DNA of 64,000 bases, taken from the IMG/VR virus record IMGVR_UViG_3300035670_011224, positions 32,001 through 96,000 of that record; one strand, given 5' to 3'. The position numbers were made by a program, and so were the translations under genes. Positions within the stretch are counted from its first letter, which is position 1. Each line of letters begins with the position of its first letter. Source of the DNA: a virus. The notes under the pieces were generated by a model, which was given only the letters and a program-made list of their open reading frames with translations, made no database searches and was not told the origin of the DNA. Shown here in pieces: positions 1 to 64,000 of the stretch.

Positions 1-1
1 A

Positions 2-1552
2 GAATTTGCTCCGTCTCCGCCTTCTGGGGCTCGCACACTAGAGTCATTTAATAAAAGTAGAAGAAACCATCATTGGGCCGGTATAATTCCAGGAGTTGAA
101 ACCGGTGCCGAATTAATGAATGACTACGATAGTAAATCGGCTATGAGTCTTGATGGATTATTATCTCCTATTTCTTTCTATCCAACCAGATTAAATACAA
201 CATATAGTCTTAGTGATCATTCTATAAAAATATCTGGCTATCCTATTACTCCAATATGTCCAAGGTGTGGAAATACTAGATTTATTACTATGAGTTATGT
301 TGACTATAATAGTAATCAAAGAACAAAAACTGATTTACAAATTGCTTGTCCAGTTTGTTCCAAGTCTCAAACAACTGTTATTAAAACAGACAAGAACCCC
401 ACCAGAGATACTGGTTTACCAGATATAAATCTATATAGTTTGAATCCGATCATAGTATCAAATGGAGAATTTGCAAATCCTTATTGTCCATCTGGACATA
501 TTGGCAGACACAGTGTTTTAGCAATATCAAGGGGATCTTCTTTACCAACTGGAAATAAAAACTTTTTAGTATATGCTAATAGTGGCGAATTCGATTATGG
601 TCAATTCGATACTAGTTTTCCTGTCAACAATAGCGGAATATTGATGAATCAAAGATTTTTTTCTCTTAGGGGACCAATCATGTTACATGGTTGGGGCTTT
701 GATATTGATGGATATCCCGTACCTAATGCGACAGGACAACCTTTACAATTTGATAATTATAATAGACCTTTAAGATTTGTGTTAGACACAGGAACTATGA
801 AAAATGATCTAAATCGAGCTGGACAATATGTACCATCTGCTGGAACTAGACTAGGAGATATTATTCCAATTAATTACCAATTTATTAATAATAGATGGAG
901 TAAAATATCAAATAAAAAATCTAAATTTTTTCATCCAAAATGGGGAGAAAGACCCGATCTTTGGCCAGTAGGACCCATAGATCTAAGATGGGATAGCGAA
1001 AGAAGAGTTTGGGACGCTAGTGGCGGATGTAAAGAAGAGGCACTGCCACCGTTCATAGTCAGTAATAAAAGCGATATAAATACATTACAAGAATTTTTAG
1101 ATAATAGAACAACAAATAGATGTCCATATAGAATGATAAATGTTGTATTAGAACAAGATATGGTTAAAGAAGATAATTTTGATAGTACATATCCTACAAG
1201 AGCTTTTATAGACGATTTAGAGTATAGCAAAGAACCTTTACAAAATAATTATAGAAGATTAGTATATGTTATAGATACTGCCGGATATACAGCTCCAAGA
1301 GGAGCAAAACTATTATGTCGATACAACAAAACTACAGGGTTTTATGAACCGATAGCAAAACCAATATTAACAGCTATAGGAACAATAAGTAATAATCAAG
1401 TTAGTATAGAAATGTCTTATGTACAAGGTCGTAGATCTAGCATTGTACCAACATATGTTTCATCTTTTGTTAATCCATTAAATTTATCATTAGGAACACG
1501 AGGATTATTTAATTATATTAATGGGAAATGGACTCTTATATCCACAGGATAG
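2..1552 (+). CDS. C-terminal part of a large putative virion structural (tail/baseplate-associated) protein, 5'-truncated by the window
   Basis: Frame is open from base 2 (EFAPSPPSGART...) into the listed 478-aa ORF; CPRC...CPVC zinc ribbon; abuts the 2600-aa ORF. The structural role is inferred from size and context. Confidence 0.5.
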   Translation, partial: EFAPSPPSGARTLESFNKSRRNHHWAGIIPGVETGAELMNDYDSKSAMSLDGLLSPISFYPTRLNTTYSLSDHSIKISGYPITPICPRCGNTRFITMSYVDYNSNQRTKTDLQIACPVCSKSQTTVIKTDKNPTRDTGLPDINLYSLNPIIVSNGEFANPYCPSGHIGRHSVLAISRGSSLPTGNKNFLVYANSGEFDYGQFDTSFPVNNSGILMNQRFFSLRGPIMLHGWGFDIDGYPVPNATGQPLQFDNYNRPLRFVLDTGTMKNDLNRAGQYVPSAGTRLGDIIPINYQFINNRWSKISNKKSKFFHPKWGERPDLWPVGPIDLRWDSERRVWDASGGCKEEALPPFIVSNKSDINTLQEFLDNRTTNRCPYRMINVVLEQDMVKEDNFDSTYPTRAFIDDLEYSKEPLQNNYRRLVYVIDTAGYTAPRGAKLLCRYNKTTGFYEPIAKPILTAIGTISNNQVSIEMSYVQGRRSSIVPTYVSSFVNPLNLSLGTRGLFNYINGKWTLISTG

Positions 1553-1555
1553 TTT

Positions 1556-4500
1556 ATGCCTCTATTAGACTTATCTCAAAATTGTAATATCACAAATAAT
1601 ACTTTTCAACAAGATTTATTTTCTTATTCTGTTTCGGGTGATAATATAGTCTGGTCAGATAATTCGACAACCCCATATTCTGTTCAATTAATTAATGGGC
1701 AATCAATATTCGATATTGTTGCAACAACAGGGCATTGGACACCTTATATTATCGATTCGGACACTCAGGTATTATATAAGACTATTAGTCATTATGGATC
1801 AATATGGAATAATAAAGACTTTACTACAAATAGACTAGGAATAGATGATTTTATAACTTTTGCGCCAAAATTTAGAAATTGGACCTCCAACGGAACAATG
1901 ACTATAGACTGGATAACAAACAGAGCAAGATCGCCATATACTGTGTACGGAGGATTATCTTGTTGGGGCAAAATTATACCACCTAAAACAGGTAGTATAG
2001 ATAAATTTCCCATTTATAGCAAACTAGAATATAATAATAATACTTATATTAAAATAGACTCTAATATTGTTAGGCGTATAACTCCGGATAGAGGATCTTC
2101 TTACACCTTTTTATCAAATAATATTACATTTAATTATGATAATTATGGAGATATTCTTCTTAAAGAACCACCGGCTACAAACGCAGAAGGATTAACAATA
2201 AGAACAATTTTTTCTTTATATGGCTCAGGAAAAAAGGTTCTTTGGATCCCTGATGGAGATCAGATTTTTTACTTCTATAATAATGTGGAAAAAGAAGCAA
2301 ATCTGAGAAAAGATATAGGACCACGATCATACATATCAGCATCCTTGTATCAGTATTATACTAATATATATAATGCTTTAACTATAGATGCTCCTTTAAT
2401 AAGTGTTAATCAAAGCAGATCGCTAAGAAAACTAAGATTATTTAAAAAGCTTTCTCATTCATTAGCTACTAGTCCATTTATATCTGAATTTTTTATTAAT
2501 GCTTTATTGGATCCATCAAATACGCTAAAAACAGCCGTTAATACATATTTAAATTCAACATCATCTTCTATATCTATCGATTTTAATAACCTAAGAACTG
2601 TTTTGGACGCTATAGCGATAGAGTTTAATACTTATGAAATATCTTCTTTTAATAATATTATTAATAATAATTCAGAATTATTTCAAAAATTTATTAACAA
2701 ATATGGAGCTAAATTAAAACTTACGGGAAATGCTTCAGTATCACATCAAGGACTTAAATATGGAGATAGTGTTCTATATAATGAAGTTGGAGATATGTTT
2801 GTACCGAAAGAATTAACGAACACAACGGTTATAAATAATAAGATTGTTAGAGTCGGTCAATTAAGTTATGAAACTAATTTTTCTGAAGAAACAGCAACAA
2901 TACTATTAAAAGTTAATAATGTAACTAAAAATACAATATATCTTAATAATCATATAAAACCAAATATTGTTAATACAATAGATCCTTATTACGATATTAG
3001 AGGAAGGCTTGCTAGATATGGATCTAGTCTTGGTATTGTTTTAAATACTAATTATATTGATGGTATCTCTAATACTCCTCGAATTATTGAGGGCGCAACA
3101 GGACCTGTTGATTATAGTCCTTCATCGTGGCAAGGTAATGGTTCAGTATTATACTGGAATTATACTGCTCCATTAGTAGAGAATATAGTAGATGGTCAAA
3201 GAACAAGCACTATACAAAAGCCTCCTATTAGAATATATCCAAGATTAAGGGTTTTAGACTTAGCTGTTGATCTAAGATTAAGTCCTGTTGATGCTGCTAT
3301 ATATGGCAGGGGAAATAATGCATACAATCTTATTGCTAATCAATTTATTTGTCAGTGGGAAAAAGTAGAAGGCCCAGAATTAAGATTTGTGGATTTTAAT
3401 AAAAAACCTAATCTAAATCAGCCTTTGGGTATTAGTCCGGACACAGACATATACGGAGAACCTATTGGTAATAGTAATACTACTGCTTTAGGTTTTACAG
3501 CGAATGGACCCGAAGTAATAATGATACCATCTAATTTAGGTAAATATACTATAAAATGCACTGTAAATAGTCCTTACGGATCCTATGTTTTGTACCGTAC
3601 CATTTTTGTTGTAGATGGTAGGCCAGGCATATTCTATAATCGATATTATGAAGTTACTGACGATATGATGCCTATTTATACTAGACAAGAAGGTGATGAC
3701 CCTATTTTAGCTTTAGATCATTATTCTATTGGAATGAATTTTGTTTATCAAAGAGATAATAATACAGGACAGGAAATTGTTCCAAACGATATATTTCCTT
3801 TGGTAACTCAAGATATAATTAATGAATTTTCTTTACAAAATCGTAGAATACGAATTAATCAAGATAATCTTAAAATACATGGAGCTAATTTAGGATCATA
3901 CGCTATTCATCGTAATGGATTATTTACAGGTATAGATAGTGAATACTATATTGAAACAGTCTATCAGAATGAAAGACCAATAGAGAAATTATCTAATAAT
4001 AATTTTCAGTTTCTGTTTTCCGAATCAGAGCCTATACAACCTAGAACACAAGATTCAAGTTTCACCATAGACTATATATTAAATAATACAGTAGTAAAAC
4101 TAGATAGTATTATTTTAGAAAATATTAGACAAGACAACGAGGAATGCTCTCAGTGCTATAGTCTGTACAATCCAAAATTTAGAGCTTACATTACTAAGAA
4201 AAATTCTGCTGATACTGGACGAACAATTTTCGAAAGATCAAGAAAAGCCCCAGACGATTTTGGTGTTCAAAAATATAATTATAATCTTCAGACAAATTCT
4301 GTTACAACTTCTGATATTATATATTACCAATATCCAATAATTAGCACAGATATTGCTCCTCCTATTAAATCATACGGCGGTTATGGATACAAAGTATTAA
4401 ATAAAATAGGAATTACAGGAATACCAAATCATACTAAGCCAACAACCACTAGAAATAATGTTGGTATTATTGCAGAAAGTCCCTATGTATTACCATCTGT

Positions 4501-7500
4501 TACTGGGCATAAATTAGACTATGAAGATGATTATGAAAATCAAATGACCCCAGGACCATTGGGCGGTGGAAAGATAGGTTATAAGTTTTGTTATCAAAAA
4601 TATATTGATCAAACAAATAATTCTATAGAATTTACTAAAGGTGTTTTTAATCCCAATAGTGGATGGATAATGAATAGTAATGATAATTTATCGAGTGTAT
4701 TAAAATTTAATCCCGGAGCAAGAGATTCTTTTAGTTTTGTTGGACCGTCGATTGATAGATTATCTACATTTACCAGCACAGATATGCTAAAGCCTTCGAT
4801 TTATAGTAGTTCAATTAGTATTAAAATAAATCCATTAATAGTGTGGAGCCCAGGACCAGAGATTATGGGCGATTCGAATAAATGTTGTGGGGCTCCATGC
4901 GTACCAGGAGCTAAGGCCGAATATTATTGGGGTAATGATATCGGCTTAGATATTTCTGATCAATTCCAAGCCACAGTACCAGACGAGGCCGGTGCTGGAT
5001 ATCATCATGGATATAGAATACTGGGAGGTGGTTTATCTAAAACGGCGGAGACTAATTATAAAGATCAACAGGATCCATCCAATGATGAATTTAAGCTTTT
5101 TACAGATAAAATAAAAAATAAACATTCGTATTATTTTAATACTGTTGGATATAACAAAAAAATAACACCGCCACCAAGTTTTATAAATATCTTTTCTCTT
5201 GATCCTAGCCAACAAGATCCATTGTTACGAAACCAAGCTATCGAAGAGTTGAACTCTCCAAATAGATGGGGTCTGAGGAATCCAAAAATATTATCTTTAA
5301 ACGCTTCTGATATTGAGGTTAAATTAAATTTTCTAAATAGTATCAACACAAAAAATTTAGCCATATGGATCGAAATGAAACCGTCGGCAGGATCTCTATT
5401 ACCGCCTTTGACGAATGATAACAGAAGACCACAATCTCAATCTCCAATAGTTACTACAAATAATTTTATTGATCAAATTTTTGATCCAAAAACATATATG
5501 GGTGATTATTTGAATTATGCTGATCCAAATTTTCCGTCATCATACTCTATAGATGTATCAAACCAGGATCTTAGTCGATTTTTAATTGATCTAACCAACC
5601 ACAATTCTGTTAGTGGTTCATATGAGACTATGAAATTATTCTTGTTGAATCAAGAAACTGTTCAAAATCAACAATATAATTTTTCATTAACTTTTTCTGA
5701 TAGAGCCAATGCTTCTAGTTGTTTATTTGATATCAACTCGTATTCTAATTCTAAAATTAAGCCTAATCAAGAAATTTTATTAAATAATGGAAGATGTAGA
5801 CCCTCTTATTCTAGTCCTGGATATTCAACAAAACAAAATAGCTATTATCGTAATCTTATTCAATATCATAAATTAAATATTACAAATAATACATTGAGTA
5901 AGTTTTGTTCCAAATCCTTATTTATTGGAGTTTTACAATCTGATAGTTGTCAACCAATATTTCCTATTCATAATTCTTCTACAGAATTTGTTCTTAAAGT
6001 AGCTATTTTGGATGAAGAAGATGAGATGTTTCCTATAGATACTATTATTTCGAGTGATTTATATACTAATTTAGTTGGTTCTACTAAATTAAGCCCAAAT
6101 AATATTTTTAATAATTTATGTAATTGGGAAATTATAATTCATGGAGGAAAAACACCAAAACCTTATGTTCAATCAGTAAATAATATAGATACATACGGTT
6201 CAACAGATGCTCTAAGTTTAATAAAATACGGTGATCATCCTCAATATCCAGGCTATAGTTTTATTGCTGATCTTAGTGATAGTTTATTTTTATTACCATA
6301 TATTAATCAAAATGCTCCTAATACATTTTTTCAAAATTGTGATCTATGTAATAATTTATCCATAGATCCTATTATTCGTAATCAACCATTTATAGAAAGA
6401 CCAAGATTTCCAAGCGAGGCAATTTTAGCGATCACAGCAAATAGAGTTGGGGCCTTAGTTTTGGGTAGGGGTGGTCCGTATCAGGCTTTGGTTGATTATT
6501 TTAATGCGTCTGCTGCAATTTATAACTTAGAATTTGCACAAAGAGAAACATATGATATAGAGTACGATTCTTATACAAACGGCGGATCGGACAAAGTATT
6601 GTTGAATGTTAGTGACGATGGTTGTTTTTGGTATAAGTTGGAGGCTAGTATCTTTAAATTAGACAATACTCCGGCTCTTCCTCTTCAAAAATACCAGTTT
6701 CATAAGGGATCTGGCGATTTGTTTAAGTTTGATTTTGAAATTATAAATCAGAAAAAAGATTTGATAGATGAAAGTTTTATAGATAATTTTATTGATGAAC
6801 AATCGTGCCAAGACAGCACGTCTGTAGAATGTAATCCGAATAATATTCCAACCATAGATCTATTAAATAATAATGAATATATATCATACAATAAAGTATT
6901 AGCTTTTAATAATATTTTTCAATATTTAAATAATACATCATATGAAATTATATCAATAGATAATTCTATAGCATATGATCTATTCGATAGAAACGATATA
7001 GTAAGATTAACAAATTGTTCTCTAGAAAATGATAACTCTGATATACCTATTAGAGTAGTTGCAAAATCTTTAATTTATAAAGACAATTCTTATAAAACTA
7101 TTTTAGTTCTATACAAAGGATCTGCTGTGATACCATGTGGTCAAATAAGAGTACCAAATAATATTATTATTGTTTATGCCAGCAATAATACACATTATAG
7201 TTTAAATAAAATTAGTCCAATTTCTGATATGGGATTACATGTAGATAGATTTCCAAAACCGGATCAAATGAATACGTTTTCCACTAACAGTATCGGATCT
7301 TATGGCGACGGCTCTGTTGTTAAAGAAAAAAATATATTATCAGATACAATTAGTTTATATAGCCTGGAGCCACTATATGAATTGTTAAATAATCATAAGC
7401 ACGATAAATTGTTTTATAATTCTTTATTTTTAAATGGGTCCGGGATTGATCCGTCCTCTATAAAAGCGTATCCTGCATACTACAATACATCTAATATTAA

Positions 7501-9358
7501 TAGCAATAGTATTAAGAATTCTTTTTATTATATTCAACAAGATAGTGTGCAAAACATTGAAAATCTTTTAGATAATAATCATAATACATTAAAAGACAAT
7601 AAAACCTATTTAAAAGATAAATCATATAATATACTATATCTTAAAATTTCTGATACTAATAATTTTATATCTAGTTTACCAACAGGTATAGTAGGAGATA
7701 TACAAATAGAAAATAGCTATACTTATAAAGAAACAATAGAAAAATTAACAGATACGGAATTCTCCACATTAACTAGTAGACTAGCGGTAATAAATATGGA
7801 AAAGATACAATCTTTGGACAATCTAGTTGGAAATACAAGAAGCACAGCATCTATTTTGAATAGTGATTCTATTAAATACATACAAGACCATTACTCTGCT
7901 ATAGAAGACGATCCAGCAAATTGTGGTAATTTGTGTTATAAAAAACAAACACTTAATAAATTAAGAAAATTATACACAGAACGTAGCGAGATACTGAAAC
8001 TATTAGAAGATCAAGGAATTAAAAAAGCCAAAATTTATGTTAGAGAAAATGATGGACCCATAGAGGGCGAAATATTATATGATGATTTTGGTAGTCAAAA
8101 AATTAAGCTCAATAATAGTCAAGAATTTGATAAAAATTCTATTTTTAAGATAGAATATTTCTATATACCTAATCCAGAAAAAAATATATATACGACAACT
8201 AGTGGTGGTATTTTACCGAATCAAAAAGCTATTATTACATCTAATATAGATGGATCGATTAATATAGTATATAATAATTTAACTAAAAATAAATACTGGA
8301 TTAATATCGATCCTAGACAATCATGCAGTATAGCAGAAGAACTTAGACCGAAGGTTTTAAAAGCAACCTATTATAGAGTAGATTTAACCAATCCTCCATC
8401 GGAGACTAGAAGAAACTTAAATGCCAACAATAATATTTCTCCAGATTTCTTATATAAGGGTGGAAACGTATTTTTTGGCGATGTCAAAGTGTATAACGGC
8501 CCTTTTAGTTTTACTTATTTGGAGAAGGGGGCTGATTTGAACTTGGCCGGTCAGGCTAATGCTTATGCTGGTATTCCTGTTGAAAGCAACACAATAGAAT
8601 TAGACACCTCTGGTCCAATAGCAACAAAAAAAACAGAAATAGAAAATCAATTTGCTGGTAAAATTTATGGATGGAAAGAAAAATTTGTTGAAAGAAGATT
8701 TAGAATTCATAATGATAAAGCCATCGATAGTATTCTTGATGATAATGAATTTATAATTAGGGTTTTAGAAGTGTATGATGTTGCTATAACTAGATTAGAA
8801 TTTTTTTCCGATCTTAGTATTTCGGATTTGGTTTCACAAAATATTGTTGAAAATGATTTTTCAGCAGATGTTGGTGGTGGTCTATTAAATGGCTTATCCA
8901 CCGACACAAAAAATAGAAGACCGACGAGAGTGTATAACATATTTAATATGAATAATCTATCAAGTCTTAAAGTACAATTTCGTAAAACTCCTAGATTAAT
9001 TAGAGGCGTAGATCTTGCTGGTACCGTACTGAGATATGGAAGCAACACAAGCTACAGGCCACAATCTATTGTTCCGGCAGAAGCTCCAAATGACGTATTC
9101 AGTATAGCTAATTTGAATCAACCATCATTAATAAATAATATGTATTGTTGGCATTGCTATCAGTTAGAACCAGAGACATATCGTATTATTTCGGCAGAAA
9201 CACCACCTATTTTTCAGCATATGAACGAAATGTGGTTTAGATCATTTTATGGAAGTGCAGATAATATTGAAGTCAAAGGAAAGGTTATGAAGAGTCAATA
9301 TGACTGGGAAACAATTCCTTTCGAATACTTCACCAAAAGGATAGAAAATTCCGAATAA
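1556..9358 (+). CDS. Giant (2600 aa) putative virion structural protein
   Basis: Uninterrupted ORF, Asn/Ile/Ser-rich; PKD/Ig-like segment (CQWEKVEGP...GKYTIKCTV); no enzyme motifs recognised. Confidence 0.55.
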   Translation: MPLLDLSQNCNITNNTFQQDLFSYSVSGDNIVWSDNSTTPYSVQLINGQSIFDIVATTGHWTPYIIDSDTQVLYKTISHYGSIWNNKDFTTNRLGIDDFITFAPKFRNWTSNGTMTIDWITNRARSPYTVYGGLSCWGKIIPPKTGSIDKFPIYSKLEYNNNTYIKIDSNIVRRITPDRGSSYTFLSNNITFNYDNYGDILLKEPPATNAEGLTIRTIFSLYGSGKKVLWIPDGDQIFYFYNNVEKEANLRKDIGPRSYISASLYQYYTNIYNALTIDAPLISVNQSRSLRKLRLFKKLSHSLATSPFISEFFINALLDPSNTLKTAVNTYLNSTSSSISIDFNNLRTVLDAIAIEFNTYEISSFNNIINNNSELFQKFINKYGAKLKLTGNASVSHQGLKYGDSVLYNEVGDMFVPKELTNTTVINNKIVRVGQLSYETNFSEETATILLKVNNVTKNTIYLNNHIKPNIVNTIDPYYDIRGRLARYGSSLGIVLNTNYIDGISNTPRIIEGATGPVDYSPSSWQGNGSVLYWNYTAPLVENIVDGQRTSTIQKPPIRIYPRLRVLDLAVDLRLSPVDAAIYGRGNNAYNLIANQFICQWEKVEGPELRFVDFNKKPNLNQPLGISPDTDIYGEPIGNSNTTALGFTANGPEVIMIPSNLGKYTIKCTVNSPYGSYVLYRTIFVVDGRPGIFYNRYYEVTDDMMPIYTRQEGDDPILALDHYSIGMNFVYQRDNNTGQEIVPNDIFPLVTQDIINEFSLQNRRIRINQDNLKIHGANLGSYAIHRNGLFTGIDSEYYIETVYQNERPIEKLSNNNFQFLFSESEPIQPRTQDSSFTIDYILNNTVVKLDSIILENIRQDNEECSQCYSLYNPKFRAYITKKNSADTGRTIFERSRKAPDDFGVQKYNYNLQTNSVTTSDIIYYQYPIISTDIAPPIKSYGGYGYKVLNKIGITGIPNHTKPTTTRNNVGIIAESPYVLPSVTGHKLDYEDDYENQMTPGPLGGGKIGYKFCYQKYIDQTNNSIEFTKGVFNPNSGWIMNSNDNLSSVLKFNPGARDSFSFVGPSIDRLSTFTSTDMLKPSIYSSSISIKINPLIVWSPGPEIMGDSNKCCGAPCVPGAKAEYYWGNDIGLDISDQFQATVPDEAGAGYHHGYRILGGGLSKTAETNYKDQQDPSNDEFKLFTDKIKNKHSYYFNTVGYNKKITPPPSFINIFSLDPSQQDPLLRNQAIEELNSPNRWGLRNPKILSLNASDIEVKLNFLNSINTKNLAIWIEMKPSAGSLLPPLTNDNRRPQSQSPIVTTNNFIDQIFDPKTYMGDYLNYADPNFPSSYSIDVSNQDLSRFLIDLTNHNSVSGSYETMKLFLLNQETVQNQQYNFSLTFSDRANASSCLFDINSYSNSKIKPNQEILLNNGRCRPSYSSPGYSTKQNSYYRNLIQYHKLNITNNTLSKFCSKSLFIGVLQSDSCQPIFPIHNSSTEFVLKVAILDEEDEMFPIDTIISSDLYTNLVGSTKLSPNNIFNNLCNWEIIIHGGKTPKPYVQSVNNIDTYGSTDALSLIKYGDHPQYPGYSFIADLSDSLFLLPYINQNAPNTFFQNCDLCNNLSIDPIIRNQPFIERPRFPSEAILAITANRVGALVLGRGGPYQALVDYFNASAAIYNLEFAQRETYDIEYDSYTNGGSDKVLLNVSDDGCFWYKLEASIFKLDNTPALPLQKYQFHKGSGDLFKFDFEIINQKKDLIDESFIDNFIDEQSCQDSTSVECNPNNIPTIDLLNNNEYISYNKVLAFNNIFQYLNNTSYEIISIDNSIAYDLFDRNDIVRLTNCSLENDNSDIPIRVVAKSLIYKDNSYKTILVLYKGSAVIPCGQIRVPNNIIIVYASNNTHYSLNKISPISDMGLHVDRFPKPDQMNTFSTNSIGSYGDGSVVKEKNILSDTISLYSLEPLYELLNNHKHDKLFYNSLFLNGSGIDPSSIKAYPAYYNTSNINSNSIKNSFYYIQQDSVQNIENLLDNNHNTLKDNKTYLKDKSYNILYLKISDTNNFISSLPTGIVGDIQIENSYTYKETIEKLTDTEFSTLTSRLAVINMEKIQSLDNLVGNTRSTASILNSDSIKYIQDHYSAIEDDPANCGNLCYKKQTLNKLRKLYTERSEILKLLEDQGIKKAKIYVRENDGPIEGEILYDDFGSQKIKLNNSQEFDKNSIFKIEYFYIPNPEKNIYTTTSGGILPNQKAIITSNIDGSINIVYNNLTKNKYWINIDPRQSCSIAEELRPKVLKATYYRVDLTNPPSETRRNLNANNNISPDFLYKGGNVFFGDVKVYNGPFSFTYLEKGADLNLAGQANAYAGIPVESNTIELDTSGPIATKKTEIENQFAGKIYGWKEKFVERRFRIHNDKAIDSILDDNEFIIRVLEVYDVAITRLEFFSDLSISDLVSQNIVENDFSADVGGGLLNGLSTDTKNRRPTRVYNIFNMNNLSSLKVQFRKTPRLIRGVDLAGTVLRYGSNTSYRPQSIVPAEAPNDVFSIANLNQPSLINNMYCWHCYQLEPETYRIISAETPPIFQHMNEMWFRSFYGSADNIEVKGKVMKSQYDWETIPFEYFTKRIENSE

Positions 9359-9361
9359 GTA

Positions 9362-9685
9362 CTATTCTTTATCTTTAGTCCACTTATGCCATCCACTGTG
9401 TGGCAAATAATTGCCGTTATCGTCTTTACGTTTGGGAAATAAAGTACCACCCTTTTTGTGTTGACCAAAGGCTAAAACTGCTCCACAATCAGAGCATCTT
9501 AATTCATAATAATCATTTCCATCAACATTTCTAACAACAAATTTAATATTAGTACTACCACACATTCCACACTTGGCTTCTCCAAAAATTTCTTGGATTA
9601 AAGCAAGCTCTTTGAATATTTCTTTTTGTCCGCTGCCTTCTAATTCAAATTGTAATTTATCATTAGCTTTATATAGTACTTTCAT
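9362..9685 (-). CDS. Zinc-ribbon hypothetical protein
   Basis: CGMC...CSDC; last gene of the minus-strand replication operon. Confidence 0.6.
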   Translation of the reverse strand: MKVLYKANDKLQFELEGSGQKEIFKELALIQEIFGEAKCGMCGSTNIKFVVRNVDGNDYYELRCSDCGAVLAFGQHKKGGTLFPKRKDDNGNYLPHSGWHKWTKDKE

Positions 9686-9688
9686 AAA

Positions 9689-10417
9689 TTATTTCCATTC
9701 GTTAGAGTAGCCTAAAATATCTTGTGGTATACTATCAATATTTTGTTGGTATTTTGATAATAATCTTATTATATCAACAGCGCTCTCGTGTGTCAAACTA
9801 TAAATATTCTTAGTTTCCATATTATTTTGTTCTAATAATTTGACAACATTAATATTTAATCTCTGAGCTAAAACATCTATGAAATTAATTTGTTGATTAC
9901 TAATCTTATTTACTGTGTTTTGATCAGGATGATCTTCTATATCTTTTGATAGCTCTTCGGCTGCTACTACTTTGCGTAATCTTAATGCTCTTCTTAAGGC
10001 TCTTCCTTCTGCTCTAGTTTCCGCAACTGCCACTGGATGATTGCGGTATATTTTGTCGCAGTTGCCCCAATAAACGTCTGCGGAGCCGTCCACAGACACA
10101 ATATTTAAACCGTTTAAGTCCTGAACGGTTGGATTTAAACAGTACGCTAGAGAGTGTATAACTGTTGCTCTTTTTTCATTTTCTGGACTAGGAGATTGAA
10201 CAACCGAGCTTGTTGACGATATTAATCTACAATTTAGTACAGTTTCGAAAATACGTCTTAAACCATCAGTTGTTGGATTACCAGCAATCTTTTCGTCATC
10301 CGATAAAAGTCCAAGAACATAATCTGTCCAATCTAAGTCAGCAATAGTTGGAATTTTCTTTTCAACGATATTATCTTCAGTAGTCTCAATCGTTTCGTTC
10401 TTATCTTTTTTAGCCAT
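9689..10417 (-). CDS. Putative Rad52/Sak-like single-strand annealing protein
   Basis: AETRAEGRALRRAL resembles the ETxAxGRAL helix of Rad52-fold phage annealases; recombination context. Confidence 0.5.
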   Translation of the reverse strand: MAKKDKNETIETTEDNIVEKKIPTIADLDWTDYVLGLLSDDEKIAGNPTTDGLRRIFETVLNCRLISSTSSVVQSPSPENEKRATVIHSLAYCLNPTVQDLNGLNIVSVDGSADVYWGNCDKIYRNHPVAVAETRAEGRALRRALRLRKVVAAEELSKDIEDHPDQNTVNKISNQQINFIDVLAQRLNINVVKLLEQNNMETKNIYSLTHESAVDIIRLLSKYQQNIDSIPQDILGYSNEWK

Positions 10418-11222
10418 TGGTGTCCTTTATAGTAAATTTCTGTTGCCCAGAAATAAGGTTGGAATGATTTGTTTTTATAATTTGGAGTATTTGATCATAA
10501 ATTAAGAAGGCGCGAGCATCAGAATAATCTTTGGTTTGTATGATCCTCAATAAATTCCATCCTTTACCAATTATTAGTCCTTCTTTTTTATTATCGTAAT
10601 TTTTATTTCTTTTTAATGATTCTTGGCCCCAAACAGGGGTGAAGTGAGACGGACCATCGACCTCTATCGCTAGGTTTATACTAGGAACGAACAGATCAAT
10701 CTGCAACCTCGTATTCACCAGAGTTTGTTCTTTATGAAATTCTACTTTATATCCGTCGTTTAATAGTCTTTTATGTAGATATTTTTCTAGTTTTGATCCC
10801 ACTTTACTAGTGGCTCTGACCGCGGTATTAGCAGATTTAAGGATGTTCTCTTTTGTATTATCGTCTAAGTTTTCCCAATTTTGTTTAGCTTGAAGTTTTC
10901 TTTTTTGTATTTCATCATCTTCTAGATTTTCCCATGCATTCAATACGCCCATACCTATCTTTTGTTTTGTGTCTTGAGATCTTTCTTTACCTTTTGTCGG
11001 ATGTGAGTGTTTACCAGTTTTTAGAGCATTTTTTTGAGCTTCGCTTTTATCTCGTATTTTAATATTTAATTTTTTAGCATCCCTCCTTATTCTATTAGCG
11101 TACGTATCATACATAACAGCTATATCTGCAAAACTTTTTCCCTGTTCAGAATATAGGGACAGAATTAAGTCTTTTTTGTCTTGGTCAGACAAATTATCAT
11201 AAGATGTGTTGTATTTTTTCAT
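10410..11222 (-). CDS. DUF559/Vsr-like PD-(D/E)xK endonuclease with N-terminal HTH and NUMOD3-like DNA-binding segments (homing-endonuclease-like)
   Basis: IDLFVPSINLAIEVDGPSH motif; HPTKGKERSQDTKQKIG is NUMOD3-like. Confidence 0.7.
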   Translation of the reverse strand: MKKYNTSYDNLSDQDKKDLILSLYSEQGKSFADIAVMYDTYANRIRRDAKKLNIKIRDKSEAQKNALKTGKHSHPTKGKERSQDTKQKIGMGVLNAWENLEDDEIQKRKLQAKQNWENLDDNTKENILKSANTAVRATSKVGSKLEKYLHKRLLNDGYKVEFHKEQTLVNTRLQIDLFVPSINLAIEVDGPSHFTPVWGQESLKRNKNYDNKKEGLIIGKGWNLLRIIQTKDYSDARAFLIYDQILQIIKTNHSNLISGQQKFTIKDTNG

Positions 11223-11655
11223 AATCGAAATGCTCCATAGTATCTAATGGTTTTTTCCAACATATTTCATATATATCATATAGGTATTTGTTTGTTGTTA
11301 CAAAATCCAACTTATTATCATAAATTTTTGACCATTCGCTATAAAAATTTTCTCTATTTTTAATCCAAGGCATATCATTACAATATAGTACCTTTTTATC
11401 AATATTTGTAAAGTTTTTGCTAACTATAATTCCTATAAGATCGAACAGCCATAAATCTCCACTAAAAAATTTTGCATGACTTAGATGAAGAATTGGTATG
11501 TTATATGTTATGATTTTATCACAAGTACTATTAAATATTACTATATTTTTATAGGGATTATTTTTTATTAATAGAGAAATTTGCTTTAATATACTATCAT
11601 AGTAGTCTGTATTCTCTATCGTCGTAAGAAGAAAACCTAGGTTATTTTTTATCAC
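11197..11655 (-). CDS. Hypothetical protein (possible degenerate glycosyltransferase domain)
   Basis: 152-aa ORF overlapping both neighbours within the GT-like block. Confidence 0.4.
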   Translation of the reverse strand: MIKNNLGFLLTTIENTDYYDSILKQISLLIKNNPYKNIVIFNSTCDKIITYNIPILHLSHAKFFSGDLWLFDLIGIIVSKNFTNIDKKVLYCNDMPWIKNRENFYSEWSKIYDNKLDFVTTNKYLYDIYEICWKKPLDTMEHFDYEKIQHIL

Positions 11656-12358
11656 TTAACAACACCTTTAAAAAATTAGAATACGATTGAAAATTTTTGC
11701 TGCTCTTAAATTTTTTGGGTTCTAATGACACAAGATCCTCCACTGTCAAAACTTTTGATCCACATGCCCAAGCTTCCGGAACATAGTCTTCTTCTAGTGC
11801 TAAATAGTATTCTGATTGTTGCAACAAAGACGCTTTATCTTTTTCGAGAAGCAATCCAAGGTTTTGTGGATGAATAATATTTTTGTTGTTAAATAATTTA
11901 ATCGGAAGATTTGAAACGGGATAAAGGAATTGGTTTAATTCCATTGGCATGGACTCCATAGAGTCTAAGAAACTTATGATCTGATAATTCTTTTGCACAG
12001 AACTATCCATATAAAAAATTTCATTATTCACTAATTTTGGTATAGATATAATTTTGTTTTTGGATTCATTTTTTTCTTTTTGTATTACTGCTCTGATATT
12101 TTTATTATAGGGTATATTTGAATGTGTATCATTGTATATAAAAATATTTACATCTTTACTAAATTCTAAAATAAATTGATTGATTTCATTATTTAGTAAC
12201 GAAGCAATAAAAATACAATCTGTAAATTGATATTTATAGTATATTTTATATAGTTGATTATCAATATTTGTAACTAATTTAGAACAAAAATCTAGTGACG
12301 ATAAAGCTATGTTATTAATAAACTTATCATTCTTTTGTTGTACTAGTAGTTTTATCAT
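11642..12358 (-). CDS. Degenerate GT-B-like protein
   Basis: C-terminal LLQQSEYYL...YVPEAWACGSKV resembles the GT-B EAxACG motif. Confidence 0.45.
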   Translation of the reverse strand: MIKLLVQQKNDKFINNIALSSLDFCSKLVTNIDNQLYKIYYKYQFTDCIFIASLLNNEINQFILEFSKDVNIFIYNDTHSNIPYNKNIRAVIQKEKNESKNKIISIPKLVNNEIFYMDSSVQKNYQIISFLDSMESMPMELNQFLYPVSNLPIKLFNNKNIIHPQNLGLLLEKDKASLLQQSEYYLALEEDYVPEAWACGSKVLTVEDLVSLEPKKFKSSKNFQSYSNFLKVLLSDKK

Positions 12359-13023
12359 ATAAATACTTTAGCCTTGCTTAGATCTTTAGAATTATTTATT
12401 TTCATAACGTTATTTTTATTAAGATATATTTTTTCAAACTTGATATTATTCTGTAGTAGAAAATTTATGGTTTCGAACAGATACATTTGATCGAACATTC
12501 CCGTGTCTTGATTTACTAAAATATCAATTGCTTCACTATTTAAATAAACAATCTCGGCCCAGGGTTGTTCCATATCAAAAAATAGATACTCCAAGTTATT
12601 GGATATAGAAGAACCCACAGAAAAATTATGTTTAGGTTTATTTAGCATAAAAATTTTAGAATTATCTTGCAAATATGACTTGTGAATAGTCCCGTCTTTA
12701 AGTAAAAGTCCACTCGTAAATATTAATAAATTATTAGGTCTGTGTTTCTTAATATATAGAAGTAGATTATTGGCCTGATTAGTTAGTTCATATTTTTCGT
12801 TGATTAGATACTTTAAACTTCTATACCTATATAATTTAGACATAATATTTTCTGAATCAAATCCAATATTTATTGTAATAGATGCATTTCTAGATATTTT
12901 TTGAGCCTGCATAACTTGGTATTCTATAATACTTAGATTTTTTCTTAATGGAAGTAAACATTTGGAACCAACAGATTTCATCCCTTTTGTTATTTCTGGC
13001 GTAATAATAAGAATATCAATCAT
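12355..13023 (-). CDS. Sugar/choline-phosphate nucleotidyltransferase-like protein (degenerate)
   Basis: ILIITPEITKGMKSVGSKCLL...IIEYQ follows the NTP_transferase N-terminal pattern but lacks the LAAGxGxR glycines. Confidence 0.6.
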   Translation of the reverse strand: MIDILIITPEITKGMKSVGSKCLLPLRKNLSIIEYQVMQAQKISRNASITINIGFDSENIMSKLYRYRSLKYLINEKYELTNQANNLLLYIKKHRPNNLLIFTSGLLLKDGTIHKSYLQDNSKIFMLNKPKHNFSVGSSISNNLEYLFFDMEQPWAEIVYLNSEAIDILVNQDTGMFDQMYLFETINFLLQNNIKFEKIYLNKNNVMKINNSKDLSKAKVFI

Positions 13024-13744
13024 AATTTATAGTTAATACATTAGGACTATTTTCTATTAAATAATCATTTTTAGATGATAAGTTTATATAGTTATTCATA
13101 TTAATAAATATACCATAAAACTGAGAGTCTATAGATGAACACTTATAATAGTGAGCTGGTTTTTGTTCTACATTAATTATATAGTTAATATTTTGAATAC
13201 TATCATTTTCTACAACTTTAGTTAAACTATCATAATTTAATAACCATATAAGATTACCAACTTTATTTTTATTGGTCTCCAAAGCAATATGCAAAGATCT
13301 TGGCCCAGAAATGTTCTCTAAAAAATTATGTACTTTATAATCTATATCAAATTTTAGATTAGATTTCAATAAGTCATATAGTTTATTACCATCGGCATAA
13401 CAAATAATAGTTATATATGACGGTTTGATAGATAGTCTATTTATAGAATCTACACATGATTCGAAACTGTCTTCCGTTTCTACTATTAGTCCAATCGAAT
13501 ATTTTACTATATTTTGTTGTTTAACATATTCTTGCATATCCAAAGAACTTAGTTTATCAATATGCTCATTATATATTTTTTTACTAAAACCATATCTACA
13601 ATTATAGTTTTTAATTATATTATATCCCTGATAGGTTTCTATATTTTTATATTCTTGAACAATATTTGGTATATTAAATACACATGGTTTATCTGAGGTT
13701 GTTGGTTGTGCAAAATAGCAGTCCTTGCATATGGTGTTGATCAT
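13016..13744 (-). CDS. Hypothetical protein with N-terminal Cys cluster
   Basis: CKDC..C..C at the N-terminus; translationally coupled to neighbours. Confidence 0.45.
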   Translation of the reverse strand: MINTICKDCYFAQPTTSDKPCVFNIPNIVQEYKNIETYQGYNIIKNYNCRYGFSKKIYNEHIDKLSSLDMQEYVKQQNIVKYSIGLIVETEDSFESCVDSINRLSIKPSYITIICYADGNKLYDLLKSNLKFDIDYKVHNFLENISGPRSLHIALETNKNKVGNLIWLLNYDSLTKVVENDSIQNINYIINVEQKPAHYYKCSSIDSQFYGIFINMNNYINLSSKNDYLIENSPNVLTINYD

Positions 13745-14148
13745 AGTTCTTTTCTCTCGAAAACGATGGTTATAAAAGTGTTGGTAATATCTAAATCGAT
13801 CATATCAAATAATGCAAAATCCATAAAAGTATATAATGATTCGACTGAAATAAGGCTCTGCTTATTTGCAAAGAAATTGAGAAAACTATCATTGGATATA
13901 GCGCTCTTTATGTATTGTTGAGCTATGCTTTTGGCATTGCTTATAATGATACTCAACCTACCACTCTGTCTAAGTTTCTCCAAAAGAATCCTAATAATAA
14001 CCTGATGATCGCTTTCTTTAAGATATTCTAATATATCTATTGTTATAGAATCACAAGAATGATTAACTATAGAATTTAGATTATTTATATGTACATGAGA
14101 ACTGTCTTCTTTTGATGGATCTATCACTATGGTTATATTACGTTTCAT
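13741..14148 (-). CDS. Degenerate SAM-methyltransferase-like protein
   Basis: SCDSITIDILEYL...LLEKLRQSGRLSI resembles class I MTase motifs II/III; no motif I. Confidence 0.45.
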   Translation of the reverse strand: MKRNITIVIDPSKEDSSHVHINNLNSIVNHSCDSITIDILEYLKESDHQVIIRILLEKLRQSGRLSIIISNAKSIAQQYIKSAISNDSFLNFFANKQSLISVESLYTFMDFALFDMIDLDITNTFITIVFERKEL

Positions 14149-14992
14149 ATTTAAATACTCTTTGTGAAATTTTAGAATATAAATCTGTCATATTACTATA
14201 AAATGTGTTTAATGAATAATGTTCTGTTATATAATTTTTACTTGATTCTATTATGTGTTGTAAATTATCCCAATTATTAAGAGTATTATTAATATCATTA
14301 ATAATAGAATTATAATTATCTATATAGGATATATTAGATATATTTTTATCTATTAGTAAAGATGATGAGAACACCCATGTTCCGCAAGATGCGCTTAGAA
14401 TTGTATCATATATATTATGAGGGCTAATACAAATCTTATAAAAAGATATGTTTTTAATTGGATCGCTATTACTATTCGTAATCAGATCACAATTAATGTA
14501 ATTATTTATATGTTGGTATAATCTATTGATTCCATCATTATTTTCAAAATTTAAAATACATACGTTTTTTTCTTTAGATACTATATCCGATTTTGGAACA
14601 CCATAAGACATAGTGAGAGTTTCGTTTGTGTCTGGTAGCGCCCAAAGAGATCTTATCTTATCGTTAAAAAATACCCTATAAGTATTATCTAGTTTTTTAT
14701 GTAGTATAATACGATCTTCTTTTTTAAGATGTGTCGGTGGGCTATCCATAAACAATATGAGCGTGTTAACATGGTATGCCAATGATAACTTATTTATTAT
14801 TTGAGAATAATTTAGAGGATTATCAGCGATAATAAAAGAAAATGGTTGATTTGCTTCATAAATAAAGTTGGCATCCCTATGCTGCTCCAGAATATTGGAA
14901 AATAAATTCTTATTTCCAAGATAGTAAACAGTACTGTGTTTTCTGTTTAATGTATTGACAATAATATTTGTGATATCTAAATTATTGAGCAT
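14138..14992 (-). CDS. Degenerate glycosyltransferase-like protein
   Basis: C-terminal ILSASCG...SKNYITEHYSLNTF is typical of a GT-B C-terminal lobe. Confidence 0.45.
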   Translation of the reverse strand: MLNNLDITNIIVNTLNRKHSTVYYLGNKNLFSNILEQHRDANFIYEANQPFSFIIADNPLNYSQIINKLSLAYHVNTLILFMDSPPTHLKKEDRIILHKKLDNTYRVFFNDKIRSLWALPDTNETLTMSYGVPKSDIVSKEKNVCILNFENNDGINRLYQHINNYINCDLITNSNSDPIKNISFYKICISPHNIYDTILSASCGTWVFSSSLLIDKNISNISYIDNYNSIINDINNTLNNWDNLQHIIESSKNYITEHYSLNTFYSNMTDLYSKISQRVFKYET

Positions 14993-15956
14993 GAGTTTCT
15001 AGTATTTCTTGAATATTATCTTTGGGAATTATATTAGTATATGTAATATCTTTTATATTAGAATCGTTTAAGCTAGATACACTTCCGTTCTTATTAAGAT
15101 CAAGTTGATTCCACCAAATATGATTATTAACAGATATATTAATGATGGGTCTATTTAATTTATTAGCAAATAGCATTTGAATATTATCGCTTAATGAAAG
15201 AAAAACATCCCCAGTATTATGTGCTGTGATTACATTAGAAATAGTATTATCTATTGGAACAATAACTATATTAGTAATACTATAATTAATTTCAAATAAA
15301 TTATACATATCTTTTATATATTTATTATATGTCTCTAGCGTTTGCTGAGATATATTACATATATACAAAATTAAACAAGTATTGCTATTGTCCTCGAAAG
15401 TTTTTATGAAATTGATAATAACATCTTTAACAATATATTCTGGTAAATTATCAATAATAGTATAATATTTTTTATATTTTGAATATATTCCTAAGTTATA
15501 TTTACCTATATTATTTTGTGAATAAAATCTATGATTTATTGTATATGTTAGTTCTTTTTTATTTTTAATATCAATATTATCTAGTATGAATTTAGTAGTA
15601 TTATTACTATACAAATAATTTATTTTTTCATCTAATATAGCATATTTTTGTTTTTGCTCATAAGATGGCATTATATTATGTGTTATTGGCCAAAATATAT
15701 GATATGGTATTTTTGATGTATAACAGTAATTCAAAATCGAGACATTCTGTATAATAACATCAAATGAATTTATCTGTTTATTTTCTGTTATTTCTAATAT
15801 ATCTGTAAATTTTTTATCTTTTATTGTTTTTGTTCCATCGAATACTGGTCTGCTAACTACATCTAATCCCATATCATGTAAATTACATAGTAAATTTATA
15901 GATTCGTATCCTATACTATTTGATAATCTATATGGTGCAATATATAATATTTTCAT
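14982..15956 (-). CDS. GT4-like glycosyltransferase (degenerate C-terminal motif)
   Basis: MKILYIAPYR..GY N-terminus; AHNTGDVFLSLS, but no EGxGxPxxEA motif. Confidence 0.55.
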   Translation of the reverse strand: MKILYIAPYRLSNSIGYESINLLCNLHDMGLDVVSRPVFDGTKTIKDKKFTDILEITENKQINSFDVIIQNVSILNYCYTSKIPYHIFWPITHNIMPSYEQKQKYAILDEKINYLYSNNTTKFILDNIDIKNKKELTYTINHRFYSQNNIGKYNLGIYSKYKKYYTIIDNLPEYIVKDVIINFIKTFEDNSNTCLILYICNISQQTLETYNKYIKDMYNLFEINYSITNIVIVPIDNTISNVITAHNTGDVFLSLSDNIQMLFANKLNRPIINISVNNHIWWNQLDLNKNGSVSSLNDSNIKDITYTNIIPKDNIQEILETHAQ

Positions 15957-17605
15957 GTGTTATTTTTTAGATGTGCGTATTGAATAAAGTCTTCTTCGAA
16001 TTTATGATTTGTTTTTCTTATATCTTCGGACCTATTATTGTTATCTATCATAACATTTATATAATCATATATATTATTAATATCATATGCGGATATTTGG
16101 GTTGGAGAATTATAGCTAAATCCATAATCAGCGTTTTGTAGCATATTCAAAAATTTAAATGAAGATAATAAATCTGCATTTCTTACATAATTATTACAAA
16201 GATTTGCTAATACGCTAAAATTATTTTTATTACCATCTGACTGGGTTTTATCGGCTTTATTTAAGATAGTTAACGGTACGTTCCAGTCTGCTCTATATTC
16301 CAGATTATCAAAATAGTTTTCCCATACTTTTGATATATCATCCCAATTATAATATTTTTCTGTTAGTTGTCTTATTTTTAATCTTTCTGTATTTCTAATC
16401 GGTATTGGTTTGGCCATTTGCTTGAGTATAATACCAATTAGATCTTTGTTATTTGGATATACACGAATTGCTTTTGTTTCTAACTCTTTGAAATAAGAAC
16501 TAGGATTAACTTTGAATGCTTGTAATTTTTCTATAATGTCAACCATTGCACTATAATCTACGGTAGCAATAGGTATCCCACACGCGCCTGCTTCAACTTG
16601 TGGCATACCAAAACCTTCACAAATAGCATATTGTACATAAAGATCGAATAGATTGTATATTTCACTTAATTGAGTATCTGAAACACCATTTGATACAGAT
16701 GGAAACTGACAGGTTTTATTTAAGCATTTTGAACACACTTTTAATGGGCCACTAAAAACACAAGCCTCAGTATTCTGACAAGTTTTGCATAGGTATGTAA
16801 ATAGGACATGATTGGATACTTGGTATTGGCTAAGTAATTCCGGTATATCCCAGCCCATGTCCGGATATGTGGTATGTAGATATAGGTAAATTTTTTGATT
16901 AGTCTTTTGTATTTCGGGCAAGGAGATTATCTGTTTAAGGCTATATAAAAGTTCTGGTATTAGTTTGCGTTTCTGATTTCTCATCACGGAACCAAACACA
17001 AAAGCTTCTTGTGGTATATTGAATTTTTGACGTAGTAGATTTTTATCTTTGATAGAAAAAATATCTAAATTTACACCTGGGCTGGTTGTTGCTATGTACT
17101 TGATTTTATTATTAGTTTGTTCTTTTAGAACTTTTGCCCCCCAATCACTATATGTAAAAATGGCATCTGTTGATAGAAATACGTCTACCCACTCTTCTTG
17201 TTGTGGAGCAGAATCTACTGTGGGCATAAGGATATGATGAAAATAAGATCTTAAAGGAGATAAGGTTTGGTAACCGCTCATCCAAAAATCTCTTACGTCA
17301 ACAACAACATCCGGCTTAAAGTCTAATAGAACTTTCTCAAATCTCCACCTTCCAAATTGATTATCTGTCCTAGACATGTATTCCTTATATCTAGGATCAT
17401 TATCCCTCACAGCATTTGCATAATAAATCCAGTCTATATTTTTATCTCTCGGATCATTGACCATACCATAGGAAGCAAATTCTGCAACAACGTATTTGTT
17501 AGTTTTATGCCATCTGGATAAAATCTCGTAAGCATATTTACCAAAACCAGAATTTATGAAGCTGGCTTCGGAGCACATCAATATTTTTAGTTTAGATTTT
17601 GCCAT
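15953..17605 (-). CDS. GT4 family glycosyltransferase with Cys4 insertion
   Basis: RNQKRK; YNLFDLYVQYAICEGFGMPQVEAGACG; CKTC...CSKC insertion. Confidence 0.85.
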   Translation of the reverse strand: MAKSKLKILMCSEASFINSGFGKYAYEILSRWHKTNKYVVAEFASYGMVNDPRDKNIDWIYYANAVRDNDPRYKEYMSRTDNQFGRWRFEKVLLDFKPDVVVDVRDFWMSGYQTLSPLRSYFHHILMPTVDSAPQQEEWVDVFLSTDAIFTYSDWGAKVLKEQTNNKIKYIATTSPGVNLDIFSIKDKNLLRQKFNIPQEAFVFGSVMRNQKRKLIPELLYSLKQIISLPEIQKTNQKIYLYLHTTYPDMGWDIPELLSQYQVSNHVLFTYLCKTCQNTEACVFSGPLKVCSKCLNKTCQFPSVSNGVSDTQLSEIYNLFDLYVQYAICEGFGMPQVEAGACGIPIATVDYSAMVDIIEKLQAFKVNPSSYFKELETKAIRVYPNNKDLIGIILKQMAKPIPIRNTERLKIRQLTEKYYNWDDISKVWENYFDNLEYRADWNVPLTILNKADKTQSDGNKNNFSVLANLCNNYVRNADLLSSFKFLNMLQNADYGFSYNSPTQISAYDINNIYDYINVMIDNNNRSEDIRKTNHKFEEDFIQYAHLKNNT

Positions 17606-17611
17606 TATATA

Positions 17612-17650
17612 ATAGAATAAGGGGGATGTTTCACCCCCAATATTCTATAT
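17612..17650 (-). terminator. Probable intrinsic terminator downstream of ssb
   Basis: Minus strand ATAGAATATT-GGGGG-TGAAACAT-CCCCC-TTATTCTATT: extended hairpin followed by a T-rich tract. Confidence 0.6.
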
Positions 17651-17670
17651 TCATTCCTCTTTGAGTCTTG

Positions 17671-18045
17671 TCAGAAAGCAACCGATTCTGATTCTTCTGC
17701 CTTTGATCTACTAAGCTTAGTGATCTTCGAAAAGTTATTAACTCTAACTTTTAGACTACTATGCTTAACTCCATCTTTTTCCCATGTGTCATTTCTAAGA
17801 GATCCTTCTACCATAACCAAATCTCCCTTTTTAAGGGATTCGGCAATAGTTTCTGCTCCGCTGTCCCATGCTTCGCAGTTAATGAAAGATGTAATTCTGT
17901 CTTTTTCTCCATTAGACTTTACATAGTCTCTATTAACAGCAATAGTAAAGTTTACTACGCTAGTTTGTTTTCCATTTGGATTAACAACTCTTAGCTCAGG
18001 ATCTCGTGCAAGATTACCCTTCAACAATGTGATATTCATTTTCAA
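17671..18045 (-). CDS. ssb: Single-stranded DNA-binding protein
   Basis: LKGNLARDPELR...FINCEAW...KGDLVMVEGSLR OB fold; acidic tail ending AF. Confidence 0.95.
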   Translation of the reverse strand: MKMNITLLKGNLARDPELRVVNPNGKQTSVVNFTIAVNRDYVKSNGEKDRITSFINCEAWDSGAETIAESLKKGDLVMVEGSLRNDTWEKDGVKHSSLKVRVNNFSKITKLSRSKAEESESVAF

Positions 18046-18080
18046 AACTCCTAAAAGTAAAAACGCTACAACTATATAAC

Positions 18081-18108
18081 ATTATACCAAGCGGCAGCGT
18101 TTTGTCAA
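18081..18108 (-). promoter_or_regulatory. Consensus sigma70-type promoter for ssb
   Basis: Minus strand TTGACA-16 nt-TATAAT, with an extended -10 TG. Confidence 0.8.
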
Positions 18109-19718
18109 GATCTTGGTATAAAACATTTTTCTACTATAAAAGAGTCTTTTTTAGGACTCTTATTGCCTAGAAATATTAGTACATTTCCTTCGAATAGATA
18201 GTTTCGATATTTAGACAATTGATCAGGAAATAGGATAACGGAATCCAAGGATGCGTATTGATCCTCTATTGTGACAAAAGCCATTTCTGCACCAGCATTT
18301 TTCCCATTCTTTGTCTTAACAAAATTTATATTACTAATTTCACCAGCTAAAATAATATTTTTAACATTATTGGTATGTTTAAACATTTTGCAATCACAGT
18401 TGGTCATACTAATGTCGTATGAGTCTATTTTAAAACAGGTAATAGACGCCCCAAGCAACGCATTTTCTGTGTCAGATAACCATTCTATTTTATCGTTTAG
18501 TGAGTATGGTGGATTTTTATATAGTTTAATCAAATTTTGTATATTAGTTTTTCGTTTGATATTAATCTTACTATTAGTCAGTAGATTTTCTAAAACTTGT
18601 CCTAGATATTTTTGGTTTATATCTAAAAGATCTAATTCTCTAGATGTTAATTCTGATATTATGTCATATTCAAATAACATTTGTGTGCGTGACATATGAT
18701 AATAATCAAGGGCTCCGCATGATATTAGTGCCTTAGCGGCTGTAGAGTTTATTTTATTGAGCAATTTTACTAAGCATCCATACCATGATATAGAATTAAG
18801 ATCAATATTTTTGACTATTTCCATAATCTTATCATATACCGAATAACCAACACCTTTTATATCTGTTAAACCAAAATAAATTTTATCATCGTTTATAGTA
18901 AAGTGTTTATTAAGTTTTCTTAAATCTGGAACGCAAACAGTAACATCCATTTCTGTCGCGTTTCTAATTAATTCCTTGATCTCTTTTTGGGGATCCATCT
19001 TGTCTTTTGCGAACTTTAAATATGATGCAAAAAATACTTTGGCAAAGTGTGCTTTTGCATATGCTGATGAATATGCATTCATAGCATAACTTACAGCGTG
19101 GCTCTTGTTAAAGCTATATCTTTGACTTTTTTCTATCCAACCAAAAATTTCTTCGCTCTCGTCTTCTGAGACAATATTAAGTTTTTTAACACCATCTTTG
19201 AATTTAACTTTGATTTTTGCCATTTCTTCTGGTTTCTTTTTGCCTATGGCCTTACGAAGCATATCGGCTTCTTGAAGATCGAACCCGGCCACCGCCTGAG
19301 CGATTTGCATGGCCTGTTCTTGATAAATCATCTCGCCATAGGTGGATTTTAATGAAGGCTCAAGAGAAGGATGGAAGTAGTCTAATTCTTCTAGACCATT
19401 TTTTTTATCTATATAATGATCACTGATGCTTTTGCCTTCCCTATATGCCTCTAATGATCCTGGTCGCATAATACTAATCAATGCAGAAAGTTGCTCTATA
19501 TTTTGTGGTTTAAGTTTTTTGGACATGCTAGAGCCTAGTCTGGATTCTAATTGGAAAACGCCTTTTGTGTTTCCTTGTGCTATCATATCCCATGTTTTGG
19601 AACATTCTAGATTCAGATTTTCTAGTTTGCCATCGAAATCTATTCTAGGAATACCATCCTGGGTATAGTCCAATACCTTAAATTTACAACCACAATCAAA
19701 CGTATAGTGATGATTCAT
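18105..19718 (-). CDS. dnaE: DNA polymerase III alpha, C-terminal fragment (fingers, HhH, OB)
   Basis: GVFQLES, ISIMRPG, YGEMIYQEQAM, ADMLRKAIGKKK, YSFNKSHAVSY, FGLTDIKGVG, MAFVTIED. Confidence 0.93.
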   Translation of the reverse strand: MNHHYTFDCGCKFKVLDYTQDGIPRIDFDGKLENLNLECSKTWDMIAQGNTKGVFQLESRLGSSMSKKLKPQNIEQLSALISIMRPGSLEAYREGKSISDHYIDKKNGLEELDYFHPSLEPSLKSTYGEMIYQEQAMQIAQAVAGFDLQEADMLRKAIGKKKPEEMAKIKVKFKDGVKKLNIVSEDESEEIFGWIEKSQRYSFNKSHAVSYAMNAYSSAYAKAHFAKVFFASYLKFAKDKMDPQKEIKELIRNATEMDVTVCVPDLRKLNKHFTINDDKIYFGLTDIKGVGYSVYDKIMEIVKNIDLNSISWYGCLVKLLNKINSTAAKALISCGALDYYHMSRTQMLFEYDIISELTSRELDLLDINQKYLGQVLENLLTNSKINIKRKTNIQNLIKLYKNPPYSLNDKIEWLSDTENALLGASITCFKIDSYDISMTNCDCKMFKHTNNVKNIILAGEISNINFVKTKNGKNAGAEMAFVTIEDQYASLDSVILFPDQLSKYRNYLFEGNVLIFLGNKSPKKDSFIVEKCFIPRS

Positions 19719-19723
19719 AAATA

Positions 19724-20425
19724 TTATGCGGACGCTGTGGCGAACGCGTTTTTGAATTTAACCTTATTACCAAGATTTCTATGAAGTTTCATAAATCTAA
19801 TAAGAATATCAGCCGTGGCTCTTACATCATTTAGAGCATCATGAGATCCACTATTGCCAAGACCTAGGTATTCTCTAACATTATCTAATGTATAGTTTTT
19901 TAGTTCATTGTTTCCTTCAAACCAATAAAATATAACATTCATTAGATCTATAACGTCTCGTGGATAAAAAAGAGATGTTCTTCCCTCCTTATTGACATTA
20001 TTATATTTCGTACTTAGTCTTTCTATAATTCTAAGATCAAATCTATTTATATTGTATCCAGCAGCTATTGGTGCTGTAAAACAAGATTTTTTATCTGATC
20101 TTATATGATATTTCTCTAAATAAGATACGAACATTTTCCATCCATTATCCTGATTTTGATAAGATTTCCAGTCCTCTAATATTTTAGTTTTGTCGCATCC
20201 TCTAACCTTGGCATGGAAATCAAGAACATCACTATCATCATATATATAATCAGGTTTTTCATCCAATATGGATGGTTTTAGATTAATATTAAATTCTGAG
20301 TCTTTGATAATTTCTAATTTATATGGATCTATTATCAGAGAGGCAATTTGAACGGGGCTACAAAGGTCAGGATTAGCCCCGTCCGTTTCTAAATCAAATA
20401 CACAAATTTTTTGTAAATTAGCCAT
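19724..20425 (-). CDS. DEDDh 3'-5' exonuclease (DnaQ/epsilon-like)
   Basis: VFDLETDG, GYNINRFD, HDALNDV. Confidence 0.9.
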   Translation of the reverse strand: MANLQKICVFDLETDGANPDLCSPVQIASLIIDPYKLEIIKDSEFNINLKPSILDEKPDYIYDDSDVLDFHAKVRGCDKTKILEDWKSYQNQDNGWKMFVSYLEKYHIRSDKKSCFTAPIAAGYNINRFDLRIIERLSTKYNNVNKEGRTSLFYPRDVIDLMNVIFYWFEGNNELKNYTLDNVREYLGLGNSGSHDALNDVRATADILIRFMKLHRNLGNKVKFKNAFATASA

Positions 20426-20600
20426 TTGTCTCCACTACTGTGTTTCCTGGGAAAAAAGTCCTTTGATTACTATCTGTTGCAACATGACAATTAACGCTTC
20501 TGCAACAGCTTACTCTAACTTCTTGGATCTTAGTATATTCTACATTATTAGCTTTAAAGTTTTCGCCCACAGCAACTTGGTCTAATGTTTTTGTTAACAT
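20418..20600 (-). CDS. Small hypothetical protein
   Basis: 60-aa ORF overlapping both neighbours; VSCCRSVNC. Confidence 0.55.
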   Translation of the reverse strand: MLTKTLDQVAVGENFKANNVEYTKIQEVRVSCCRSVNCHVATDSNQRTFFPGNTVVETNG

Positions 20601-21484
20601 TATAGTTCTCCGTTTTTTAGGTATTCTGATACAGACATGATTTTGTCCAAATAAGCGATACCCAATATATCAAATTTAATTAAACCCAAACTCTCTAGAT
20701 CATTCATCTCCATGCCCGCTATCAGCTGATCATTTCTATTATCATAGACCATAGGACACAGAGATGCAAGATCTTCGGTACCTATTATTACACCAGCAGC
20801 ATGTTTGCTTTGATTAGATTTTGTTCCTTCTAGTCTTATGGCCTGTTCAAATCTTTTTGACAATGGACCAGCCAACGAACCATCTTCTGCTATGTAGCAC
20901 CATTCTTTAAGCTTGTCTGTGTTATTCTCTAAAGCCCATCTAATAATCGAGGCTTCTCCGGTATCTTCTTTCATCTCCTGAAGTTCGTCGGCTATTTTGG
21001 CTTCGTCAGGAATAAATTTGGTAATAGAATTCATTTCTTCGAAAGATATATTACCATATACTCTTAGCACATCTTTTAACGCCCCTCTACCTTTCATAGT
21101 ATTAAAAGTAATCATTTGTGATACTTTGCCATGTCCATATTTACTTTTTATATATTCTAATACTTGTTCTCGTTTATCTATTGGAATATCTATATCGATA
21201 TCTGGCATTTGTATTCTGGCTGGAATGCTTTGTATTGGGCGAGTATTATCAAGCTGATCGACAATACCATATATCCACATTATATAACTATTAATAGTGT
21301 TTTCGGATAAAATATTTTTATTTACTATTATATGATTATAGTATGATATATTTTCTGGAGCCGAAAGAACTATAGAGCATTCATGTTCAAGAAATCTATT
21401 ATTTTTTTCTTGTTCTAACCTTTCGATTATAGGCTGGCTTTTAATCTCATGTACTAGTCTAGTAAGTGTAGAATTTTTTTCCAT
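20600..21484 (-). CDS. dnaE: DNA polymerase III alpha, catalytic middle fragment
   Basis: MPDIDID, SKHAAGVII and KFDILG (all three catalytic Asp), preceded by a ~90-aa extension. Confidence 0.92.
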   Translation of the reverse strand: MEKNSTLTRLVHEIKSQPIIERLEQEKNNRFLEHECSIVLSAPENISYYNHIIVNKNILSENTINSYIMWIYGIVDQLDNTRPIQSIPARIQMPDIDIDIPIDKREQVLEYIKSKYGHGKVSQMITFNTMKGRGALKDVLRVYGNISFEEMNSITKFIPDEAKIADELQEMKEDTGEASIIRWALENNTDKLKEWCYIAEDGSLAGPLSKRFEQAIRLEGTKSNQSKHAAGVIIGTEDLASLCPMVYDNRNDQLIAGMEMNDLESLGLIKFDILGIAYLDKIMSVSEYLKNGEL

Positions 21485-22272
21485 TTGTAGTCTATATATA
21501 AATGATTGTTTAGTAAATATTTTGCTATAACTTTAATTTCACTCTTGTTTTGGTATATTAACTGATATAAGTCTTTATTTTTTATTTTTGTTGGTTTTTT
21601 ATATTTTACAGGCAAGGCTTTGGACACTGTTTCCAAATTTTCTGGAAGATATGAACATATACCTATGTTGTAACCAGTGTAGACTTTATTTTTATTGGTT
21701 TGTTTTTTTATACTAACCCATCCATCAGCATCCCAATATCCTCTTATAAAATCTGGCCATAATAATTGATCCGACGGTAATTTTAAAGTACTATACCATG
21801 TTTTTCTTGGTATAATACCATATTTTGATATATTATTTGCTAAAATATCGCTAGTAAATTGAAATGTACACCTATTATCGTAGTCTTTTACTATATTAGA
21901 GCCTATTAAAAATTTAGAAAATTTAATCAAATGTTTTTTTGATTCTGACCCCAAGCATAATTGTAGCTTATTACTATCACTAATATTTCCATCGCCAAAA
22001 ATAAAACCAAGCCAATAAGCTGATGCGGCATCTAATTTAGAAAAATCATTTAATAATTTTTTTTTACTATTTTTAGTAAATCTAGTTGATTTTGCTAAAC
22101 AACCACAACTTTTAACATGGTTAATCTTTATCATAGATAGTTTCTTATAACAGATATTGCCGCATTTACATTTACACTTAGCAATTGTTTCTCCTTTACT
22201 ATCCGGAACTAAAGTTATTATAGTAAGTAAATTATAACTCTTATTTTTATAGTCTTTTATTTTAGTTTTCAT
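21454..22272 (-). mobile_element. Free-standing LAGLIDADG homing endonuclease inserted in dnaE
   Basis: AYWLGFIFGDG and FIRGYWDADG; N-terminal CKCKCG..KSCGC domain; GGAGG RBS at 22277-22281 favours a start at 22272. Confidence 0.88.
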
Positions 22273-22294
22273 ATTGCCTCCGGAATTATACTGT

Positions 22295-23593
22295 TTATAC
22301 ACCATTCTTAAATGTTTGTATAGAAAATTCCGGAAAAGATATGTGTTCTTTTACATTCCTGCCATCGGAATAAAATCTTTCAAATAGTAATTCATGTTTA
22401 ATAGGATCTATATCTGTAATACCTATTAAATAAGAAACCAAGCATCCGGCTGCGCTTCCTCGTCCTGGTCCTGCTAACCAATTATTATTTTTAACATGTC
22501 TTAGTATGTCTTGAACAATTAGAAAATAACTACTAAGCCCAGCATTTTGCAAAACCTGTAGTTCATATTTTATTCTATCAACATAAATATCGTGTTGTGA
22601 TTTGTCAATATTCGGTATAATTCTATTTTTCCAACCTTTTCTACATAATTCTCTTAAATATTCATCCGGAGAGAATCCTTCGGGACATTCGAATTTAGGC
22701 AATTTAGGTGGCGATAGTATATCAAAATTTTCTATTAGACTATCCACAAACAAAGTGTTTTCTATCTCTTCGTCATTATGAAGAGTTTTCATTTCTTCTG
22801 GAGACAGAATGTAGTATTTATCGCTTTTAAAGAAACACTCCATAGGCACAGATTGATTATGAAGCATCTTAGTATTTATATCTGATAATGTTGTTTTAAG
22901 ATTATTACAGAGCAATATTCTTTGATCTATAGCATCGTCCTGTTCACAATAATGAGCATCCGGTGTGCATACCGCTTTTGTTTTACTTAATTCAGAAATT
23001 CTTCTTATTGTATCTGTCAAATATGTTTGTTGTTTTAAATATGCTTGATCAAATAGTTGTGTCTCTAGAAAAAAATTATCAGTGCCAAATATAGTTTTCA
23101 TATAGTCCACAAAAGATAATCCATTGTCTATAGCTTTGGATTCGTCGCATAATATCTTATCTGCTAATGTTGATCCCAAATGTCCACAAATACCTATAAT
23201 GTTACCATCCAGTATTTCTGCTAATTTAGCCAGGCTTAAACGCGGCTTATGATAAAAGTAATCGGGTCTGTTAGATTCGGAAACAATCTTTATTAAGGTT
23301 TTCCATCCTTGCAAATTTTTCGCCAATACCAAAAAATGTGATAATGAAGCATTTTCTTTTGTTTGTATACTCGGATCATCTTCACATATATATAATTCAC
23401 AACCAAGAATTGGTTTTATATTTTTATTTCGCATTTTCTGATAGAACTGTACAGAGCCGGCGATGTTACCATGATCGGTTAAGGCACAAGAATTAATGCC
23501 TAATTTAGAACATCTATTAGCTATTTGTTCTGGACGATTAAGACCATCCAAAAGACTAAAATGCGAATGACAATGAAGAACAGAATAGGTCAT
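22295..23593 (-). CDS. dnaE: DNA polymerase III alpha, N-terminal fragment (PHP domain to GRGS)
   Basis: LHCHSHFSLLDG, LTDHGN, KPILGCELY, DAHY, GPGRGSAAG, LLFERF; stops just before PDID. Confidence 0.93.
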   Translation of the reverse strand: MTYSVLHCHSHFSLLDGLNRPEQIANRCSKLGINSCALTDHGNIAGSVQFYQKMRNKNIKPILGCELYICEDDPSIQTKENASLSHFLVLAKNLQGWKTLIKIVSESNRPDYFYHKPRLSLAKLAEILDGNIIGICGHLGSTLADKILCDESKAIDNGLSFVDYMKTIFGTDNFFLETQLFDQAYLKQQTYLTDTIRRISELSKTKAVCTPDAHYCEQDDAIDQRILLCNNLKTTLSDINTKMLHNQSVPMECFFKSDKYYILSPEEMKTLHNDEEIENTLFVDSLIENFDILSPPKLPKFECPEGFSPDEYLRELCRKGWKNRIIPNIDKSQHDIYVDRIKYELQVLQNAGLSSYFLIVQDILRHVKNNNWLAGPGRGSAAGCLVSYLIGITDIDPIKHELLFERFYSDGRNVKEHISFPEFSIQTFKNGV

Positions 23594-25578
23594 ACTGATC
23601 CTGGTGCTTTGTAAGATCCAAAAGAATGATTCGGGTGTTTGTACATACTCATTGTAGCATCGATCCCGTAAAGTTCAAGGTCGTGCTTGACTTGTTCGCA
23701 CTTTGTCATGACAGATCCTTTTTGACATATTTGTCCATCTCTATATTCCTCCAAAGGTTGTATGCTAGTATTTTCAAAAGTGGTTTTACCGAAATGGCAT
23801 AATTTATTACACATCCATGTTTTATTAAGCTTAGGACGTTTTGTTTTCTTAATAATATCAAATTTTTCTCTCAACATATTTTCTGTGTCTATGAGATCGC
23901 TATCATGAAATACCATAGAAAAAGGACCACCATCATTAATAAAGTAGATAGAAAAAATTACATTTTCAATATGCGGATATAATTTTTTAATAGCATAGTG
24001 ATAAATTTTAAGTTGTGGATCTTTTTCTAACTTTTCTTGGGTTTTTTCTTGACCGGTTGCCCAATCTAGTCTTCGTCCAGTATTATGTGTTGGAATATAA
24101 TTTTCTGTACACAGATAAGTATTGTCTGGACTGTCTACGGAAATGCATTGAGTTTTTTGTATAATCGATTCTTCTATTTTAGAAACTCGTCTAACCCTAG
24201 ATCTTCCAGATCCCCAATTTACATCCACAAGTTCTTTTTTCCTGTTCAATAGAAAAGGATTAATATCAATTGGACGAAACGAAATAGGATATATGATTAC
24301 GTTTTTTTTGTAATTTGTATCTCTTTTAATACACGCTTGATTCGGTCTTTGCCCAAGGGTTAAAAGTAGGTCTTTAACATCGTCGGATAGTTTTTTATTA
24401 CAAGAAGTAAAGATGGTTTGTTTTCTAATTGGATTTACATTTCCGTCTGTATCCATCAAACCCCTTAGTAAGTCTAGTCTTTGTTGAAAAGATGCTCTCA
24501 AATAAATTTTTGGTATATGTTTATTATTCAATAGGTTTAAAGATTTTAGTATTTTTGTCACATTTAGGATCGATACTGTCTTATTTTTTGATCTTTTATC
24601 ATTTTGAATTTTTCCTAGCTCATAACCTCTTGCTTGTATTTCTTCAAAAATTTCGATATCATTGCCACTAATCTCGCAGCCTCTATTTCTTCCGTCTCCT
24701 AACCAGACTCCTAATAGATAAGGATCTATTGGTAGGGATTGTTCATTACATTTTAATGGTTTTGTCACATTAATAGTATCGCCAATAGCTAGATCCTGTA
24801 TAGATACCGTTTCACCATTAGATAATTTCCATAAATGCTCATCGTCACAAATTACCGATGTTTTGTCATCAAAAGTTACTCTGAAACATTTTTTTGTTTT
24901 GACTTTTGATTTTCCAACAACGCGACATATATTACCGTATTGATCAAAAACATTACATCCCACATTTATATCTGCAATTGTTGTCCATCCGTCAAGAGTA
25001 GGTAATTTTGTATCTAATGGCAATCCTTTCCAATCTATGACCTCAATAGTATTATCATTGGCCAAAGTTATAAGATCTATAGTGCCTTTTAAACCCAAAT
25101 ATCCATCTAGTTTTTGATTATTGATATTATACTCGTATTTAGCCCATGGTTTTTCTATTACCAAATCAAAATGTTGTTCTGGTCTAAGAATTGTGCGATT
25201 TCTAGGATCAAACATACCACCATTAAATTCTATAGCCTTGTAAACCCAATTATAGCAGTCCTTATAATCTTTTAGAGTCCAAGTATGATGACTATTAGCG
25301 GTACTATAATGCTTGTATACTTTTTCTATTATGGTATTAAGACTATAGTCGTTTATATCTATAAGACCTAAGAATTCGTCGTCGTTTATATGAGATAATT
25401 TATCTTGCTGACCTTGTTTGATCATAGCAAGAATTTCTAAAACTTTATGGACTATTGTTCCTTTATCCGCCTTTTGTCCACTTGGACCCCTCCATCCTAG
25501 TACATATTCAAAAAAAAATTGTTGTTCACACATAGAATGGGCATTATAAGATGAACTACGGAAATAAGTTATAATCAT
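23590..25578 (-). CDS. Cas4/RecB-like PD-(D/E)xK exonuclease containing an intein
   Basis: GTIVH, GTIDL, IDWK|TG, QLKIY; Cys pattern C...CxxxC...C; interrupted by an intein. Confidence 0.85.
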   Translation of the reverse strand: MIITYFRSSSYNAHSMCEQQFFFEYVLGWRGPSGQKADKGTIVHKVLEILAMIKQGQQDKLSHINDDEFLGLIDINDYSLNTIIEKVYKHYSTANSHHTWTLKDYKDCYNWVYKAIEFNGGMFDPRNRTILRPEQHFDLVIEKPWAKYEYNINNQKLDGYLGLKGTIDLITLANDNTIEVIDWKGLPLDTKLPTLDGWTTIADINVGCNVFDQYGNICRVVGKSKVKTKKCFRVTFDDKTSVICDDEHLWKLSNGETVSIQDLAIGDTINVTKPLKCNEQSLPIDPYLLGVWLGDGRNRGCEISGNDIEIFEEIQARGYELGKIQNDKRSKNKTVSILNVTKILKSLNLLNNKHIPKIYLRASFQQRLDLLRGLMDTDGNVNPIRKQTIFTSCNKKLSDDVKDLLLTLGQRPNQACIKRDTNYKKNVIIYPISFRPIDINPFLLNRKKELVDVNWGSGRSRVRRVSKIEESIIQKTQCISVDSPDNTYLCTENYIPTHNTGRRLDWATGQEKTQEKLEKDPQLKIYHYAIKKLYPHIENVIFSIYFINDGGPFSMVFHDSDLIDTENMLREKFDIIKKTKRPKLNKTWMCNKLCHFGKTTFENTSIQPLEEYRDGQICQKGSVMTKCEQVKHDLELYGIDATMSMYKHPNHSFGSYKAPGSV
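24082..25026 (-). mobile_element. Class 3 intein (315 aa) with LAGLIDADG endonuclease
   Basis: Starts GLPLDTKLPTLDGW; block B EHLW; block F QCISVDSP; ends PTHN/T; YLLGVWLGDG and LRGLMDTDG. Confidence 0.9.
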
Positions 25579-25587
25579 GATATCCTA

Positions 25588-26181
25588 TTATTGGGGTATT
25601 ACATTAAAATGTAACATAAGTTTTTTAAGTTTATCGTATTGCTCTCTAACTGTCATATGTTCATTATTAATGATAGCATTAAAATTATTCCAATCATATC
25701 TACAAGCATCCAATATTGATTCACTAATATGTTCTGATTTGTGTGGATTTCTATTTAGTCGAAATACTATTCCTCCATTATTTTTTATAGCTTCTACTTC
25801 ATTAGGAAATCTACAATCAGAAACTATAACAACTTGAAGTTTACTCTTTTTAATTTTATTGATAAGAGCATTTACCCAAACATTATTATTTAATTTTCTA
25901 AATAAGTCAGTACCTATTAATTGCATTAAATCTCTAGCTGTTAGTTGCTTATCTTCCCAATAGGCATCAACTAGTTCATTCTTGTTATGATCTTCGCCAT
26001 AACACTGAGCATATGATAATCCAAACATATTCATGCATATGTCTTCTTTTAATGGGTCTGCAAAGTTATATATTTCAACATCAGAATATCCATTGGATAA
26101 TAATAATCCTTTTAAAAATTCTGAACAAATAGTTTTGCCAGACTGCTTACGGCCAGAAAATGCTATTATTTTAGTATTCAT
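25588..26181 (-). CDS. Deoxynucleoside monophosphate kinase
   Basis: SGRKQSGKT, FADPLKE, RDLMQLIGTD, SDCRFPNE. Confidence 0.9.
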   Translation of the reverse strand: MNTKIIAFSGRKQSGKTICSEFLKGLLLSNGYSDVEIYNFADPLKEDICMNMFGLSYAQCYGEDHNKNELVDAYWEDKQLTARDLMQLIGTDLFRKLNNNVWVNALINKIKKSKLQVVIVSDCRFPNEVEAIKNNGGIVFRLNRNPHKSEHISESILDACRYDWNNFNAIINNEHMTVREQYDKLKKLMLHFNVIPQ

Positions 26182-27350
26182 TAGTATTTATCTTTTAATT
26201 GTGGTAAAATAATCTCTTTTACTTCAGCTACTGACATATCAGCAACATCACTGTGGTCAATATCAATATAGAAAACATTATATGTCTTATGACATTTATC
26301 ATAGATTTTTTGAGCAGCTCTTTTGCCAGCGTCATCATTGTCCATAAGTATATATATGCTCATTGCTCCAGAAATATCCAATAACAATTTTTGTTTTTCT
26401 TGTAATACAGAGCCGAATAGGGCTACGCTATTATGAATTCCGGCCTCTTCTAGTCTCCAAACATTTCCTGGGCTTTCAACCAAAATAATATTTTTATTCT
26501 GTTGTATATAGTCTTTTGCATACCATAGATTATATAAATACTCTTGTGTTTTAAATCCCTTATTATGTTTCCACTTAGAATATTGCCATGAATAATCTGA
26601 ATTCGGACAATCTTTTGTTAAATTATGATAACTTTTACATTTAGAGCATTGAGTAAAAATGCTTCTGCCAGAACAACCTACCATATGTTCATGAGTGTCG
26701 TCGTATACTGGCACAACAGCCCTATCGCCCATTTCTTTTTCGGAACTTAAACATTCACCAACATCATATTTGATAAGTATCTCAGGAGAAAATCCTCTAC
26801 TAATAAAATAATCTGATGGAATTTTTAAATTCTTTACTATTTTATCTCTTGTGATTTTAGGAGTATCGTCAACAGATCTAATATCTGTTTGTATATTATT
26901 AACAATATTTACAAAATTATTTTTTTCTACTTCTTTTTTACTAACTTTTATTTGACTAGGATTCTTTTTAGTAAAATTAATAGCATATTCTACAGCATCA
27001 TTAAAAGAAACGGTTGGATCGCCCGGTCCTGTCCAACCATTTTGTTTAGACAAACAACCTCTTATAAATCCTATAATAGATCCTTTGAATGTTTCTTCGC
27101 ATTGATGCGTTCTGCATTTCCAGTTGCCTCTATATGAGTCTCCTTTGTAATATAAATTACAAGCAGAATTATTATCTCCGCCATGAATTGGACATCTCAT
27201 GGCTATCATGCGATCAAAAGTTTTGTATTCTCCAACATTTAAATTATCTAGTAAATTATCTATATCTTCACATAAATAATCAGATAGTATCTTAAGTTGT
27301 TGTTGATTATACGAACGGGATTTCTTGATCGTCATTGTTGTTCTCATCAT
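26181..27350 (-). CDS. DNA primase (DnaG-like)
   Basis: CPIHGGDN...WKC..C zinc finger; TOPRIM LVESPGNV...MDNDDAG; next to the helicase. Confidence 0.88.
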   Translation of the reverse strand: MMRTTMTIKKSRSYNQQQLKILSDYLCEDIDNLLDNLNVGEYKTFDRMIAMRCPIHGGDNNSACNLYYKGDSYRGNWKCRTHQCEETFKGSIIGFIRGCLSKQNGWTGPGDPTVSFNDAVEYAINFTKKNPSQIKVSKKEVEKNNFVNIVNNIQTDIRSVDDTPKITRDKIVKNLKIPSDYFISRGFSPEILIKYDVGECLSSEKEMGDRAVVPVYDDTHEHMVGCSGRSIFTQCSKCKSYHNLTKDCPNSDYSWQYSKWKHNKGFKTQEYLYNLWYAKDYIQQNKNIILVESPGNVWRLEEAGIHNSVALFGSVLQEKQKLLLDISGAMSIYILMDNDDAGKRAAQKIYDKCHKTYNVFYIDIDHSDVADMSVAEVKEIILPQLKDKY

Positions 27351-28773
27351 TAACGATAAATCCTTTGTCTGTGTTAGTATTATTATTTACTAATTCCAAT
27401 CTTGTCTTACCTTCTTCAATTTTTGCACACCAGCCCTTCATGTGACAATTAATATAGTCATTGTCGTCTAGACCTCCACCGTGTCTACTAATAATAGGAA
27501 CAAGTTTTCTATTACCATTAGTCGGTCCGTCTTCGGCAATCTCTTCGTCGCTTTTTCTTTTGAAAATAGTAAAATTGCTACATAACCATATTATACGATC
27601 AGAGCCGCTGGCGGTATCTGTGGTTTCTTTTGTTATACCATCCCTATTTAATTGTATAAAACCAAGAATAGGAACTTTATATCTGACAGCAAAATTATGT
27701 AAGCTTGTCATCATAAAACCTAAAACCTGATACTCTTTCATATCCTGAGATATTCCTGCACTATCCATTAGTTTTAGATAATCATAAACAATAACGCAGT
27801 CTTTGGCTGTTCCATCTGGGTGTAGCCCAACCTCTTTAACCAACCATCTTCTCATGATAGCCAATTGTTCTTCAAATGGTTTACCAGCGATTGACTTGTA
27901 ATACAGTCTAACATCTTTAAGTTCTTTTTGAGCCGTTTGTAATCTATTATTTTTATCCGGAGACTCAAATGCTTTACCGGTTTCTATACTTGAAATCTCT
28001 ATTTCTGTCATCATGGCCAAAACCCTATTAAGATGATCGTCTGTGCTCATCTCGGTGTCCATATTTAATACTGGCACTTTGACATTTTTTGCTATGTGTA
28101 AACCAATATTATCTGCTAGCAGAGTCTTACCAGTTTTTGGTCTTGCAGCTATAATACTTACTGATCCTTTTCTAAGACCACCACCTATAGCATTGTCATA
28201 AACATGAAATCCTGTAGATATGCCAACTTGATCAATGGGATTTTCTTTGATATTATTGATATAATCATCAACGATATTTGCTATACAAACAGGATTATTG
28301 TCGGTATCATTTAGCAGTGTTGAGAAATTGAAGATACTATCTTCTGCTAATCCTATAATCGACGATATTGGTTCGGCACCGGTTATATCTAATAATTTTT
28401 CTTTTGCTTCTTCTAGTTGATCTCTAAGTAATCTAGCTATTTGTAGTTTTCTAATTTTAGCTGCAAATTTTCTAACATTTTCTAGATTAACCGGAAAATC
28501 TATAATAGCTTTTAAATGTTGAGTCTCATTTTTTTGAGATAAAATATGACCAAAATTTAATGATTGAGCAACAGATAGTATTGAGGCTATATCTATAGAA
28601 GGACTATGATCTTTTTCACATATTTCTTTTATTACTTGATATATCATTATATTACTATCAACAGTAAATGTTGATGGCTGTATAATATCCGCAATATCTA
28701 AGTATGCATTTTCACCGTATTTGCATATTCCAGACAATACCGCTCTTTCTGCGGCAGGATCACAAAGTATCAT
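27307..28773 (-). CDS. dnaB: Replicative DNA helicase
   Basis: AERAVL, GISTGF, AARPKTGKT, DTEM, YDYLKL, QLNR, SRHG. Confidence 0.93.
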   Translation of the reverse strand: MILCDPAAERAVLSGICKYGENAYLDIADIIQPSTFTVDSNIMIYQVIKEICEKDHSPSIDIASILSVAQSLNFGHILSQKNETQHLKAIIDFPVNLENVRKFAAKIRKLQIARLLRDQLEEAKEKLLDITGAEPISSIIGLAEDSIFNFSTLLNDTDNNPVCIANIVDDYINNIKENPIDQVGISTGFHVYDNAIGGGLRKGSVSIIAARPKTGKTLLADNIGLHIAKNVKVPVLNMDTEMSTDDHLNRVLAMMTEIEISSIETGKAFESPDKNNRLQTAQKELKDVRLYYKSIAGKPFEEQLAIMRRWLVKEVGLHPDGTAKDCVIVYDYLKLMDSAGISQDMKEYQVLGFMMTSLHNFAVRYKVPILGFIQLNRDGITKETTDTASGSDRIIWLCSNFTIFKRKSDEEIAEDGPTNGNRKLVPIISRHGGGLDDNDYINCHMKGWCAKIEEGKTRLELVNNNTNTDKGFIVNDENNNDDQEIPFV

Positions 28774-28776
28774 TTT

Positions 28777-29178
28777 TCATCCAGCGTTTGTTGAACAGTT
28801 ATTACATTTATAGCGAGAAGGACTATCATGCACAAGGGCCGGATTTATATTTTCTGTTTTTCCACATACTCTGCATTTCACAGATATCGGCTCGTATTCT
28901 CTTGTTCGTGCAACTGGTGGATGTTTTGCTAATTTTTCATCTATTAGATTATCATCTTTGTGCATATGAAACTCACTCATTTTTTCAAATTTATTACCAG
29001 ACTGTGCTGGAAGTCTTTTATTTTTAGTACGGATACTATTTGTTAGTTGAGTATCTTCGCTCTCGACAGAGGAAATCTCTTCTTTTGTTTCAGCTTTTTC
29101 GTCTGGTAACAAAGACTGAAGTACGGTAATTAAATTTTTTATTTGTTCTGGGTTGTTTAATAAATCTTTAAGATCCAT
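28777..29178 (-). CDS. Hypothetical protein with C-terminal zinc ribbon
   Basis: CRVC...CNNC. Confidence 0.55.
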   Translation of the reverse strand: MDLKDLLNNPEQIKNLITVLQSLLPDEKAETKEEISSVESEDTQLTNSIRTKNKRLPAQSGNKFEKMSEFHMHKDDNLIDEKLAKHPPVARTREYEPISVKCRVCGKTENINPALVHDSPSRYKCNNCSTNAG

Positions 29179-29659
29179 GTTTACTTTTACTCTTTTGGAT
29201 GGAAATCATAACATCAGATAAGTTTTTTATACTATTAGCAAGATATTGCAATCTATCACTACGTTGTTTTGCATATTTTTTTATACTATTCAATCCATTA
29301 GCTTTTTCATTATGTTTAATAGCCTGTATTGATTTTTCAATATAACCATATCCTTTATAGTTATTAATATCGTCTGCTATAACTTCTTTTATATTTTCGT
29401 CCGCCCAGTTATATCTTGCTATTTCTCTATTTAAACTACGTTGTACATAGAAAGAGAATTGGGATAATCTATATGATATTTGCGCACAATCTTCTGGACT
29501 TAATTTCTCTATTTCATCTCTGTTCATTGATGTATATTTATTAATTTCTTCCGATGGTATAATACTAGCAGAGAATTCCGATAAACCTATAGAATTTTCG
29601 TATTCGTCTAAGATTTTATCCCAATACTGTAATTCTTCTTTAGATGATTTGCTGTTCAT
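29168..29659 (-). CDS. Helical hypothetical protein (possible UvsY-like recombination mediator)
   Basis: Coiled-coil character; lies two genes after recA. Function is inference only. Confidence 0.35.
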   Translation of the reverse strand: MNSKSSKEELQYWDKILDEYENSIGLSEFSASIIPSEEINKYTSMNRDEIEKLSPEDCAQISYRLSQFSFYVQRSLNREIARYNWADENIKEVIADDINNYKGYGYIEKSIQAIKHNEKANGLNSIKKYAKQRSDRLQYLANSIKNLSDVMISIQKSKSKHGS

Positions 29660-30059
29660 GATTTATTCTTTGTGTCCATTGATCTATATTTTCATGATAT
29701 GGTAATTCTATGTATCTTATATTATTAATATTGCACCATTCTGATTTTTCTCTATCTTTTTTTTGAGCTTTAAGAAAACTCATCATGTTACCATGATAAT
29801 ATGGCACATACTTATAGTGTTGTTCTCCATGAACCTCAACACACCATTTTAATAGTGGTAGATAAAAATCTAAATATGCTATTTGGCCTTTTCTTATTGG
29901 TATCAAAACTTCTTCCAAGATTTGTAGTGTTGGATGAAGAGAAATTAATAGGTTTCTTGCCTGCAAATGGTATGACGACTTATTCTGTATTTTACCTTTC
30001 GAAACGTAACCTGTCAAGGCCCAAGAAACAACTTCTCCATCCAAATTAGTTATATTCAT
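29640..30059 (-). CDS. Small PD-(D/E)xK / DUF559-like endonuclease
   Basis: LDFYLP...VEVHGEQHY...DREKSEWC..NNI. Confidence 0.75.
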   Translation of the reverse strand: MNITNLDGEVVSWALTGYVSKGKIQNKSSYHLQARNLLISLHPTLQILEEVLIPIRKGQIAYLDFYLPLLKWCVEVHGEQHYKYVPYYHGNMMSFLKAQKKDREKSEWCNINNIRYIELPYHENIDQWTQRINHEQQII

Positions 30060-31072
30060 TACTTTTTAATACCCAACAGGCTTTTAACAGAATCTTCGAC
30101 CTCTTTTGCTATTTCTGGATTTTCCATCAAAAATATTCTGGTTTTTTCTGCTCCTTGAAATTTATGAGAGTCTTTGCTGGTTTTGATGGTATACCATGCT
30201 CCACCTTTATTTATAACTCCGACGTCCGAGGCCAAATTAACAAGCTCTGTGAGCTTATCTATACCTTCGTTATACCGAATAAAGCTTTTTGCTACTCCTC
30301 CAGGAGGACCGAGAGCAGAACAAATAACTTGCCATTCAACCTCTTGGCCTATCTGAGTATCGTCTGCTCCTAAAGACCATGGTTTAGAACTTTTTGCTCG
30401 TAGTTTAATATCGGTTTGATACGCGATACCTTGACCGCTTTTCTCCTTAAATTCTGCCCCGTATCCTGTTGGATTACCCATCAAATGAGTAATCCCAATC
30501 ACAATATTTTTATTTACAGGAATAACATTAGAAACTTTTCTACAGAATTTAGCTAATAATTTTGCACCGTCTGCTCTTTGCATTTTATCCATATCGCTGG
30601 TGATTTCAGCTTCTGTGCATAGCGCAGAATAAGAGTCGATGATTACTATCGAGCCAGGAATTTCATTAATAATTCTTTCTGCTATTTGTAGATATTCTTC
30701 AGCATGTAAAATCTTACCCTGTTGAGATCCTATAATATGAAATCGAGTTAAATCTAATCCTTTAATACCCAATAAATCTCTTTGTTTTAGTCTACCTTCA
30801 ATATTTAGGTAGTACACTTCTCTGGGATTTTTTAGATCTCCTTGGTATTCTGGTTTTTGTGCTGTGGTGGCAAAGTCTAGTGAGGATAAAGTTTTTCCAC
30901 ATTTAGGTTGTCCTGTAAATATCACAAAACTACCTTCTGGTATTCCTCCGCCTAGAACTATATCCAGAGCAGGACTAATAGGAATAGTGAGTATCTTTTT
31001 TTCTACCAGTGAATTACCTGATAATATAATATCGTCTCCAAAATTTTTAATTATATCTTCTTTAAGACTCAT
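30059..31072 (-). CDS. recA: RecA/UvsX-like recombinase
   Basis: LDIVLGGGIPEG, GQPKCGKT, IIDSYSAL, KGGAWY, FQG. Confidence 0.9.
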   Translation of the reverse strand: MSLKEDIIKNFGDDIILSGNSLVEKKILTIPISPALDIVLGGGIPEGSFVIFTGQPKCGKTLSSLDFATTAQKPEYQGDLKNPREVYYLNIEGRLKQRDLLGIKGLDLTRFHIIGSQQGKILHAEEYLQIAERIINEIPGSIVIIDSYSALCTEAEITSDMDKMQRADGAKLLAKFCRKVSNVIPVNKNIVIGITHLMGNPTGYGAEFKEKSGQGIAYQTDIKLRAKSSKPWSLGADDTQIGQEVEWQVICSALGPPGGVAKSFIRYNEGIDKLTELVNLASDVGVINKGGAWYTIKTSKDSHKFQGAEKTRIFLMENPEIAKEVEDSVKSLLGIKK

Positions 31073-31484
31073 TATCTATATCCTCTAGTTTTGAAAGTAT
31101 ATTATTAGATTTTTTATGATTGTTTGTTTTATATTTTTTATGAGATGATCTGTCTATATCTTTTGAAAATTCTTTGTTTTGTGAATCTAAGATTTTCTGA
31201 TGATGTTCTATAATAGGTTTGAGCATGGGCGCTCGCAACGAATAAGTATTCACGGTTTTGCTATCTTGTAAGGCTTTTACTATAGCCAAAGGATTATATT
31301 GTTTGACTAACTTATTTGCTGTTGCAATCTGATTTCTATAAAAAGCAGACCATTCTTTATTTAGCCAAAATTTATAGTGAATATCTTTTTTGTCAAGTTT
31401 TGCCTTTTTTTCACAAATAATTTCTGTGATATATTGGGCAGCAGATACTTCCTTATTATTGGAGTATCTAGATATGAATTTCAT
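31062..31484 (-). CDS. Hypothetical protein
   Basis: 140-aa ORF coupled to recA. Confidence 0.55.
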   Translation of the reverse strand: MKFISRYSNNKEVSAAQYITEIICEKKAKLDKKDIHYKFWLNKEWSAFYRNQIATANKLVKQYNPLAIVKALQDSKTVNTYSLRAPMLKPIIEHHQKILDSQNKEFSKDIDRSSHKKYKTNNHKKSNNILSKLEDIDNES

Positions 31485-31795
31485 TTGGTGAACGGTTTGA
31501 ATATATGGTCTGGTGACTTTTGCGGATTAGACAATTTTGATCTGTTATGGTCGTTCATCATAGATGCTTCTTGTGTCATAATAGCAACGGTGTTATTTTT
31601 TTTAACAGCAGTTTTTGTTATCATCAAATCTTTAGCTGTTGGTTGTTGATTCACTTTTATCAGATTTTCTGATTCTATCACCGATTGTACGCTCTCAACA
31701 GATAAATTAGTTTCAGAAGCTATTTGTTCTGTTGTAAAATTCTGAGAAAATAAATATTTGATAGCGTAAATATTATTTTTTGATATTTTTGCCAT
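31481..31795 (-). CDS. Hypothetical protein with N-terminal HTH
   Basis: TTEQIASETNLSVESV; likely start MAKISK at 31795. Confidence 0.5.
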   Translation of the reverse strand: MAKISKNNIYAIKYLFSQNFTTEQIASETNLSVESVQSVIESENLIKVNQQPTAKDLMITKTAVKKNNTVAIMTQEASMMNDHNRSKLSNPQKSPDHIFKPFTK

Positions 31796-32187
31796 TACAT
31801 CCTCTCTCTTTCTGCTTTGATAAGCCAAGCTGAATTGCCTGTTAATAAAAAATTTAGATAAAATGAAAATGTGATAGAGTTTACAGATACAAATTTACTA
31901 GCTGGTCTTACAACATTATGTAGAAAACTGTAGCTTTGTTCTCTGTCTAATTTTGATATTGGATTAAATAATTGATTATTATTTGAAACTTTTATTTGAT
32001 AAAACGCATTATTGTCTTTATACAAGATTTTGGCCAATGTATTAGAATTCTCAGAAATAGTTCTGCCATAATTATTATCATCTATAAAATCAGCATACTC
32101 TTTTTGACAAAAATATTGATTTTGTAATATTTTTTTTGTATTTGTGTCTTGTTTAAAAATGAAATTTTCAGTTATATTTTGATCCAT
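31795..32187 (-). CDS. Hypothetical protein, paralog of 32885-33292
   Basis: Shared DxxDDxxYxR..AKI..IK..FNP..Y..FL.T.N..WL..A.R pattern. Confidence 0.6.
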   Translation of the reverse strand: MDQNITENFIFKQDTNTKKILQNQYFCQKEYADFIDDNNYGRTISENSNTLAKILYKDNNAFYQIKVSNNNQLFNPISKLDREQSYSFLHNVVRPASKFVSVNSITFSFYLNFLLTGNSAWLIKAERERM

Positions 32188-32536
32188 TGACTTCTGCTTT
32201 CTCTGCTGATGTTAGCATACAGTTTTCTAGGTAATTAAAAAATATTTTTACATATTCATTATGGTCGTTTCCAGATGGCACCGGTATAAAATAATTATTA
32301 GCATAAACGTTTCTGTGTTCTGGAAATTCGGAGCCTTCTATATTTTCCATAATATTTGCTGTCATATTTATGAATATTTCGTATTGAGCATTGGTTTGTT
32401 TTCTAATTTTATTTATATCGTCAAAAATATACTTATATTCTGATAGATTTACAGACTCTTCATCTGTTATTTGTTTTATTTGGTTTCTTAAAAAGTCTGC
32501 ATAGTCAGTACCAGATGGTAAGGGCTGATTATCCAT
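32168..32536 (-). CDS. Hypothetical protein
   Basis: 122-aa ORF in the operon. Confidence 0.5.
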   Translation of the reverse strand: MDNQPLPSGTDYADFLRNQIKQITDEESVNLSEYKYIFDDINKIRKQTNAQYEIFINMTANIMENIEGSEFPEHRNVYANNYFIPVPSGNDHNEYVKIFFNYLENCMLTSAEKAEVNGSKYN

Positions 32537-32539
32537 ATG

Positions 32540-32881
32540 TTAAGTCCATTTCGTTTTTGGTGGTTTTTTTATTCTATTCATACCTTTTGGTAAAACATTA
32601 TCATTTGTTGATTTATATGAATTATGTTTTGAATAAAGAGTTTGTTTTTGGTCATCGCTCAGTCTGTCTCTATTCCTATTAGCTAAATCCCCGATGGTTT
32701 TTAGTTCACTATCATGTTTTTTAATAGATCCTTGAATGCTTGATACATCATCAGCATAACTTCTTTCTGTTTGTTTACTATTACACAAACTACATTTTGG
32801 AGAAGCTATATAGTCTTTAATATAAAAAAATAGTTCAAATTTTTTGGAACAGGAGTTGCATATGTATGTGTAGGTCGGCAT
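32540..32881 (-). CDS. FmdB-family zinc-ribbon protein
   Basis: MPTYTYICNSC..FE...CSLC. Confidence 0.8.
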   Translation of the reverse strand: MPTYTYICNSCSKKFELFFYIKDYIASPKCSLCNSKQTERSYADDVSSIQGSIKKHDSELKTIGDLANRNRDRLSDDQKQTLYSKHNSYKSTNDNVLPKGMNRIKKPPKTKWT

Positions 32882-32884
32882 GAT

Positions 32885-33292
32885 TTATTTTAGGTCTCTT
32901 TGAGCATCTTTTAGCCAAGATAGATTTTTTGTCTTTAGAAAAGTTATGTATTTTTGAAATACTTGTGGGGTGACCTCTTTAAAATCCCATTCGCTTTTAC
33001 ATATGCTATTAATAAATGATAAAGAATTTTTTTCTTCTATAGAAGATAGAATTTTCTTAGGATTGAAAATTTTTGAATTTGGATCCAATTTAATGTAATA
33101 TCTACCATAAGATTTATCATTATCGGTAAAATGTTTTGGTTTTTTAGAAAATACTATTTTGGCAACAGCATTTGACATATTCTCGTTGTTTAATCTTGGA
33201 TATCCATCATCATCAAGATAGTCTTCGAGTCCTAATAAACAATAAAATTTATCTTCATTAGAAGTAGATCGATTTGTATTAAAAATAGCCAT
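32885..33292 (-). CDS. Hypothetical protein, paralog of 31795-32187
   Basis: Shares the motif pattern described for 31795-32187. Confidence 0.6.
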   Translation of the reverse strand: MAIFNTNRSTSNEDKFYCLLGLEDYLDDDGYPRLNNENMSNAVAKIVFSKKPKHFTDNDKSYGRYYIKLDPNSKIFNPKKILSSIEEKNSLSFINSICKSEWDFKEVTPQVFQKYITFLKTKNLSWLKDAQRDLK

Positions 33293-33866
33293 CTATATAT
33301 TTTATCCATTCTTTTTGATCTGAATCACTACTATATATAGTAGGAAGTTCTTTTGCTAGCGGCAAGTATCTTGGCTCATAAAATGGTTTTTTAGGAACAT
33401 TCAGTAATTTCATATTAGCTTGTTCGGGCGTTTTATTTGATTTTTTCCTATTACATTTAACACAAGCGGTTGCTATATTTAGCCAATTAGTAGCATCCTT
33501 TTTATTAGGATGAAATTGACTTTTTGGAATAACATGATCATAAGTTAATTCGTTATGATTAAATCTTAATCCACAATACTGACAAGTATGATCGTCTCTG
33601 ATAAATAGATTTTTTCTAGAAAATTTTAATGATCTATTATGAATGTTGAAATATTTTTGCGTTTTTGCCACTAATGGAACTTTAAATTGTTTATCATTAG
33701 TTCCTTGAATATATTTGTCTTTATAATATTCAATAATTTCTATCTTAAAAGTTGGATTATCCTCATATTTTATAGACCAAATAATAGCTTTTTGCCAACT
33801 AATAATTCTTAATGGTGAATAATCAGCATTTAATAATAAACACTTACTATTTTCTGCCTTGTTCAT
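33279..33866 (-). CDS. HNH endonuclease
   Basis: LLLNADY, RDDHTCQYCG, TYDHVIP, CVKCNRKK. Confidence 0.92.
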   Translation of the reverse strand: MNKAENSKCLLLNADYSPLRIISWQKAIIWSIKYEDNPTFKIEIIEYYKDKYIQGTNDKQFKVPLVAKTQKYFNIHNRSLKFSRKNLFIRDDHTCQYCGLRFNHNELTYDHVIPKSQFHPNKKDATNWLNIATACVKCNRKKSNKTPEQANMKLLNVPKKPFYEPRYLPLAKELPTIYSSDSDQKEWIKYIDGYF

Positions 33867-34584
33867 AATTATCTAGTTTTGCTAAAATTTTAGCTATAAT
33901 AGGATTACGAATGATATCATGATCAGTTAATGTAGCAATACCTATACCATCTACATCCGATAAATTTTTTATCATTTCATGAAAACCGCCCTGTAAATGT
34001 CTAGCAAGATCTGATTGCGAAACATCTCCAGTTAATACCATTTTACTGTTTTGACCAATTCTTGTCAATAGCATTTTTAGTTGTTCATAGGAAGCGTTTT
34101 GGCATTCGTCTGCTACTATAAAACAATCATGAAAATTTCTTCCTCTCATAAATCCCAAAGGAACAATTTCTATCTTATTATTTAATTTAAGAGTTGCGTT
34201 TAATGCTGGACCAATAAAATAATTTATCTCATCTTCTATAGGTAATAGATAAGGAAATAATTTTTCTTCATATTTGCCTGGAAGGTAACCTATTTTTTCT
34301 CCTGCTTCAACAACTGGTCTGGTTATTATGATTTTTTTGATTTTATCTTCTAATAAATGTTCTAAGGCTAAGCCAACAGCGCAATGAGTTTTGCCACTAC
34401 CGGCACTACCTTGACAAAAAGTAATAGTATTTTCTATGATAGATCGTATATATTCTTTTTGATTTTCTGTTCTTGGCTTTAATCTATTCCTAGATGATAG
34501 TCTTGTATTATCTTGATTAAGGGGCGAATTTGTGAGATCAATGATTTTTTCTTTTCTAGTGCTACCATTTTTTTTCTTTCTCAA
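33847..34584 (-). CDS. phoH: PhoH-family ATPase
   Basis: GSAGSGKT, TRPVVEAGE.IGYLPG, MRGRNF, DECQN, TGDVSQSD. Confidence 0.95.
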   Translation of the reverse strand: MRKKKNGSTRKEKIIDLTNSPLNQDNTRLSSRNRLKPRTENQKEYIRSIIENTITFCQGSAGSGKTHCAVGLALEHLLEDKIKKIIITRPVVEAGEKIGYLPGKYEEKLFPYLLPIEDEINYFIGPALNATLKLNNKIEIVPLGFMRGRNFHDCFIVADECQNASYEQLKMLLTRIGQNSKMVLTGDVSQSDLARHLQGGFHEMIKNLSDVDGIGIATLTDHDIIRNPIIAKILAKLDNYEQGRK

Positions 34585-34629
34585 GTTATGCCCTTTATAA
34601 TAAGTTATATATTAATAACGACATATTAA

Positions 34630-34638
34630 TATACACCA
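34630..34638 (-). promoter_or_regulatory. TGGTGTATA motif, putative phage-specific promoter
   Basis: Intergenic, upstream of phoH; the same motif recurs at 22296, 48027, 53348 and 55956. Confidence 0.55.
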
Positions 34639-34642
34639 TATA

Positions 34643-35008
34643 TCATATTACAAACGACTTAAGATCAGGAGCTTTCCATCCTTCTGGTTTTAGTACTTTG
34701 CCGTCTTCTCTCTTTTTTACTTTTCCTGTAACAGGATCCACTTTAGCAAAATTCGTTTTCATCACCTCGTCCCATGCTCCTTGGGCATTACTACCAGTGC
34801 TATTTATAGCACCTGCCGTAACCACAATAATATCTATTAAGGCATCTAGTATTTCTACTCTATCTATATTGTTGATAGCCTCCTGAAGCTCCGACACTTC
34901 TTCTTTTATAAGAGTGTGATACATATCAAATTGAGATTGATTCCACTCGCATACTGTTTGATCACAGGCTACCATAAACTTGGTTTGGTCTTCAAACACA
35001 TTACCCAT
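34643..35008 (-). CDS. MazG-like NTP pyrophosphohydrolase (PRA-PH family)
   Basis: LIKEEVSEL..A...EILDALID; KREDGKVLKPEGW. Confidence 0.88.
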   Translation of the reverse strand: MGNVFEDQTKFMVACDQTVCEWNQSQFDMYHTLIKEEVSELQEAINNIDRVEILDALIDIIVVTAGAINSTGSNAQGAWDEVMKTNFAKVDPVTGKVKKREDGKVLKPEGWKAPDLKSFVI

Positions 35009-35026
35009 AATTTAATATCCTTTATA

Positions 35027-36679
35027 TTAAGATTCACAGTTTGTACAAGCTAAAATATTACGTGCTAATTCTTGTGCTGGATTAGCACTTCGTTGATAAT
35101 AAAAGGTTTTGATTCCTAATTTCCATCCTTCTATGAGAAGATCGCTTACTTGTTTTGGCGGTATGTCTGGTCCAATCATTAAATTCAAAGATTGAGACTG
35201 ATCTATATGTTTCTGTCTTTGAGATGCTTGAATAATAATTTCTTTCTGACTAATTTCACCAAATGTTTTAAATACTTCTTTTTCATTATCAGATAAGAAC
35301 TTTAGATGTTGAACAGAGCCTCCTTTAACCAAGATACTCTTCCAAACTGTTTCATCGTTTTTATTATATTTTTTGAGAATTTCTTTTAGATGAGGGTTCT
35401 TATATGTGAATTTTCCTTTTGCTAAATTCTTAACAAAATAATTACTATTCAATGGTTCTATGCTAGGACTTACTTGCCCCAATATAAAACTACTACTAGT
35501 TGTAGGAGCAATGGCTAATGTTGTGACGTTTCTACGACCATATCCTTCGAGGATAGGAGCTTCTCCGAATTTTTCTGCTAATTCTCTTGATGCTTTGTCT
35601 GATCGTTCTCTAATAGTTTGCCATATATTAGCATTAATTAGTTTAGCTTGCATACTTTCAAAACTTATCATTTTGCTTTGAAGATACGAATGCCATCCCA
35701 ATACTCCCATGCCTAATGCTCTATGATTTAGAGCAAAGTTTCTGGCGCTCTTCATAAAACGAATATTTTCTGTTTTGTTTACAAACTCTTGATTAACACT
35801 GTCTAAGAAATATATAAGAGTTTCTATTGCATCTGTTTGTATTATTTCGTCCCAATGAAGCAGATTAAGAGAGCTTAGAACACAAACAAAACTATTATTT
35901 TCGTCTGATGCTAAACTAATTTCTGAACATAGATTACTACTATTTATTTTTATATTCTTGTCTTTATAAGCTTGTGGGGCGTTATTATTTACAGTATCAT
36001 AAAAGAATATGTATGGATATCCACTTTCAAATCGTTTTTGAATAATTTTAGCCCAAATTTTTCTTTTATGTTTGTCTCCTTCAACCATGCTATTCATCCA
36101 TTCATCAGTAATGGTAACGCCAATACTCATATTTTGAATAGGATGGCCTTCATTACGAATTTGTAAAAACTCTTCTATATCAGGATGTTCTACGGGTAAA
36201 TATGCTGCAAAACTTCCTCTTCGTGCTGATCCTTGACTAATCACATCTGCTACTTTATCAAACAACTCCATAAAGTGAACAGGGCCGCTACTTTCTCCAC
36301 CAACACTAATACTTGCGCCTCGTGATCTTAATTCACCAAAATAACCACTAGTGCCACCCCCTAATTTGCTCATCATACCAACTTCGGCCACTTTATAAAG
36401 AATACTATCCATCCTATCGCTAATGTGAGAATTAAAGCAACTAACTGGTAATCCTCGGGAGTTGCCGTAATTGGTCCAAACGGGAGTGGATAATGAGTAA
36501 TATCCTAAACTCATATAACGTTCAAATTTTTCTGCAAAACCCGGGATGTTTAATAGTCTCTCAGAGTTTTGCGATATGCTTTTTATTCTATCTTCTGGAG
36601 AAACGCCTTGTTCAAGGTATCCTCTTTCTAAGAATAAGCGACTATGCGAATTAAGCCAATAGTACGGTTGCGTTGTCAT
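35027..36679 (-). CDS. nrdA: Class I ribonucleotide reductase alpha subunit (short, no ATP cone)
   Basis: PVSCF, SNLCSEI, VCVLSS, IAPTTSSS, KTFYY, C-terminal CTNCES. Confidence 0.95.
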   Translation of the reverse strand: MTTQPYYWLNSHSRLFLERGYLEQGVSPEDRIKSISQNSERLLNIPGFAEKFERYMSLGYYSLSTPVWTNYGNSRGLPVSCFNSHISDRMDSILYKVAEVGMMSKLGGGTSGYFGELRSRGASISVGGESSGPVHFMELFDKVADVISQGSARRGSFAAYLPVEHPDIEEFLQIRNEGHPIQNMSIGVTITDEWMNSMVEGDKHKRKIWAKIIQKRFESGYPYIFFYDTVNNNAPQAYKDKNIKINSSNLCSEISLASDENNSFVCVLSSLNLLHWDEIIQTDAIETLIYFLDSVNQEFVNKTENIRFMKSARNFALNHRALGMGVLGWHSYLQSKMISFESMQAKLINANIWQTIRERSDKASRELAEKFGEAPILEGYGRRNVTTLAIAPTTSSSFILGQVSPSIEPLNSNYFVKNLAKGKFTYKNPHLKEILKKYNKNDETVWKSILVKGGSVQHLKFLSDNEKEVFKTFGEISQKEIIIQASQRQKHIDQSQSLNLMIGPDIPPKQVSDLLIEGWKLGIKTFYYQRSANPAQELARNILACTNCES

Positions 36680-36707
36680 TTAAAGTCCTATAAACCATTA
36701 ATAATGA

Positions 36708-37679
36708 TTAAAACAAAGCCTCTATATCAAACGATAGGGCTTTCTTAGAGTATTCTACGGGGCGAGAATGAAAGAAATCGGTCATATTGTTACCAAGAAT
36801 TTGTTCATCAAACCACAGTGTTTTTGATAACAATTTTTGATCAATATCGAATACCGGTTCGTATCCTATTTGATCTAATGATTCGTTTAGTCTGTTTTTA
36901 ATAAATTCTTTAAGAAGATCGGAGTTTAAGTTTTCTTCTGCATAGCCATTAACAATCCAGTCAATTATTTCACATTCGTATCTAACTGATTCTTTAGACT
37001 CGTGAATAATCTTATCTTCTAGTTCTTTATCGAACAGTTCTGGATATTCTTGTTTGATGGTATTGATTATTTTAATACCTATCATAGCATGAAGATTCTC
37101 TTCTCTGCTAGTATATTCAACTTGTTTATTTGTGTCTTTAAGCAAATTCAAGAATCTGCCAAAATAACTAATAGTATAAAATTGAGAAAATAATGCTATG
37201 TTCTCAACAAATAGAGTAAATAGAATAAGAGAATAAATAAATTGTTTCTTATTGTCTTGATGAAATTTGTGCAAATGCTTACGAAGGTAATTTACTCTGC
37301 CTTTAATAATATCTAATTCTAGAATTTTTTCAAAGTTATCATCTATACCCAAAACCTCCAAAAGTCTTTCGTAGGCATCTCCATGAATAACTTCCACATG
37401 AGCCATTGTGTAGCCTAAATCATTAAGAGAAGGATGAGGTAAATTATCACCAAGTTTGGCCCAAAATTTCTTTACACTAATTTCTAATTGACCAATGGTG
37501 GATAATGCTCTAATAATAATCTGTTTTTGTTGTTCTGTTAAATTTACTCTAAAATCTTGAACATCGCTACTAAAATTAAATTCGCGATGAGTCCAGAACC
37601 CATTATGCATAGCTTCTATAAAGTCTTGGGTCCAAGGATAATTGTCGGGTTTTCTGGAAATTTGTTCGTCGAATATCAT
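36708..37679 (-). CDS. nrdB: Class I ribonucleotide reductase beta subunit
   Basis: FWTHRE, EVIHGDAY, VENIALF, EENLH, DFF. Confidence 0.95.
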   Translation of the reverse strand: MIFDEQISRKPDNYPWTQDFIEAMHNGFWTHREFNFSSDVQDFRVNLTEQQKQIIIRALSTIGQLEISVKKFWAKLGDNLPHPSLNDLGYTMAHVEVIHGDAYERLLEVLGIDDNFEKILELDIIKGRVNYLRKHLHKFHQDNKKQFIYSLILFTLFVENIALFSQFYTISYFGRFLNLLKDTNKQVEYTSREENLHAMIGIKIINTIKQEYPELFDKELEDKIIHESKESVRYECEIIDWIVNGYAEENLNSDLLKEFIKNRLNESLDQIGYEPVFDIDQKLLSKTLWFDEQILGNNMTDFFHSRPVEYSKKALSFDIEALF

Positions 37680-37828
37680 AATGGTTTTCTTTCTTTTTTT
37701 ACTAAAATAGCAGCTAAACCTAATATTGTTAAAGTTGTAAATTCTTTGCCAATAGGATTAAAGTTTTCTACTAGATATAGTTGTACGAAGTATATGATAG
37801 ATAAAATATAAAATAGGGTAACCATCAT
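37676..37828 (-). CDS. Small membrane protein (50 aa, not in the ORF track)
   Basis: MMVTLFYILSIIYFVQLYLVENFNPIGKEFTTLTILGLAAILVKKERKPL; ATGA overlaps with both neighbours. Confidence 0.65.
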   Translation of the reverse strand: MMVTLFYILSIIYFVQLYLVENFNPIGKEFTTLTILGLAAILVKKERKPL

Positions 37829-38307
37829 ATTACACCATTCAATTGTCTCAGCCACTCAAGATTTGGATCTATATAAGAAATTTTCATACCGCTCATTTCA
37901 ACGAACATATCGAATCTATTTTTTGCATCATTATCAAATAAAATTGTGCCATGATCGTCTATCATATAAACTGTATCTATGCCCTCTTGGTGTAGAGCTA
38001 TTATGCAATCATTACAGCATTGACCAGTAACATAAGCTGTGCCACCATCCGGCCTAACAACACAATTAGCGAGAGCATTTTTTTCGCTGTGTACCATCCA
38101 ATGGTATTTTTCAGGTCTTGTTAGAGGCAATTGGCTATCATCCAACCCTTTGGGAAATCCATTGTATCCTACCCCGAGAATACGATTTTGTTTATCGGTT
38201 ATGACACATCCGTGCTGGGTATGAATATCGTGGCTTCTTTGAGAAACCACTTTGGCTAACCCAAGAAAATAATCGGTCCATGACGGTCTGTTTTTTGATT
38301 GTATCAT
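37825..38307 (-). CDS. dCMP deaminase
   Basis: GYNGFP, HSEKNA, QCCNDC. Confidence 0.92.
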   Translation of the reverse strand: MIQSKNRPSWTDYFLGLAKVVSQRSHDIHTQHGCVITDKQNRILGVGYNGFPKGLDDSQLPLTRPEKYHWMVHSEKNALANCVVRPDGGTAYVTGQCCNDCIIALHQEGIDTVYMIDDHGTILFDNDAKNRFDMFVEMSGMKISYIDPNLEWLRQLNGVI

Positions 38308-39263
38308 TCATGTATTATACTGTCATTCCTGATCGTGTCAACCCGTTTTTGTATGATCGTGGCTTTGTCAACAAACTCATATTTTTGAATAGGATTTGGT
38401 AGCATATGATGCCATTTGATTGTGAAATTTGATTCTGATTCATCTAATATGTGGCCATAAACATTAAGATCTTCTTGTAAATAACAGTCATTATTATATA
38501 GTTTTACCATATGAAAATAATTATTTGGAGCTTTAGTGTTTAAAATTTTTATACATTGTAGTTGAGGATAATAAAAATTAAGATGATTATATGGAATAAT
38601 ATAACCAAATATTCTTTCCAAAGAATGAGAATACGTTCCCAGCATTGATTCATTTACTTTTTTAGTCTCTTGAGATAATAATTTCTGAAGTAAATGGTTG
38701 TAGGGTAGAAAATGCTGTTTAAATAACTCTGTTTTGCTCATAAACATATTACCACCAAAAAAAGAATATTGATATATGTTAGAATATTGAATATTTAATA
38801 TGTCACACAAATATAAAATTTTTTGATTATGATATAGTTCATTATTGCTAGATAGTAAAAATTTATTACCAATAGCGCCACAGTTGCTATGATGTATTGT
38901 TTTATAGTTGTTATTAAAAATATCATTATCACCAAAAAAATCGTGTAATAAAATGTGTCTCCAAGCAATTTGATTGTATTGTCCTAATAAGCTTTTTTTA
39001 CTATGTAGTTTTATAAAATATGGTTCTTTAATTAATTCTAAAATATTGAGAAAAGGAGCAACATCTGCTCCATAATTATCACAAAATAAAATTGTTGTAT
39101 CAAAATTTTTTTCTGCATTTTTTATAATATGTTTTTGAGATCCGTTATCGTTATACAAACAGAGGTAGAGATGGATATGATCCTTAAAAGGAGATAATAT
39201 CTGTAAAAAATTGTTCCATAAATCTAAATAATACAAAGATAAACTAATAGCTAATTTATTCAT
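38304..39263 (-). CDS. RgpF (rhamnan synthesis F)-like protein
   Basis: NYGADVAPFL, KLHSKKS, FFGGNMF, HSLERIFG; likely start MNKLAISL at 39263. Confidence 0.78.
   Translation of the reverse strand: MNKLAISLSLYYLDLWNNFLQILSPFKDHIHLYLCLYNDNGSQKHIIKNAEKNFDTTILFCDNYGADVAPFLNILELIKEPYFIKLHSKKSLLGQYNQIAWRHILLHDFFGDNDIFNNNYKTIHHSNCGAIGNKFLLSSNNELYHNQKILYLCDILNIQYSNIYQYSFFGGNMFMSKTELFKQHFLPYNHLLQKLLSQETKKVNESMLGTYSHSLERIFGYIIPYNHLNFYYPQLQCIKILNTKAPNNYFHMVKLYNNDCYLQEDLNVYGHILDESESNFTIKWHHMLPNPIQKYEFVDKATIIQKRVDTIRNDSIIHE
38314..38341 (-). promoter_or_regulatory. Consensus sigma70-type promoter for the nucleotide-metabolism operon
   Basis: Minus strand TTGACA-16 nt-TATAAT, ending 7 nt before the ATG. 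Confidence 0.8.
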
Positions 39264-39948
39264 CTTGTATATTAGGATAAAAGTTTTGTAGCAAAAGAAT
39301 TTCAAATTGAAGTAAGGATTTAAGATTTTGTAAAACTTTTTTGGATATATTTGCGTTATAATTATTAGTATTTACTCTTGATTCTTCCAAAATAAGACCG
39401 AATGGATTGTTATGATTCAATTCTGTAATTGATTCATTCATATAATCTGATTTTATAATAAAATTATATTTTGATAATTCTTCTATAGCGATATTATATT
39501 TTGTTTCTATATCTAAGTTTAGATGGCCATATTTAAAATATGTTAAGTAATCTATGGTTATGTTACCGTATTCTTTAGTTTTTTCTTTTAGTATATTGTA
39601 TGAACAGTATTCTGGATTTAATTTATCAAAAAAATACATATGGCTAATAAATCTTAATATAGGATGTCTAATACTAATAATCCTGAATGTTGAAGAAATA
39701 TCTAAATTAAAAGTTTTTTCAAAAAAATATGCATAACTATGATCAGCAAATAATTTTGTGTCATTATGAATAATGGGTATATATTGGTTATCTTTTTGTA
39801 AACATATATTATTGTGTGTAAATTCTGATATATATATTGGGGTTTGTGAGAAATATGGGTTGGATAAACAAGCTTTATATAAGGATGTTTTAAAGCTACT
39901 TCCTCCACACTTTGGGATATGATTAAAAATTATTTTAGAAAATTTCAT
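39256..39948 (-). CDS. Sulfotransferase (Sulfotransfer_2-like)
   Basis: 5'-PSB FNHIPKCGGSS and 3'-PB RHPILRFIS. Confidence 0.8.
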   Translation of the reverse strand: MKFSKIIFNHIPKCGGSSFKTSLYKACLSNPYFSQTPIYISEFTHNNICLQKDNQYIPIIHNDTKLFADHSYAYFFEKTFNLDISSTFRIISIRHPILRFISHMYFFDKLNPEYCSYNILKEKTKEYGNITIDYLTYFKYGHLNLDIETKYNIAIEELSKYNFIIKSDYMNESITELNHNNPFGLILEESRVNTNNYNANISKKVLQNLKSLLQFEILLLQNFYPNIQDE

Positions 39949-40610
39949 AATAAATACCCCATAGCGTTTTCTATTTTTATATCTAAATTTGATTTTATAA
40001 TATCATATATTTCTTTTTTAATTTCATATTCTTGTTTTAAAAAATTATTTTTAATATCTGTATATGGTTCAATATTTAATTTACTAGATATTATGTCTTG
40101 AATTTGTGATATATTGTTGCACAAGTCTTCGTATCTTATAAAGATATAATTTTGTGCAATTTTTGGAAGTTTATAAAGTAAATAATTATATTTTATATTT
40201 CTCATTTCAAAAATATTTTTATATCTATCTAAAGTATATATATTTCTTTCAAAAATAATTTCTTTTTCTAAACAAAGATTTCCATTTTCTGTTTCATATG
40301 AATATATGGGGTTTAATAAAAAATCTGTAATATTATTTTCAGTTTTCATATGATATGGTTGTTTAAACATCGCGTGAATCCATTGAAATGGATCTCTAGT
40401 TATGCATATAAATAATGTGTTTTTCCCGCTAAGTATTATTTCTTTATTATGAAAACCAAAAAAATGTTTCCAGCCAAAAAAATATGTAACTGGTATATTA
40501 TAATAATCAATAATAAGAGATTCTAAAAATTTTGTTCCGCAGTGTCTTTCTGCATAAATAGTAAAATTATTTATTTGTGTATTCATATAATTTTTTATAT
40601 GCGTAATCAT
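39945..40610 (-). CDS. Sulfotransferase-like protein
   Basis: ERHCGTKFL, GWKH, RDPFQW, IRYEDL. Confidence 0.7.
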   Translation of the reverse strand: MITHIKNYMNTQINNFTIYAERHCGTKFLESLIIDYYNIPVTYFFGWKHFFGFHNKEIILSGKNTLFICITRDPFQWIHAMFKQPYHMKTENNITDFLLNPIYSYETENGNLCLEKEIIFERNIYTLDRYKNIFEMRNIKYNYLLYKLPKIAQNYIFIRYEDLCNNISQIQDIISSKLNIEPYTDIKNNFLKQEYEIKKEIYDIIKSNLDIKIENAMGYLL

Positions 40611-41367
40611 GCATTTCTTGACTATGATAATAATTATTTATTATTTTATCTTTTATTTTGTATGGTAAACCGTCTGCACACACACATTCTACATAATTAG
40701 AACATAAATTACTCATAGATTTTATCATATCTCTATTTATAAAATGTGGAAATCCACCCCAGTAACTTTTTATATCTGTATATAGTTCTTCATATTCCGG
40801 AGCTCTTGTAGATAAATACAATAAAATTTTATTAGTTTTTATGTTGTTAAATAATATCTTCATTTCATTTAAATAATTTATTCTATTTTGTATTTTAATA
40901 TTTTCAGCTAAATTTTTATCTTTTAATATTTCTTTATATATAGTTTCTGCCATTTGAAATATAGAGTCAGAATTTTTATATCTAACCTGACCTTGATTTT
41001 TTCCTAACTCAAGTAAATCATTGTATATAGATCTACCAGAAAATATCTCAATTATACAAAACTCTGCTTTATTTATAAAATCAAATATATGTTTATATTG
41101 ATTAAAATATGATGGACCAGCGCCAGAAACTCCTAAATTAAATCCATTTATACCAATAGTTTCTGATAACTGTTGAGTATATGGTCTTTGGCAATATCTA
41201 CCAAATGTTCCAGCGGCACCTATTGACACAAAATATTTTTTATTAATATCAATTGGTTTTGGTCCTCTAATGGCCCAATTTATTTTATCAAGCGTCCAAA
41301 CTTGGTAATCTATAATATCTTTATCTTCTAGTTGATATCCTATATTGTGATTAATTATATTATTCAT
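40567..41367 (-). CDS. SGNH-like / DUF6473-like protein
   Basis: IGAAGTFGRY..PY...NLGVSGAGP; C-terminal YYHSQEMH. Confidence 0.55.
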   Translation of the reverse strand: MNNIINHNIGYQLEDKDIIDYQVWTLDKINWAIRGPKPIDINKKYFVSIGAAGTFGRYCQRPYTQQLSETIGINGFNLGVSGAGPSYFNQYKHIFDFINKAEFCIIEIFSGRSIYNDLLELGKNQGQVRYKNSDSIFQMAETIYKEILKDKNLAENIKIQNRINYLNEMKILFNNIKTNKILLYLSTRAPEYEELYTDIKSYWGGFPHFINRDMIKSMSNLCSNYVECVCADGLPYKIKDKIINNYYHSQEMHDYAYKKLYEYTNK

Positions 41368-41382
41368 AGAATAAATTCTTTA

Positions 41383-41712
41383 TTATAGTAGATATTGATA
41401 AATATAATCACTATGTTGAAAACACAAGTCTACTGTTTTTTTACACCCGACATAAGGACCAACATTATTTTTTTCATAATATTTTATAATTTTTTTAAAT
41501 TTATCAGAAGTGTAATTTTTGATGTAATTTATAAGATTCTTATTTTTTTCTATCCAGTCGGGTCTATTGTAGAGTAAATTATCTGAAGAATCTACAAATA
41601 GAACTAATGTGTATTTATTAGCCCCATAGCATTGTTCCAATTTCCCTAACACTAATTGAAGTATTTCGAGTTTAACAAAACATTGTATTCCTATAACAAA
41701 ATTATTTTTCAT
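41383..41712 (-). pseudogene. Truncated GT-A glycosyltransferase
   Basis: GT-A N-terminus (..LVLFVD..NVG....KKTVDLCF.HSDYI) ends just before the expected EDD motif. Confidence 0.55.
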
Positions 41713-41726
41713 TGATTATAAACTTT

Positions 41727-44663
41727 CTATAATACATATTCTAGTTTAGTAAAATTAATATTTGGATCAAAATCCCAAAAATAGTTTGGATTTTTATTGT
41801 GATTTAATTTGAGAAGTTTGTTTCCGGATAAGCAGCTATCTTTTAAGATAGTGTATAGTTGCTCATGTGTTAAGGGCTTATGAAATAGCGACTGTTGTCC
41901 TCTTTCATCTGCATGAATATCTGTTGCGCTCCATCCATAAATTCCTATGTGAGCGTGTCTATTCATTTCTGGCGCTATCGCTATAAGATTATGGGTATGT
42001 AGTATACGATTTATATCAAGATCTAATCCACATATTTCGTCTGATCTTATAGAATCATAAAATGATTTAATATATTTATAAAACTTAAATCTGCTAATTA
42101 CACAAGATCTTATAGATACATCGGATTTAACAATTTTATTTGGATTGCCTTTTGGTTTTTCCCAAGCGCCTATATGAAAATATAAGATATGGTCGTCTTT
42201 TCCAAGAGCTGCGTCGTGTAGTGCTAGTTCTTCGCACATTCTTAAATAATCTTTGCTAATTAATACATCATCTTCTCTAGTTATTACGTAATCATAATCG
42301 GTATTATCAAAAATATATTTAACACTATCATACCAACTATATTTACCACTATTTTTAGTCCAGTTTATTCTTTTATATTCGCTAGTAATTACCTTGTCGT
42401 AGTCTGATACTATACCATATTCTCTATGAGGATCAACAAAAATATACGTTTCAAAATTTTCAGAATTTTTAGCATTTTTTTGGTATTCTAAAGACAATTG
42501 TAACATAGCTGATCGGTCATAGTATGTGGGTATAACTATACATATTTTATCATGGCAAGTATTGTTTTTTATATAGTTTTTTAATTGATTATTTTTTATA
42601 ACATCTATAAATTTAAGTCTATTAATTTCTTGAAATCGCTTTGTTCCGTTCTCAATGTTCGTGCCAGCGCTAGATCCTTCGTTGTGAATAGCTATAGCTC
42701 TAGGTTCATATAAGGTATTTAAACCAAAGGAATGTCCTCTGTATTGTAATTCGCTATCCTCATAATACATAGGATAAAACGTAGTATTAAATACACCTAT
42801 TTTATTTATGGTTTCTCTTTTGATTAATAAAAAACATCCGGAACAATATCCAACATATTTAGGTATATTATATATGAGACTATTTGGATCATCATATCTT
42901 CCTATATTTCTACCAAATCCGTCTTCATACAATTCTGCCCCTGCTTCCGCTAATCTTCCATCAGGAAAAATAGTTTTACCGCCAACAAAACCAATATCTC
43001 CGGAAGAATATGCGGATGATACCATATGCGATAGCCAATCTTCTGATACTATTTCAATATCATCGTTAATCAATACTACATCAGAATTTTTATATTTTAT
43101 ATCTAGCATTACTTTATTATTTGGAATAATAAAAAATTCATTACTTTTATTTTTAATATAAGTAACTTTATTTTCTATGTTATTTTCTTTTAAAAAATCT
43201 CCTATAGAATTTTCTATTTGCTGTGTTGTGCTATTATCTGTAACTACTATATGATAATTTTTATAGCTTGTTTTTCTTATGATAGAAGATAGGCATTTGT
43301 ATAGTCGTTCTTTGTTATTAAAAGCAACAATACTGATCACCATATGTTTATCTTCTAATGTATTTTTTAAAACATCAATACTTCTTTGTGTAGACACTAT
43401 ATTATGTATATGTTTTTGTCCTAAACTTGCTATTTTTTGTTGTTCATTGATGTTGTTTTTATAGAAAGCACATAAACTTTTAACAAAACTATCGTTACTA
43501 GTACAAATAAATCCATTTACAGAGTCAGTAAGATTTATGCCCTCATTACCTATTGGCGACGTTATAATCGCTAGATTTGCCATAGCGGCATCGCATATTT
43601 TGCCTTTTATACCAGCACCCCAATTTAATGGGGCTAATAATACCGAACATTTTGAATATATACTGTCCAAATCAGGAACATGATCAGTAATAATTATCTG
43701 TTTATCATTATAAATATCAGAAGAAAAATTGATATTTTTACTATTAGGACCAACAATAAATAATTTTGGTTTTTGGTAAATAATATTTTTGTATTCTTTA
43801 GTTTCTTGAAAATTTTTATATATTTGAACAGCTTGTTGTGCGGCATCTATATTTGGGCGATGATCATAACTACCAACAAATAAAATATTATATTCTATTT
43901 TTTTTATATTTTTAGGATCATGAATATTACTAAGAATTTTGATATTATTATTATATCCTATTTCTTTTTGTAGAAATATTTTATCATCATTTGTAACAGT
44001 AAATATAACATTCGCTTTTTTATAAGTATTTATTTCTTTGTTTTTATTACTATATAATAGTTCGTCTGTGATATTTAATAATCCCGCATTTTTTCCTCTG
44101 TGTTCTCTAATCCAATGTATATCAACAGTATCAATAATAATTTTAATATTAGGATAATAAGATTTTACAATATCAACATATTGATCTGCTATATCATACC
44201 AAGAAAATATTGCATTGTTATATATAACATTATTATCAACTGCTTTTTTTAGATTTATATCAAAATATTTATCATTTTTTATATCTGGTAAATTAATTGT
44301 TATACCTAGTTGTTGTAATTTTTTAATATGATAATTTTTTTTATATCCATTACAAAAAAAAGATACGTTATATTTCAAATATAATTTTAGAATTGTGAGT
44401 ATTTGTAAAAGTCTATTACCTCCGCTGCTCATGTCGTAGTCTGGTGCGATTGGTGAAAAATAGAGCAGATTTTTTCCACTATTCCAAAATTCTGCATTAT
44501 TTTTTGTTTTATAATCTATATAACGTCTATTTTGTTTGATTCCAAAATTTAGATAGTGTTCTATACATGCTTTATCATTTGGTAATATTGATTGTATATC
44601 TTTGTTAATCTCAAAATATTTTTTAGGATTAAAGTTTATTGGTAACATGCTATAGTTAGTCAT
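41727..44663 (-). CDS. Multidomain glycosyltransferase (GT4 + GT2 + second GT-A)
   Basis: GT4 APLNWGAGIKGKI; GT2 LINDD..EAG..YCSGC..YYEDSE; C-terminal TREDD; N-terminal FNPKKY..HYLNFG motif. Confidence 0.88.
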   Translation of the reverse strand: MTNYSMLPINFNPKKYFEINKDIQSILPNDKACIEHYLNFGIKQNRRYIDYKTKNNAEFWNSGKNLLYFSPIAPDYDMSSGGNRLLQILTILKLYLKYNVSFFCNGYKKNYHIKKLQQLGITINLPDIKNDKYFDINLKKAVDNNVIYNNAIFSWYDIADQYVDIVKSYYPNIKIIIDTVDIHWIREHRGKNAGLLNITDELLYSNKNKEINTYKKANVIFTVTNDDKIFLQKEIGYNNNIKILSNIHDPKNIKKIEYNILFVGSYDHRPNIDAAQQAVQIYKNFQETKEYKNIIYQKPKLFIVGPNSKNINFSSDIYNDKQIIITDHVPDLDSIYSKCSVLLAPLNWGAGIKGKICDAAMANLAIITSPIGNEGINLTDSVNGFICTSNDSFVKSLCAFYKNNINEQQKIASLGQKHIHNIVSTQRSIDVLKNTLEDKHMVISIVAFNNKERLYKCLSSIIRKTSYKNYHIVVTDNSTTQQIENSIGDFLKENNIENKVTYIKNKSNEFFIIPNNKVMLDIKYKNSDVVLINDDIEIVSEDWLSHMVSSAYSSGDIGFVGGKTIFPDGRLAEAGAELYEDGFGRNIGRYDDPNSLIYNIPKYVGYCSGCFLLIKRETINKIGVFNTTFYPMYYEDSELQYRGHSFGLNTLYEPRAIAIHNEGSSAGTNIENGTKRFQEINRLKFIDVIKNNQLKNYIKNNTCHDKICIVIPTYYDRSAMLQLSLEYQKNAKNSENFETYIFVDPHREYGIVSDYDKVITSEYKRINWTKNSGKYSWYDSVKYIFDNTDYDYVITREDDVLISKDYLRMCEELALHDAALGKDDHILYFHIGAWEKPKGNPNKIVKSDVSIRSCVISRFKFYKYIKSFYDSIRSDEICGLDLDINRILHTHNLIAIAPEMNRHAHIGIYGWSATDIHADERGQQSLFHKPLTHEQLYTILKDSCLSGNKLLKLNHNKNPNYFWDFDPNINFTKLEYVL

Positions 44664-45354
44664 TATAATATAAACCTATTTTAAGATTATGATGAGATAC
44701 TATATATCCAAATATTCTTTCTAAAGAGTGAGTATACGTTCCGTGTTCTTCATTAATTTTATTTTTTTCATTTTTCAGATAAGACTCAAGTATCGAATAC
44801 TGCGGCAGTAATATTTGTTTAAACATATTAGTTTTACTAATAAAGGTTGATCCAGCAAAAAATGGACTATTTTTTAATTTAGTATAATTTAATTGTAGTA
44901 AATTACATAATGTTTTTATTTTATTTATATGTATAGATTTATCATTATTATGTAGTAAATATTTTTTATTTCCTATCATTCCTATTGTGGGCAATGATAA
45001 TGTTTTAATAGCGCGATCTACAATAGATGGTTTAAGTAAATGATTTAAATCATATCTCCAATTGGTATTTCCGTATCCCCATAAACTTTTTTTACTGTGT
45101 GTTTTTATAAAGAATGGTTCGGAGATAGCTTTTAACTGATATAAAAATGGTGCTATATCAGCTCCATAATTTTCATGGAAACTTAGAGAATAGTTCCAAG
45201 ACAAATTAGATAGGTCTTTTAGAATATGAGAAAAATTAGTATTAATACATAATCCTAAATATAATTTTATCTTATATTTTATATTTTCAATTAGTTCTTT
45301 ATACTCGTCCCATAAATCTGTATGATATAGATATAATGCTACAGCAATTTTCAT
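44656..45354 (-). CDS. Second RgpF-like protein
   Basis: NYGADIAPFL, KTHSKKS, FFAGSTF, HSLERIFG. Confidence 0.78.
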   Translation of the reverse strand: MKIAVALYLYHTDLWDEYKELIENIKYKIKLYLGLCINTNFSHILKDLSNLSWNYSLSFHENYGADIAPFLYQLKAISEPFFIKTHSKKSLWGYGNTNWRYDLNHLLKPSIVDRAIKTLSLPTIGMIGNKKYLLHNNDKSIHINKIKTLCNLLQLNYTKLKNSPFFAGSTFISKTNMFKQILLPQYSILESYLKNEKNKINEEHGTYTHSLERIFGYIVSHHNLKIGLYYND

Positions 45355-46931
45355 TACTGGTTAGTTGGTGTTTGGGTAATTGTTGGTGTTAATGTGGTGG
45401 TAGATGTTGGGGTTATTGTGGGTGTTAATGTGACGGTGGGTGTTGGGGTGGAAGTTTTTGTTACTGATGGAGTAGGAGTTTGTGATACATTCGGCATTTC
45501 TTTTACTAACATAATTTTATCATTGATACGTCCTTCTAAAATAAAACCCTTATATAATACTTTGATGTCATCATTACTATAAATATTAGGATTATATTGT
45601 AGTTGTCCAATTTTAAATGTATCACATAGAGCTTTAGTAGAAGTAGGAGTTGGAGTATATGTTGGTGTTGGTGTTGGCGTGTGAGAGGATGTAAAGCTTA
45701 CTGTGGGTGTTGGTGTTTGAGTTCTAGTAACCGTTCTAGTGGGTGTTTTTGTAGGTGTACGAGTAGGAGTTGATGTTTTTGTTTGAGTCGGAGTTTGAGT
45801 ATTTGTAACAGAAGGCGTGAGTGTGGGTGTTGGGGTAGCGCTTGCTGTAAGAGTTGTTGTTGTGGTTAATGTTGGTGTACAAGATGGAGTTAAGGATGGG
45901 GTTGTTGAAGGAGTGGGCGTTGGACTACTTGTTATACTTGGTGTGGGTGTTGGGCTAAGACATGCTCCAGGACTACCAAAAGTATTGTTTGCTATTCCAT
46001 TATTAACATTAACTGTTATAGAGTATGGTTCTGTGTCGCTTTGTGTAGCATATAGCCAATATCCACCTGTTCCATTTTTTGTTGGATCATAATAGGCTGC
46101 TTTTACCCACTCATCACGATCAGGAATCCAATAATATGTTTTATTTGAGGCTGTTGGTTTAACAAGAGGATTAGTGAAATTAAGAGAATATACCCCTGTT
46201 TCTGTCGAATTTACTGCTAGGCCACCGCTGTTAGGCTTGCTATTACTTAACCAATTAATATATCTAGCCGCGCTATACCAGTTAACAAAATTAACTGGTT
46301 TTTTAGCCATATTATCTTTAACAGTATATACTATAGGATTAGTACCTGTTACTACTATACCACCTCGAATATTTGTGGTCATAGAACCTATATATGGCCA
46401 TATACTATTAGCTGGTACCGCCAAAGCATTATTTAAAGCAGGAACTCTTGCCACATTATTTAAAAATAAGACATATTCTTCATTTGTTATAGTAAATTTA
46501 GATATTTTATATTCATAATTAACTTGTCCAAGATCATCTCCATAATGATTTCTATTTGTGTCTCCAATATTAGAACCAGATACTGTTACAAAGTTACTAT
46601 CTGAGATACCAGAATTTGCACAAACTCTAAATCCGAATCCTGGTCCTGTGTTTCTTATATCTATAGTGAAACCATCGATACTTATTAGGTCTACTAATCT
46701 TGAATTATAAGAACCGCCGTAATATAATATGCTTTGCGATGATGGTATTTGATAATCTATAATTTCCCATACATTGCCATTTTGATCGAATGTGCCATAA
46801 AAACTAGATTTGCCGTTTCCGCCAACACTTGTAATATTACCATTATTATCTATGGTTGATGGCCATAAAGCCGTACTATCATAGTTTGCACTATTACAAT
46901 TTCCTAATACAGAATATTCTGGAACACTCAT
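45354..46931 (-). CDS. Permuted FGE-sulfatase (CLec-fold) domain protein with Pro-Thr mucin-like tails
   Basis: YGTFDQNGNVWE..GFRV precedes YKISKFTITN..KPVNFVNWY.AARY.NWL..EWVKAAYY; PT repeats follow. Confidence 0.8.
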   Translation of the reverse strand: MSVPEYSVLGNCNSANYDSTALWPSTIDNNGNITSVGGNGKSSFYGTFDQNGNVWEIIDYQIPSSQSILYYGGSYNSRLVDLISIDGFTIDIRNTGPGFGFRVCANSGISDSNFVTVSGSNIGDTNRNHYGDDLGQVNYEYKISKFTITNEEYVLFLNNVARVPALNNALAVPANSIWPYIGSMTTNIRGGIVVTGTNPIVYTVKDNMAKKPVNFVNWYSAARYINWLSNSKPNSGGLAVNSTETGVYSLNFTNPLVKPTASNKTYYWIPDRDEWVKAAYYDPTKNGTGGYWLYATQSDTEPYSITVNVNNGIANNTFGSPGACLSPTPTPSITSSPTPTPSTTPSLTPSCTPTLTTTTTLTASATPTPTLTPSVTNTQTPTQTKTSTPTRTPTKTPTRTVTRTQTPTPTVSFTSSHTPTPTPTYTPTPTSTKALCDTFKIGQLQYNPNIYSNDDIKVLYKGFILEGRINDKIMLVKEMPNVSQTPTPSVTKTSTPTPTVTLTPTITPTSTTTLTPTITQTPTNQ

Positions 46932-46946
46932 TGATTATCCCGATTT

Positions 46947-47195
46947 TTATTTATTAACAAATTTATTATATAATATAAGGCTTAATATGCCACCAGCCAC
47001 GCCCATAAATATTCCTGATGGACTCAAACTATCATATGTTCCTAAAATATAAAGTATTGCGCCTCCCATATACGAGCCAGCAACACCAAGAGCAACAGTT
47101 TGAAAAAAACCTAATCGTAAATTAATAGGAACTATAGCTTTTGCTAAAGAACCAACAAATAAACCATAAACTATCCATATAAGCAGATTAAACAT
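46947..47195 (-). CDS. GlsB/YeaQ/YmgE (transglycosylase-associated) membrane protein
   Basis: WIVYGLFVGSLAKAIVP...TVALGVAGSYMGG; three hydrophobic segments. Confidence 0.8.
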   Translation of the reverse strand: MFNLLIWIVYGLFVGSLAKAIVPINLRLGFFQTVALGVAGSYMGGAILYILGTYDSLSPSGIFMGVAGGILSLILYNKFVNK

Positions 47196-47577
47196 TGGTA
47201 GCCTCCAGAAGTGTTAAGGATTCGTTATCATCGAGATTCTTACCAACTTCCATGATGGCATTTTTTAAACTAACTCCGTATTGTTGATATTGTTTTTTGC
47301 TCAAGTGTTGTTTTAATATTTTATTTAGTCTATAATTATTTAACCAGCTATCTTTAATAGTTAAATTAACTATAGTATGTCTTAAGTCTAAAGCTTCACT
47401 CATTTTATCGTTCTTGCGTCTTTTGCTTCTACATTCCTGAATTACTCTTATAAGACTTAGTATAACACCGATTACTATAATTATTGTTATAGGATCAAAA
47501 CCATAGTTATTATTTTTAATGTTTGCTTTGTCTATAACCTTTTGAGCAATACGTTCCAGATTAGGATCTACTTGCAT
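47188..47577 (-). CDS. Membrane-anchored hypothetical protein
   Basis: DPITIIIVIGVILSLI transmembrane segment. Confidence 0.55.
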   Translation of the reverse strand: MQVDPNLERIAQKVIDKANIKNNNYGFDPITIIIVIGVILSLIRVIQECRSKRRKNDKMSEALDLRHTIVNLTIKDSWLNNYRLNKILKQHLSKKQYQQYGVSLKNAIMEVGKNLDDNESLTLLEATNV

Positions 47578-47592
47578 ATTTTTGTCTTTCTA

Positions 47593-47823
47593 TTAAGGTA
47601 AACAATATCCACAATCAACCATTTTGATTCCGTCTCCACTCAAATATTTTCCACTTCCTTTACAAACTGGACACTCTTTTCTTTTGTATTTTTTAATTGG
47701 TTCATTACCTATATGTTTAACTATAGATCCGGATAAAATAACAGGAGCTGTTGATGATCCGTTATATTTTATCGAAGTAAAAAATAATGATACGAATAAA
47801 ATTGGTAATATTAATTTATTCAT
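47593..47823 (-). CDS. Signal-peptide protein with CxxCxGxG zinc-finger motif
   Basis: Hydrophobic N-terminus; CPVCKGSG...CGYC. Confidence 0.6.
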   Translation of the reverse strand: MNKLILPILFVSLFFTSIKYNGSSTAPVILSGSIVKHIGNEPIKKYKRKECPVCKGSGKYLSGDGIKMVDCGYCLP

Positions 47824-48001
47824 TTTTATCTCTTGGAAATAATCTTTTACGTTTTAATAGTGGTTTTGGAATAGGAGGAAAAGGATTTATATCATCCAAT
47901 TTATCTTTTTGTTTAGGTATTATTAGTTTTACTATATTTAGTATAAAATTAAGTATTATACTAATTAGTCTATTTAATGCTAACTTATCAAAAAAATTCA
48001 T
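47816..48001 (-). CDS. Small amphipathic/membrane protein
   Basis: 61 aa; hydrophobic helix and basic tail; preceded by TGGTGTATA. Confidence 0.5.
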   Translation of the reverse strand: MNFFDKLALNRLISIILNFILNIVKLIIPKQKDKLDDINPFPPIPKPLLKRKRLFPRDKNE

Positions 48002-48056
48002 AAAATAATTCCTTATTATGTAGTAATATACACCAAAGGTTAGGTTACTAAAATAT

Positions 48057-49520
48057 TTAAGAACAACTATAGTTACTATTTATTGGTCCATTACCATTAA
48101 CATCGGCAGTAACACATGTTGGATCGGTGTCACTTTGAGTGGCATAATTCCAGTATCCTGCGTTAGTACCGCGGCCTTTGTAATAAGCCGCTTTGTACCA
48201 TTCATTTTCACTAGGAATAAAATAGTTAGCATTAACATTACGAGTAATACTCACTCCAGAAGTTGCTCCATTTAGAGTATAAGCTCCGTCTTCGGTAGTA
48301 GTATTATCTTGGTTTCCAGAGGACTTACCATTATGTAACCAGTTGCAATATCTTGCACAATCAAACCAGCTAACATAAACTACGGGTTTGTTCCCCATAT
48401 TGGTCTTAACGGTGTAGGTATAGCTTCCGCTAGAACCAGATCGAGTTATGCCGCCTCTAGCACCGCTATCCATATTTGTATTGTATAAATTGTAAGTATC
48501 AGTACTCGCTACTGCGTTAAGAAATTCCGCATACTCACAATTGGTAACATGATATTGAGCAATACTATACACATAGTTTACGATTCCATAACCAGTACTA
48601 TCAGCACTATTATAAACATCACCAACACTAACAAAATATGAAAGAGATAAAGGGTTAAGGGAACTTGCAAGACGAAAACCGAGGTAGATGTTTTCAACCA
48701 ACGGGAGGTCTGCGGCACTACTGGAGGACGACACGCTGGACGCGCTGGCGACCCCCCAGTTGCCGCCCCGAGCAACACGAGACGAGCCTGTAATAGCTTC
48801 GGTCCAATTCCACACATTTCCGCTCTGGTCATATGTTCCATAAGCACTTGGCCCGCCATTACTTCCAACGGTTGTAACATTACCATCTTGACCATTCCAA
48901 TCAGCGCAAATGTTAAAATTAGCACTATTGGCCCCTATTGGAAAAGGCGGAAGTGTTGGCGTAGGGGTTATCGTTGTAGTAGGAGTTGGCGTAATGGTGT
49001 TGGTTGGCGTGTTAGTAGGCGTAATGGTGTTGGTTGGCGTGTTAGTAGGCGTAATGGTGTTGGTTGGCGTAATGGTGTTGGTTGGCGTAATAGTATTGGT
49101 TGGCGTAATAGTGTTGGTAGGTGTAATAGTTGAGGTCACTGTATTTGTTGGAGTAACGCTATTTGTTGGAGTAGGAGTATTCGTCTCGGTAGTAGTTGGT
49201 GTTGCTGTAGGTGTTGATGTAGCCGTATTAGTCGGAGTAACTGTTGGTGTAGCCGTATTAGTCGGAGTAACTGTTGGTGTAGCCGTATTAGTCGGAGTAA
49301 CTGTTGGTGTAGCCGTATTAGTCGGAGTAACTGTTGGTGTTGTTGTTGGAGTAATACTACTGGTAGGAGTAACGGTGTTTGTTGGAGATACCGATGGCGT
49401 AACCGACGTTGTCGGGGTAATAGTTGGAGTTGTGCTATTTGTCGGAGTTATACTCGGCGTGATCGTCGGCGTGGGGGAAGGTATGATAGGACAACATTTA
49501 ATATTAACAATATTTTTCAT
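48057..49520 (-). CDS. Pro-Thr stalk plus permuted FGE-sulfatase (CLec-fold) domain; putative adhesin
   Basis: ~180 aa of PT repeats, then [22 protein letters not shown] followed by [32 protein letters not shown]. Confidence 0.82.
49221..49340. repeat. Four perfect 30-bp tandem repeats ([10 protein letters not shown])
   Basis: agccgtattagtcggagtaactgttggtgt at 49221, 49251, 49281 and 49311. Confidence 0.95.
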
Positions 49521-49807
49521 GATGATGCTAAAGGAATATTGCTTAATTGTCCTTCTATAGTAGTTAGTCTACTATCCAATGTTTGTAATTGAATATTGAG
49601 TAATGTAGAAGTTTGTTCTAGTGTGGTATTTAACAGATTGAAAGTATTGATGGAGGGCACGGTGTCAACGGGTTTTGAATACGGAAATTCTACTATAACT
49701 AAAGATGGAGGACTAGTGTCTTGATTAATAGCCCATACTTGGTACTCTGGTAATGGAGGTAAACTAAATGGTAGTCCACTTATACTTATTAGTCTTGGTA
49801 AATTCAT
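49517..49807 (-). CDS. Hypothetical protein with C-terminal coiled coil
   Basis: [15 protein letters not shown] heptads; ATGA-coupled to the adhesin gene. Confidence 0.55.
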
Positions 49808-49827
49808 AATAAACTCATATTATATAT

Positions 49828-51774
49828 TTATGAAGATAAATAATCAAAACCATAGTCTGGTAATTTTTGTAATGGAAATCCATCAAAGTCACTAAAAGCG
49901 TATGCTCCATTACCTTTTAACATACCGGCTGCTACATCTGCTTTTATTAAAAATGATCCGTTTGGAATAGTGTCCCATTCAGGATGTCCTCCAGAGTTCC
50001 AACTATTCCCACACCAAACAGCCCTTCCGTTTCTTCTAACATACATAATATGATTAGGAATAGTAGCACAATATATTTTACCATTATAAGGTAATAATAT
50101 TGGTTTTGTTCCATTATGTTCTCTTGGTGTTAGTGAAATTTCTTTTATATTAAGTCTATATTCTTTATGTCTAGTTATATTTTTATGACCATTTTTTCCA
50201 TTATCTCTACCAATACGATCAACCTCTATTATATCTGCGGCTAATCCTATTTTTAGTATTAGTTCTTGCATATCATCTGCTAGTTTTTTTGAGGATGTAT
50301 AATAATTAATTTTACCATTAGACCTAGAACCGTCTCCTAGCATCATAGCATCAAAAAATATTTTTTGTTGTCTTGATGACAAATTTTTTATATAGTCTGG
50401 GATATATTTTTGATGAGCTTTACCATAAATTTTCAATTTATTATATAAGTTTTTGTCATAAGACACCATATTCGAAGAAAATCTAAATGGTAGCTTATTT
50501 ATACAATTTTGTATTATTTCTCTTGATTCTTTTTTATTCTGACTTATACCAACTAATCCATAATATTTAATATCTCCATTAGACATTACTTTTTTATGAT
50601 TACAAGTATGTCCTTCAGAAATAAAATATCCTAAAAATTCTAACCATAAGTCCATAGATATAATATTTGAGCCTATTTTTATATTCTCGACTTCTTCTCC
50701 TTTCCATTTTGCATTTTTTTTAATATGAATATATTTAGGGCAATTTTGTGATTCTATTAATTGCCAAGAATCAATTCTATCTAAATCAGAATTTAACTTA
50801 CCAATATACATATTATGATTATCTGTAACCAATAAATCTACTCCTCTAAAATGATAATGATTTAAATAGCCATTATAATCATACTCAAATTTTTGTTGAA
50901 TTTGTTGCCACTCTAAATAATGATTATTGGGATTTAATGTTGCTAATATGTCAGTGTCTGTTAAGTTTTTAAATAATTTCCATCCTGTTTTAGTAAGCAC
51001 TTCAGTATCGTCTGAATAACAACCCCAACTATTTTGTACTAAAAACGCTGGTTCACTACCAGTATCATCACAAGCAATCCAGGCCATAGCGTGAGCCCAA
51101 GAACCTTGTGGTTTAGCAAAACCCTTATTATCTCTTTTATTACTAAAACCATACATACTACAAACACTAATACCATAACCATTAGCTAAGGCATCTCGTG
51201 CTTCTTCTACTGTTCTTACTAAACTAACAGTTTTTACTTGATGATCATTAGCTAAATCTATAACTTTATCTGGTAGTCCTCGTCCTCCCCAACCAGCACC
51301 TAGCATACCTTGATATTTTGTTAAATCTATAACACCCTTATAATCTTTTCTGACTAAAACTCCACCATACTTACTTACAAATTCTGCTGCTCTAGCACAA
51401 CTCATACCCTGACCACCATGTCCTCTTGCTCCATAAATAGCTTCTGTTGCTCCTCTTGCTATCCATGCTTCTCTATTTCTCTTAACATCTATTTCTACAG
51501 CACGAGTAACATCTACCGCATTACGGGTAGAGTGGCTAACACAGTCACTCGTCACCTGACGCTCATTATATGGATTCTTATCAAACTTCAAAACACTTTT
51601 GTATGGAGTAGATAGTTTACCCTTGCCTGTCCCAACTATTCTTTTTGCTCCATCACCAAAATAAGCATATTTAGAAACTTCTAATAAATGATCAAAAATA
51701 TGCTGTTCCCACAAGCACCCTTGAAATCCATCCTTATAAAGTTTGTATAATTGTTCTGGTGAGTATCTAGCCAT
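49828..51774 (-). CDS. Papain-like (C1A-type) cysteine peptidase containing an intein
   Basis: Q..SDCVSH (catalytic Cys), WAHAM (His), VQNSWG (Asn); intein directly after QNSWG. Confidence 0.85.
   Translation of the reverse strand: MARYSPEQLYKLYKDGFQGCLWEQHIFDHLLEVSKYAYFGDGAKRIVGTGKGKLSTPYKSVLKFDKNPYNERQVTSDCVSHSTRNAVDVTRAVEIDVKRNREAWIARGATEAIYGARGHGGQGMSCARAAEFVSKYGGVLVRKDYKGVIDLTKYQGMLGAGWGGRGLPDKVIDLANDHQVKTVSLVRTVEEARDALANGYGISVCSMYGFSNKRDNKGFAKPQGSWAHAMAWIACDDTGSEPAFLVQNSWGCYSDDTEVLTKTGWKLFKNLTDTDILATLNPNNHYLEWQQIQQKFEYDYNGYLNHYHFRGVDLLVTDNHNMYIGKLNSDLDRIDSWQLIESQNCPKYIHIKKNAKWKGEEVENIKIGSNIISMDLWLEFLGYFISEGHTCNHKKVMSNGDIKYYGLVGISQNKKESREIIQNCINKLPFRFSSNMVSYDKNLYNKLKIYGKAHQKYIPDYIKNLSSRQQKIFFDAMMLGDGSRSNGKINYYTSSKKLADDMQELILKIGLAADIIEVDRIGRDNGKNGHKNITRHKEYRLNIKEISLTPREHNGTKPILLPYNGKIYCATIPNHIMYVRRNGRAVWCGNSWNSGGHPEWDTIPNGSFLIKADVAAGMLKGNGAYAFSDFDGFPLQKLPDYGFDYLSS
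50005..51021 (-). mobile_element. Intein (339 aa) with LAGLIDADG endonuclease
   Basis: CYSDDTEVLTKTGW; VTDNHNM; FLGYFISEG and MMLGDGS; ends VRRNGRAVWCGN/S. Confidence 0.92.
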
Positions 51775-52292
51775 TATTTACTACCCTCATAAAAAGCCCA
51801 TGCTAAACCATTAAAAGCTTCTACGGCCTTTTTCCTAAGTTCAGGATCTAGGGCTACATTATCGTCTCCGATATGCTGTACAACAACATAAGTAGCGGCC
51901 TGCGTTAGATCAGGATATTTACCCTTAAGATCAAGATTATAAAAAGCTCCAGCTATTTTATTAGCTTCTCTAATTTCATCGGTATTTTTAATTACTTCAT
52001 TTTCACCATCTAGTTCTATTAGTCTTGCCAAGTCAGAGAATAATCCGCTTAATTTCACACCATCAACTGATCGATCCGAGCTTCCGGATTTTAGGATCTC
52101 GGTTACTTTTTCACAATTATCCTTTAGTAACGGATCCAACGGAGCTAATACCGATGGAATATGATTTATTGGATTGGTGGATAGATTATTTTTAATAACT
52201 GGTCCAAGTAATCCGTATGTTAATAATAGTCCTCCAATAACTAGAACTATTATATTGGTATTTTTAATATTCATTTTGTCTCCTGGCCGCAT
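51774..52292 (-). CDS. Membrane-anchored hypothetical protein
   Basis: N-terminal TM IIVLVIGGLLLTYGLL. Confidence 0.55.
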   Translation of the reverse strand: MRPGDKMNIKNTNIIVLVIGGLLLTYGLLGPVIKNNLSTNPINHIPSVLAPLDPLLKDNCEKVTEILKSGSSDRSVDGVKLSGLFSDLARLIELDGENEVIKNTDEIREANKIAGAFYNLDLKGKYPDLTQAATYVVVQHIGDDNVALDPELRKKAVEAFNGLAWAFYEGSK

Positions 52293-52606
52293 GTGTTGGG
52301 ACTAAGATGTGGAAATGCGCTATCTAAAACCTCAACAGCTTTTGGACACTTCATTTTTTCTGCTAAATCCCTAGTATTTTTCCAACTACTAATTAATTTT
52401 AGAAAATCATTATCATTTTTTGCAACAGCAGATTCTGTACTGACTCTGTTTATCAATTTACCAATAAGCCCAGAGACATAATCTTTAACTGGTACTAATT
52501 TATCCTTAAATAGTACAAATAATATAAGAGCGGCTCCTCCATAAACCATTAGATCTGTTCCTGATAATCTACTACTAAATTCTTGAAAACTTTCGGCATA
52601 ATTCAT
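52271..52606 (-). CDS. Membrane-anchored hypothetical protein
   Basis: LMVYGGAALILFVLF transmembrane segment. Confidence 0.55.
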   Translation of the reverse strand: MNYAESFQEFSSRLSGTDLMVYGGAALILFVLFKDKLVPVKDYVSGLIGKLINRVSTESAVAKNDNDFLKLISSWKNTRDLAEKMKCPKAVEVLDSAFPHLSPNTCGQETK

Positions 52607-52619
52607 AAGATTCGTCCTT

Positions 52620-53048
52620 TCAGACTAGATAATTGTGTTGAACTGTTAATTTTGGTTTAAAAACACCCGCTTCTCTAAAGATTTTAACCATACTATCAAT
52701 TGTTGAACTGACCAAAATCATGAGAAAACTTTTAACATAAGAATGAATGTACCCTTCTATTATGTGCGGCACAACTGGAATGTCAACTGCTAAAAATAAG
52801 CTATCGTAAAATTTACTAATCATGCTCATAGCTAGCTCTTTTTTTTGTGGACTACTTAAATCCCGACCAATAATTTCTATAATTTGAATGATACTAGCTA
52901 TTGCTAATTGCAATAGTTTCCATGCTTGATCTATTGCAAATCTTTTAATATCCTTATATGATTCTTTTGTTCTACTTATTAGTTTTTCTACTTCGTTTAG
53001 TATTAGTTCTTGGCTTTTTGGTGTTTCTGGACTTTCTTGGTTTGTCAT
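52620..53048 (-). CDS. Hypothetical helical protein
   Basis: Likely start MTNQ at 53048, after GGAG. Confidence 0.5.
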   Translation of the reverse strand: MTNQESPETPKSQELILNEVEKLISRTKESYKDIKRFAIDQAWKLLQLAIASIIQIIEIIGRDLSSPQKKELAMSMISKFYDSLFLAVDIPVVPHIIEGYIHSYVKSFLMILVSSTIDSMVKIFREAGVFKPKLTVQHNYLV

Positions 53049-53316
53049 CTTTTTTCTCCTCATTAACAACTGGTACGGTATTGACAACTTCTGGTGTAAT
53101 TTCTGTTTTAATATTTTTTCTACTATTAATATACTTATATAATATTACAAATTGACCACCAATGAGAATGCAACTTTCTACAGCATGACTAACAACACTA
53201 ATAAGTTCTTCTTTATTAGTATGATCATTAATGATACCGGTCAGATATAATCCACTAAAAATAAAACTAACGAGTGTAAACCAGAACTCACTTGTGCGAT
53301 AGCCGGGTTTAATCAT
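52972..53316 (-). CDS. Holin-like membrane protein
   Basis: KPGYRTSEFW N-terminal motif, two TM segments, highly basic tail. Confidence 0.55.
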   Translation of the reverse strand: MIKPGYRTSEFWFTLVSFIFSGLYLTGIINDHTNKEELISVVSHAVESCILIGGQFVILYKYINSRKNIKTEITPEVVNTVPVVNEEKKDDKPRKSRNTKKPRTNTKRSRKTNK

Positions 53317-53378
53317 AATTTATCTCCAAAAATAAATACTAAATAACAATACACCATACTGATTTTTATTATTGTTTA

Positions 53379-53492
53379 TCAAATTTTACGGTTTTTAAAG
53401 CTTGATTGAATATATTTTGTTTTATATCGTAAAAATATTCCGTTGTAATTATCGTATGTTGCCATGCCAACTGTTAATAATTTTTGACTCAT
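53379..53492 (-). pseudogene. Remnant of a GT2-type glycosyltransferase N-terminus
   Basis: MSQKLLTVGMATYDNYNGIF, then unrelated sequence and a stop after 37 aa. Confidence 0.5.
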
Positions 53493-53496
53493 AAAA

Positions 53497-53973
53497 TTAT
53501 TGATTCACCAATGACTCCCATAATTCAATATCTGTTGCATATATTTCACGAACTCTATTTTCTTGTTCTGGCGTTAAAACGGGTTTATTTTCACTAGCAT
53601 CCAAATGTGGCAATGGCACGGTAATTCCAAGCCAATCTGCACAGTCTTGTAGTTGCGTTTCAAATAAAAATGCTCTGTCATAATTTGTAATATGGCAGAA
53701 CTCACAACCGTATATTGGATTTTCTAATTGTTCTTCAACTGTTCTATTTCTATGAGCCACCATAGATCGAAATCTTTCAATTGGATTTCTAACAATAACA
53801 CATTTTTGACCATTGTCTTGGCTAATTGGATAAAAATAAGCAGGATGATAAGAGTCTGTTATTTCTATATCTGGATAAAAGGATTGTAACATAGCCATTG
53901 CTATTGAGTGCGATCCACTGCGAGGAATTAGAATTATACTATTTCCATTCGGGCTTGTTAATATGCTTGGCAT
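53497..53973 (-). CDS. Small sulfotransferase-like protein
   Basis: IPRSGSHSI, VRNPIERFRS, YATDIEL. Confidence 0.7.
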   Translation of the reverse strand: MPSILTSPNGNSIILIPRSGSHSIAMAMLQSFYPDIEITDSYHPAYFYPISQDNGQKCVIVRNPIERFRSMVAHRNRTVEEQLENPIYGCEFCHITNYDRAFLFETQLQDCADWLGITVPLPHLDASENKPVLTPEQENRVREIYATDIELWESLVNQ

Positions 53974-53975
53974 AA

Positions 53976-55379
53976 TTATGTAAAGTAAAGTATTACTGCT
54001 CCTGTTTCTCTAGTTTCATTTGTACCGTATCCATTACCGCCACCTATACCACCAGAAATAAATCCTCCTACTTTATTAAAATAGCTACCAGCACCAAATA
54101 CATTTGGATTACTAGGATTAATATTTTCTATATTTGTGGTTGGGTCTATTCCTAATAGATTTAATACGGCAAATAGACCATCTACATCTGTTGCTTTAAA
54201 TACTATATGTCCTCCAATATTTTGTGAGGTATTTCCACCAACCGCCCCCGCAGACCAAACTCCGTTACCCAAATATTGTGTTGATCCTCCTATAGCTCCA
54301 CCGTCTCCGCCAGAAAATTCTCCACCGTTAAATTTGAGAGTTCCATTGCTTGCTCTACCGCCACCAAATCCAGTAATAGTCGTTCCATTATATGTTACTG
54401 TTGTATTATTACCGGGCGCATCAAAATTGGTATTACTAACAGCAGCACCAACTGTATAAGCTACAGAAGAGCCACTATTAACATTCCAAGTTTTATATGC
54501 TGTTCCACCAGCGGATCTTTGATAATTTCCACCACTTCCAATAGCCCATGCTTTCATAGTGGTGGCACCAGTTGGTACTGTATATGAAGAACCCGTTGTT
54601 AGCACGACTGCCATTGGTGAAAATTGTGTCGCAGTGGTGGGTGTTGTCGTTGGTGTTGCTGTTGTTGTTGGGGTTGTTGTTGCTGTTGTTGGGGTTGTTG
54701 TTGGAGTTTCTGTTGGTGTTGTTGTGGGTGTTGTTGTGGTGGTTATGCTTGCTATTGATAATATCGCTGTAGCGGTGGGGTTCTGCCCATATGGACCTTC
54801 ATCTTTCATCCAGCGAACGACAAGATGCTCGCCCTCAGTCACAGAGGCAGTGCCGGTCAGCGTACTACCACCAATGGCGCTATTAGATATCGCAGTGCCG
54901 CCAGAGATAGTGGAGCTGCTTGACCATTCATGCTGACTAGGTGTTCCAGCATGACGAAACAGTCTTGCTTCGCCCTGATAACCGCTGCCAGAAAGCGATA
55001 TAGACCATGATAACGTTCCAGTCTGGTTGACCAACAGCCATACGCGATGATCCTCGTCATCTGTTGCAGCATTTCCGCCCCCTACAGTGACCGTCATCGG
55101 ACTGCCAGACGTTCCCTGACCAGACACGCTGTACTGATCTGGGAATGGATTTACGTTGTCAGCAGATGCCTTGTAATAATTAGAAAATGATAAATTGTTT
55201 TGTGCTGCTGGAGTAGCCGTGGGCGTAAGAGTGGTCGTTGTGGTTGGAGTTGGTGTAGGCGCAATCGTTGTGGTTTGACTCGGAGTTGGTGTGGGCGTAA
55301 TAGATTCCTCTGATTTTCTAACCTTGATAGATCCATTACTATTTAATGCTTTATTTAAATTAATTTTAAAAACAGTCAT
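53976..55379 (-). CDS. Modular fibre/adhesin: PT linker, beta domain, PT linker, Gly-rich domain
   Basis: Two Thr/Pro linkers; YTVPTGATTMKAWAIGSGG Gly-rich tail-fibre-like domain. Confidence 0.65.
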   Translation of the reverse strand: MTVFKINLNKALNSNGSIKVRKSEESITPTPTPSQTTTIAPTPTPTTTTTLTPTATPAAQNNLSFSNYYKASADNVNPFPDQYSVSGQGTSGSPMTVTVGGGNAATDDEDHRVWLLVNQTGTLSWSISLSGSGYQGEARLFRHAGTPSQHEWSSSSTISGGTAISNSAIGGSTLTGTASVTEGEHLVVRWMKDEGPYGQNPTATAILSIASITTTTTPTTTPTETPTTTPTTATTTPTTTATPTTTPTTATQFSPMAVVLTTGSSYTVPTGATTMKAWAIGSGGNYQRSAGGTAYKTWNVNSGSSVAYTVGAAVSNTNFDAPGNNTTVTYNGTTITGFGGGRASNGTLKFNGGEFSGGDGGAIGGSTQYLGNGVWSAGAVGGNTSQNIGGHIVFKATDVDGLFAVLNLLGIDPTTNIENINPSNPNVFGAGSYFNKVGGFISGGIGGGNGYGTNETRETGAVILYFT

Positions 55380-55389
55380 AATTTAAATC

Positions 55390-55593
55390 TTATAGAGTTC
55401 CTGAGCCTATTGTATAGTAGCGAATATCATCAAATCTTTCATCATATTTATTTTCTATATCAGTAATAACTGGTTTATTATAAACGTTAGAGTTTTGATA
55501 TTGAAAACTATTTGTAAAAGGAGAAGGAGATACTACAAGAGTGCCATGTTTGATAGCTTGATCACTTTTTGATAAACCAATATCATTTGCCAT
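55390..55593 (-). CDS. Hypothetical protein
   Basis: 67-aa ORF in the operon. Confidence 0.55.
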   Translation of the reverse strand: MANDIGLSKSDQAIKHGTLVVSPSPFTNSFQYQNSNVYNKPVITDIENKYDERFDDIRYYTIGSGTL

Positions 55594-55594
55594 A

Positions 55595-55915
55595 TTATGC
55601 CCTTTCTATTCTTTCTTCTAATGCTTCTAGTGTTTTGCCTAGTGTGACTAATTGAATTTTGAGTTCGTTCATAACTTCTGTGTTTCGTTGTAATGCAGAG
55701 GCGAACGCTGCTTGGCTCTCTTTATTAGCTGCTAATCTTTCCATAATAAATTGACGATCTTGAGAATACGGACTTTGAGTTTCTATCATATGTAAAACAT
55801 CATTTTTTGTGGCCATATTTTTTCCTACTGTTACCCAAAATCCCACAAGGGTCACAACTATTCCGAAACTTGTGGTAGCAACTACTTGCCAAAAATCGAT
55901 AATATTTTCATTCAT
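55595..55915 (-). CDS. TM plus coiled-coil protein
   Basis: N-terminal TM, C-terminal heptads; preceded by TGGTGTATA. Confidence 0.6.
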   Translation of the reverse strand: MNENIIDFWQVVATTSFGIVVTLVGFWVTVGKNMATKNDVLHMIETQSPYSQDRQFIMERLAANKESQAAFASALQRNTEVMNELKIQLVTLGKTLEALEERIERA

Positions 55916-55989
55916 AATATAATCTCTATAGTTATGATTAGTAAAATAATAATATTATACACCAAAATAAACTTATTAAATTTTATATA

Positions 55990-57294
55990 TTATGGCACAA
56001 AATTGTATTGCTGACCGGAATAATATTCTGTTTTAGATGGTGTGACTGTTGGCGTTGTTGTTGGAGTAGGTGTTTCTGAGGATGTTAACGAAATTGTGGG
56101 TGTTGGAGTTGGTGTTTCCGAAGATGTTGGAGTTGGTGTGGAGGTTGGTGTTTCTGAAGGTGTTAGGGTGGGGGTTGGTGTGGGAGTTGGTGTTTCCGAA
56201 GATGTTTGTGTAGGAGTTGGTGTTGCGGTCAATTCTATTGAAGAGCTAGGAGTCTGGGTCTGTGTCACAGAAGCTGTTGGAGTAGGGGTTAATGTGGATG
56301 TTAGTGTCGAAGTAAAAGTTGGAGTGTTTGTATTTGTTATTGATGGTGTTGGAGTTAATGTTTGAGTATTGCTTGGAGTCAATGTTGGTGTTGGAGTTGA
56401 TGTTGGTTGTGATGTGGATGTTACTGTTGGGGTCTTTGTTTGGGTGGGCGTTTTTGTAGGAGTTCTTGTTTGTGTTGGTGTTTTTGTTGGTGTTTTTGTT
56501 GGTGTTCTGGTTGGCGTTTTTGTAGGTGTTCTGGTTGGATTCGGAGTTTTAGTGGGAGTTCGTGTTTGTGTTGGTGTTGGTGTGCTAGTTTTTGTTGGTG
56601 TTGGAGTAATAGTAGGTGTTAGAGTATTGGTAGGAGTATTTGTTGGAGTTGGAGTTGGTGTTTTTGATGGTAAAATAATAGGACTAGTACTACTACAATT
56701 AATAAATAAATTACTAATAATATTAACTAAATCACCATTTGTTTGTATCGGATCACTAGTATACAAAGGATTTGTCACACCTTTTTTATATAGTTTTATT
56801 ATGTGATAATTATTTTCTTTACTATTTTTACTAGTATTATAATTTTTGAAATCTAATGATAAATTACAAGAACAAGGCCGAATTATTTCGGCAGATGCGC
56901 AAAAATTGCCAATATTATCAAACCATGTTCCAGTATCAAAGATACCCAAATAAAGATATCCTGTTGTTGATGCTGTAAATATATGATTAGTTCCTATTGT
57001 AATACTATTATTTGTAGTAAAAGGTATTGTGCTACTATTTATATTAGATATAACACCAAAAGCAGTATTATAGTACAGTCCATTGAATCCATTTGCGTCG
57101 CTATTACAAAAAGTTCCATAATAACATGATACGCATCCTCTAACATTCACAGAAACTATATCTCCAGCATTTACAAACAATGATGTGTTTTTTAAGGTTG
57201 AGCCATCATTATAGTTTAATCTGGTTTCATTATTATTACAAATTGTTTCAATAATATTAGAACAATTATTTTGTATATTATTAGTATTATTCAT
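55990..57294 (-). CDS. LecA/PA-IL-like lectin domain plus long Pro-Thr mucin-like tail
   Basis: [13 protein letters not shown]...[20 protein letters not shown]; ~210 aa of PT repeats. Confidence 0.65.
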
Positions 57295-57312
57295 AATGTA
57301 TTACTTAAAATT

Positions 57313-60300
57313 TTATGTTGTAATTATTCTTTCTGTCCAAGAAATTCCACTATCAGTACTGGTATAAATATGTCCGACATATACAGTGGAAACTAGTTTG
57401 GTTCCATCGGCACTACTAGTAATACGATACCAGTTTCGATTATTTTCTCTCGCTATCCAAGACACCCCACTATCAATACTTGTATAAATTTGTCCATTTT
57501 CTACAACAGCAGCAAGTTTAGTTCCATCACTACTACTGGTTATATCTATCCATTGTCTTTGTCCTGATGCAAATCGTGCAATCCAAGTTGCGCCACTATC
57601 GGAACTAGTATAAATATATCCATTATATACAGTTGCTGCTAATTTAGTTCCATCACTGCTGCTGGTTATAGCAGTCCAAGCATGAACCATATTAGAAATA
57701 GATCTGACTGTCCAATTTACTCCGCTATCAGAACTAGTGTAAATATCTCCATTATTAATTGATACTGCTAATTTTACACCATCACTACTACTAGTAACTC
57801 TAATTAAACCAGCAGAAATTGTGGTTATTCTGTTCGTCCAATTAGCTCCACTATCAATACTAGTCGAGACTCCACCGCTATTACTTGCAACTAGCTTAAC
57901 CCCATTAGAATTACTAGCTATATCAATCCAAAATATATAATTATTATTTTTTAGTGTCCAATTGATTCCACTATCGGAACTAGTATAAACATCACCATTA
58001 CCTATAATTGCTACAAGATTATTTCCATCGTCACTACTAGCAATAGCTTTCCATTGTCGATTACTTTGTGTTGCTAGTCTTGCTATCCAGTTGGTCCCAC
58101 TGTCACTACTTGTATAAATTTGTCCATTCCAAGCAACAGCAGCAAGTTTAGTTCCATCACTACTACTGGTAATATCGCTCCATGGTTTGCTATAGTTTGT
58201 TGGAGTAACTGTTGGCGTGACTGTTGGTGTAGTGTTTGGTGTTGTCGCGGGAGTAGATGTTAGCGTAATAGTTGGCGTTGGAGTAGTTGTTTGGGTTACT
58301 GTATTTGTGGGAGTAACTGTTGGTGTTACTGTTGGAGTAAGAGTATTAGTCTGGGTGGTTGTTGGTGTAACTGTGTTAGATGGAGTAACTGTTGGAGACA
58401 CTGTTGGTGTTGCCGTATTGGTAGGAGTAACTGTCGGTGTTACTGTGTTCGATGTAGTAACAGCTGGTGTTGCTGTAACTGTTGGCGTTGTCGTATTGGA
58501 TGGAGTAACTGTTGGGGTTACAGTATTACTCGGAGTAACTGTTGGGGTTGCAGTATTACTCGGAGTAACTGTTGGGGTTGCAGTATTACTCGGAGTAACT
58601 GTTGGGGTCGCAGTATTACTCGGAGTAACTGTTGGAGTAACTGTGTTGGATGGAGACACCGTCGGCGTTACTGTTGGAGTAACTGTGTTAGATGGAGACA
58701 CCGTTGGCGTTGCTGTTGGAGTAATACTACTTGTAGGAGTAACTGTCGAAGTGGCTGTTGGTGTGGTGGTTGGTGTTGTTGTTGGAGTAGATGTTGGCGT
58801 AATAGTTGGTGTTGGAGTAGGCTTGGGAGTATTTAGTATAATTTTAATAGATTGATTTTTAATATCACAATAATTATTTTTAATATGAGGATTATAAGAA
58901 TTTATAGTTGGTTGAATATATGATTGATTATTACTAATAATTTTAATATGATTGCTACAAGAGATGTTATTGGATTGTACAACGTGAGGATTAATATGAT
59001 TAATAGTTGGTGGAGTATACAGCATATTATTTCCAATAATTTTTATAGAAGAGTTATTTGAACATTGTTTTTGATATGTTATTGGTTCAACATAAGGATT
59101 GTCGCATCCGTAGCATCTAGACTCTTTTGTTGATGCTTTGATAGTGCTTCCATTGGAACTAGCACAATTACCATAAATTATTATTTGATATTTATCAGTA
59201 TAAAAATTAGTTATTTCAATAGGATCGAATGTGATATTTGTAGAATTAATAACGCAATTATTTTTTTCAACATATTCTTCTACACATATATAATAACAGC
59301 ATTCTCCAACACAAGACGATGGAAGCGGCGTAGATGCTGGTGTTGGCGTTGGCGTGAGTGTGGGAGTTGCTGATGGTGGTGGTCGCGGACTTGGGGACGA
59401 AGATGGTAATGGCGGAGACGGTGGACTCGGAGGACTAGGTGGCGATGGTGGACTTGGTGGACTTGGTGGACTTGGAGGCGATGGAGGACTTGGTGGGCTT
59501 GGAGGTGATGGAGGACTTGGTGGCGATGGTGGACTCGGTGGACTTGGAGGTGATGGTGGACTTGGTGGACTTGGTGGCGACGGAGGACTTGGCGGCGATG
59601 GTGGACTTGGTGGCGAAGGCGGCGATGGTGGACTTGGTGGCGAAGGCGGCGATGGTGGACTTGGTGGCGAAGGCGGCGACGGTGGACTTGGAGGCGATGG
59701 TGGACTTGGTGGACTTGGTGGACTTGGTGGACTTGGCGGCGAAGGCGGACTTGGTGGACTTGGTGGCGACGGAGGACTTGGCGGCGAAGGCGGACTTGGT
59801 GGACTTGGTGGCGAAGGCGGCGATGGTGGACTTGGCGGCGATGGTGGACTTGGCGGTGAAGGAGGACTTGGTGGCGAAGGCGGCGATGGTGGACTCGGTG
59901 GACTCGGAGGACTAGGTGGCGACGGAGGACCGGGTGGCGGTGGCGGTGGTGGCGGCGAACAACCCTCGCTACTACAAGAAGGACACTGAGGACAAGCAGA
60001 TGCTCCGCCGCCTTCTTCTATACATTGACCACACGTTGGACTAGAAGGATTGGTATCGCAAAATAGAAATTTAGTACAGCACGGATCTTGTTCTGGACAA
60101 GGATCCTCTGGTGTGCAGACTTTAACTAGGTTGTTCGGGCTGTTTGGGCAACAACGACTCTCAGGATTTACTCCATCAGTTTCTTGATTAAAAATTATAT
60201 TACAATCGTTTTCATCTTTACCCATATAACAACTACCTTGTACTAATCCTGTAAAAACTCCATTCTGATCTGCACAAGCTTCAAAACTTGTAGTATAGAA

Positions 60301-60462
60301 CGGAGCACCTTGACAAGTTCTAAGACCATTATTACAATCAACAATTTGCTCAACTGGACATTGTTGATCGCATGGTATCTGTGAAACTATTTTACAAGTG
60401 CCACATATACCTCCTTCATATTCTAAACTATTAATAGTATCTTGTAATTGTAATTTTTTCAT
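57313..60462 (-). CDS. Cys-rich / (PPS)n / PT-stalk protein with C-terminal BNR (Asp-box) beta-propeller
   Basis: Cys-rich N-terminus; ~58 PPS units; PT stalk; seven SxDxGxxW repeats. Confidence 0.8.
58521..58640. repeat. About four 30-bp tandem repeats ([10 protein letters not shown])
   Basis: cagtattactcggagtaactgttggggttg units at 58521, 58551, 58581 and 58611. Confidence 0.9.
59410..59955. repeat. 9-bp-period coding repeat encoding (Pro-Pro-Ser)n plus a poly-Pro run
   Basis: ggtggactt / ggcggcgat / ggcggcgaa synonymous variants; GC-rich. Confidence 0.95.
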
Positions 60463-60516
60463 TTTATTTTTTAAAAATAAGAATTCTTTTTAATTAACTG
60501 TGATAATATACAGTGA

Positions 60517-61977
60517 TTATGCTCCAGGAACATCAATACATATTCCATTTCTACAAATTTGTCGATCAGTACAGCAATTACGTCCACAACAAGGATTATG
60601 ATCTGGACCGGCGATAGGACACGCCATAAAATCACAACATACGTATTCACTTTTCTTTAGACATTGTAAATTAGCAATATTAGTAATATCTCCACAACAA
60701 ACTTCATTGTCTTCACAACAATTTGCGCTTCCACAACAAAATTTATTATCAGGACATATATGAGCCAACGGCGTACCAGCAAAACAACATTTGCTTCCTC
60801 TTTGCTGATAGCAACCACCACCCGGACAACAAGTTTCACCAGGATTGCAGCTTTCGATGTCCGATCCTCCTTTATCGGGACAATTTTTACATACTCTTCT
60901 ACATTTTCCATCTCCGCATACTTTTTCGCCTTGTTCGCAGCATCTAGGCTGTCCACTCCCATCTTTTCCGGCTCTACGCTCTGAACAACACTGGCCGGCA
61001 TGCCATTTGTGTCCTTTAGCACAACATACTTCTGTATTGCGCTCGGGAGCAGGAAAACACCTTTCTCCTGCTTTTGTGTTGCAGTAAGAACCTGTATCGC
61101 AATTACATCGTATAAATCCTGGATATTCGCAAAATACATTATTACACACTGGATCCCATTGGGCAGTGCCTTTTTTTCCAGATTGTGGAGGGCATGTAAA
61201 ACAAGTTGGACCCTGAGGTGTGTTCTTGCAGTCTTCCCTGACACAGCATTTTCCACCACAAGAAATCTCTCTATTACTACAACACTGTTTTGTTCCATCA
61301 TTTTTCTGTATAATTTTATCAGTCCTACAACATGTTCCATTAGATAAACATGAATGTGTAGCCATATTACACGGTTTTTTATTACAGCATACAAATCCGT
61401 CCTTGAGCAATATTCCATTACAACATTGCTCTTCATCTACACAATTATCTTCGCAACATATTTGCCCACTATCAGTATCACAGCCACATCGTTGCTCTCC
61501 ACACGGTCCTGCGCAATTTGCATCAGCTTGAGTTGAGAATTCTTCATTATTTACTATAAATCTATCACATTTAGTTTTTATAATTTTACCATCACAACAT
61601 TCTTCGTCCAGAGCTAAAATCTTTCCGCCACAACAGGCTGTTGATAATACGCATTGTCCATTACAACAAGTTTTTATACTATTAGTAGTATCACAACATG
61701 AGTCTCCGCAAGTTGTTAATGGAGGTTTTTGATCTTCACAAGTATGATATTCTGTTGTGCTCCACGATGTATAATGCACACATTCTCCATACTTAATATC
61801 TCCATCATTGCAACTATCTCCTAAATTATCATTTGTGGAACAATAACAATTATCATCACAATCTTGCTCTAAAAACCACATAGGTTTGGAAAAAATTTCA
61901 TTTTGAACTTCTATACTAATATGTTCTAATGAAGGAATTCCACATCTCCACCAGCAAGAAGAATTACAATTATTCAT
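60517..61977 (-). CDS. Cysteine-rich repeat protein (CC-x-C type)
   Basis: Repeated CC.G.CC / C...CC units over 486 aa; no signal peptide. Confidence 0.75.
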   Translation of the reverse strand: MNNCNSSCWWRCGIPSLEHISIEVQNEIFSKPMWFLEQDCDDNCYCSTNDNLGDSCNDGDIKYGECVHYTSWSTTEYHTCEDQKPPLTTCGDSCCDTTNSIKTCCNGQCVLSTACCGGKILALDEECCDGKIIKTKCDRFIVNNEEFSTQADANCAGPCGEQRCGCDTDSGQICCEDNCVDEEQCCNGILLKDGFVCCNKKPCNMATHSCLSNGTCCRTDKIIQKNDGTKQCCSNREISCGGKCCVREDCKNTPQGPTCFTCPPQSGKKGTAQWDPVCNNVFCEYPGFIRCNCDTGSYCNTKAGERCFPAPERNTEVCCAKGHKWHAGQCCSERRAGKDGSGQPRCCEQGEKVCGDGKCRRVCKNCPDKGGSDIESCNPGETCCPGGGCYQQRGSKCCFAGTPLAHICPDNKFCCGSANCCEDNEVCCGDITNIANLQCLKKSEYVCCDFMACPIAGPDHNPCCGRNCCTDRQICRNGICIDVPGA

Positions 61978-62007
61978 TTTGATAATCCTTTGAAGTTTTA
62001 TTTAAAT

Positions 62008-63999
62008 TTAGCACCATTTAATACATTCGGTATAAGTATCACTATCTTCGTCAATATCACATTTCATACACCTATCTCCAAAACTACAGCCAACACAAGA
62101 TCCATCAACGCATTTTCTACATAATTTTTGACTACATTGATTAATACAAACAGCAGAACCTGGAAAAATTGATGAGCTACATATCTCACATTTTGTAGTG
62201 TCGCACTTTAGTACACACTCTCCATTTTGACACTCTTCGCATTTTTTAGGATCGCACTTAGTGACACATTGTCCATTTATACATACTTCACATTTATTTT
62301 TATCACATTTGTTAACACATCCACCTTTATTATCACACTCTTCGCATTTTTTACTATCGCAATTGATTATACAATTACCTCTAGAGTCGCATGTTTCGCA
62401 TTTAGCAGCGTCGCATTTTGCAACACATTTATTATTTTCGCACTTTTCACATAATATGCTACAATTAGGTACACAATTTCCACGTTCGCATCTTTCGCAT
62501 TCGTTACATTTTGATTCGCATTTTCCTTTTCCATCACATATTTCACAATTATTGCGATTACAAACAACAACACAACCGATTGGGCCACATACTTCACATT
62601 TGTCTGGATTACATATATATATACAGTTTTTATTTATACAACTTACGCAAGGATTGTTTTTACATTGCGAAACACAATTTCCACCAATACATTCTTCACA
62701 TAAAAATTCGTTACATGATGATTTACATACTCCTTGATCGCAATATTCACATTCTTTACAAGTAGACACACAATTTCCTTTGCCATCACATTGTAAACAT
62801 TGTTTTGAGTCACATCCACCATCTACACATTGATTATTAACACAAATTTGACAGTCATTACATATGTTGGTACATTTTCCACTAAGATCACAATCCGAAC
62901 AATCTCCACACTTAGGAACACACTCTCCTTTTGCATTATCGCATTTTAAACACGGAGATGCTTCCGAACATGATTTATATCCCTTATCGGTACAAACCGT
63001 ACATGGTGGACCTGATTCTACACAACTTCTACTACCATTTATCATTACACATTTTCTACCGGAACATTGTGGAGTAGAACATGGATCAACACACTTTCCA
63101 TTTACACAATCTAAACAAGGATCATCACAAAAACATTTTTCGTCTTTACATTTGCAAGATCCACATTCACAACAAGGGTCTTTTACACATTTTCCATCTT
63201 CACAAATTTCGCATAATAATTCATTGCATGACGATTTACAATGTCCATTTTTACATATTTCGCAATTATCTGGTTTACAAAATATTTTACAATCACCGAA
63301 TTCTTTATCGCACTCTTCACATTGTTCGGCTCTGCAAGTATATACGCATCTTCCTTGACCATCACACTCTAAACATTTTTTTGGATCACATGATGATACA
63401 CACTGTCCATTTTCACATATTTCGCAATTTAGATAATCACAACTATCTTTACAAAAAGATCCAGTACATCTCAAACAATTATTACTATCGCAACTATCTA
63501 CACATTTTCCATTTTCACAGTCGTAGCAGCCGTTACATTTGGGTGTACACCATCCACCAGAACAAATTTCACATTCATTGCATTGATTTTTACATACTCC
63601 GTTGTCACAAATTTCGCATTTACTTTTGTCACATTTAGAATAACATCTTCCAGATAAACATTCTAAGCAGCTTTTGGGATCGCAAGGATCTACGCATTTA
63701 GAATTACCGTCACAAACTAAACATGAATTTTTACCACCACAAGCACTTACACATTGGTCATTTTCGCACACCATACAATTTTTACCGTCACAACCATCCA
63801 CGCACTGATCGTCGATACATCTTTGACAACCACTACACGAATTGTAACATGTGCCATCGCAACGCAAACAATTACCACTACATTTTGGAACACATTCACC
63901 TGTTTGATAATTACATACTAAACACGAAGACGCTTGAGAACATGGTAGATAACCCTGTTGTGTACAAGCTCTACAAAATCCTCCATTATCAACACACGA
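62008..63999 (-). CDS. Cysteine-rich repeat protein (C-x4-CxxC-x2/3-G-x-C), 5'-truncated by the window
   Basis: Frame is open to the window edge (SCVDNGGFCRAC...); about 30 units such as CDPKKCEECQNGECV. Confidence 0.8.
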   Translation of the reverse strand, partial: SCVDNGGFCRACTQQGYLPCSQASSCLVCNYQTGECVPKCSGNCLRCDGTCYNSCSGCQRCIDDQCVDGCDGKNCMVCENDQCVSACGGKNSCLVCDGNSKCVDPCDPKSCLECLSGRCYSKCDKSKCEICDNGVCKNQCNECEICSGGWCTPKCNGCYDCENGKCVDSCDSNNCLRCTGSFCKDSCDYLNCEICENGQCVSSCDPKKCLECDGQGRCVYTCRAEQCEECDKEFGDCKIFCKPDNCEICKNGHCKSSCNELLCEICEDGKCVKDPCCECGSCKCKDEKCFCDDPCLDCVNGKCVDPCSTPQCSGRKCVMINGSRSCVESGPPCTVCTDKGYKSCSEASPCLKCDNAKGECVPKCGDCSDCDLSGKCTNICNDCQICVNNQCVDGGCDSKQCLQCDGKGNCVSTCKECEYCDQGVCKSSCNEFLCEECIGGNCVSQCKNNPCVSCINKNCIYICNPDKCEVCGPIGCVVVCNRNNCEICDGKGKCESKCNECERCERGNCVPNCSILCEKCENNKCVAKCDAAKCETCDSRGNCIINCDSKKCEECDNKGGCVNKCDKNKCEVCINGQCVTKCDPKKCEECQNGECVLKCDTTKCEICSSSIFPGSAVCINQCSQKLCRKCVDGSCVGCSFGDRCMKCDIDEDSDTYTECIKWC

Positions 64000-64000
64000 A

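Follow-up and report, generated by a model that had tools for sequence, protein, structure and literature searches.

Variable islands with Thr/Pro-stalk protein genes and a swappable glycan-enzyme cassette in an uncultured phage

Giant viruses such as Mimivirus and the chloroviruses decorate their surface fibrils and capsids with their own glycosylation machinery, independently of the host secretory pathway. The streptococcal rhamnan (Rgp) and ABC-transporter-type O-antigens are assembled by soluble GT4, GT2 and RgpF-family enzymes at the cytoplasmic face. In mycobacteriophages, glycosyltransferase (GT) genes are said to lie beside capsid and tail genes (reportedly Freeman et al. 2023, Cell Host Microbe). 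For these phages, structural proteins are proposed to be O-glycosylated by phage-encoded GTs while still in the cytoplasm, ahead of lysis (PMC12582341). In Trypanosoma cruzi, finally, GT60 enzymes attach GlcNAc to mucin-like proteins as GlcNAc-alpha-1-O-Thr (PMC9472816, PMC3769586).

Here we analyzed a window of 64,000 nucleotides from a viral record. The source is an uncultured freshwater jumbo phage whose host is probably a planktonic member of the Planctomycetota. Its terminase, portal and tail fibres were located on a sister contig that is 99% identical and reaches 48.7 kb beyond the start of the record, and the genome comprises at least 201 kb. The phage is not unique, since the large uncultured clade to which it belongs shares its features.

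Variable islands in a conserved backbone

All genes of the region are on the minus strand, as the initial annotation had stated. The contiguity described there was misleading, since conserved backbone genes divide the region. Comparison with six relatives revealed three to four separate variable islands around a lysis-like cassette:

38304-46931, minus strand: island 1
46947..47823, minus strand: backbone separating islands 1 and 2, three small membrane or signal-bearing proteins (82, 129 and 76 aa)
48057-49807, minus strand: island 2
49828..53316, minus strand: backbone, papain-like peptidase with LAGLIDADG intein, then three to four small membrane proteins
about 53497-55593, minus strand: island 3
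55990-65222, minus strand: island 4

The genes for the 82-, 129- and 76-aa proteins, whose membrane or signal assignment is based on hydropathy, are kept in all relatives, and in G003-G007 they adjoin the dCMP deaminase gene at a distance of about 40-160 bp. The second backbone stretch also has homologues in all relatives and looks like a lysis cassette. Its peptidase carries a QNSWG motif and an intein of family PF14528. This intein is missing in G001 and G004-G007, whose forms comprise 307-309 aa; with about 687 aa, the homologue of G003 is long and might likewise contain an insert. At the hot spot equivalent to this region, G005 has about 33 kb coding for proteins of the RCC1-propeller, LamG and FN3 types, along with Cys-rich and Thr/Pro ones. 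Enzymes and stalk proteins had initially been taken as one unit; their adjacency results from several independent hot-spot insertions and not from one operon.

Stalk proteins, Cys-rich proteins and a distant GT60-type enzyme

The stalk and Cys-rich proteins are encoded as follows:

45354..46931, minus strand: 525-aa stalk protein, last gene of island 1 (PF03781, E 5e-8)
48057..49807, minus strand: island 2, 487-aa stalk protein (48057-49520; PF03781, E 6e-19) and 96-aa partner
53497..55379, minus strand: island 3, 158-aa weak sulfotransferase candidate (53497-53973), then 467-aa stalk protein (53976-55379)
55990..57294, minus strand: first gene of island 4, 434-aa protein with orphan Cys-containing N-terminal domain and 220-aa Thr/Pro stalk
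57313..60462, minus strand: 1049-aa stalk protein
60517..61977, minus strand: 486-aa protein of an orphan family, 17% Cys, 21 CC dipeptides
62008..64000, continuing to 64803, minus strand: 931-aa Cys-rich protein

All five proteins initially described as bearing long Thr/Pro or Ser/Pro tracts were recovered. At the DNA level these low-complexity tracts are tandem repeats with 30-nt units that are up to 98% alike. In the 525-aa protein an N-terminal FGE-sulfatase/C-type-lectin-like head is followed by a Thr/Pro tract (residues 315-438), a small domain and a Thr/Pro tail (479-525). Its head is 35-43% identical to proteins within the tail-fibre modules of G003 and G004. The 487-aa protein consists of an N-terminal [10 protein letters not shown] leader, a Thr/Pro stalk (8-197) and a C-type-lectin-like head. 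Since the record contains neither a reverse transcriptase nor a template repeat, this protein is not a target of a diversity-generating retroelement (DGR) here. The 467-aa protein combines two Thr/Pro tracts with a Gly-rich C-terminal domain, which matched two G004 proteins flanking tail-fibre genes (phmmer E 1e-37 and 4e-17). For the N-terminal domain of the 434-aa protein one homologue was detected in 5.8 billion clusters, where it follows a PF04862 domain; the structure model of this protein reached a pLDDT of 35. The 1049-aa protein is composed of a Cys-rich N-terminal domain, an (SPP)n rod of about 170 aa, a middle domain, a Thr/Pro stalk of about 200 aa and a C-terminal BNR propeller (BNR_6, 30.5 bits versus a cut-off of 27 with the domain scanned alone). 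Lectin-like heads had been claimed for the stalks in general; this holds for the two FGE-sulfatase/C-type-lectin-like heads, the third being the BNR propeller and the 467- and 434-aa proteins having no assignment.

Among strains whose backbones agree at 98-100% identity, the identity of the stalk proteins is just 40-93%. The 525-aa protein reached just 92.6% in such a comparison and the 487-aa protein just 74.6% between sister strains. Because the heads recur in tail-fibre modules of relatives and vary strongly between strains, the stalk proteins are probably virion or tail-fibre-type adhesins. Thr/Pro tracts also occur in genuine tail-fibre proteins of the same phage, for example at residues 865-916 of a 924-aa protein with PHROG tail-fibre matches (E 3e-30).

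The very Cys-rich proteins of the initial annotation are likewise present. The 486-aa protein has five homologues among 1.84 billion representatives and no match in Pfam, PHROG or Atlas. The 931-aa protein contains about 21% Cys overall and 23% in its part inside the window. Its Cys-containing N-terminus is followed by a poly-Pro/(SPP)n tract and by repeats of C-x2-C-x4-5-C-x3-C, a four-Cys unit of 17 residues that occurs at least 34 times; a Pfam search that included YTV gave no match. In a crude hydropathy scan neither the enzymes nor the stalk proteins showed a hydrophobic leader or membrane segment, in agreement with the lack of signal peptides noted earlier for the stalks. Without export signals, the stalk and Cys-rich proteins would be cytoplasmic products whose most likely way out of the cell is the virion.

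A further enzyme is encoded about 18 kb beyond the window:

window-equivalent 81799-83073: GT60-type polypeptide GlcNAc-transferase (PF11397, E 5e-72)

This protein keeps the DSH motif, has no membrane segment and is predicted to be soluble. It is as conserved as the terminase (61-77% identical in three complete relatives), and the best 120 of its 7535 homologues are 73-87% identical. The enzyme and Thr/Pro tracts were found together in 8 records and were both missing in G006, G007, G008 and G022 (Fisher p = 0.02, uncorrected for relatedness in a small, phylogenetically clustered sample). One record (G023/G025) contains a partial GT60-like gene and no tracts. G006 retains the lectin-like head of the 487-aa protein (62% identity) as a stalk-less 311-aa protein.

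The enzyme cassette of island 1

At lower coordinates than the 525-aa stalk gene, island 1 contains the following genes:

38304..39305, minus strand: RgpF-like protein, 319-333 aa, first gene of the island, GC 25% (PF05045, E 8e-10)
39256..39948, minus strand: Sulfotransfer_2 sulfotransferase, 230 aa, N-terminal PKCGGSS motif (PF03567, E 1.2e-7, above the curated cut-off)
39945..40610, minus strand: 221-aa protein, sulfotransferase-like as a lead (Atlas look-alike clusters)
40567..41367, minus strand: DUF6473 protein, 266 aa (PF20078, E 5e-24)
41383..41712, minus strand: 109-aa ORF matching just the N-terminal part of 250-263-aa proteins in relatives
41727..44663, minus strand: 978-aa fusion, cassette core, with GT4 (247-413) and GT2 (444-665) domains in Pfam and a 289-aa C-terminal domain
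44656..45354, minus strand: RgpF-like protein, 232 aa (PF05045, E 2.4e-13), with its start codon overlapping the 525-aa stalk gene's stop codon

Both RgpF-like proteins proposed initially were thus found, with matches confined to positions 269-497 and 271-500, respectively, of the 503-position model. The first gene is not present in G003-G007 and has a 43% identical homologue at the same hot spot in L160. Of three proposed sulfotransferases the protein at 39256..39948 is firm. Its best PDB match is heparan sulfate 2-O-sulfotransferase, a weak one (E 0.069), and in L155, L156, L157, L159, L163 and L166 a homologue (35-41% identity) is the immediate upstream neighbour of the GT4-GT2 gene. The 158-aa candidate of island 3 stayed below the Sulfotransfer_2 cut-off (Pfam E 0.041; PHROG E 0.004). 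The 221-aa protein gave no match in Pfam or PHROG; its language-model look-alike clusters are viral, and in one of them 23% of the members carry PF00685. The supposed SGNH-like protein at 40567..41367 is a DUF6473 protein by its PF20078 match, and no SGNH family was matched. The 109-aa ORF is probably a remnant, judged by 34-52% identity to 251-263-aa proteins of G001, L155, L162 and L163. As for the supposed GT4-GT2-GT-A fusion, the GT4 and GT2 domains are present and the third domain matched no family. The fusion has 180 homologues, mostly of about 715 aa and about 50% identical, without the third domain, which is a stand-alone gene in L157, L158, L161 and L166.

The island occupies a recurrent hot spot, and even strains that are about 99% identical in their backbones do not agree in the middle of it. 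Where one sister strain has a middle segment of 2.6 kb, the other has a different one of 1.4 kb; G001 lacks the 221-aa and DUF6473 genes and has a 695-aa form of the GT4-GT2 protein. At the same hot spot between the dCMP deaminase and 82-aa genes the cassette was found in L155, L156, L160 and L161, each time in the company of other partner enzymes. The initially expected co-occurrence of the GT/sulfotransferase cassette with stalks across related phages was not observed (Fisher p = 1.0 in 13 records): within these records two tract-free phages carry the cassette and three tract-rich ones lack it. The Thr/Pro tracts track the GT60-type enzyme, not the GT4-GT2 cassette.

Interpretation and comparison with known systems

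Tentatively, we favour GT60-primed glycosylated fibres together with an optional, strain-specific glycan tailoring cassette for a fibre or host acceptor. The region represents a run of hypervariable accessory islands, with modular fibres of the adhesin type probably encoded by islands 2-4 and by the final gene of island 1. In each fibre a Thr/Pro or Ser/Pro spacer would present a head for binding (C-type-lectin-like, BNR propeller, Gly-rich or orphan), with Cys/Pro-rich rod proteins alongside. The Thr/Pro tracts would most likely be O-glycosylated in the cytoplasm, with the clade's conserved soluble GT60-type enzyme as proposed initiator and neighbouring GTs extending the chain. Island 1, a swappable set of GT4-GT2 core, sulfotransferase and variable partners (RgpF-like, DUF6473), would add a strain-specific elaboration to a glycan, either that of the fibres or a lipid-linked one of the host. 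From the initial proposal of O-glycosylated fibres on the particle, adhesin-type stalks and a plausible phage-encoded O-glycosylation of the Thr/Pro tracts are retained. The cassette as the responsible enzyme set is not, since the tracts follow GT60; stalk glycosylation is probably carried out mainly by this conserved enzyme elsewhere in the genome. Sulfated, rhamnose-bearing fibres are unsupported, no observation linking either sulfate or rhamnose to them. The unsuccessful structure modelling of two heads counts against the glycosylated-fibre reading.

Somewhat doubtful, yet deserving serious weight, is the view that island 1 works as a polysaccharide cassette of the moron type, its enzymes altering a lipid-linked glycan on the host surface (LPS, capsule or holdfast-type) in the course of infection. 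Superinfection block or receptor masking would then be possible, and the proximity of the stalk genes a hot-spot coincidence. The resemblance of the RgpF, GT4 and GT2 set to ABC-transporter-type rhamnan and O-antigen synthesis fits this view, as do GT4-GT2 homologues with source names such as 'O-antigen biosynthesis protein', the cassette's presence in tract-free G019, G022 and G023 and absence from tract-rich G003-G005, and a strain-level swapping similar to that of serotype cassettes. PAP2 and KpsS-like genes elsewhere in the genome also point toward lipid-linked glycans. However, island 1 contains no flippase, ABC transporter, Wzy, ligase or initiating phosphoglycosyl transferase, and solubility is predicted for every one of its products. 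Moreover, an RgpF-like gene within the island shows translational coupling to the 525-aa stalk gene, the stop/start overlap (TAATG at 45354) being as initially described, and the phage appears lytic, no integrase having been seen in the genome parts scanned. In many bacterial proteins Pro/Thr linkers serve as unglycosylated spacers. The stalk tracts could be such plain extensions, with GT60 and the other GTs acting on other targets, and the GT60 gene indeed does not neighbour the stalk genes in this phage or in several of its relatives. The co-occurrence of enzyme and tracts, their joint loss in G006 and G007, where the head persists stalk-less, and the terminase-like conservation of GT60 make this rather improbable.

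The stalk and Cys-rich proteins might also be no virion parts at all but decoys, matrix or cell-wall-like material, released at lysis or acting in or on the infected cell. Their genes lie outside the structural operon around the lysis-like cassette, on the strand common to replication and lysis genes, and a late-type promoter-like motif, GGTGTAT(A/T), found ahead of several structural genes, is not directly upstream of the stalk genes. The Cys/Pro-rich composition recalls the cysteine-rich proteins of planctomycete cell-wall preparations (PMC8567305). We consider this unlikely, given the recurrence of the domains in tail-fibre modules of relatives, the lack of export signals and the failure to find YTV or other homology to host wall proteins. 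Glycosylation of phage DNA is known (PMC13326640), and island 1 abuts dCMP deaminase and ribonucleotide reductase genes. Modification of DNA bases by the GTs is nevertheless highly improbable: the record contains no thymidylate-synthase-like hydroxymethylase, and the cassette occupies other positions in L162 and L163. To our knowledge, sulfotransferases and RgpF-like enzymes have no DNA role.

The favoured reading of GT60-primed fibres resembles the mycobacteriophage case, which is reported to be shown chemically, in that phage-encoded GTs are proposed to act on the phage's own structural proteins. In contrast, the candidate initiator is of GT60 type and encoded far from its acceptors, the glycans would be placed on long mucin-like tandem repeats of accessory fibres, and a swappable sulfotransferase-bearing cassette is added. 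With TcOGNT1/2 of T. cruzi the phage candidate shares the family PF11397, proposed Thr-rich mucin-like acceptors and chain extension by other GTs (PMC9472816, PMC3769586); the protist enzymes are Golgi membrane proteins, whereas the phage protein is soluble without a membrane segment. The combination of GT4, GT2 and RgpF-family enzymes is that of Rgp and ABC-transporter-type O-antigen assembly. The phage island differs by the lack of primer transferase, transporter and ligase, by an RgpF match limited to the C-terminal half of the model, by the absence of dTDP-rhamnose synthesis genes among the phage proteins scanned and by its additional sulfotransferases. As in DGR variable proteins (TvpA, Mtd-like receptor binders), an FGE-sulfatase/C-type-lectin-like fold forms the variable fibre head, but here diversity arises through strain-level divergence and gene exchange. 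Finally, a virus-encoded glycosylation machinery for surface fibres, as inferred here, is shared with Mimivirus and the chloroviruses, which are eukaryotic viruses with other enzymes and characterised glycans, whereas the present virus is a tailed bacteriophage with a putative glycan.

Genome extent and island structure

The record comprises 152,429 bp with a GC content of 31.7%, and the window covers its bases 32001-96000. CheckV rated the record as 100% complete, yet the contig of a sister strain (G001, 131 kb, 99% identical) extends 48.7 kb beyond the first base of the record. This extension encodes the large terminase, the portal protein and PHROG-recognisable tail-fibre genes, and packaging and head genes are missing from the record despite its completeness rating. 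Thus, the true genome must measure 201 kb or more. The record opens with a truncated ORF, whose 2382 aa correspond to the 3' portion of a 4746-aa gene (sister contig loci L013-L015). The terminase revealed 253 IMG/VR relatives at 74-79% identity; complete genomes among them are 200-238 kb in size, two with terminal repeats. The closest cultured-phage terminase is only 23-25% identical, and when cultured phages were searched with the glycosyltransferase (GT) fusion, two of the stalk-protein heads and the terminase, matches were either remote or lacking. Many freshwater Planctomycetota MAGs (loci L172-L251) contain sequences that are 72-77% identical to a phage DUF1501 gene (L009:17173-18417), so that the host is likely a planktonic planctomycete, which we regard as a lead only. 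Some of the MAG contigs bearing this gene (178-282 kb) may be phage genomes that were binned into MAGs.

For island mapping every protein was compared with the complete relatives G003, G004 and G005 and the smaller relatives G006 and G007. The features concerned are the following.

38304-46931, minus strand: island 1, seven enzyme genes and the 525-aa stalk gene
39256-39948, minus strand: sulfotransferase
39945-40610, minus strand: 221-aa protein
45354-46931, minus strand: 525-aa stalk protein
48057-49520, minus strand: 487-aa stalk protein
53497-53973, minus strand: 158-aa protein
53976-55379, minus strand: 467-aa stalk protein
55990-57294, minus strand: 434-aa stalk protein
57313-60462, minus strand: 1049-aa stalk protein
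60517-61977, minus strand: 486-aa Cys-rich protein
62008-64803, minus strand: 931-aa Cys-rich protein

Because the dCMP deaminase gene adjoins the homologue of the 82-aa gene (46947) in all five relatives, island 1 is an insertion; its enzyme genes have a GC content of 21-27%. A second insertion spans 48057-49807. The third (55990-65222) carries the genes for the 434-aa and 1049-aa stalk proteins, both Cys-rich proteins and a 140-aa protein, and is flanked by conserved 106-aa and 175-aa genes which adjoin each other in G003, G004, G005 and G007. Variation is also seen around 53497-55593. Between the islands lie conserved genes, among them those for a papain-like peptidase and several small membrane proteins, which together resemble a lysis cassette. 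The initial annotation had described enzyme and stalk genes as contiguous. Comparison with G003-G007 revealed that this apparent operon is a mosaic, its contiguity being a by-product of insertion at hot spots. The proposed stop/start coupling of the 525-aa stalk gene at 45354 is present as a TAATG overlap.

The papain-like peptidase (49828-51774, QNSWG motif) is split by a LAGLIDADG intein, which is missing in G001 (309-aa peptidase) and in G004-G007. The G003 homologue is long (approximately 687 aa) and may carry an insert too. A promoter-like motif, GGTGTAT(A/T), was observed at 48035, 53356, 55964 and 65857 (minus strand), in each case 40-55 nt upstream of a start. It also stands before several structural genes (in G001). 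The actin-like and protease genes and those backbone genes that come next downstream of each island are preceded by it, and it is absent before the stalk genes. Window-equivalent positions 68142-68714 encode a phage sigma-70 region-4 protein. In G004 a four-gene insert on the opposite strand (34660-38705; L097:14660-18705) lies within the structural module; among its products are a GT2-like protein and an alginate lyase (E 5e-47).

Enzymes of island 1 and the Cys-rich proteins

The assignment of two RgpF-like proteins was borne out by PF05045 matches of 38.4 and 50.1 bits (cut-off 25). Both proteins (232 and 319-333 aa) cover only model positions ~269-500 of 503, that is the C-terminal half, and the full-length two-part RgpF architecture is missing in both. 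No rml-type gene for dTDP-rhamnose supply was seen among the proteins scanned; the island of a relative carries a GDP-mannose-4,6-dehydratase-like gene rather than an rml-type gene. Three sulfotransferases had been proposed, one of which is firm: the product of 39256-39948 matched Sulfotransfer_2 (PF03567) with 32.5 bits (cut-off 22) and exhibits an N-terminal PAPS-binding-type motif, PKCGGSS, at residues 12-18. The other two are weaker candidates. The 158-aa protein scored 14.4 bits with Sulfotransfer_2, below the cut-off (E 0.041; PHROG E 0.004), and the 221-aa protein has no Pfam match, its sulfotransferase likeness being a language-model lead from the Atlas. A further sulfotransferase-like gene lies near the record end (L010:10937-11752, genome 150937-151752; Sulfotransfer_4, E 2e-5, just over the cut-off). 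It adjoins a 323-aa gene whose homologues come after the GT4-GT2 gene in several relatives.

The protein initially called SGNH-like matched solely DUF6473 and no SGNH-clan family in Pfam. The postulated GT4-GT2-GT-A fusion (978 aa) contains GT4 and GT2 domains according to Pfam, while its third domain has no family match. PDB sequence searches were uninformative; that with the DUF6473 protein returned nothing relevant to an SGNH identity.

Both Cys-rich proteins are real. The 486-aa protein contains 17% Cys and has a very small family, for which 1.84 billion representatives yielded just five further members; an Atlas search with it gave no usable match. In the 931-aa protein a poly-Pro tract precedes an array of at least 34 tandem 17-residue units of the form C-x2-C-x4-5-C-x3-C. 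No similarity was found between the two, and neither matched a Pfam family, the YTV domain included, at E <= 0.01. No Erv1/ALR gene for a sulfhydryl oxidase of the phage's own is present in the record. The four-Cys units may bind zinc or form disulfides after lysis.

Stalk proteins and the GT60 enzyme

As proposed, each of the five stalk proteins carries a Thr/Pro or Ser/Pro tract of 80-460 residues. At the DNA level the tracts consist of tandem repeats, some of them 98% perfect. A crude scan of the enzymes and stalk proteins likewise revealed no hydrophobic leader or membrane segment, in agreement with the reported lack of signal peptides. Four Thr/Pro stalk proteins share a short leader consisting of M, five to six residues, K or S, and then CC, after which the stalk starts directly or within a few residues (window 49490-49520; G003 189721, 192581 and 194419). 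This leader could be an anchor or docking peptide.

The stalks had all been described as topped by lectin-like heads. Pfam supports such heads on the 525-aa and 487-aa proteins (FGE-sulfatase/C-type-lectin-like, PF03781; 33.3 and 69 bits, cut-off 23.3), and the 1049-aa protein bears a BNR propeller instead. An AlphaFold2 model of the lectin-like head (six-sequence alignment) reached a pLDDT of 33, and a structure model of the N-terminal domain of the 434-aa protein (single sequence) one of 35, values too low for use. The lectin-like heads share 35-47% identity with proteins within the tail-fibre modules of G003 and G004, and the 467-aa protein has a Gly-rich C-terminal domain with matches to two G004 proteins which flank tail-fibre genes. 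Thr/Pro tracts are also part of a PHROG-confirmed tail fibre and of a 441-aa protein with a propeller-like repeat domain, both encoded in the phage's own structural operon. At the equivalent hot spot of G005, about 33 kb is taken up by RCC1-propeller, LamG and FN3 proteins beside Cys-rich and Thr/Pro proteins. Between the sister strains backbone proteins are 98-100% identical, and stalk proteins 92.6%, 74.6% and ~40%, a variability which is typical of host-contact proteins. The stalk proteins share their domains with the clade's fibre genes. From these domains and the unusual variability between sister strains we infer that the stalk proteins are probably located on the virion. A reading of the lectin-like head as the target of a diversity-generating retroelement (DGR) was rejected: the record contains no reverse transcriptase (RVT_1) and, as a template repeat, no second copy of 48671-48790 (blastn, word size 7).

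Many more GT genes lie outside the window. One of them (L008:3799-5073) matched PF11397/GT60 with 243.7 bits (E 5e-72). Its product is soluble and has a DSH motif (metal-binding DxH/DxD type) at residue 100 which is conserved in four phages. The gene is 61-77% identical in G003-G005; among its 7535 homologues the best 120 are 73-87% identical, a conservation about that of the terminase. In T. cruzi, GT60 enzymes attach GlcNAc to Thr residues in mucin-like proteins (PMC9472816, PMC3769586). Our literature search found no paper linking GT60 to phages. The co-occurrence of GT60 genes and Thr/Pro tracts was determined in records rated at least 90% complete.

Co-occurrence of GT60 genes and Thr/Pro tracts in records rated at least 90% complete
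GT60 and tracts both present: 8 records
GT60 and tracts both absent: 4 records (G006, G007, G008, G022)
Partial GT60-like gene, no tracts: 1 record (G023)
Tracts present, GT60 apparently absent: 1 record (G020)

The G020 contig breaks off within island 1 and thus probably stops short of the GT60 region. The association has a Fisher p of 0.02, shared ancestry being ignored. G006 possesses the same head domain (62% identity) without any stalk. Support for the GT60-like enzyme as a candidate polypeptide (Thr, Ser or Hyp) GlcNAc-transferase is indirect and comes from its co-occurrence with the tracts. A 2OG-Fe(II) oxygenase gene is found elsewhere in the genome (PF13640, E 4e-7) and is shared by G005 only among the three complete relatives.

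Possible acceptors of the GT4-GT2 cassette and relation to known systems

Homologues of the GT4-GT2 core (~715 aa, ~50% identity) occur in many jumbo-phage contigs. Several clade members carry the cassette at the same hot spot, often with a sulfotransferase gene just upstream of the GT4-GT2 gene and with changing partners (RgpF-like, NDP-sugar dehydratase, GT-D-like, GT90-like). Between the sister strains ~2.6 kb of island 1 (window 39930-42568) is exchanged for ~1.4 kb (G001 9412-10816), with flanks 93-98% identical. The exchanged stretch encodes the third domain of the fusion, a 109-aa ORF, the DUF6473 protein and the 221-aa protein; its replacement in G001 encodes proteins of 263 and 202 aa.

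The acceptor of this cassette could be a fibre glycan, which is favoured because the coupled stalk gene lies inside island 1. It could also be a lipid-linked glycan of the host. For the host glycan speaks the distribution of the genes: the co-occurrence of enzymes and stalks expected from the initial annotation did not hold across relatives, the GT4-GT2 core being found in tract-free records and missing from the tract-rich G003-G005 (p = 1.0). PAP2 and KpsS-like genes elsewhere in the genome also point to a host acceptor. Island 1 itself contains no transporter, flippase or priming enzyme. Glycosylation of DNA was discarded, as no ThyA-like hydroxymethylase was found in the record.

The initially proposed phage coat stands in part. 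Mucin-like, probably glycosylated phage fibres are plausible, and a role of the neighbouring enzymes in their glycosylation would be hypothetical; nothing supports sulfated or rhamnosylated fibres. A joint reading, which we consider unlikely as a whole, would be that in a widespread freshwater Planctomycetota jumbo-phage clade the soluble GT60 enzyme primes mucin-like O-glycans on accessory virion fibres. The swappable sulfotransferase/GT4-GT2/RgpF cassette would add a strain-specific sulfated "glycan serotype" to the stalks. Disulfide- or zinc-stapled Cys/Pro-rich rods would complete a coat that imitates, in its composition, either cysteine-rich wall proteins of the host or sulfated polysaccharides eaten by it.

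Should the stalks be glycosylated, tailed phages belonging to an abundant lake clade would produce mucin-like glycoprotein fibres by cytoplasmic enzymes of their own, which would widen virion glycosylation to GT60 as a new enzyme family and to acceptors of a new type. The exchange of the sulfotransferase cassette between strains would then correspond, on the phage side, to the serotype switching of bacteria, with a bearing on adsorption, grazing resistance and the stickiness of phages in lakes. The corrections matter as well: a "100% complete" record lacks packaging and head genes, and what looked like an operon is a mosaic that arose by insertions at hot spots.

Giant viruses are established to glycosylate their virions, and to our knowledge virion glycosylation has so far been shown chemically only in these viruses and in mycobacteriophages. 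The likeness of the phage Cys-rich proteins to planctomycete YTV cell-wall proteins is compositional only (PMC8567305). Plant-type extensins (HRGPs) are marked by Ser-Pro(3-5) repeats, a secretory signal, prolyl 4-hydroxylase and glycosylated Hyp. The phage proteins have (SPP)n and poly-Pro tracts and no signal peptide, and the 2OG-Fe(II) oxygenase gene lies elsewhere in the genome. For mycobacteriophages, virion glycosylation by phage glycosyltransferases is established according to PMC12582341, which cites its reference 80. There it has been shown chemically, whereas for the uncultured phage described here it is predicted from genes.
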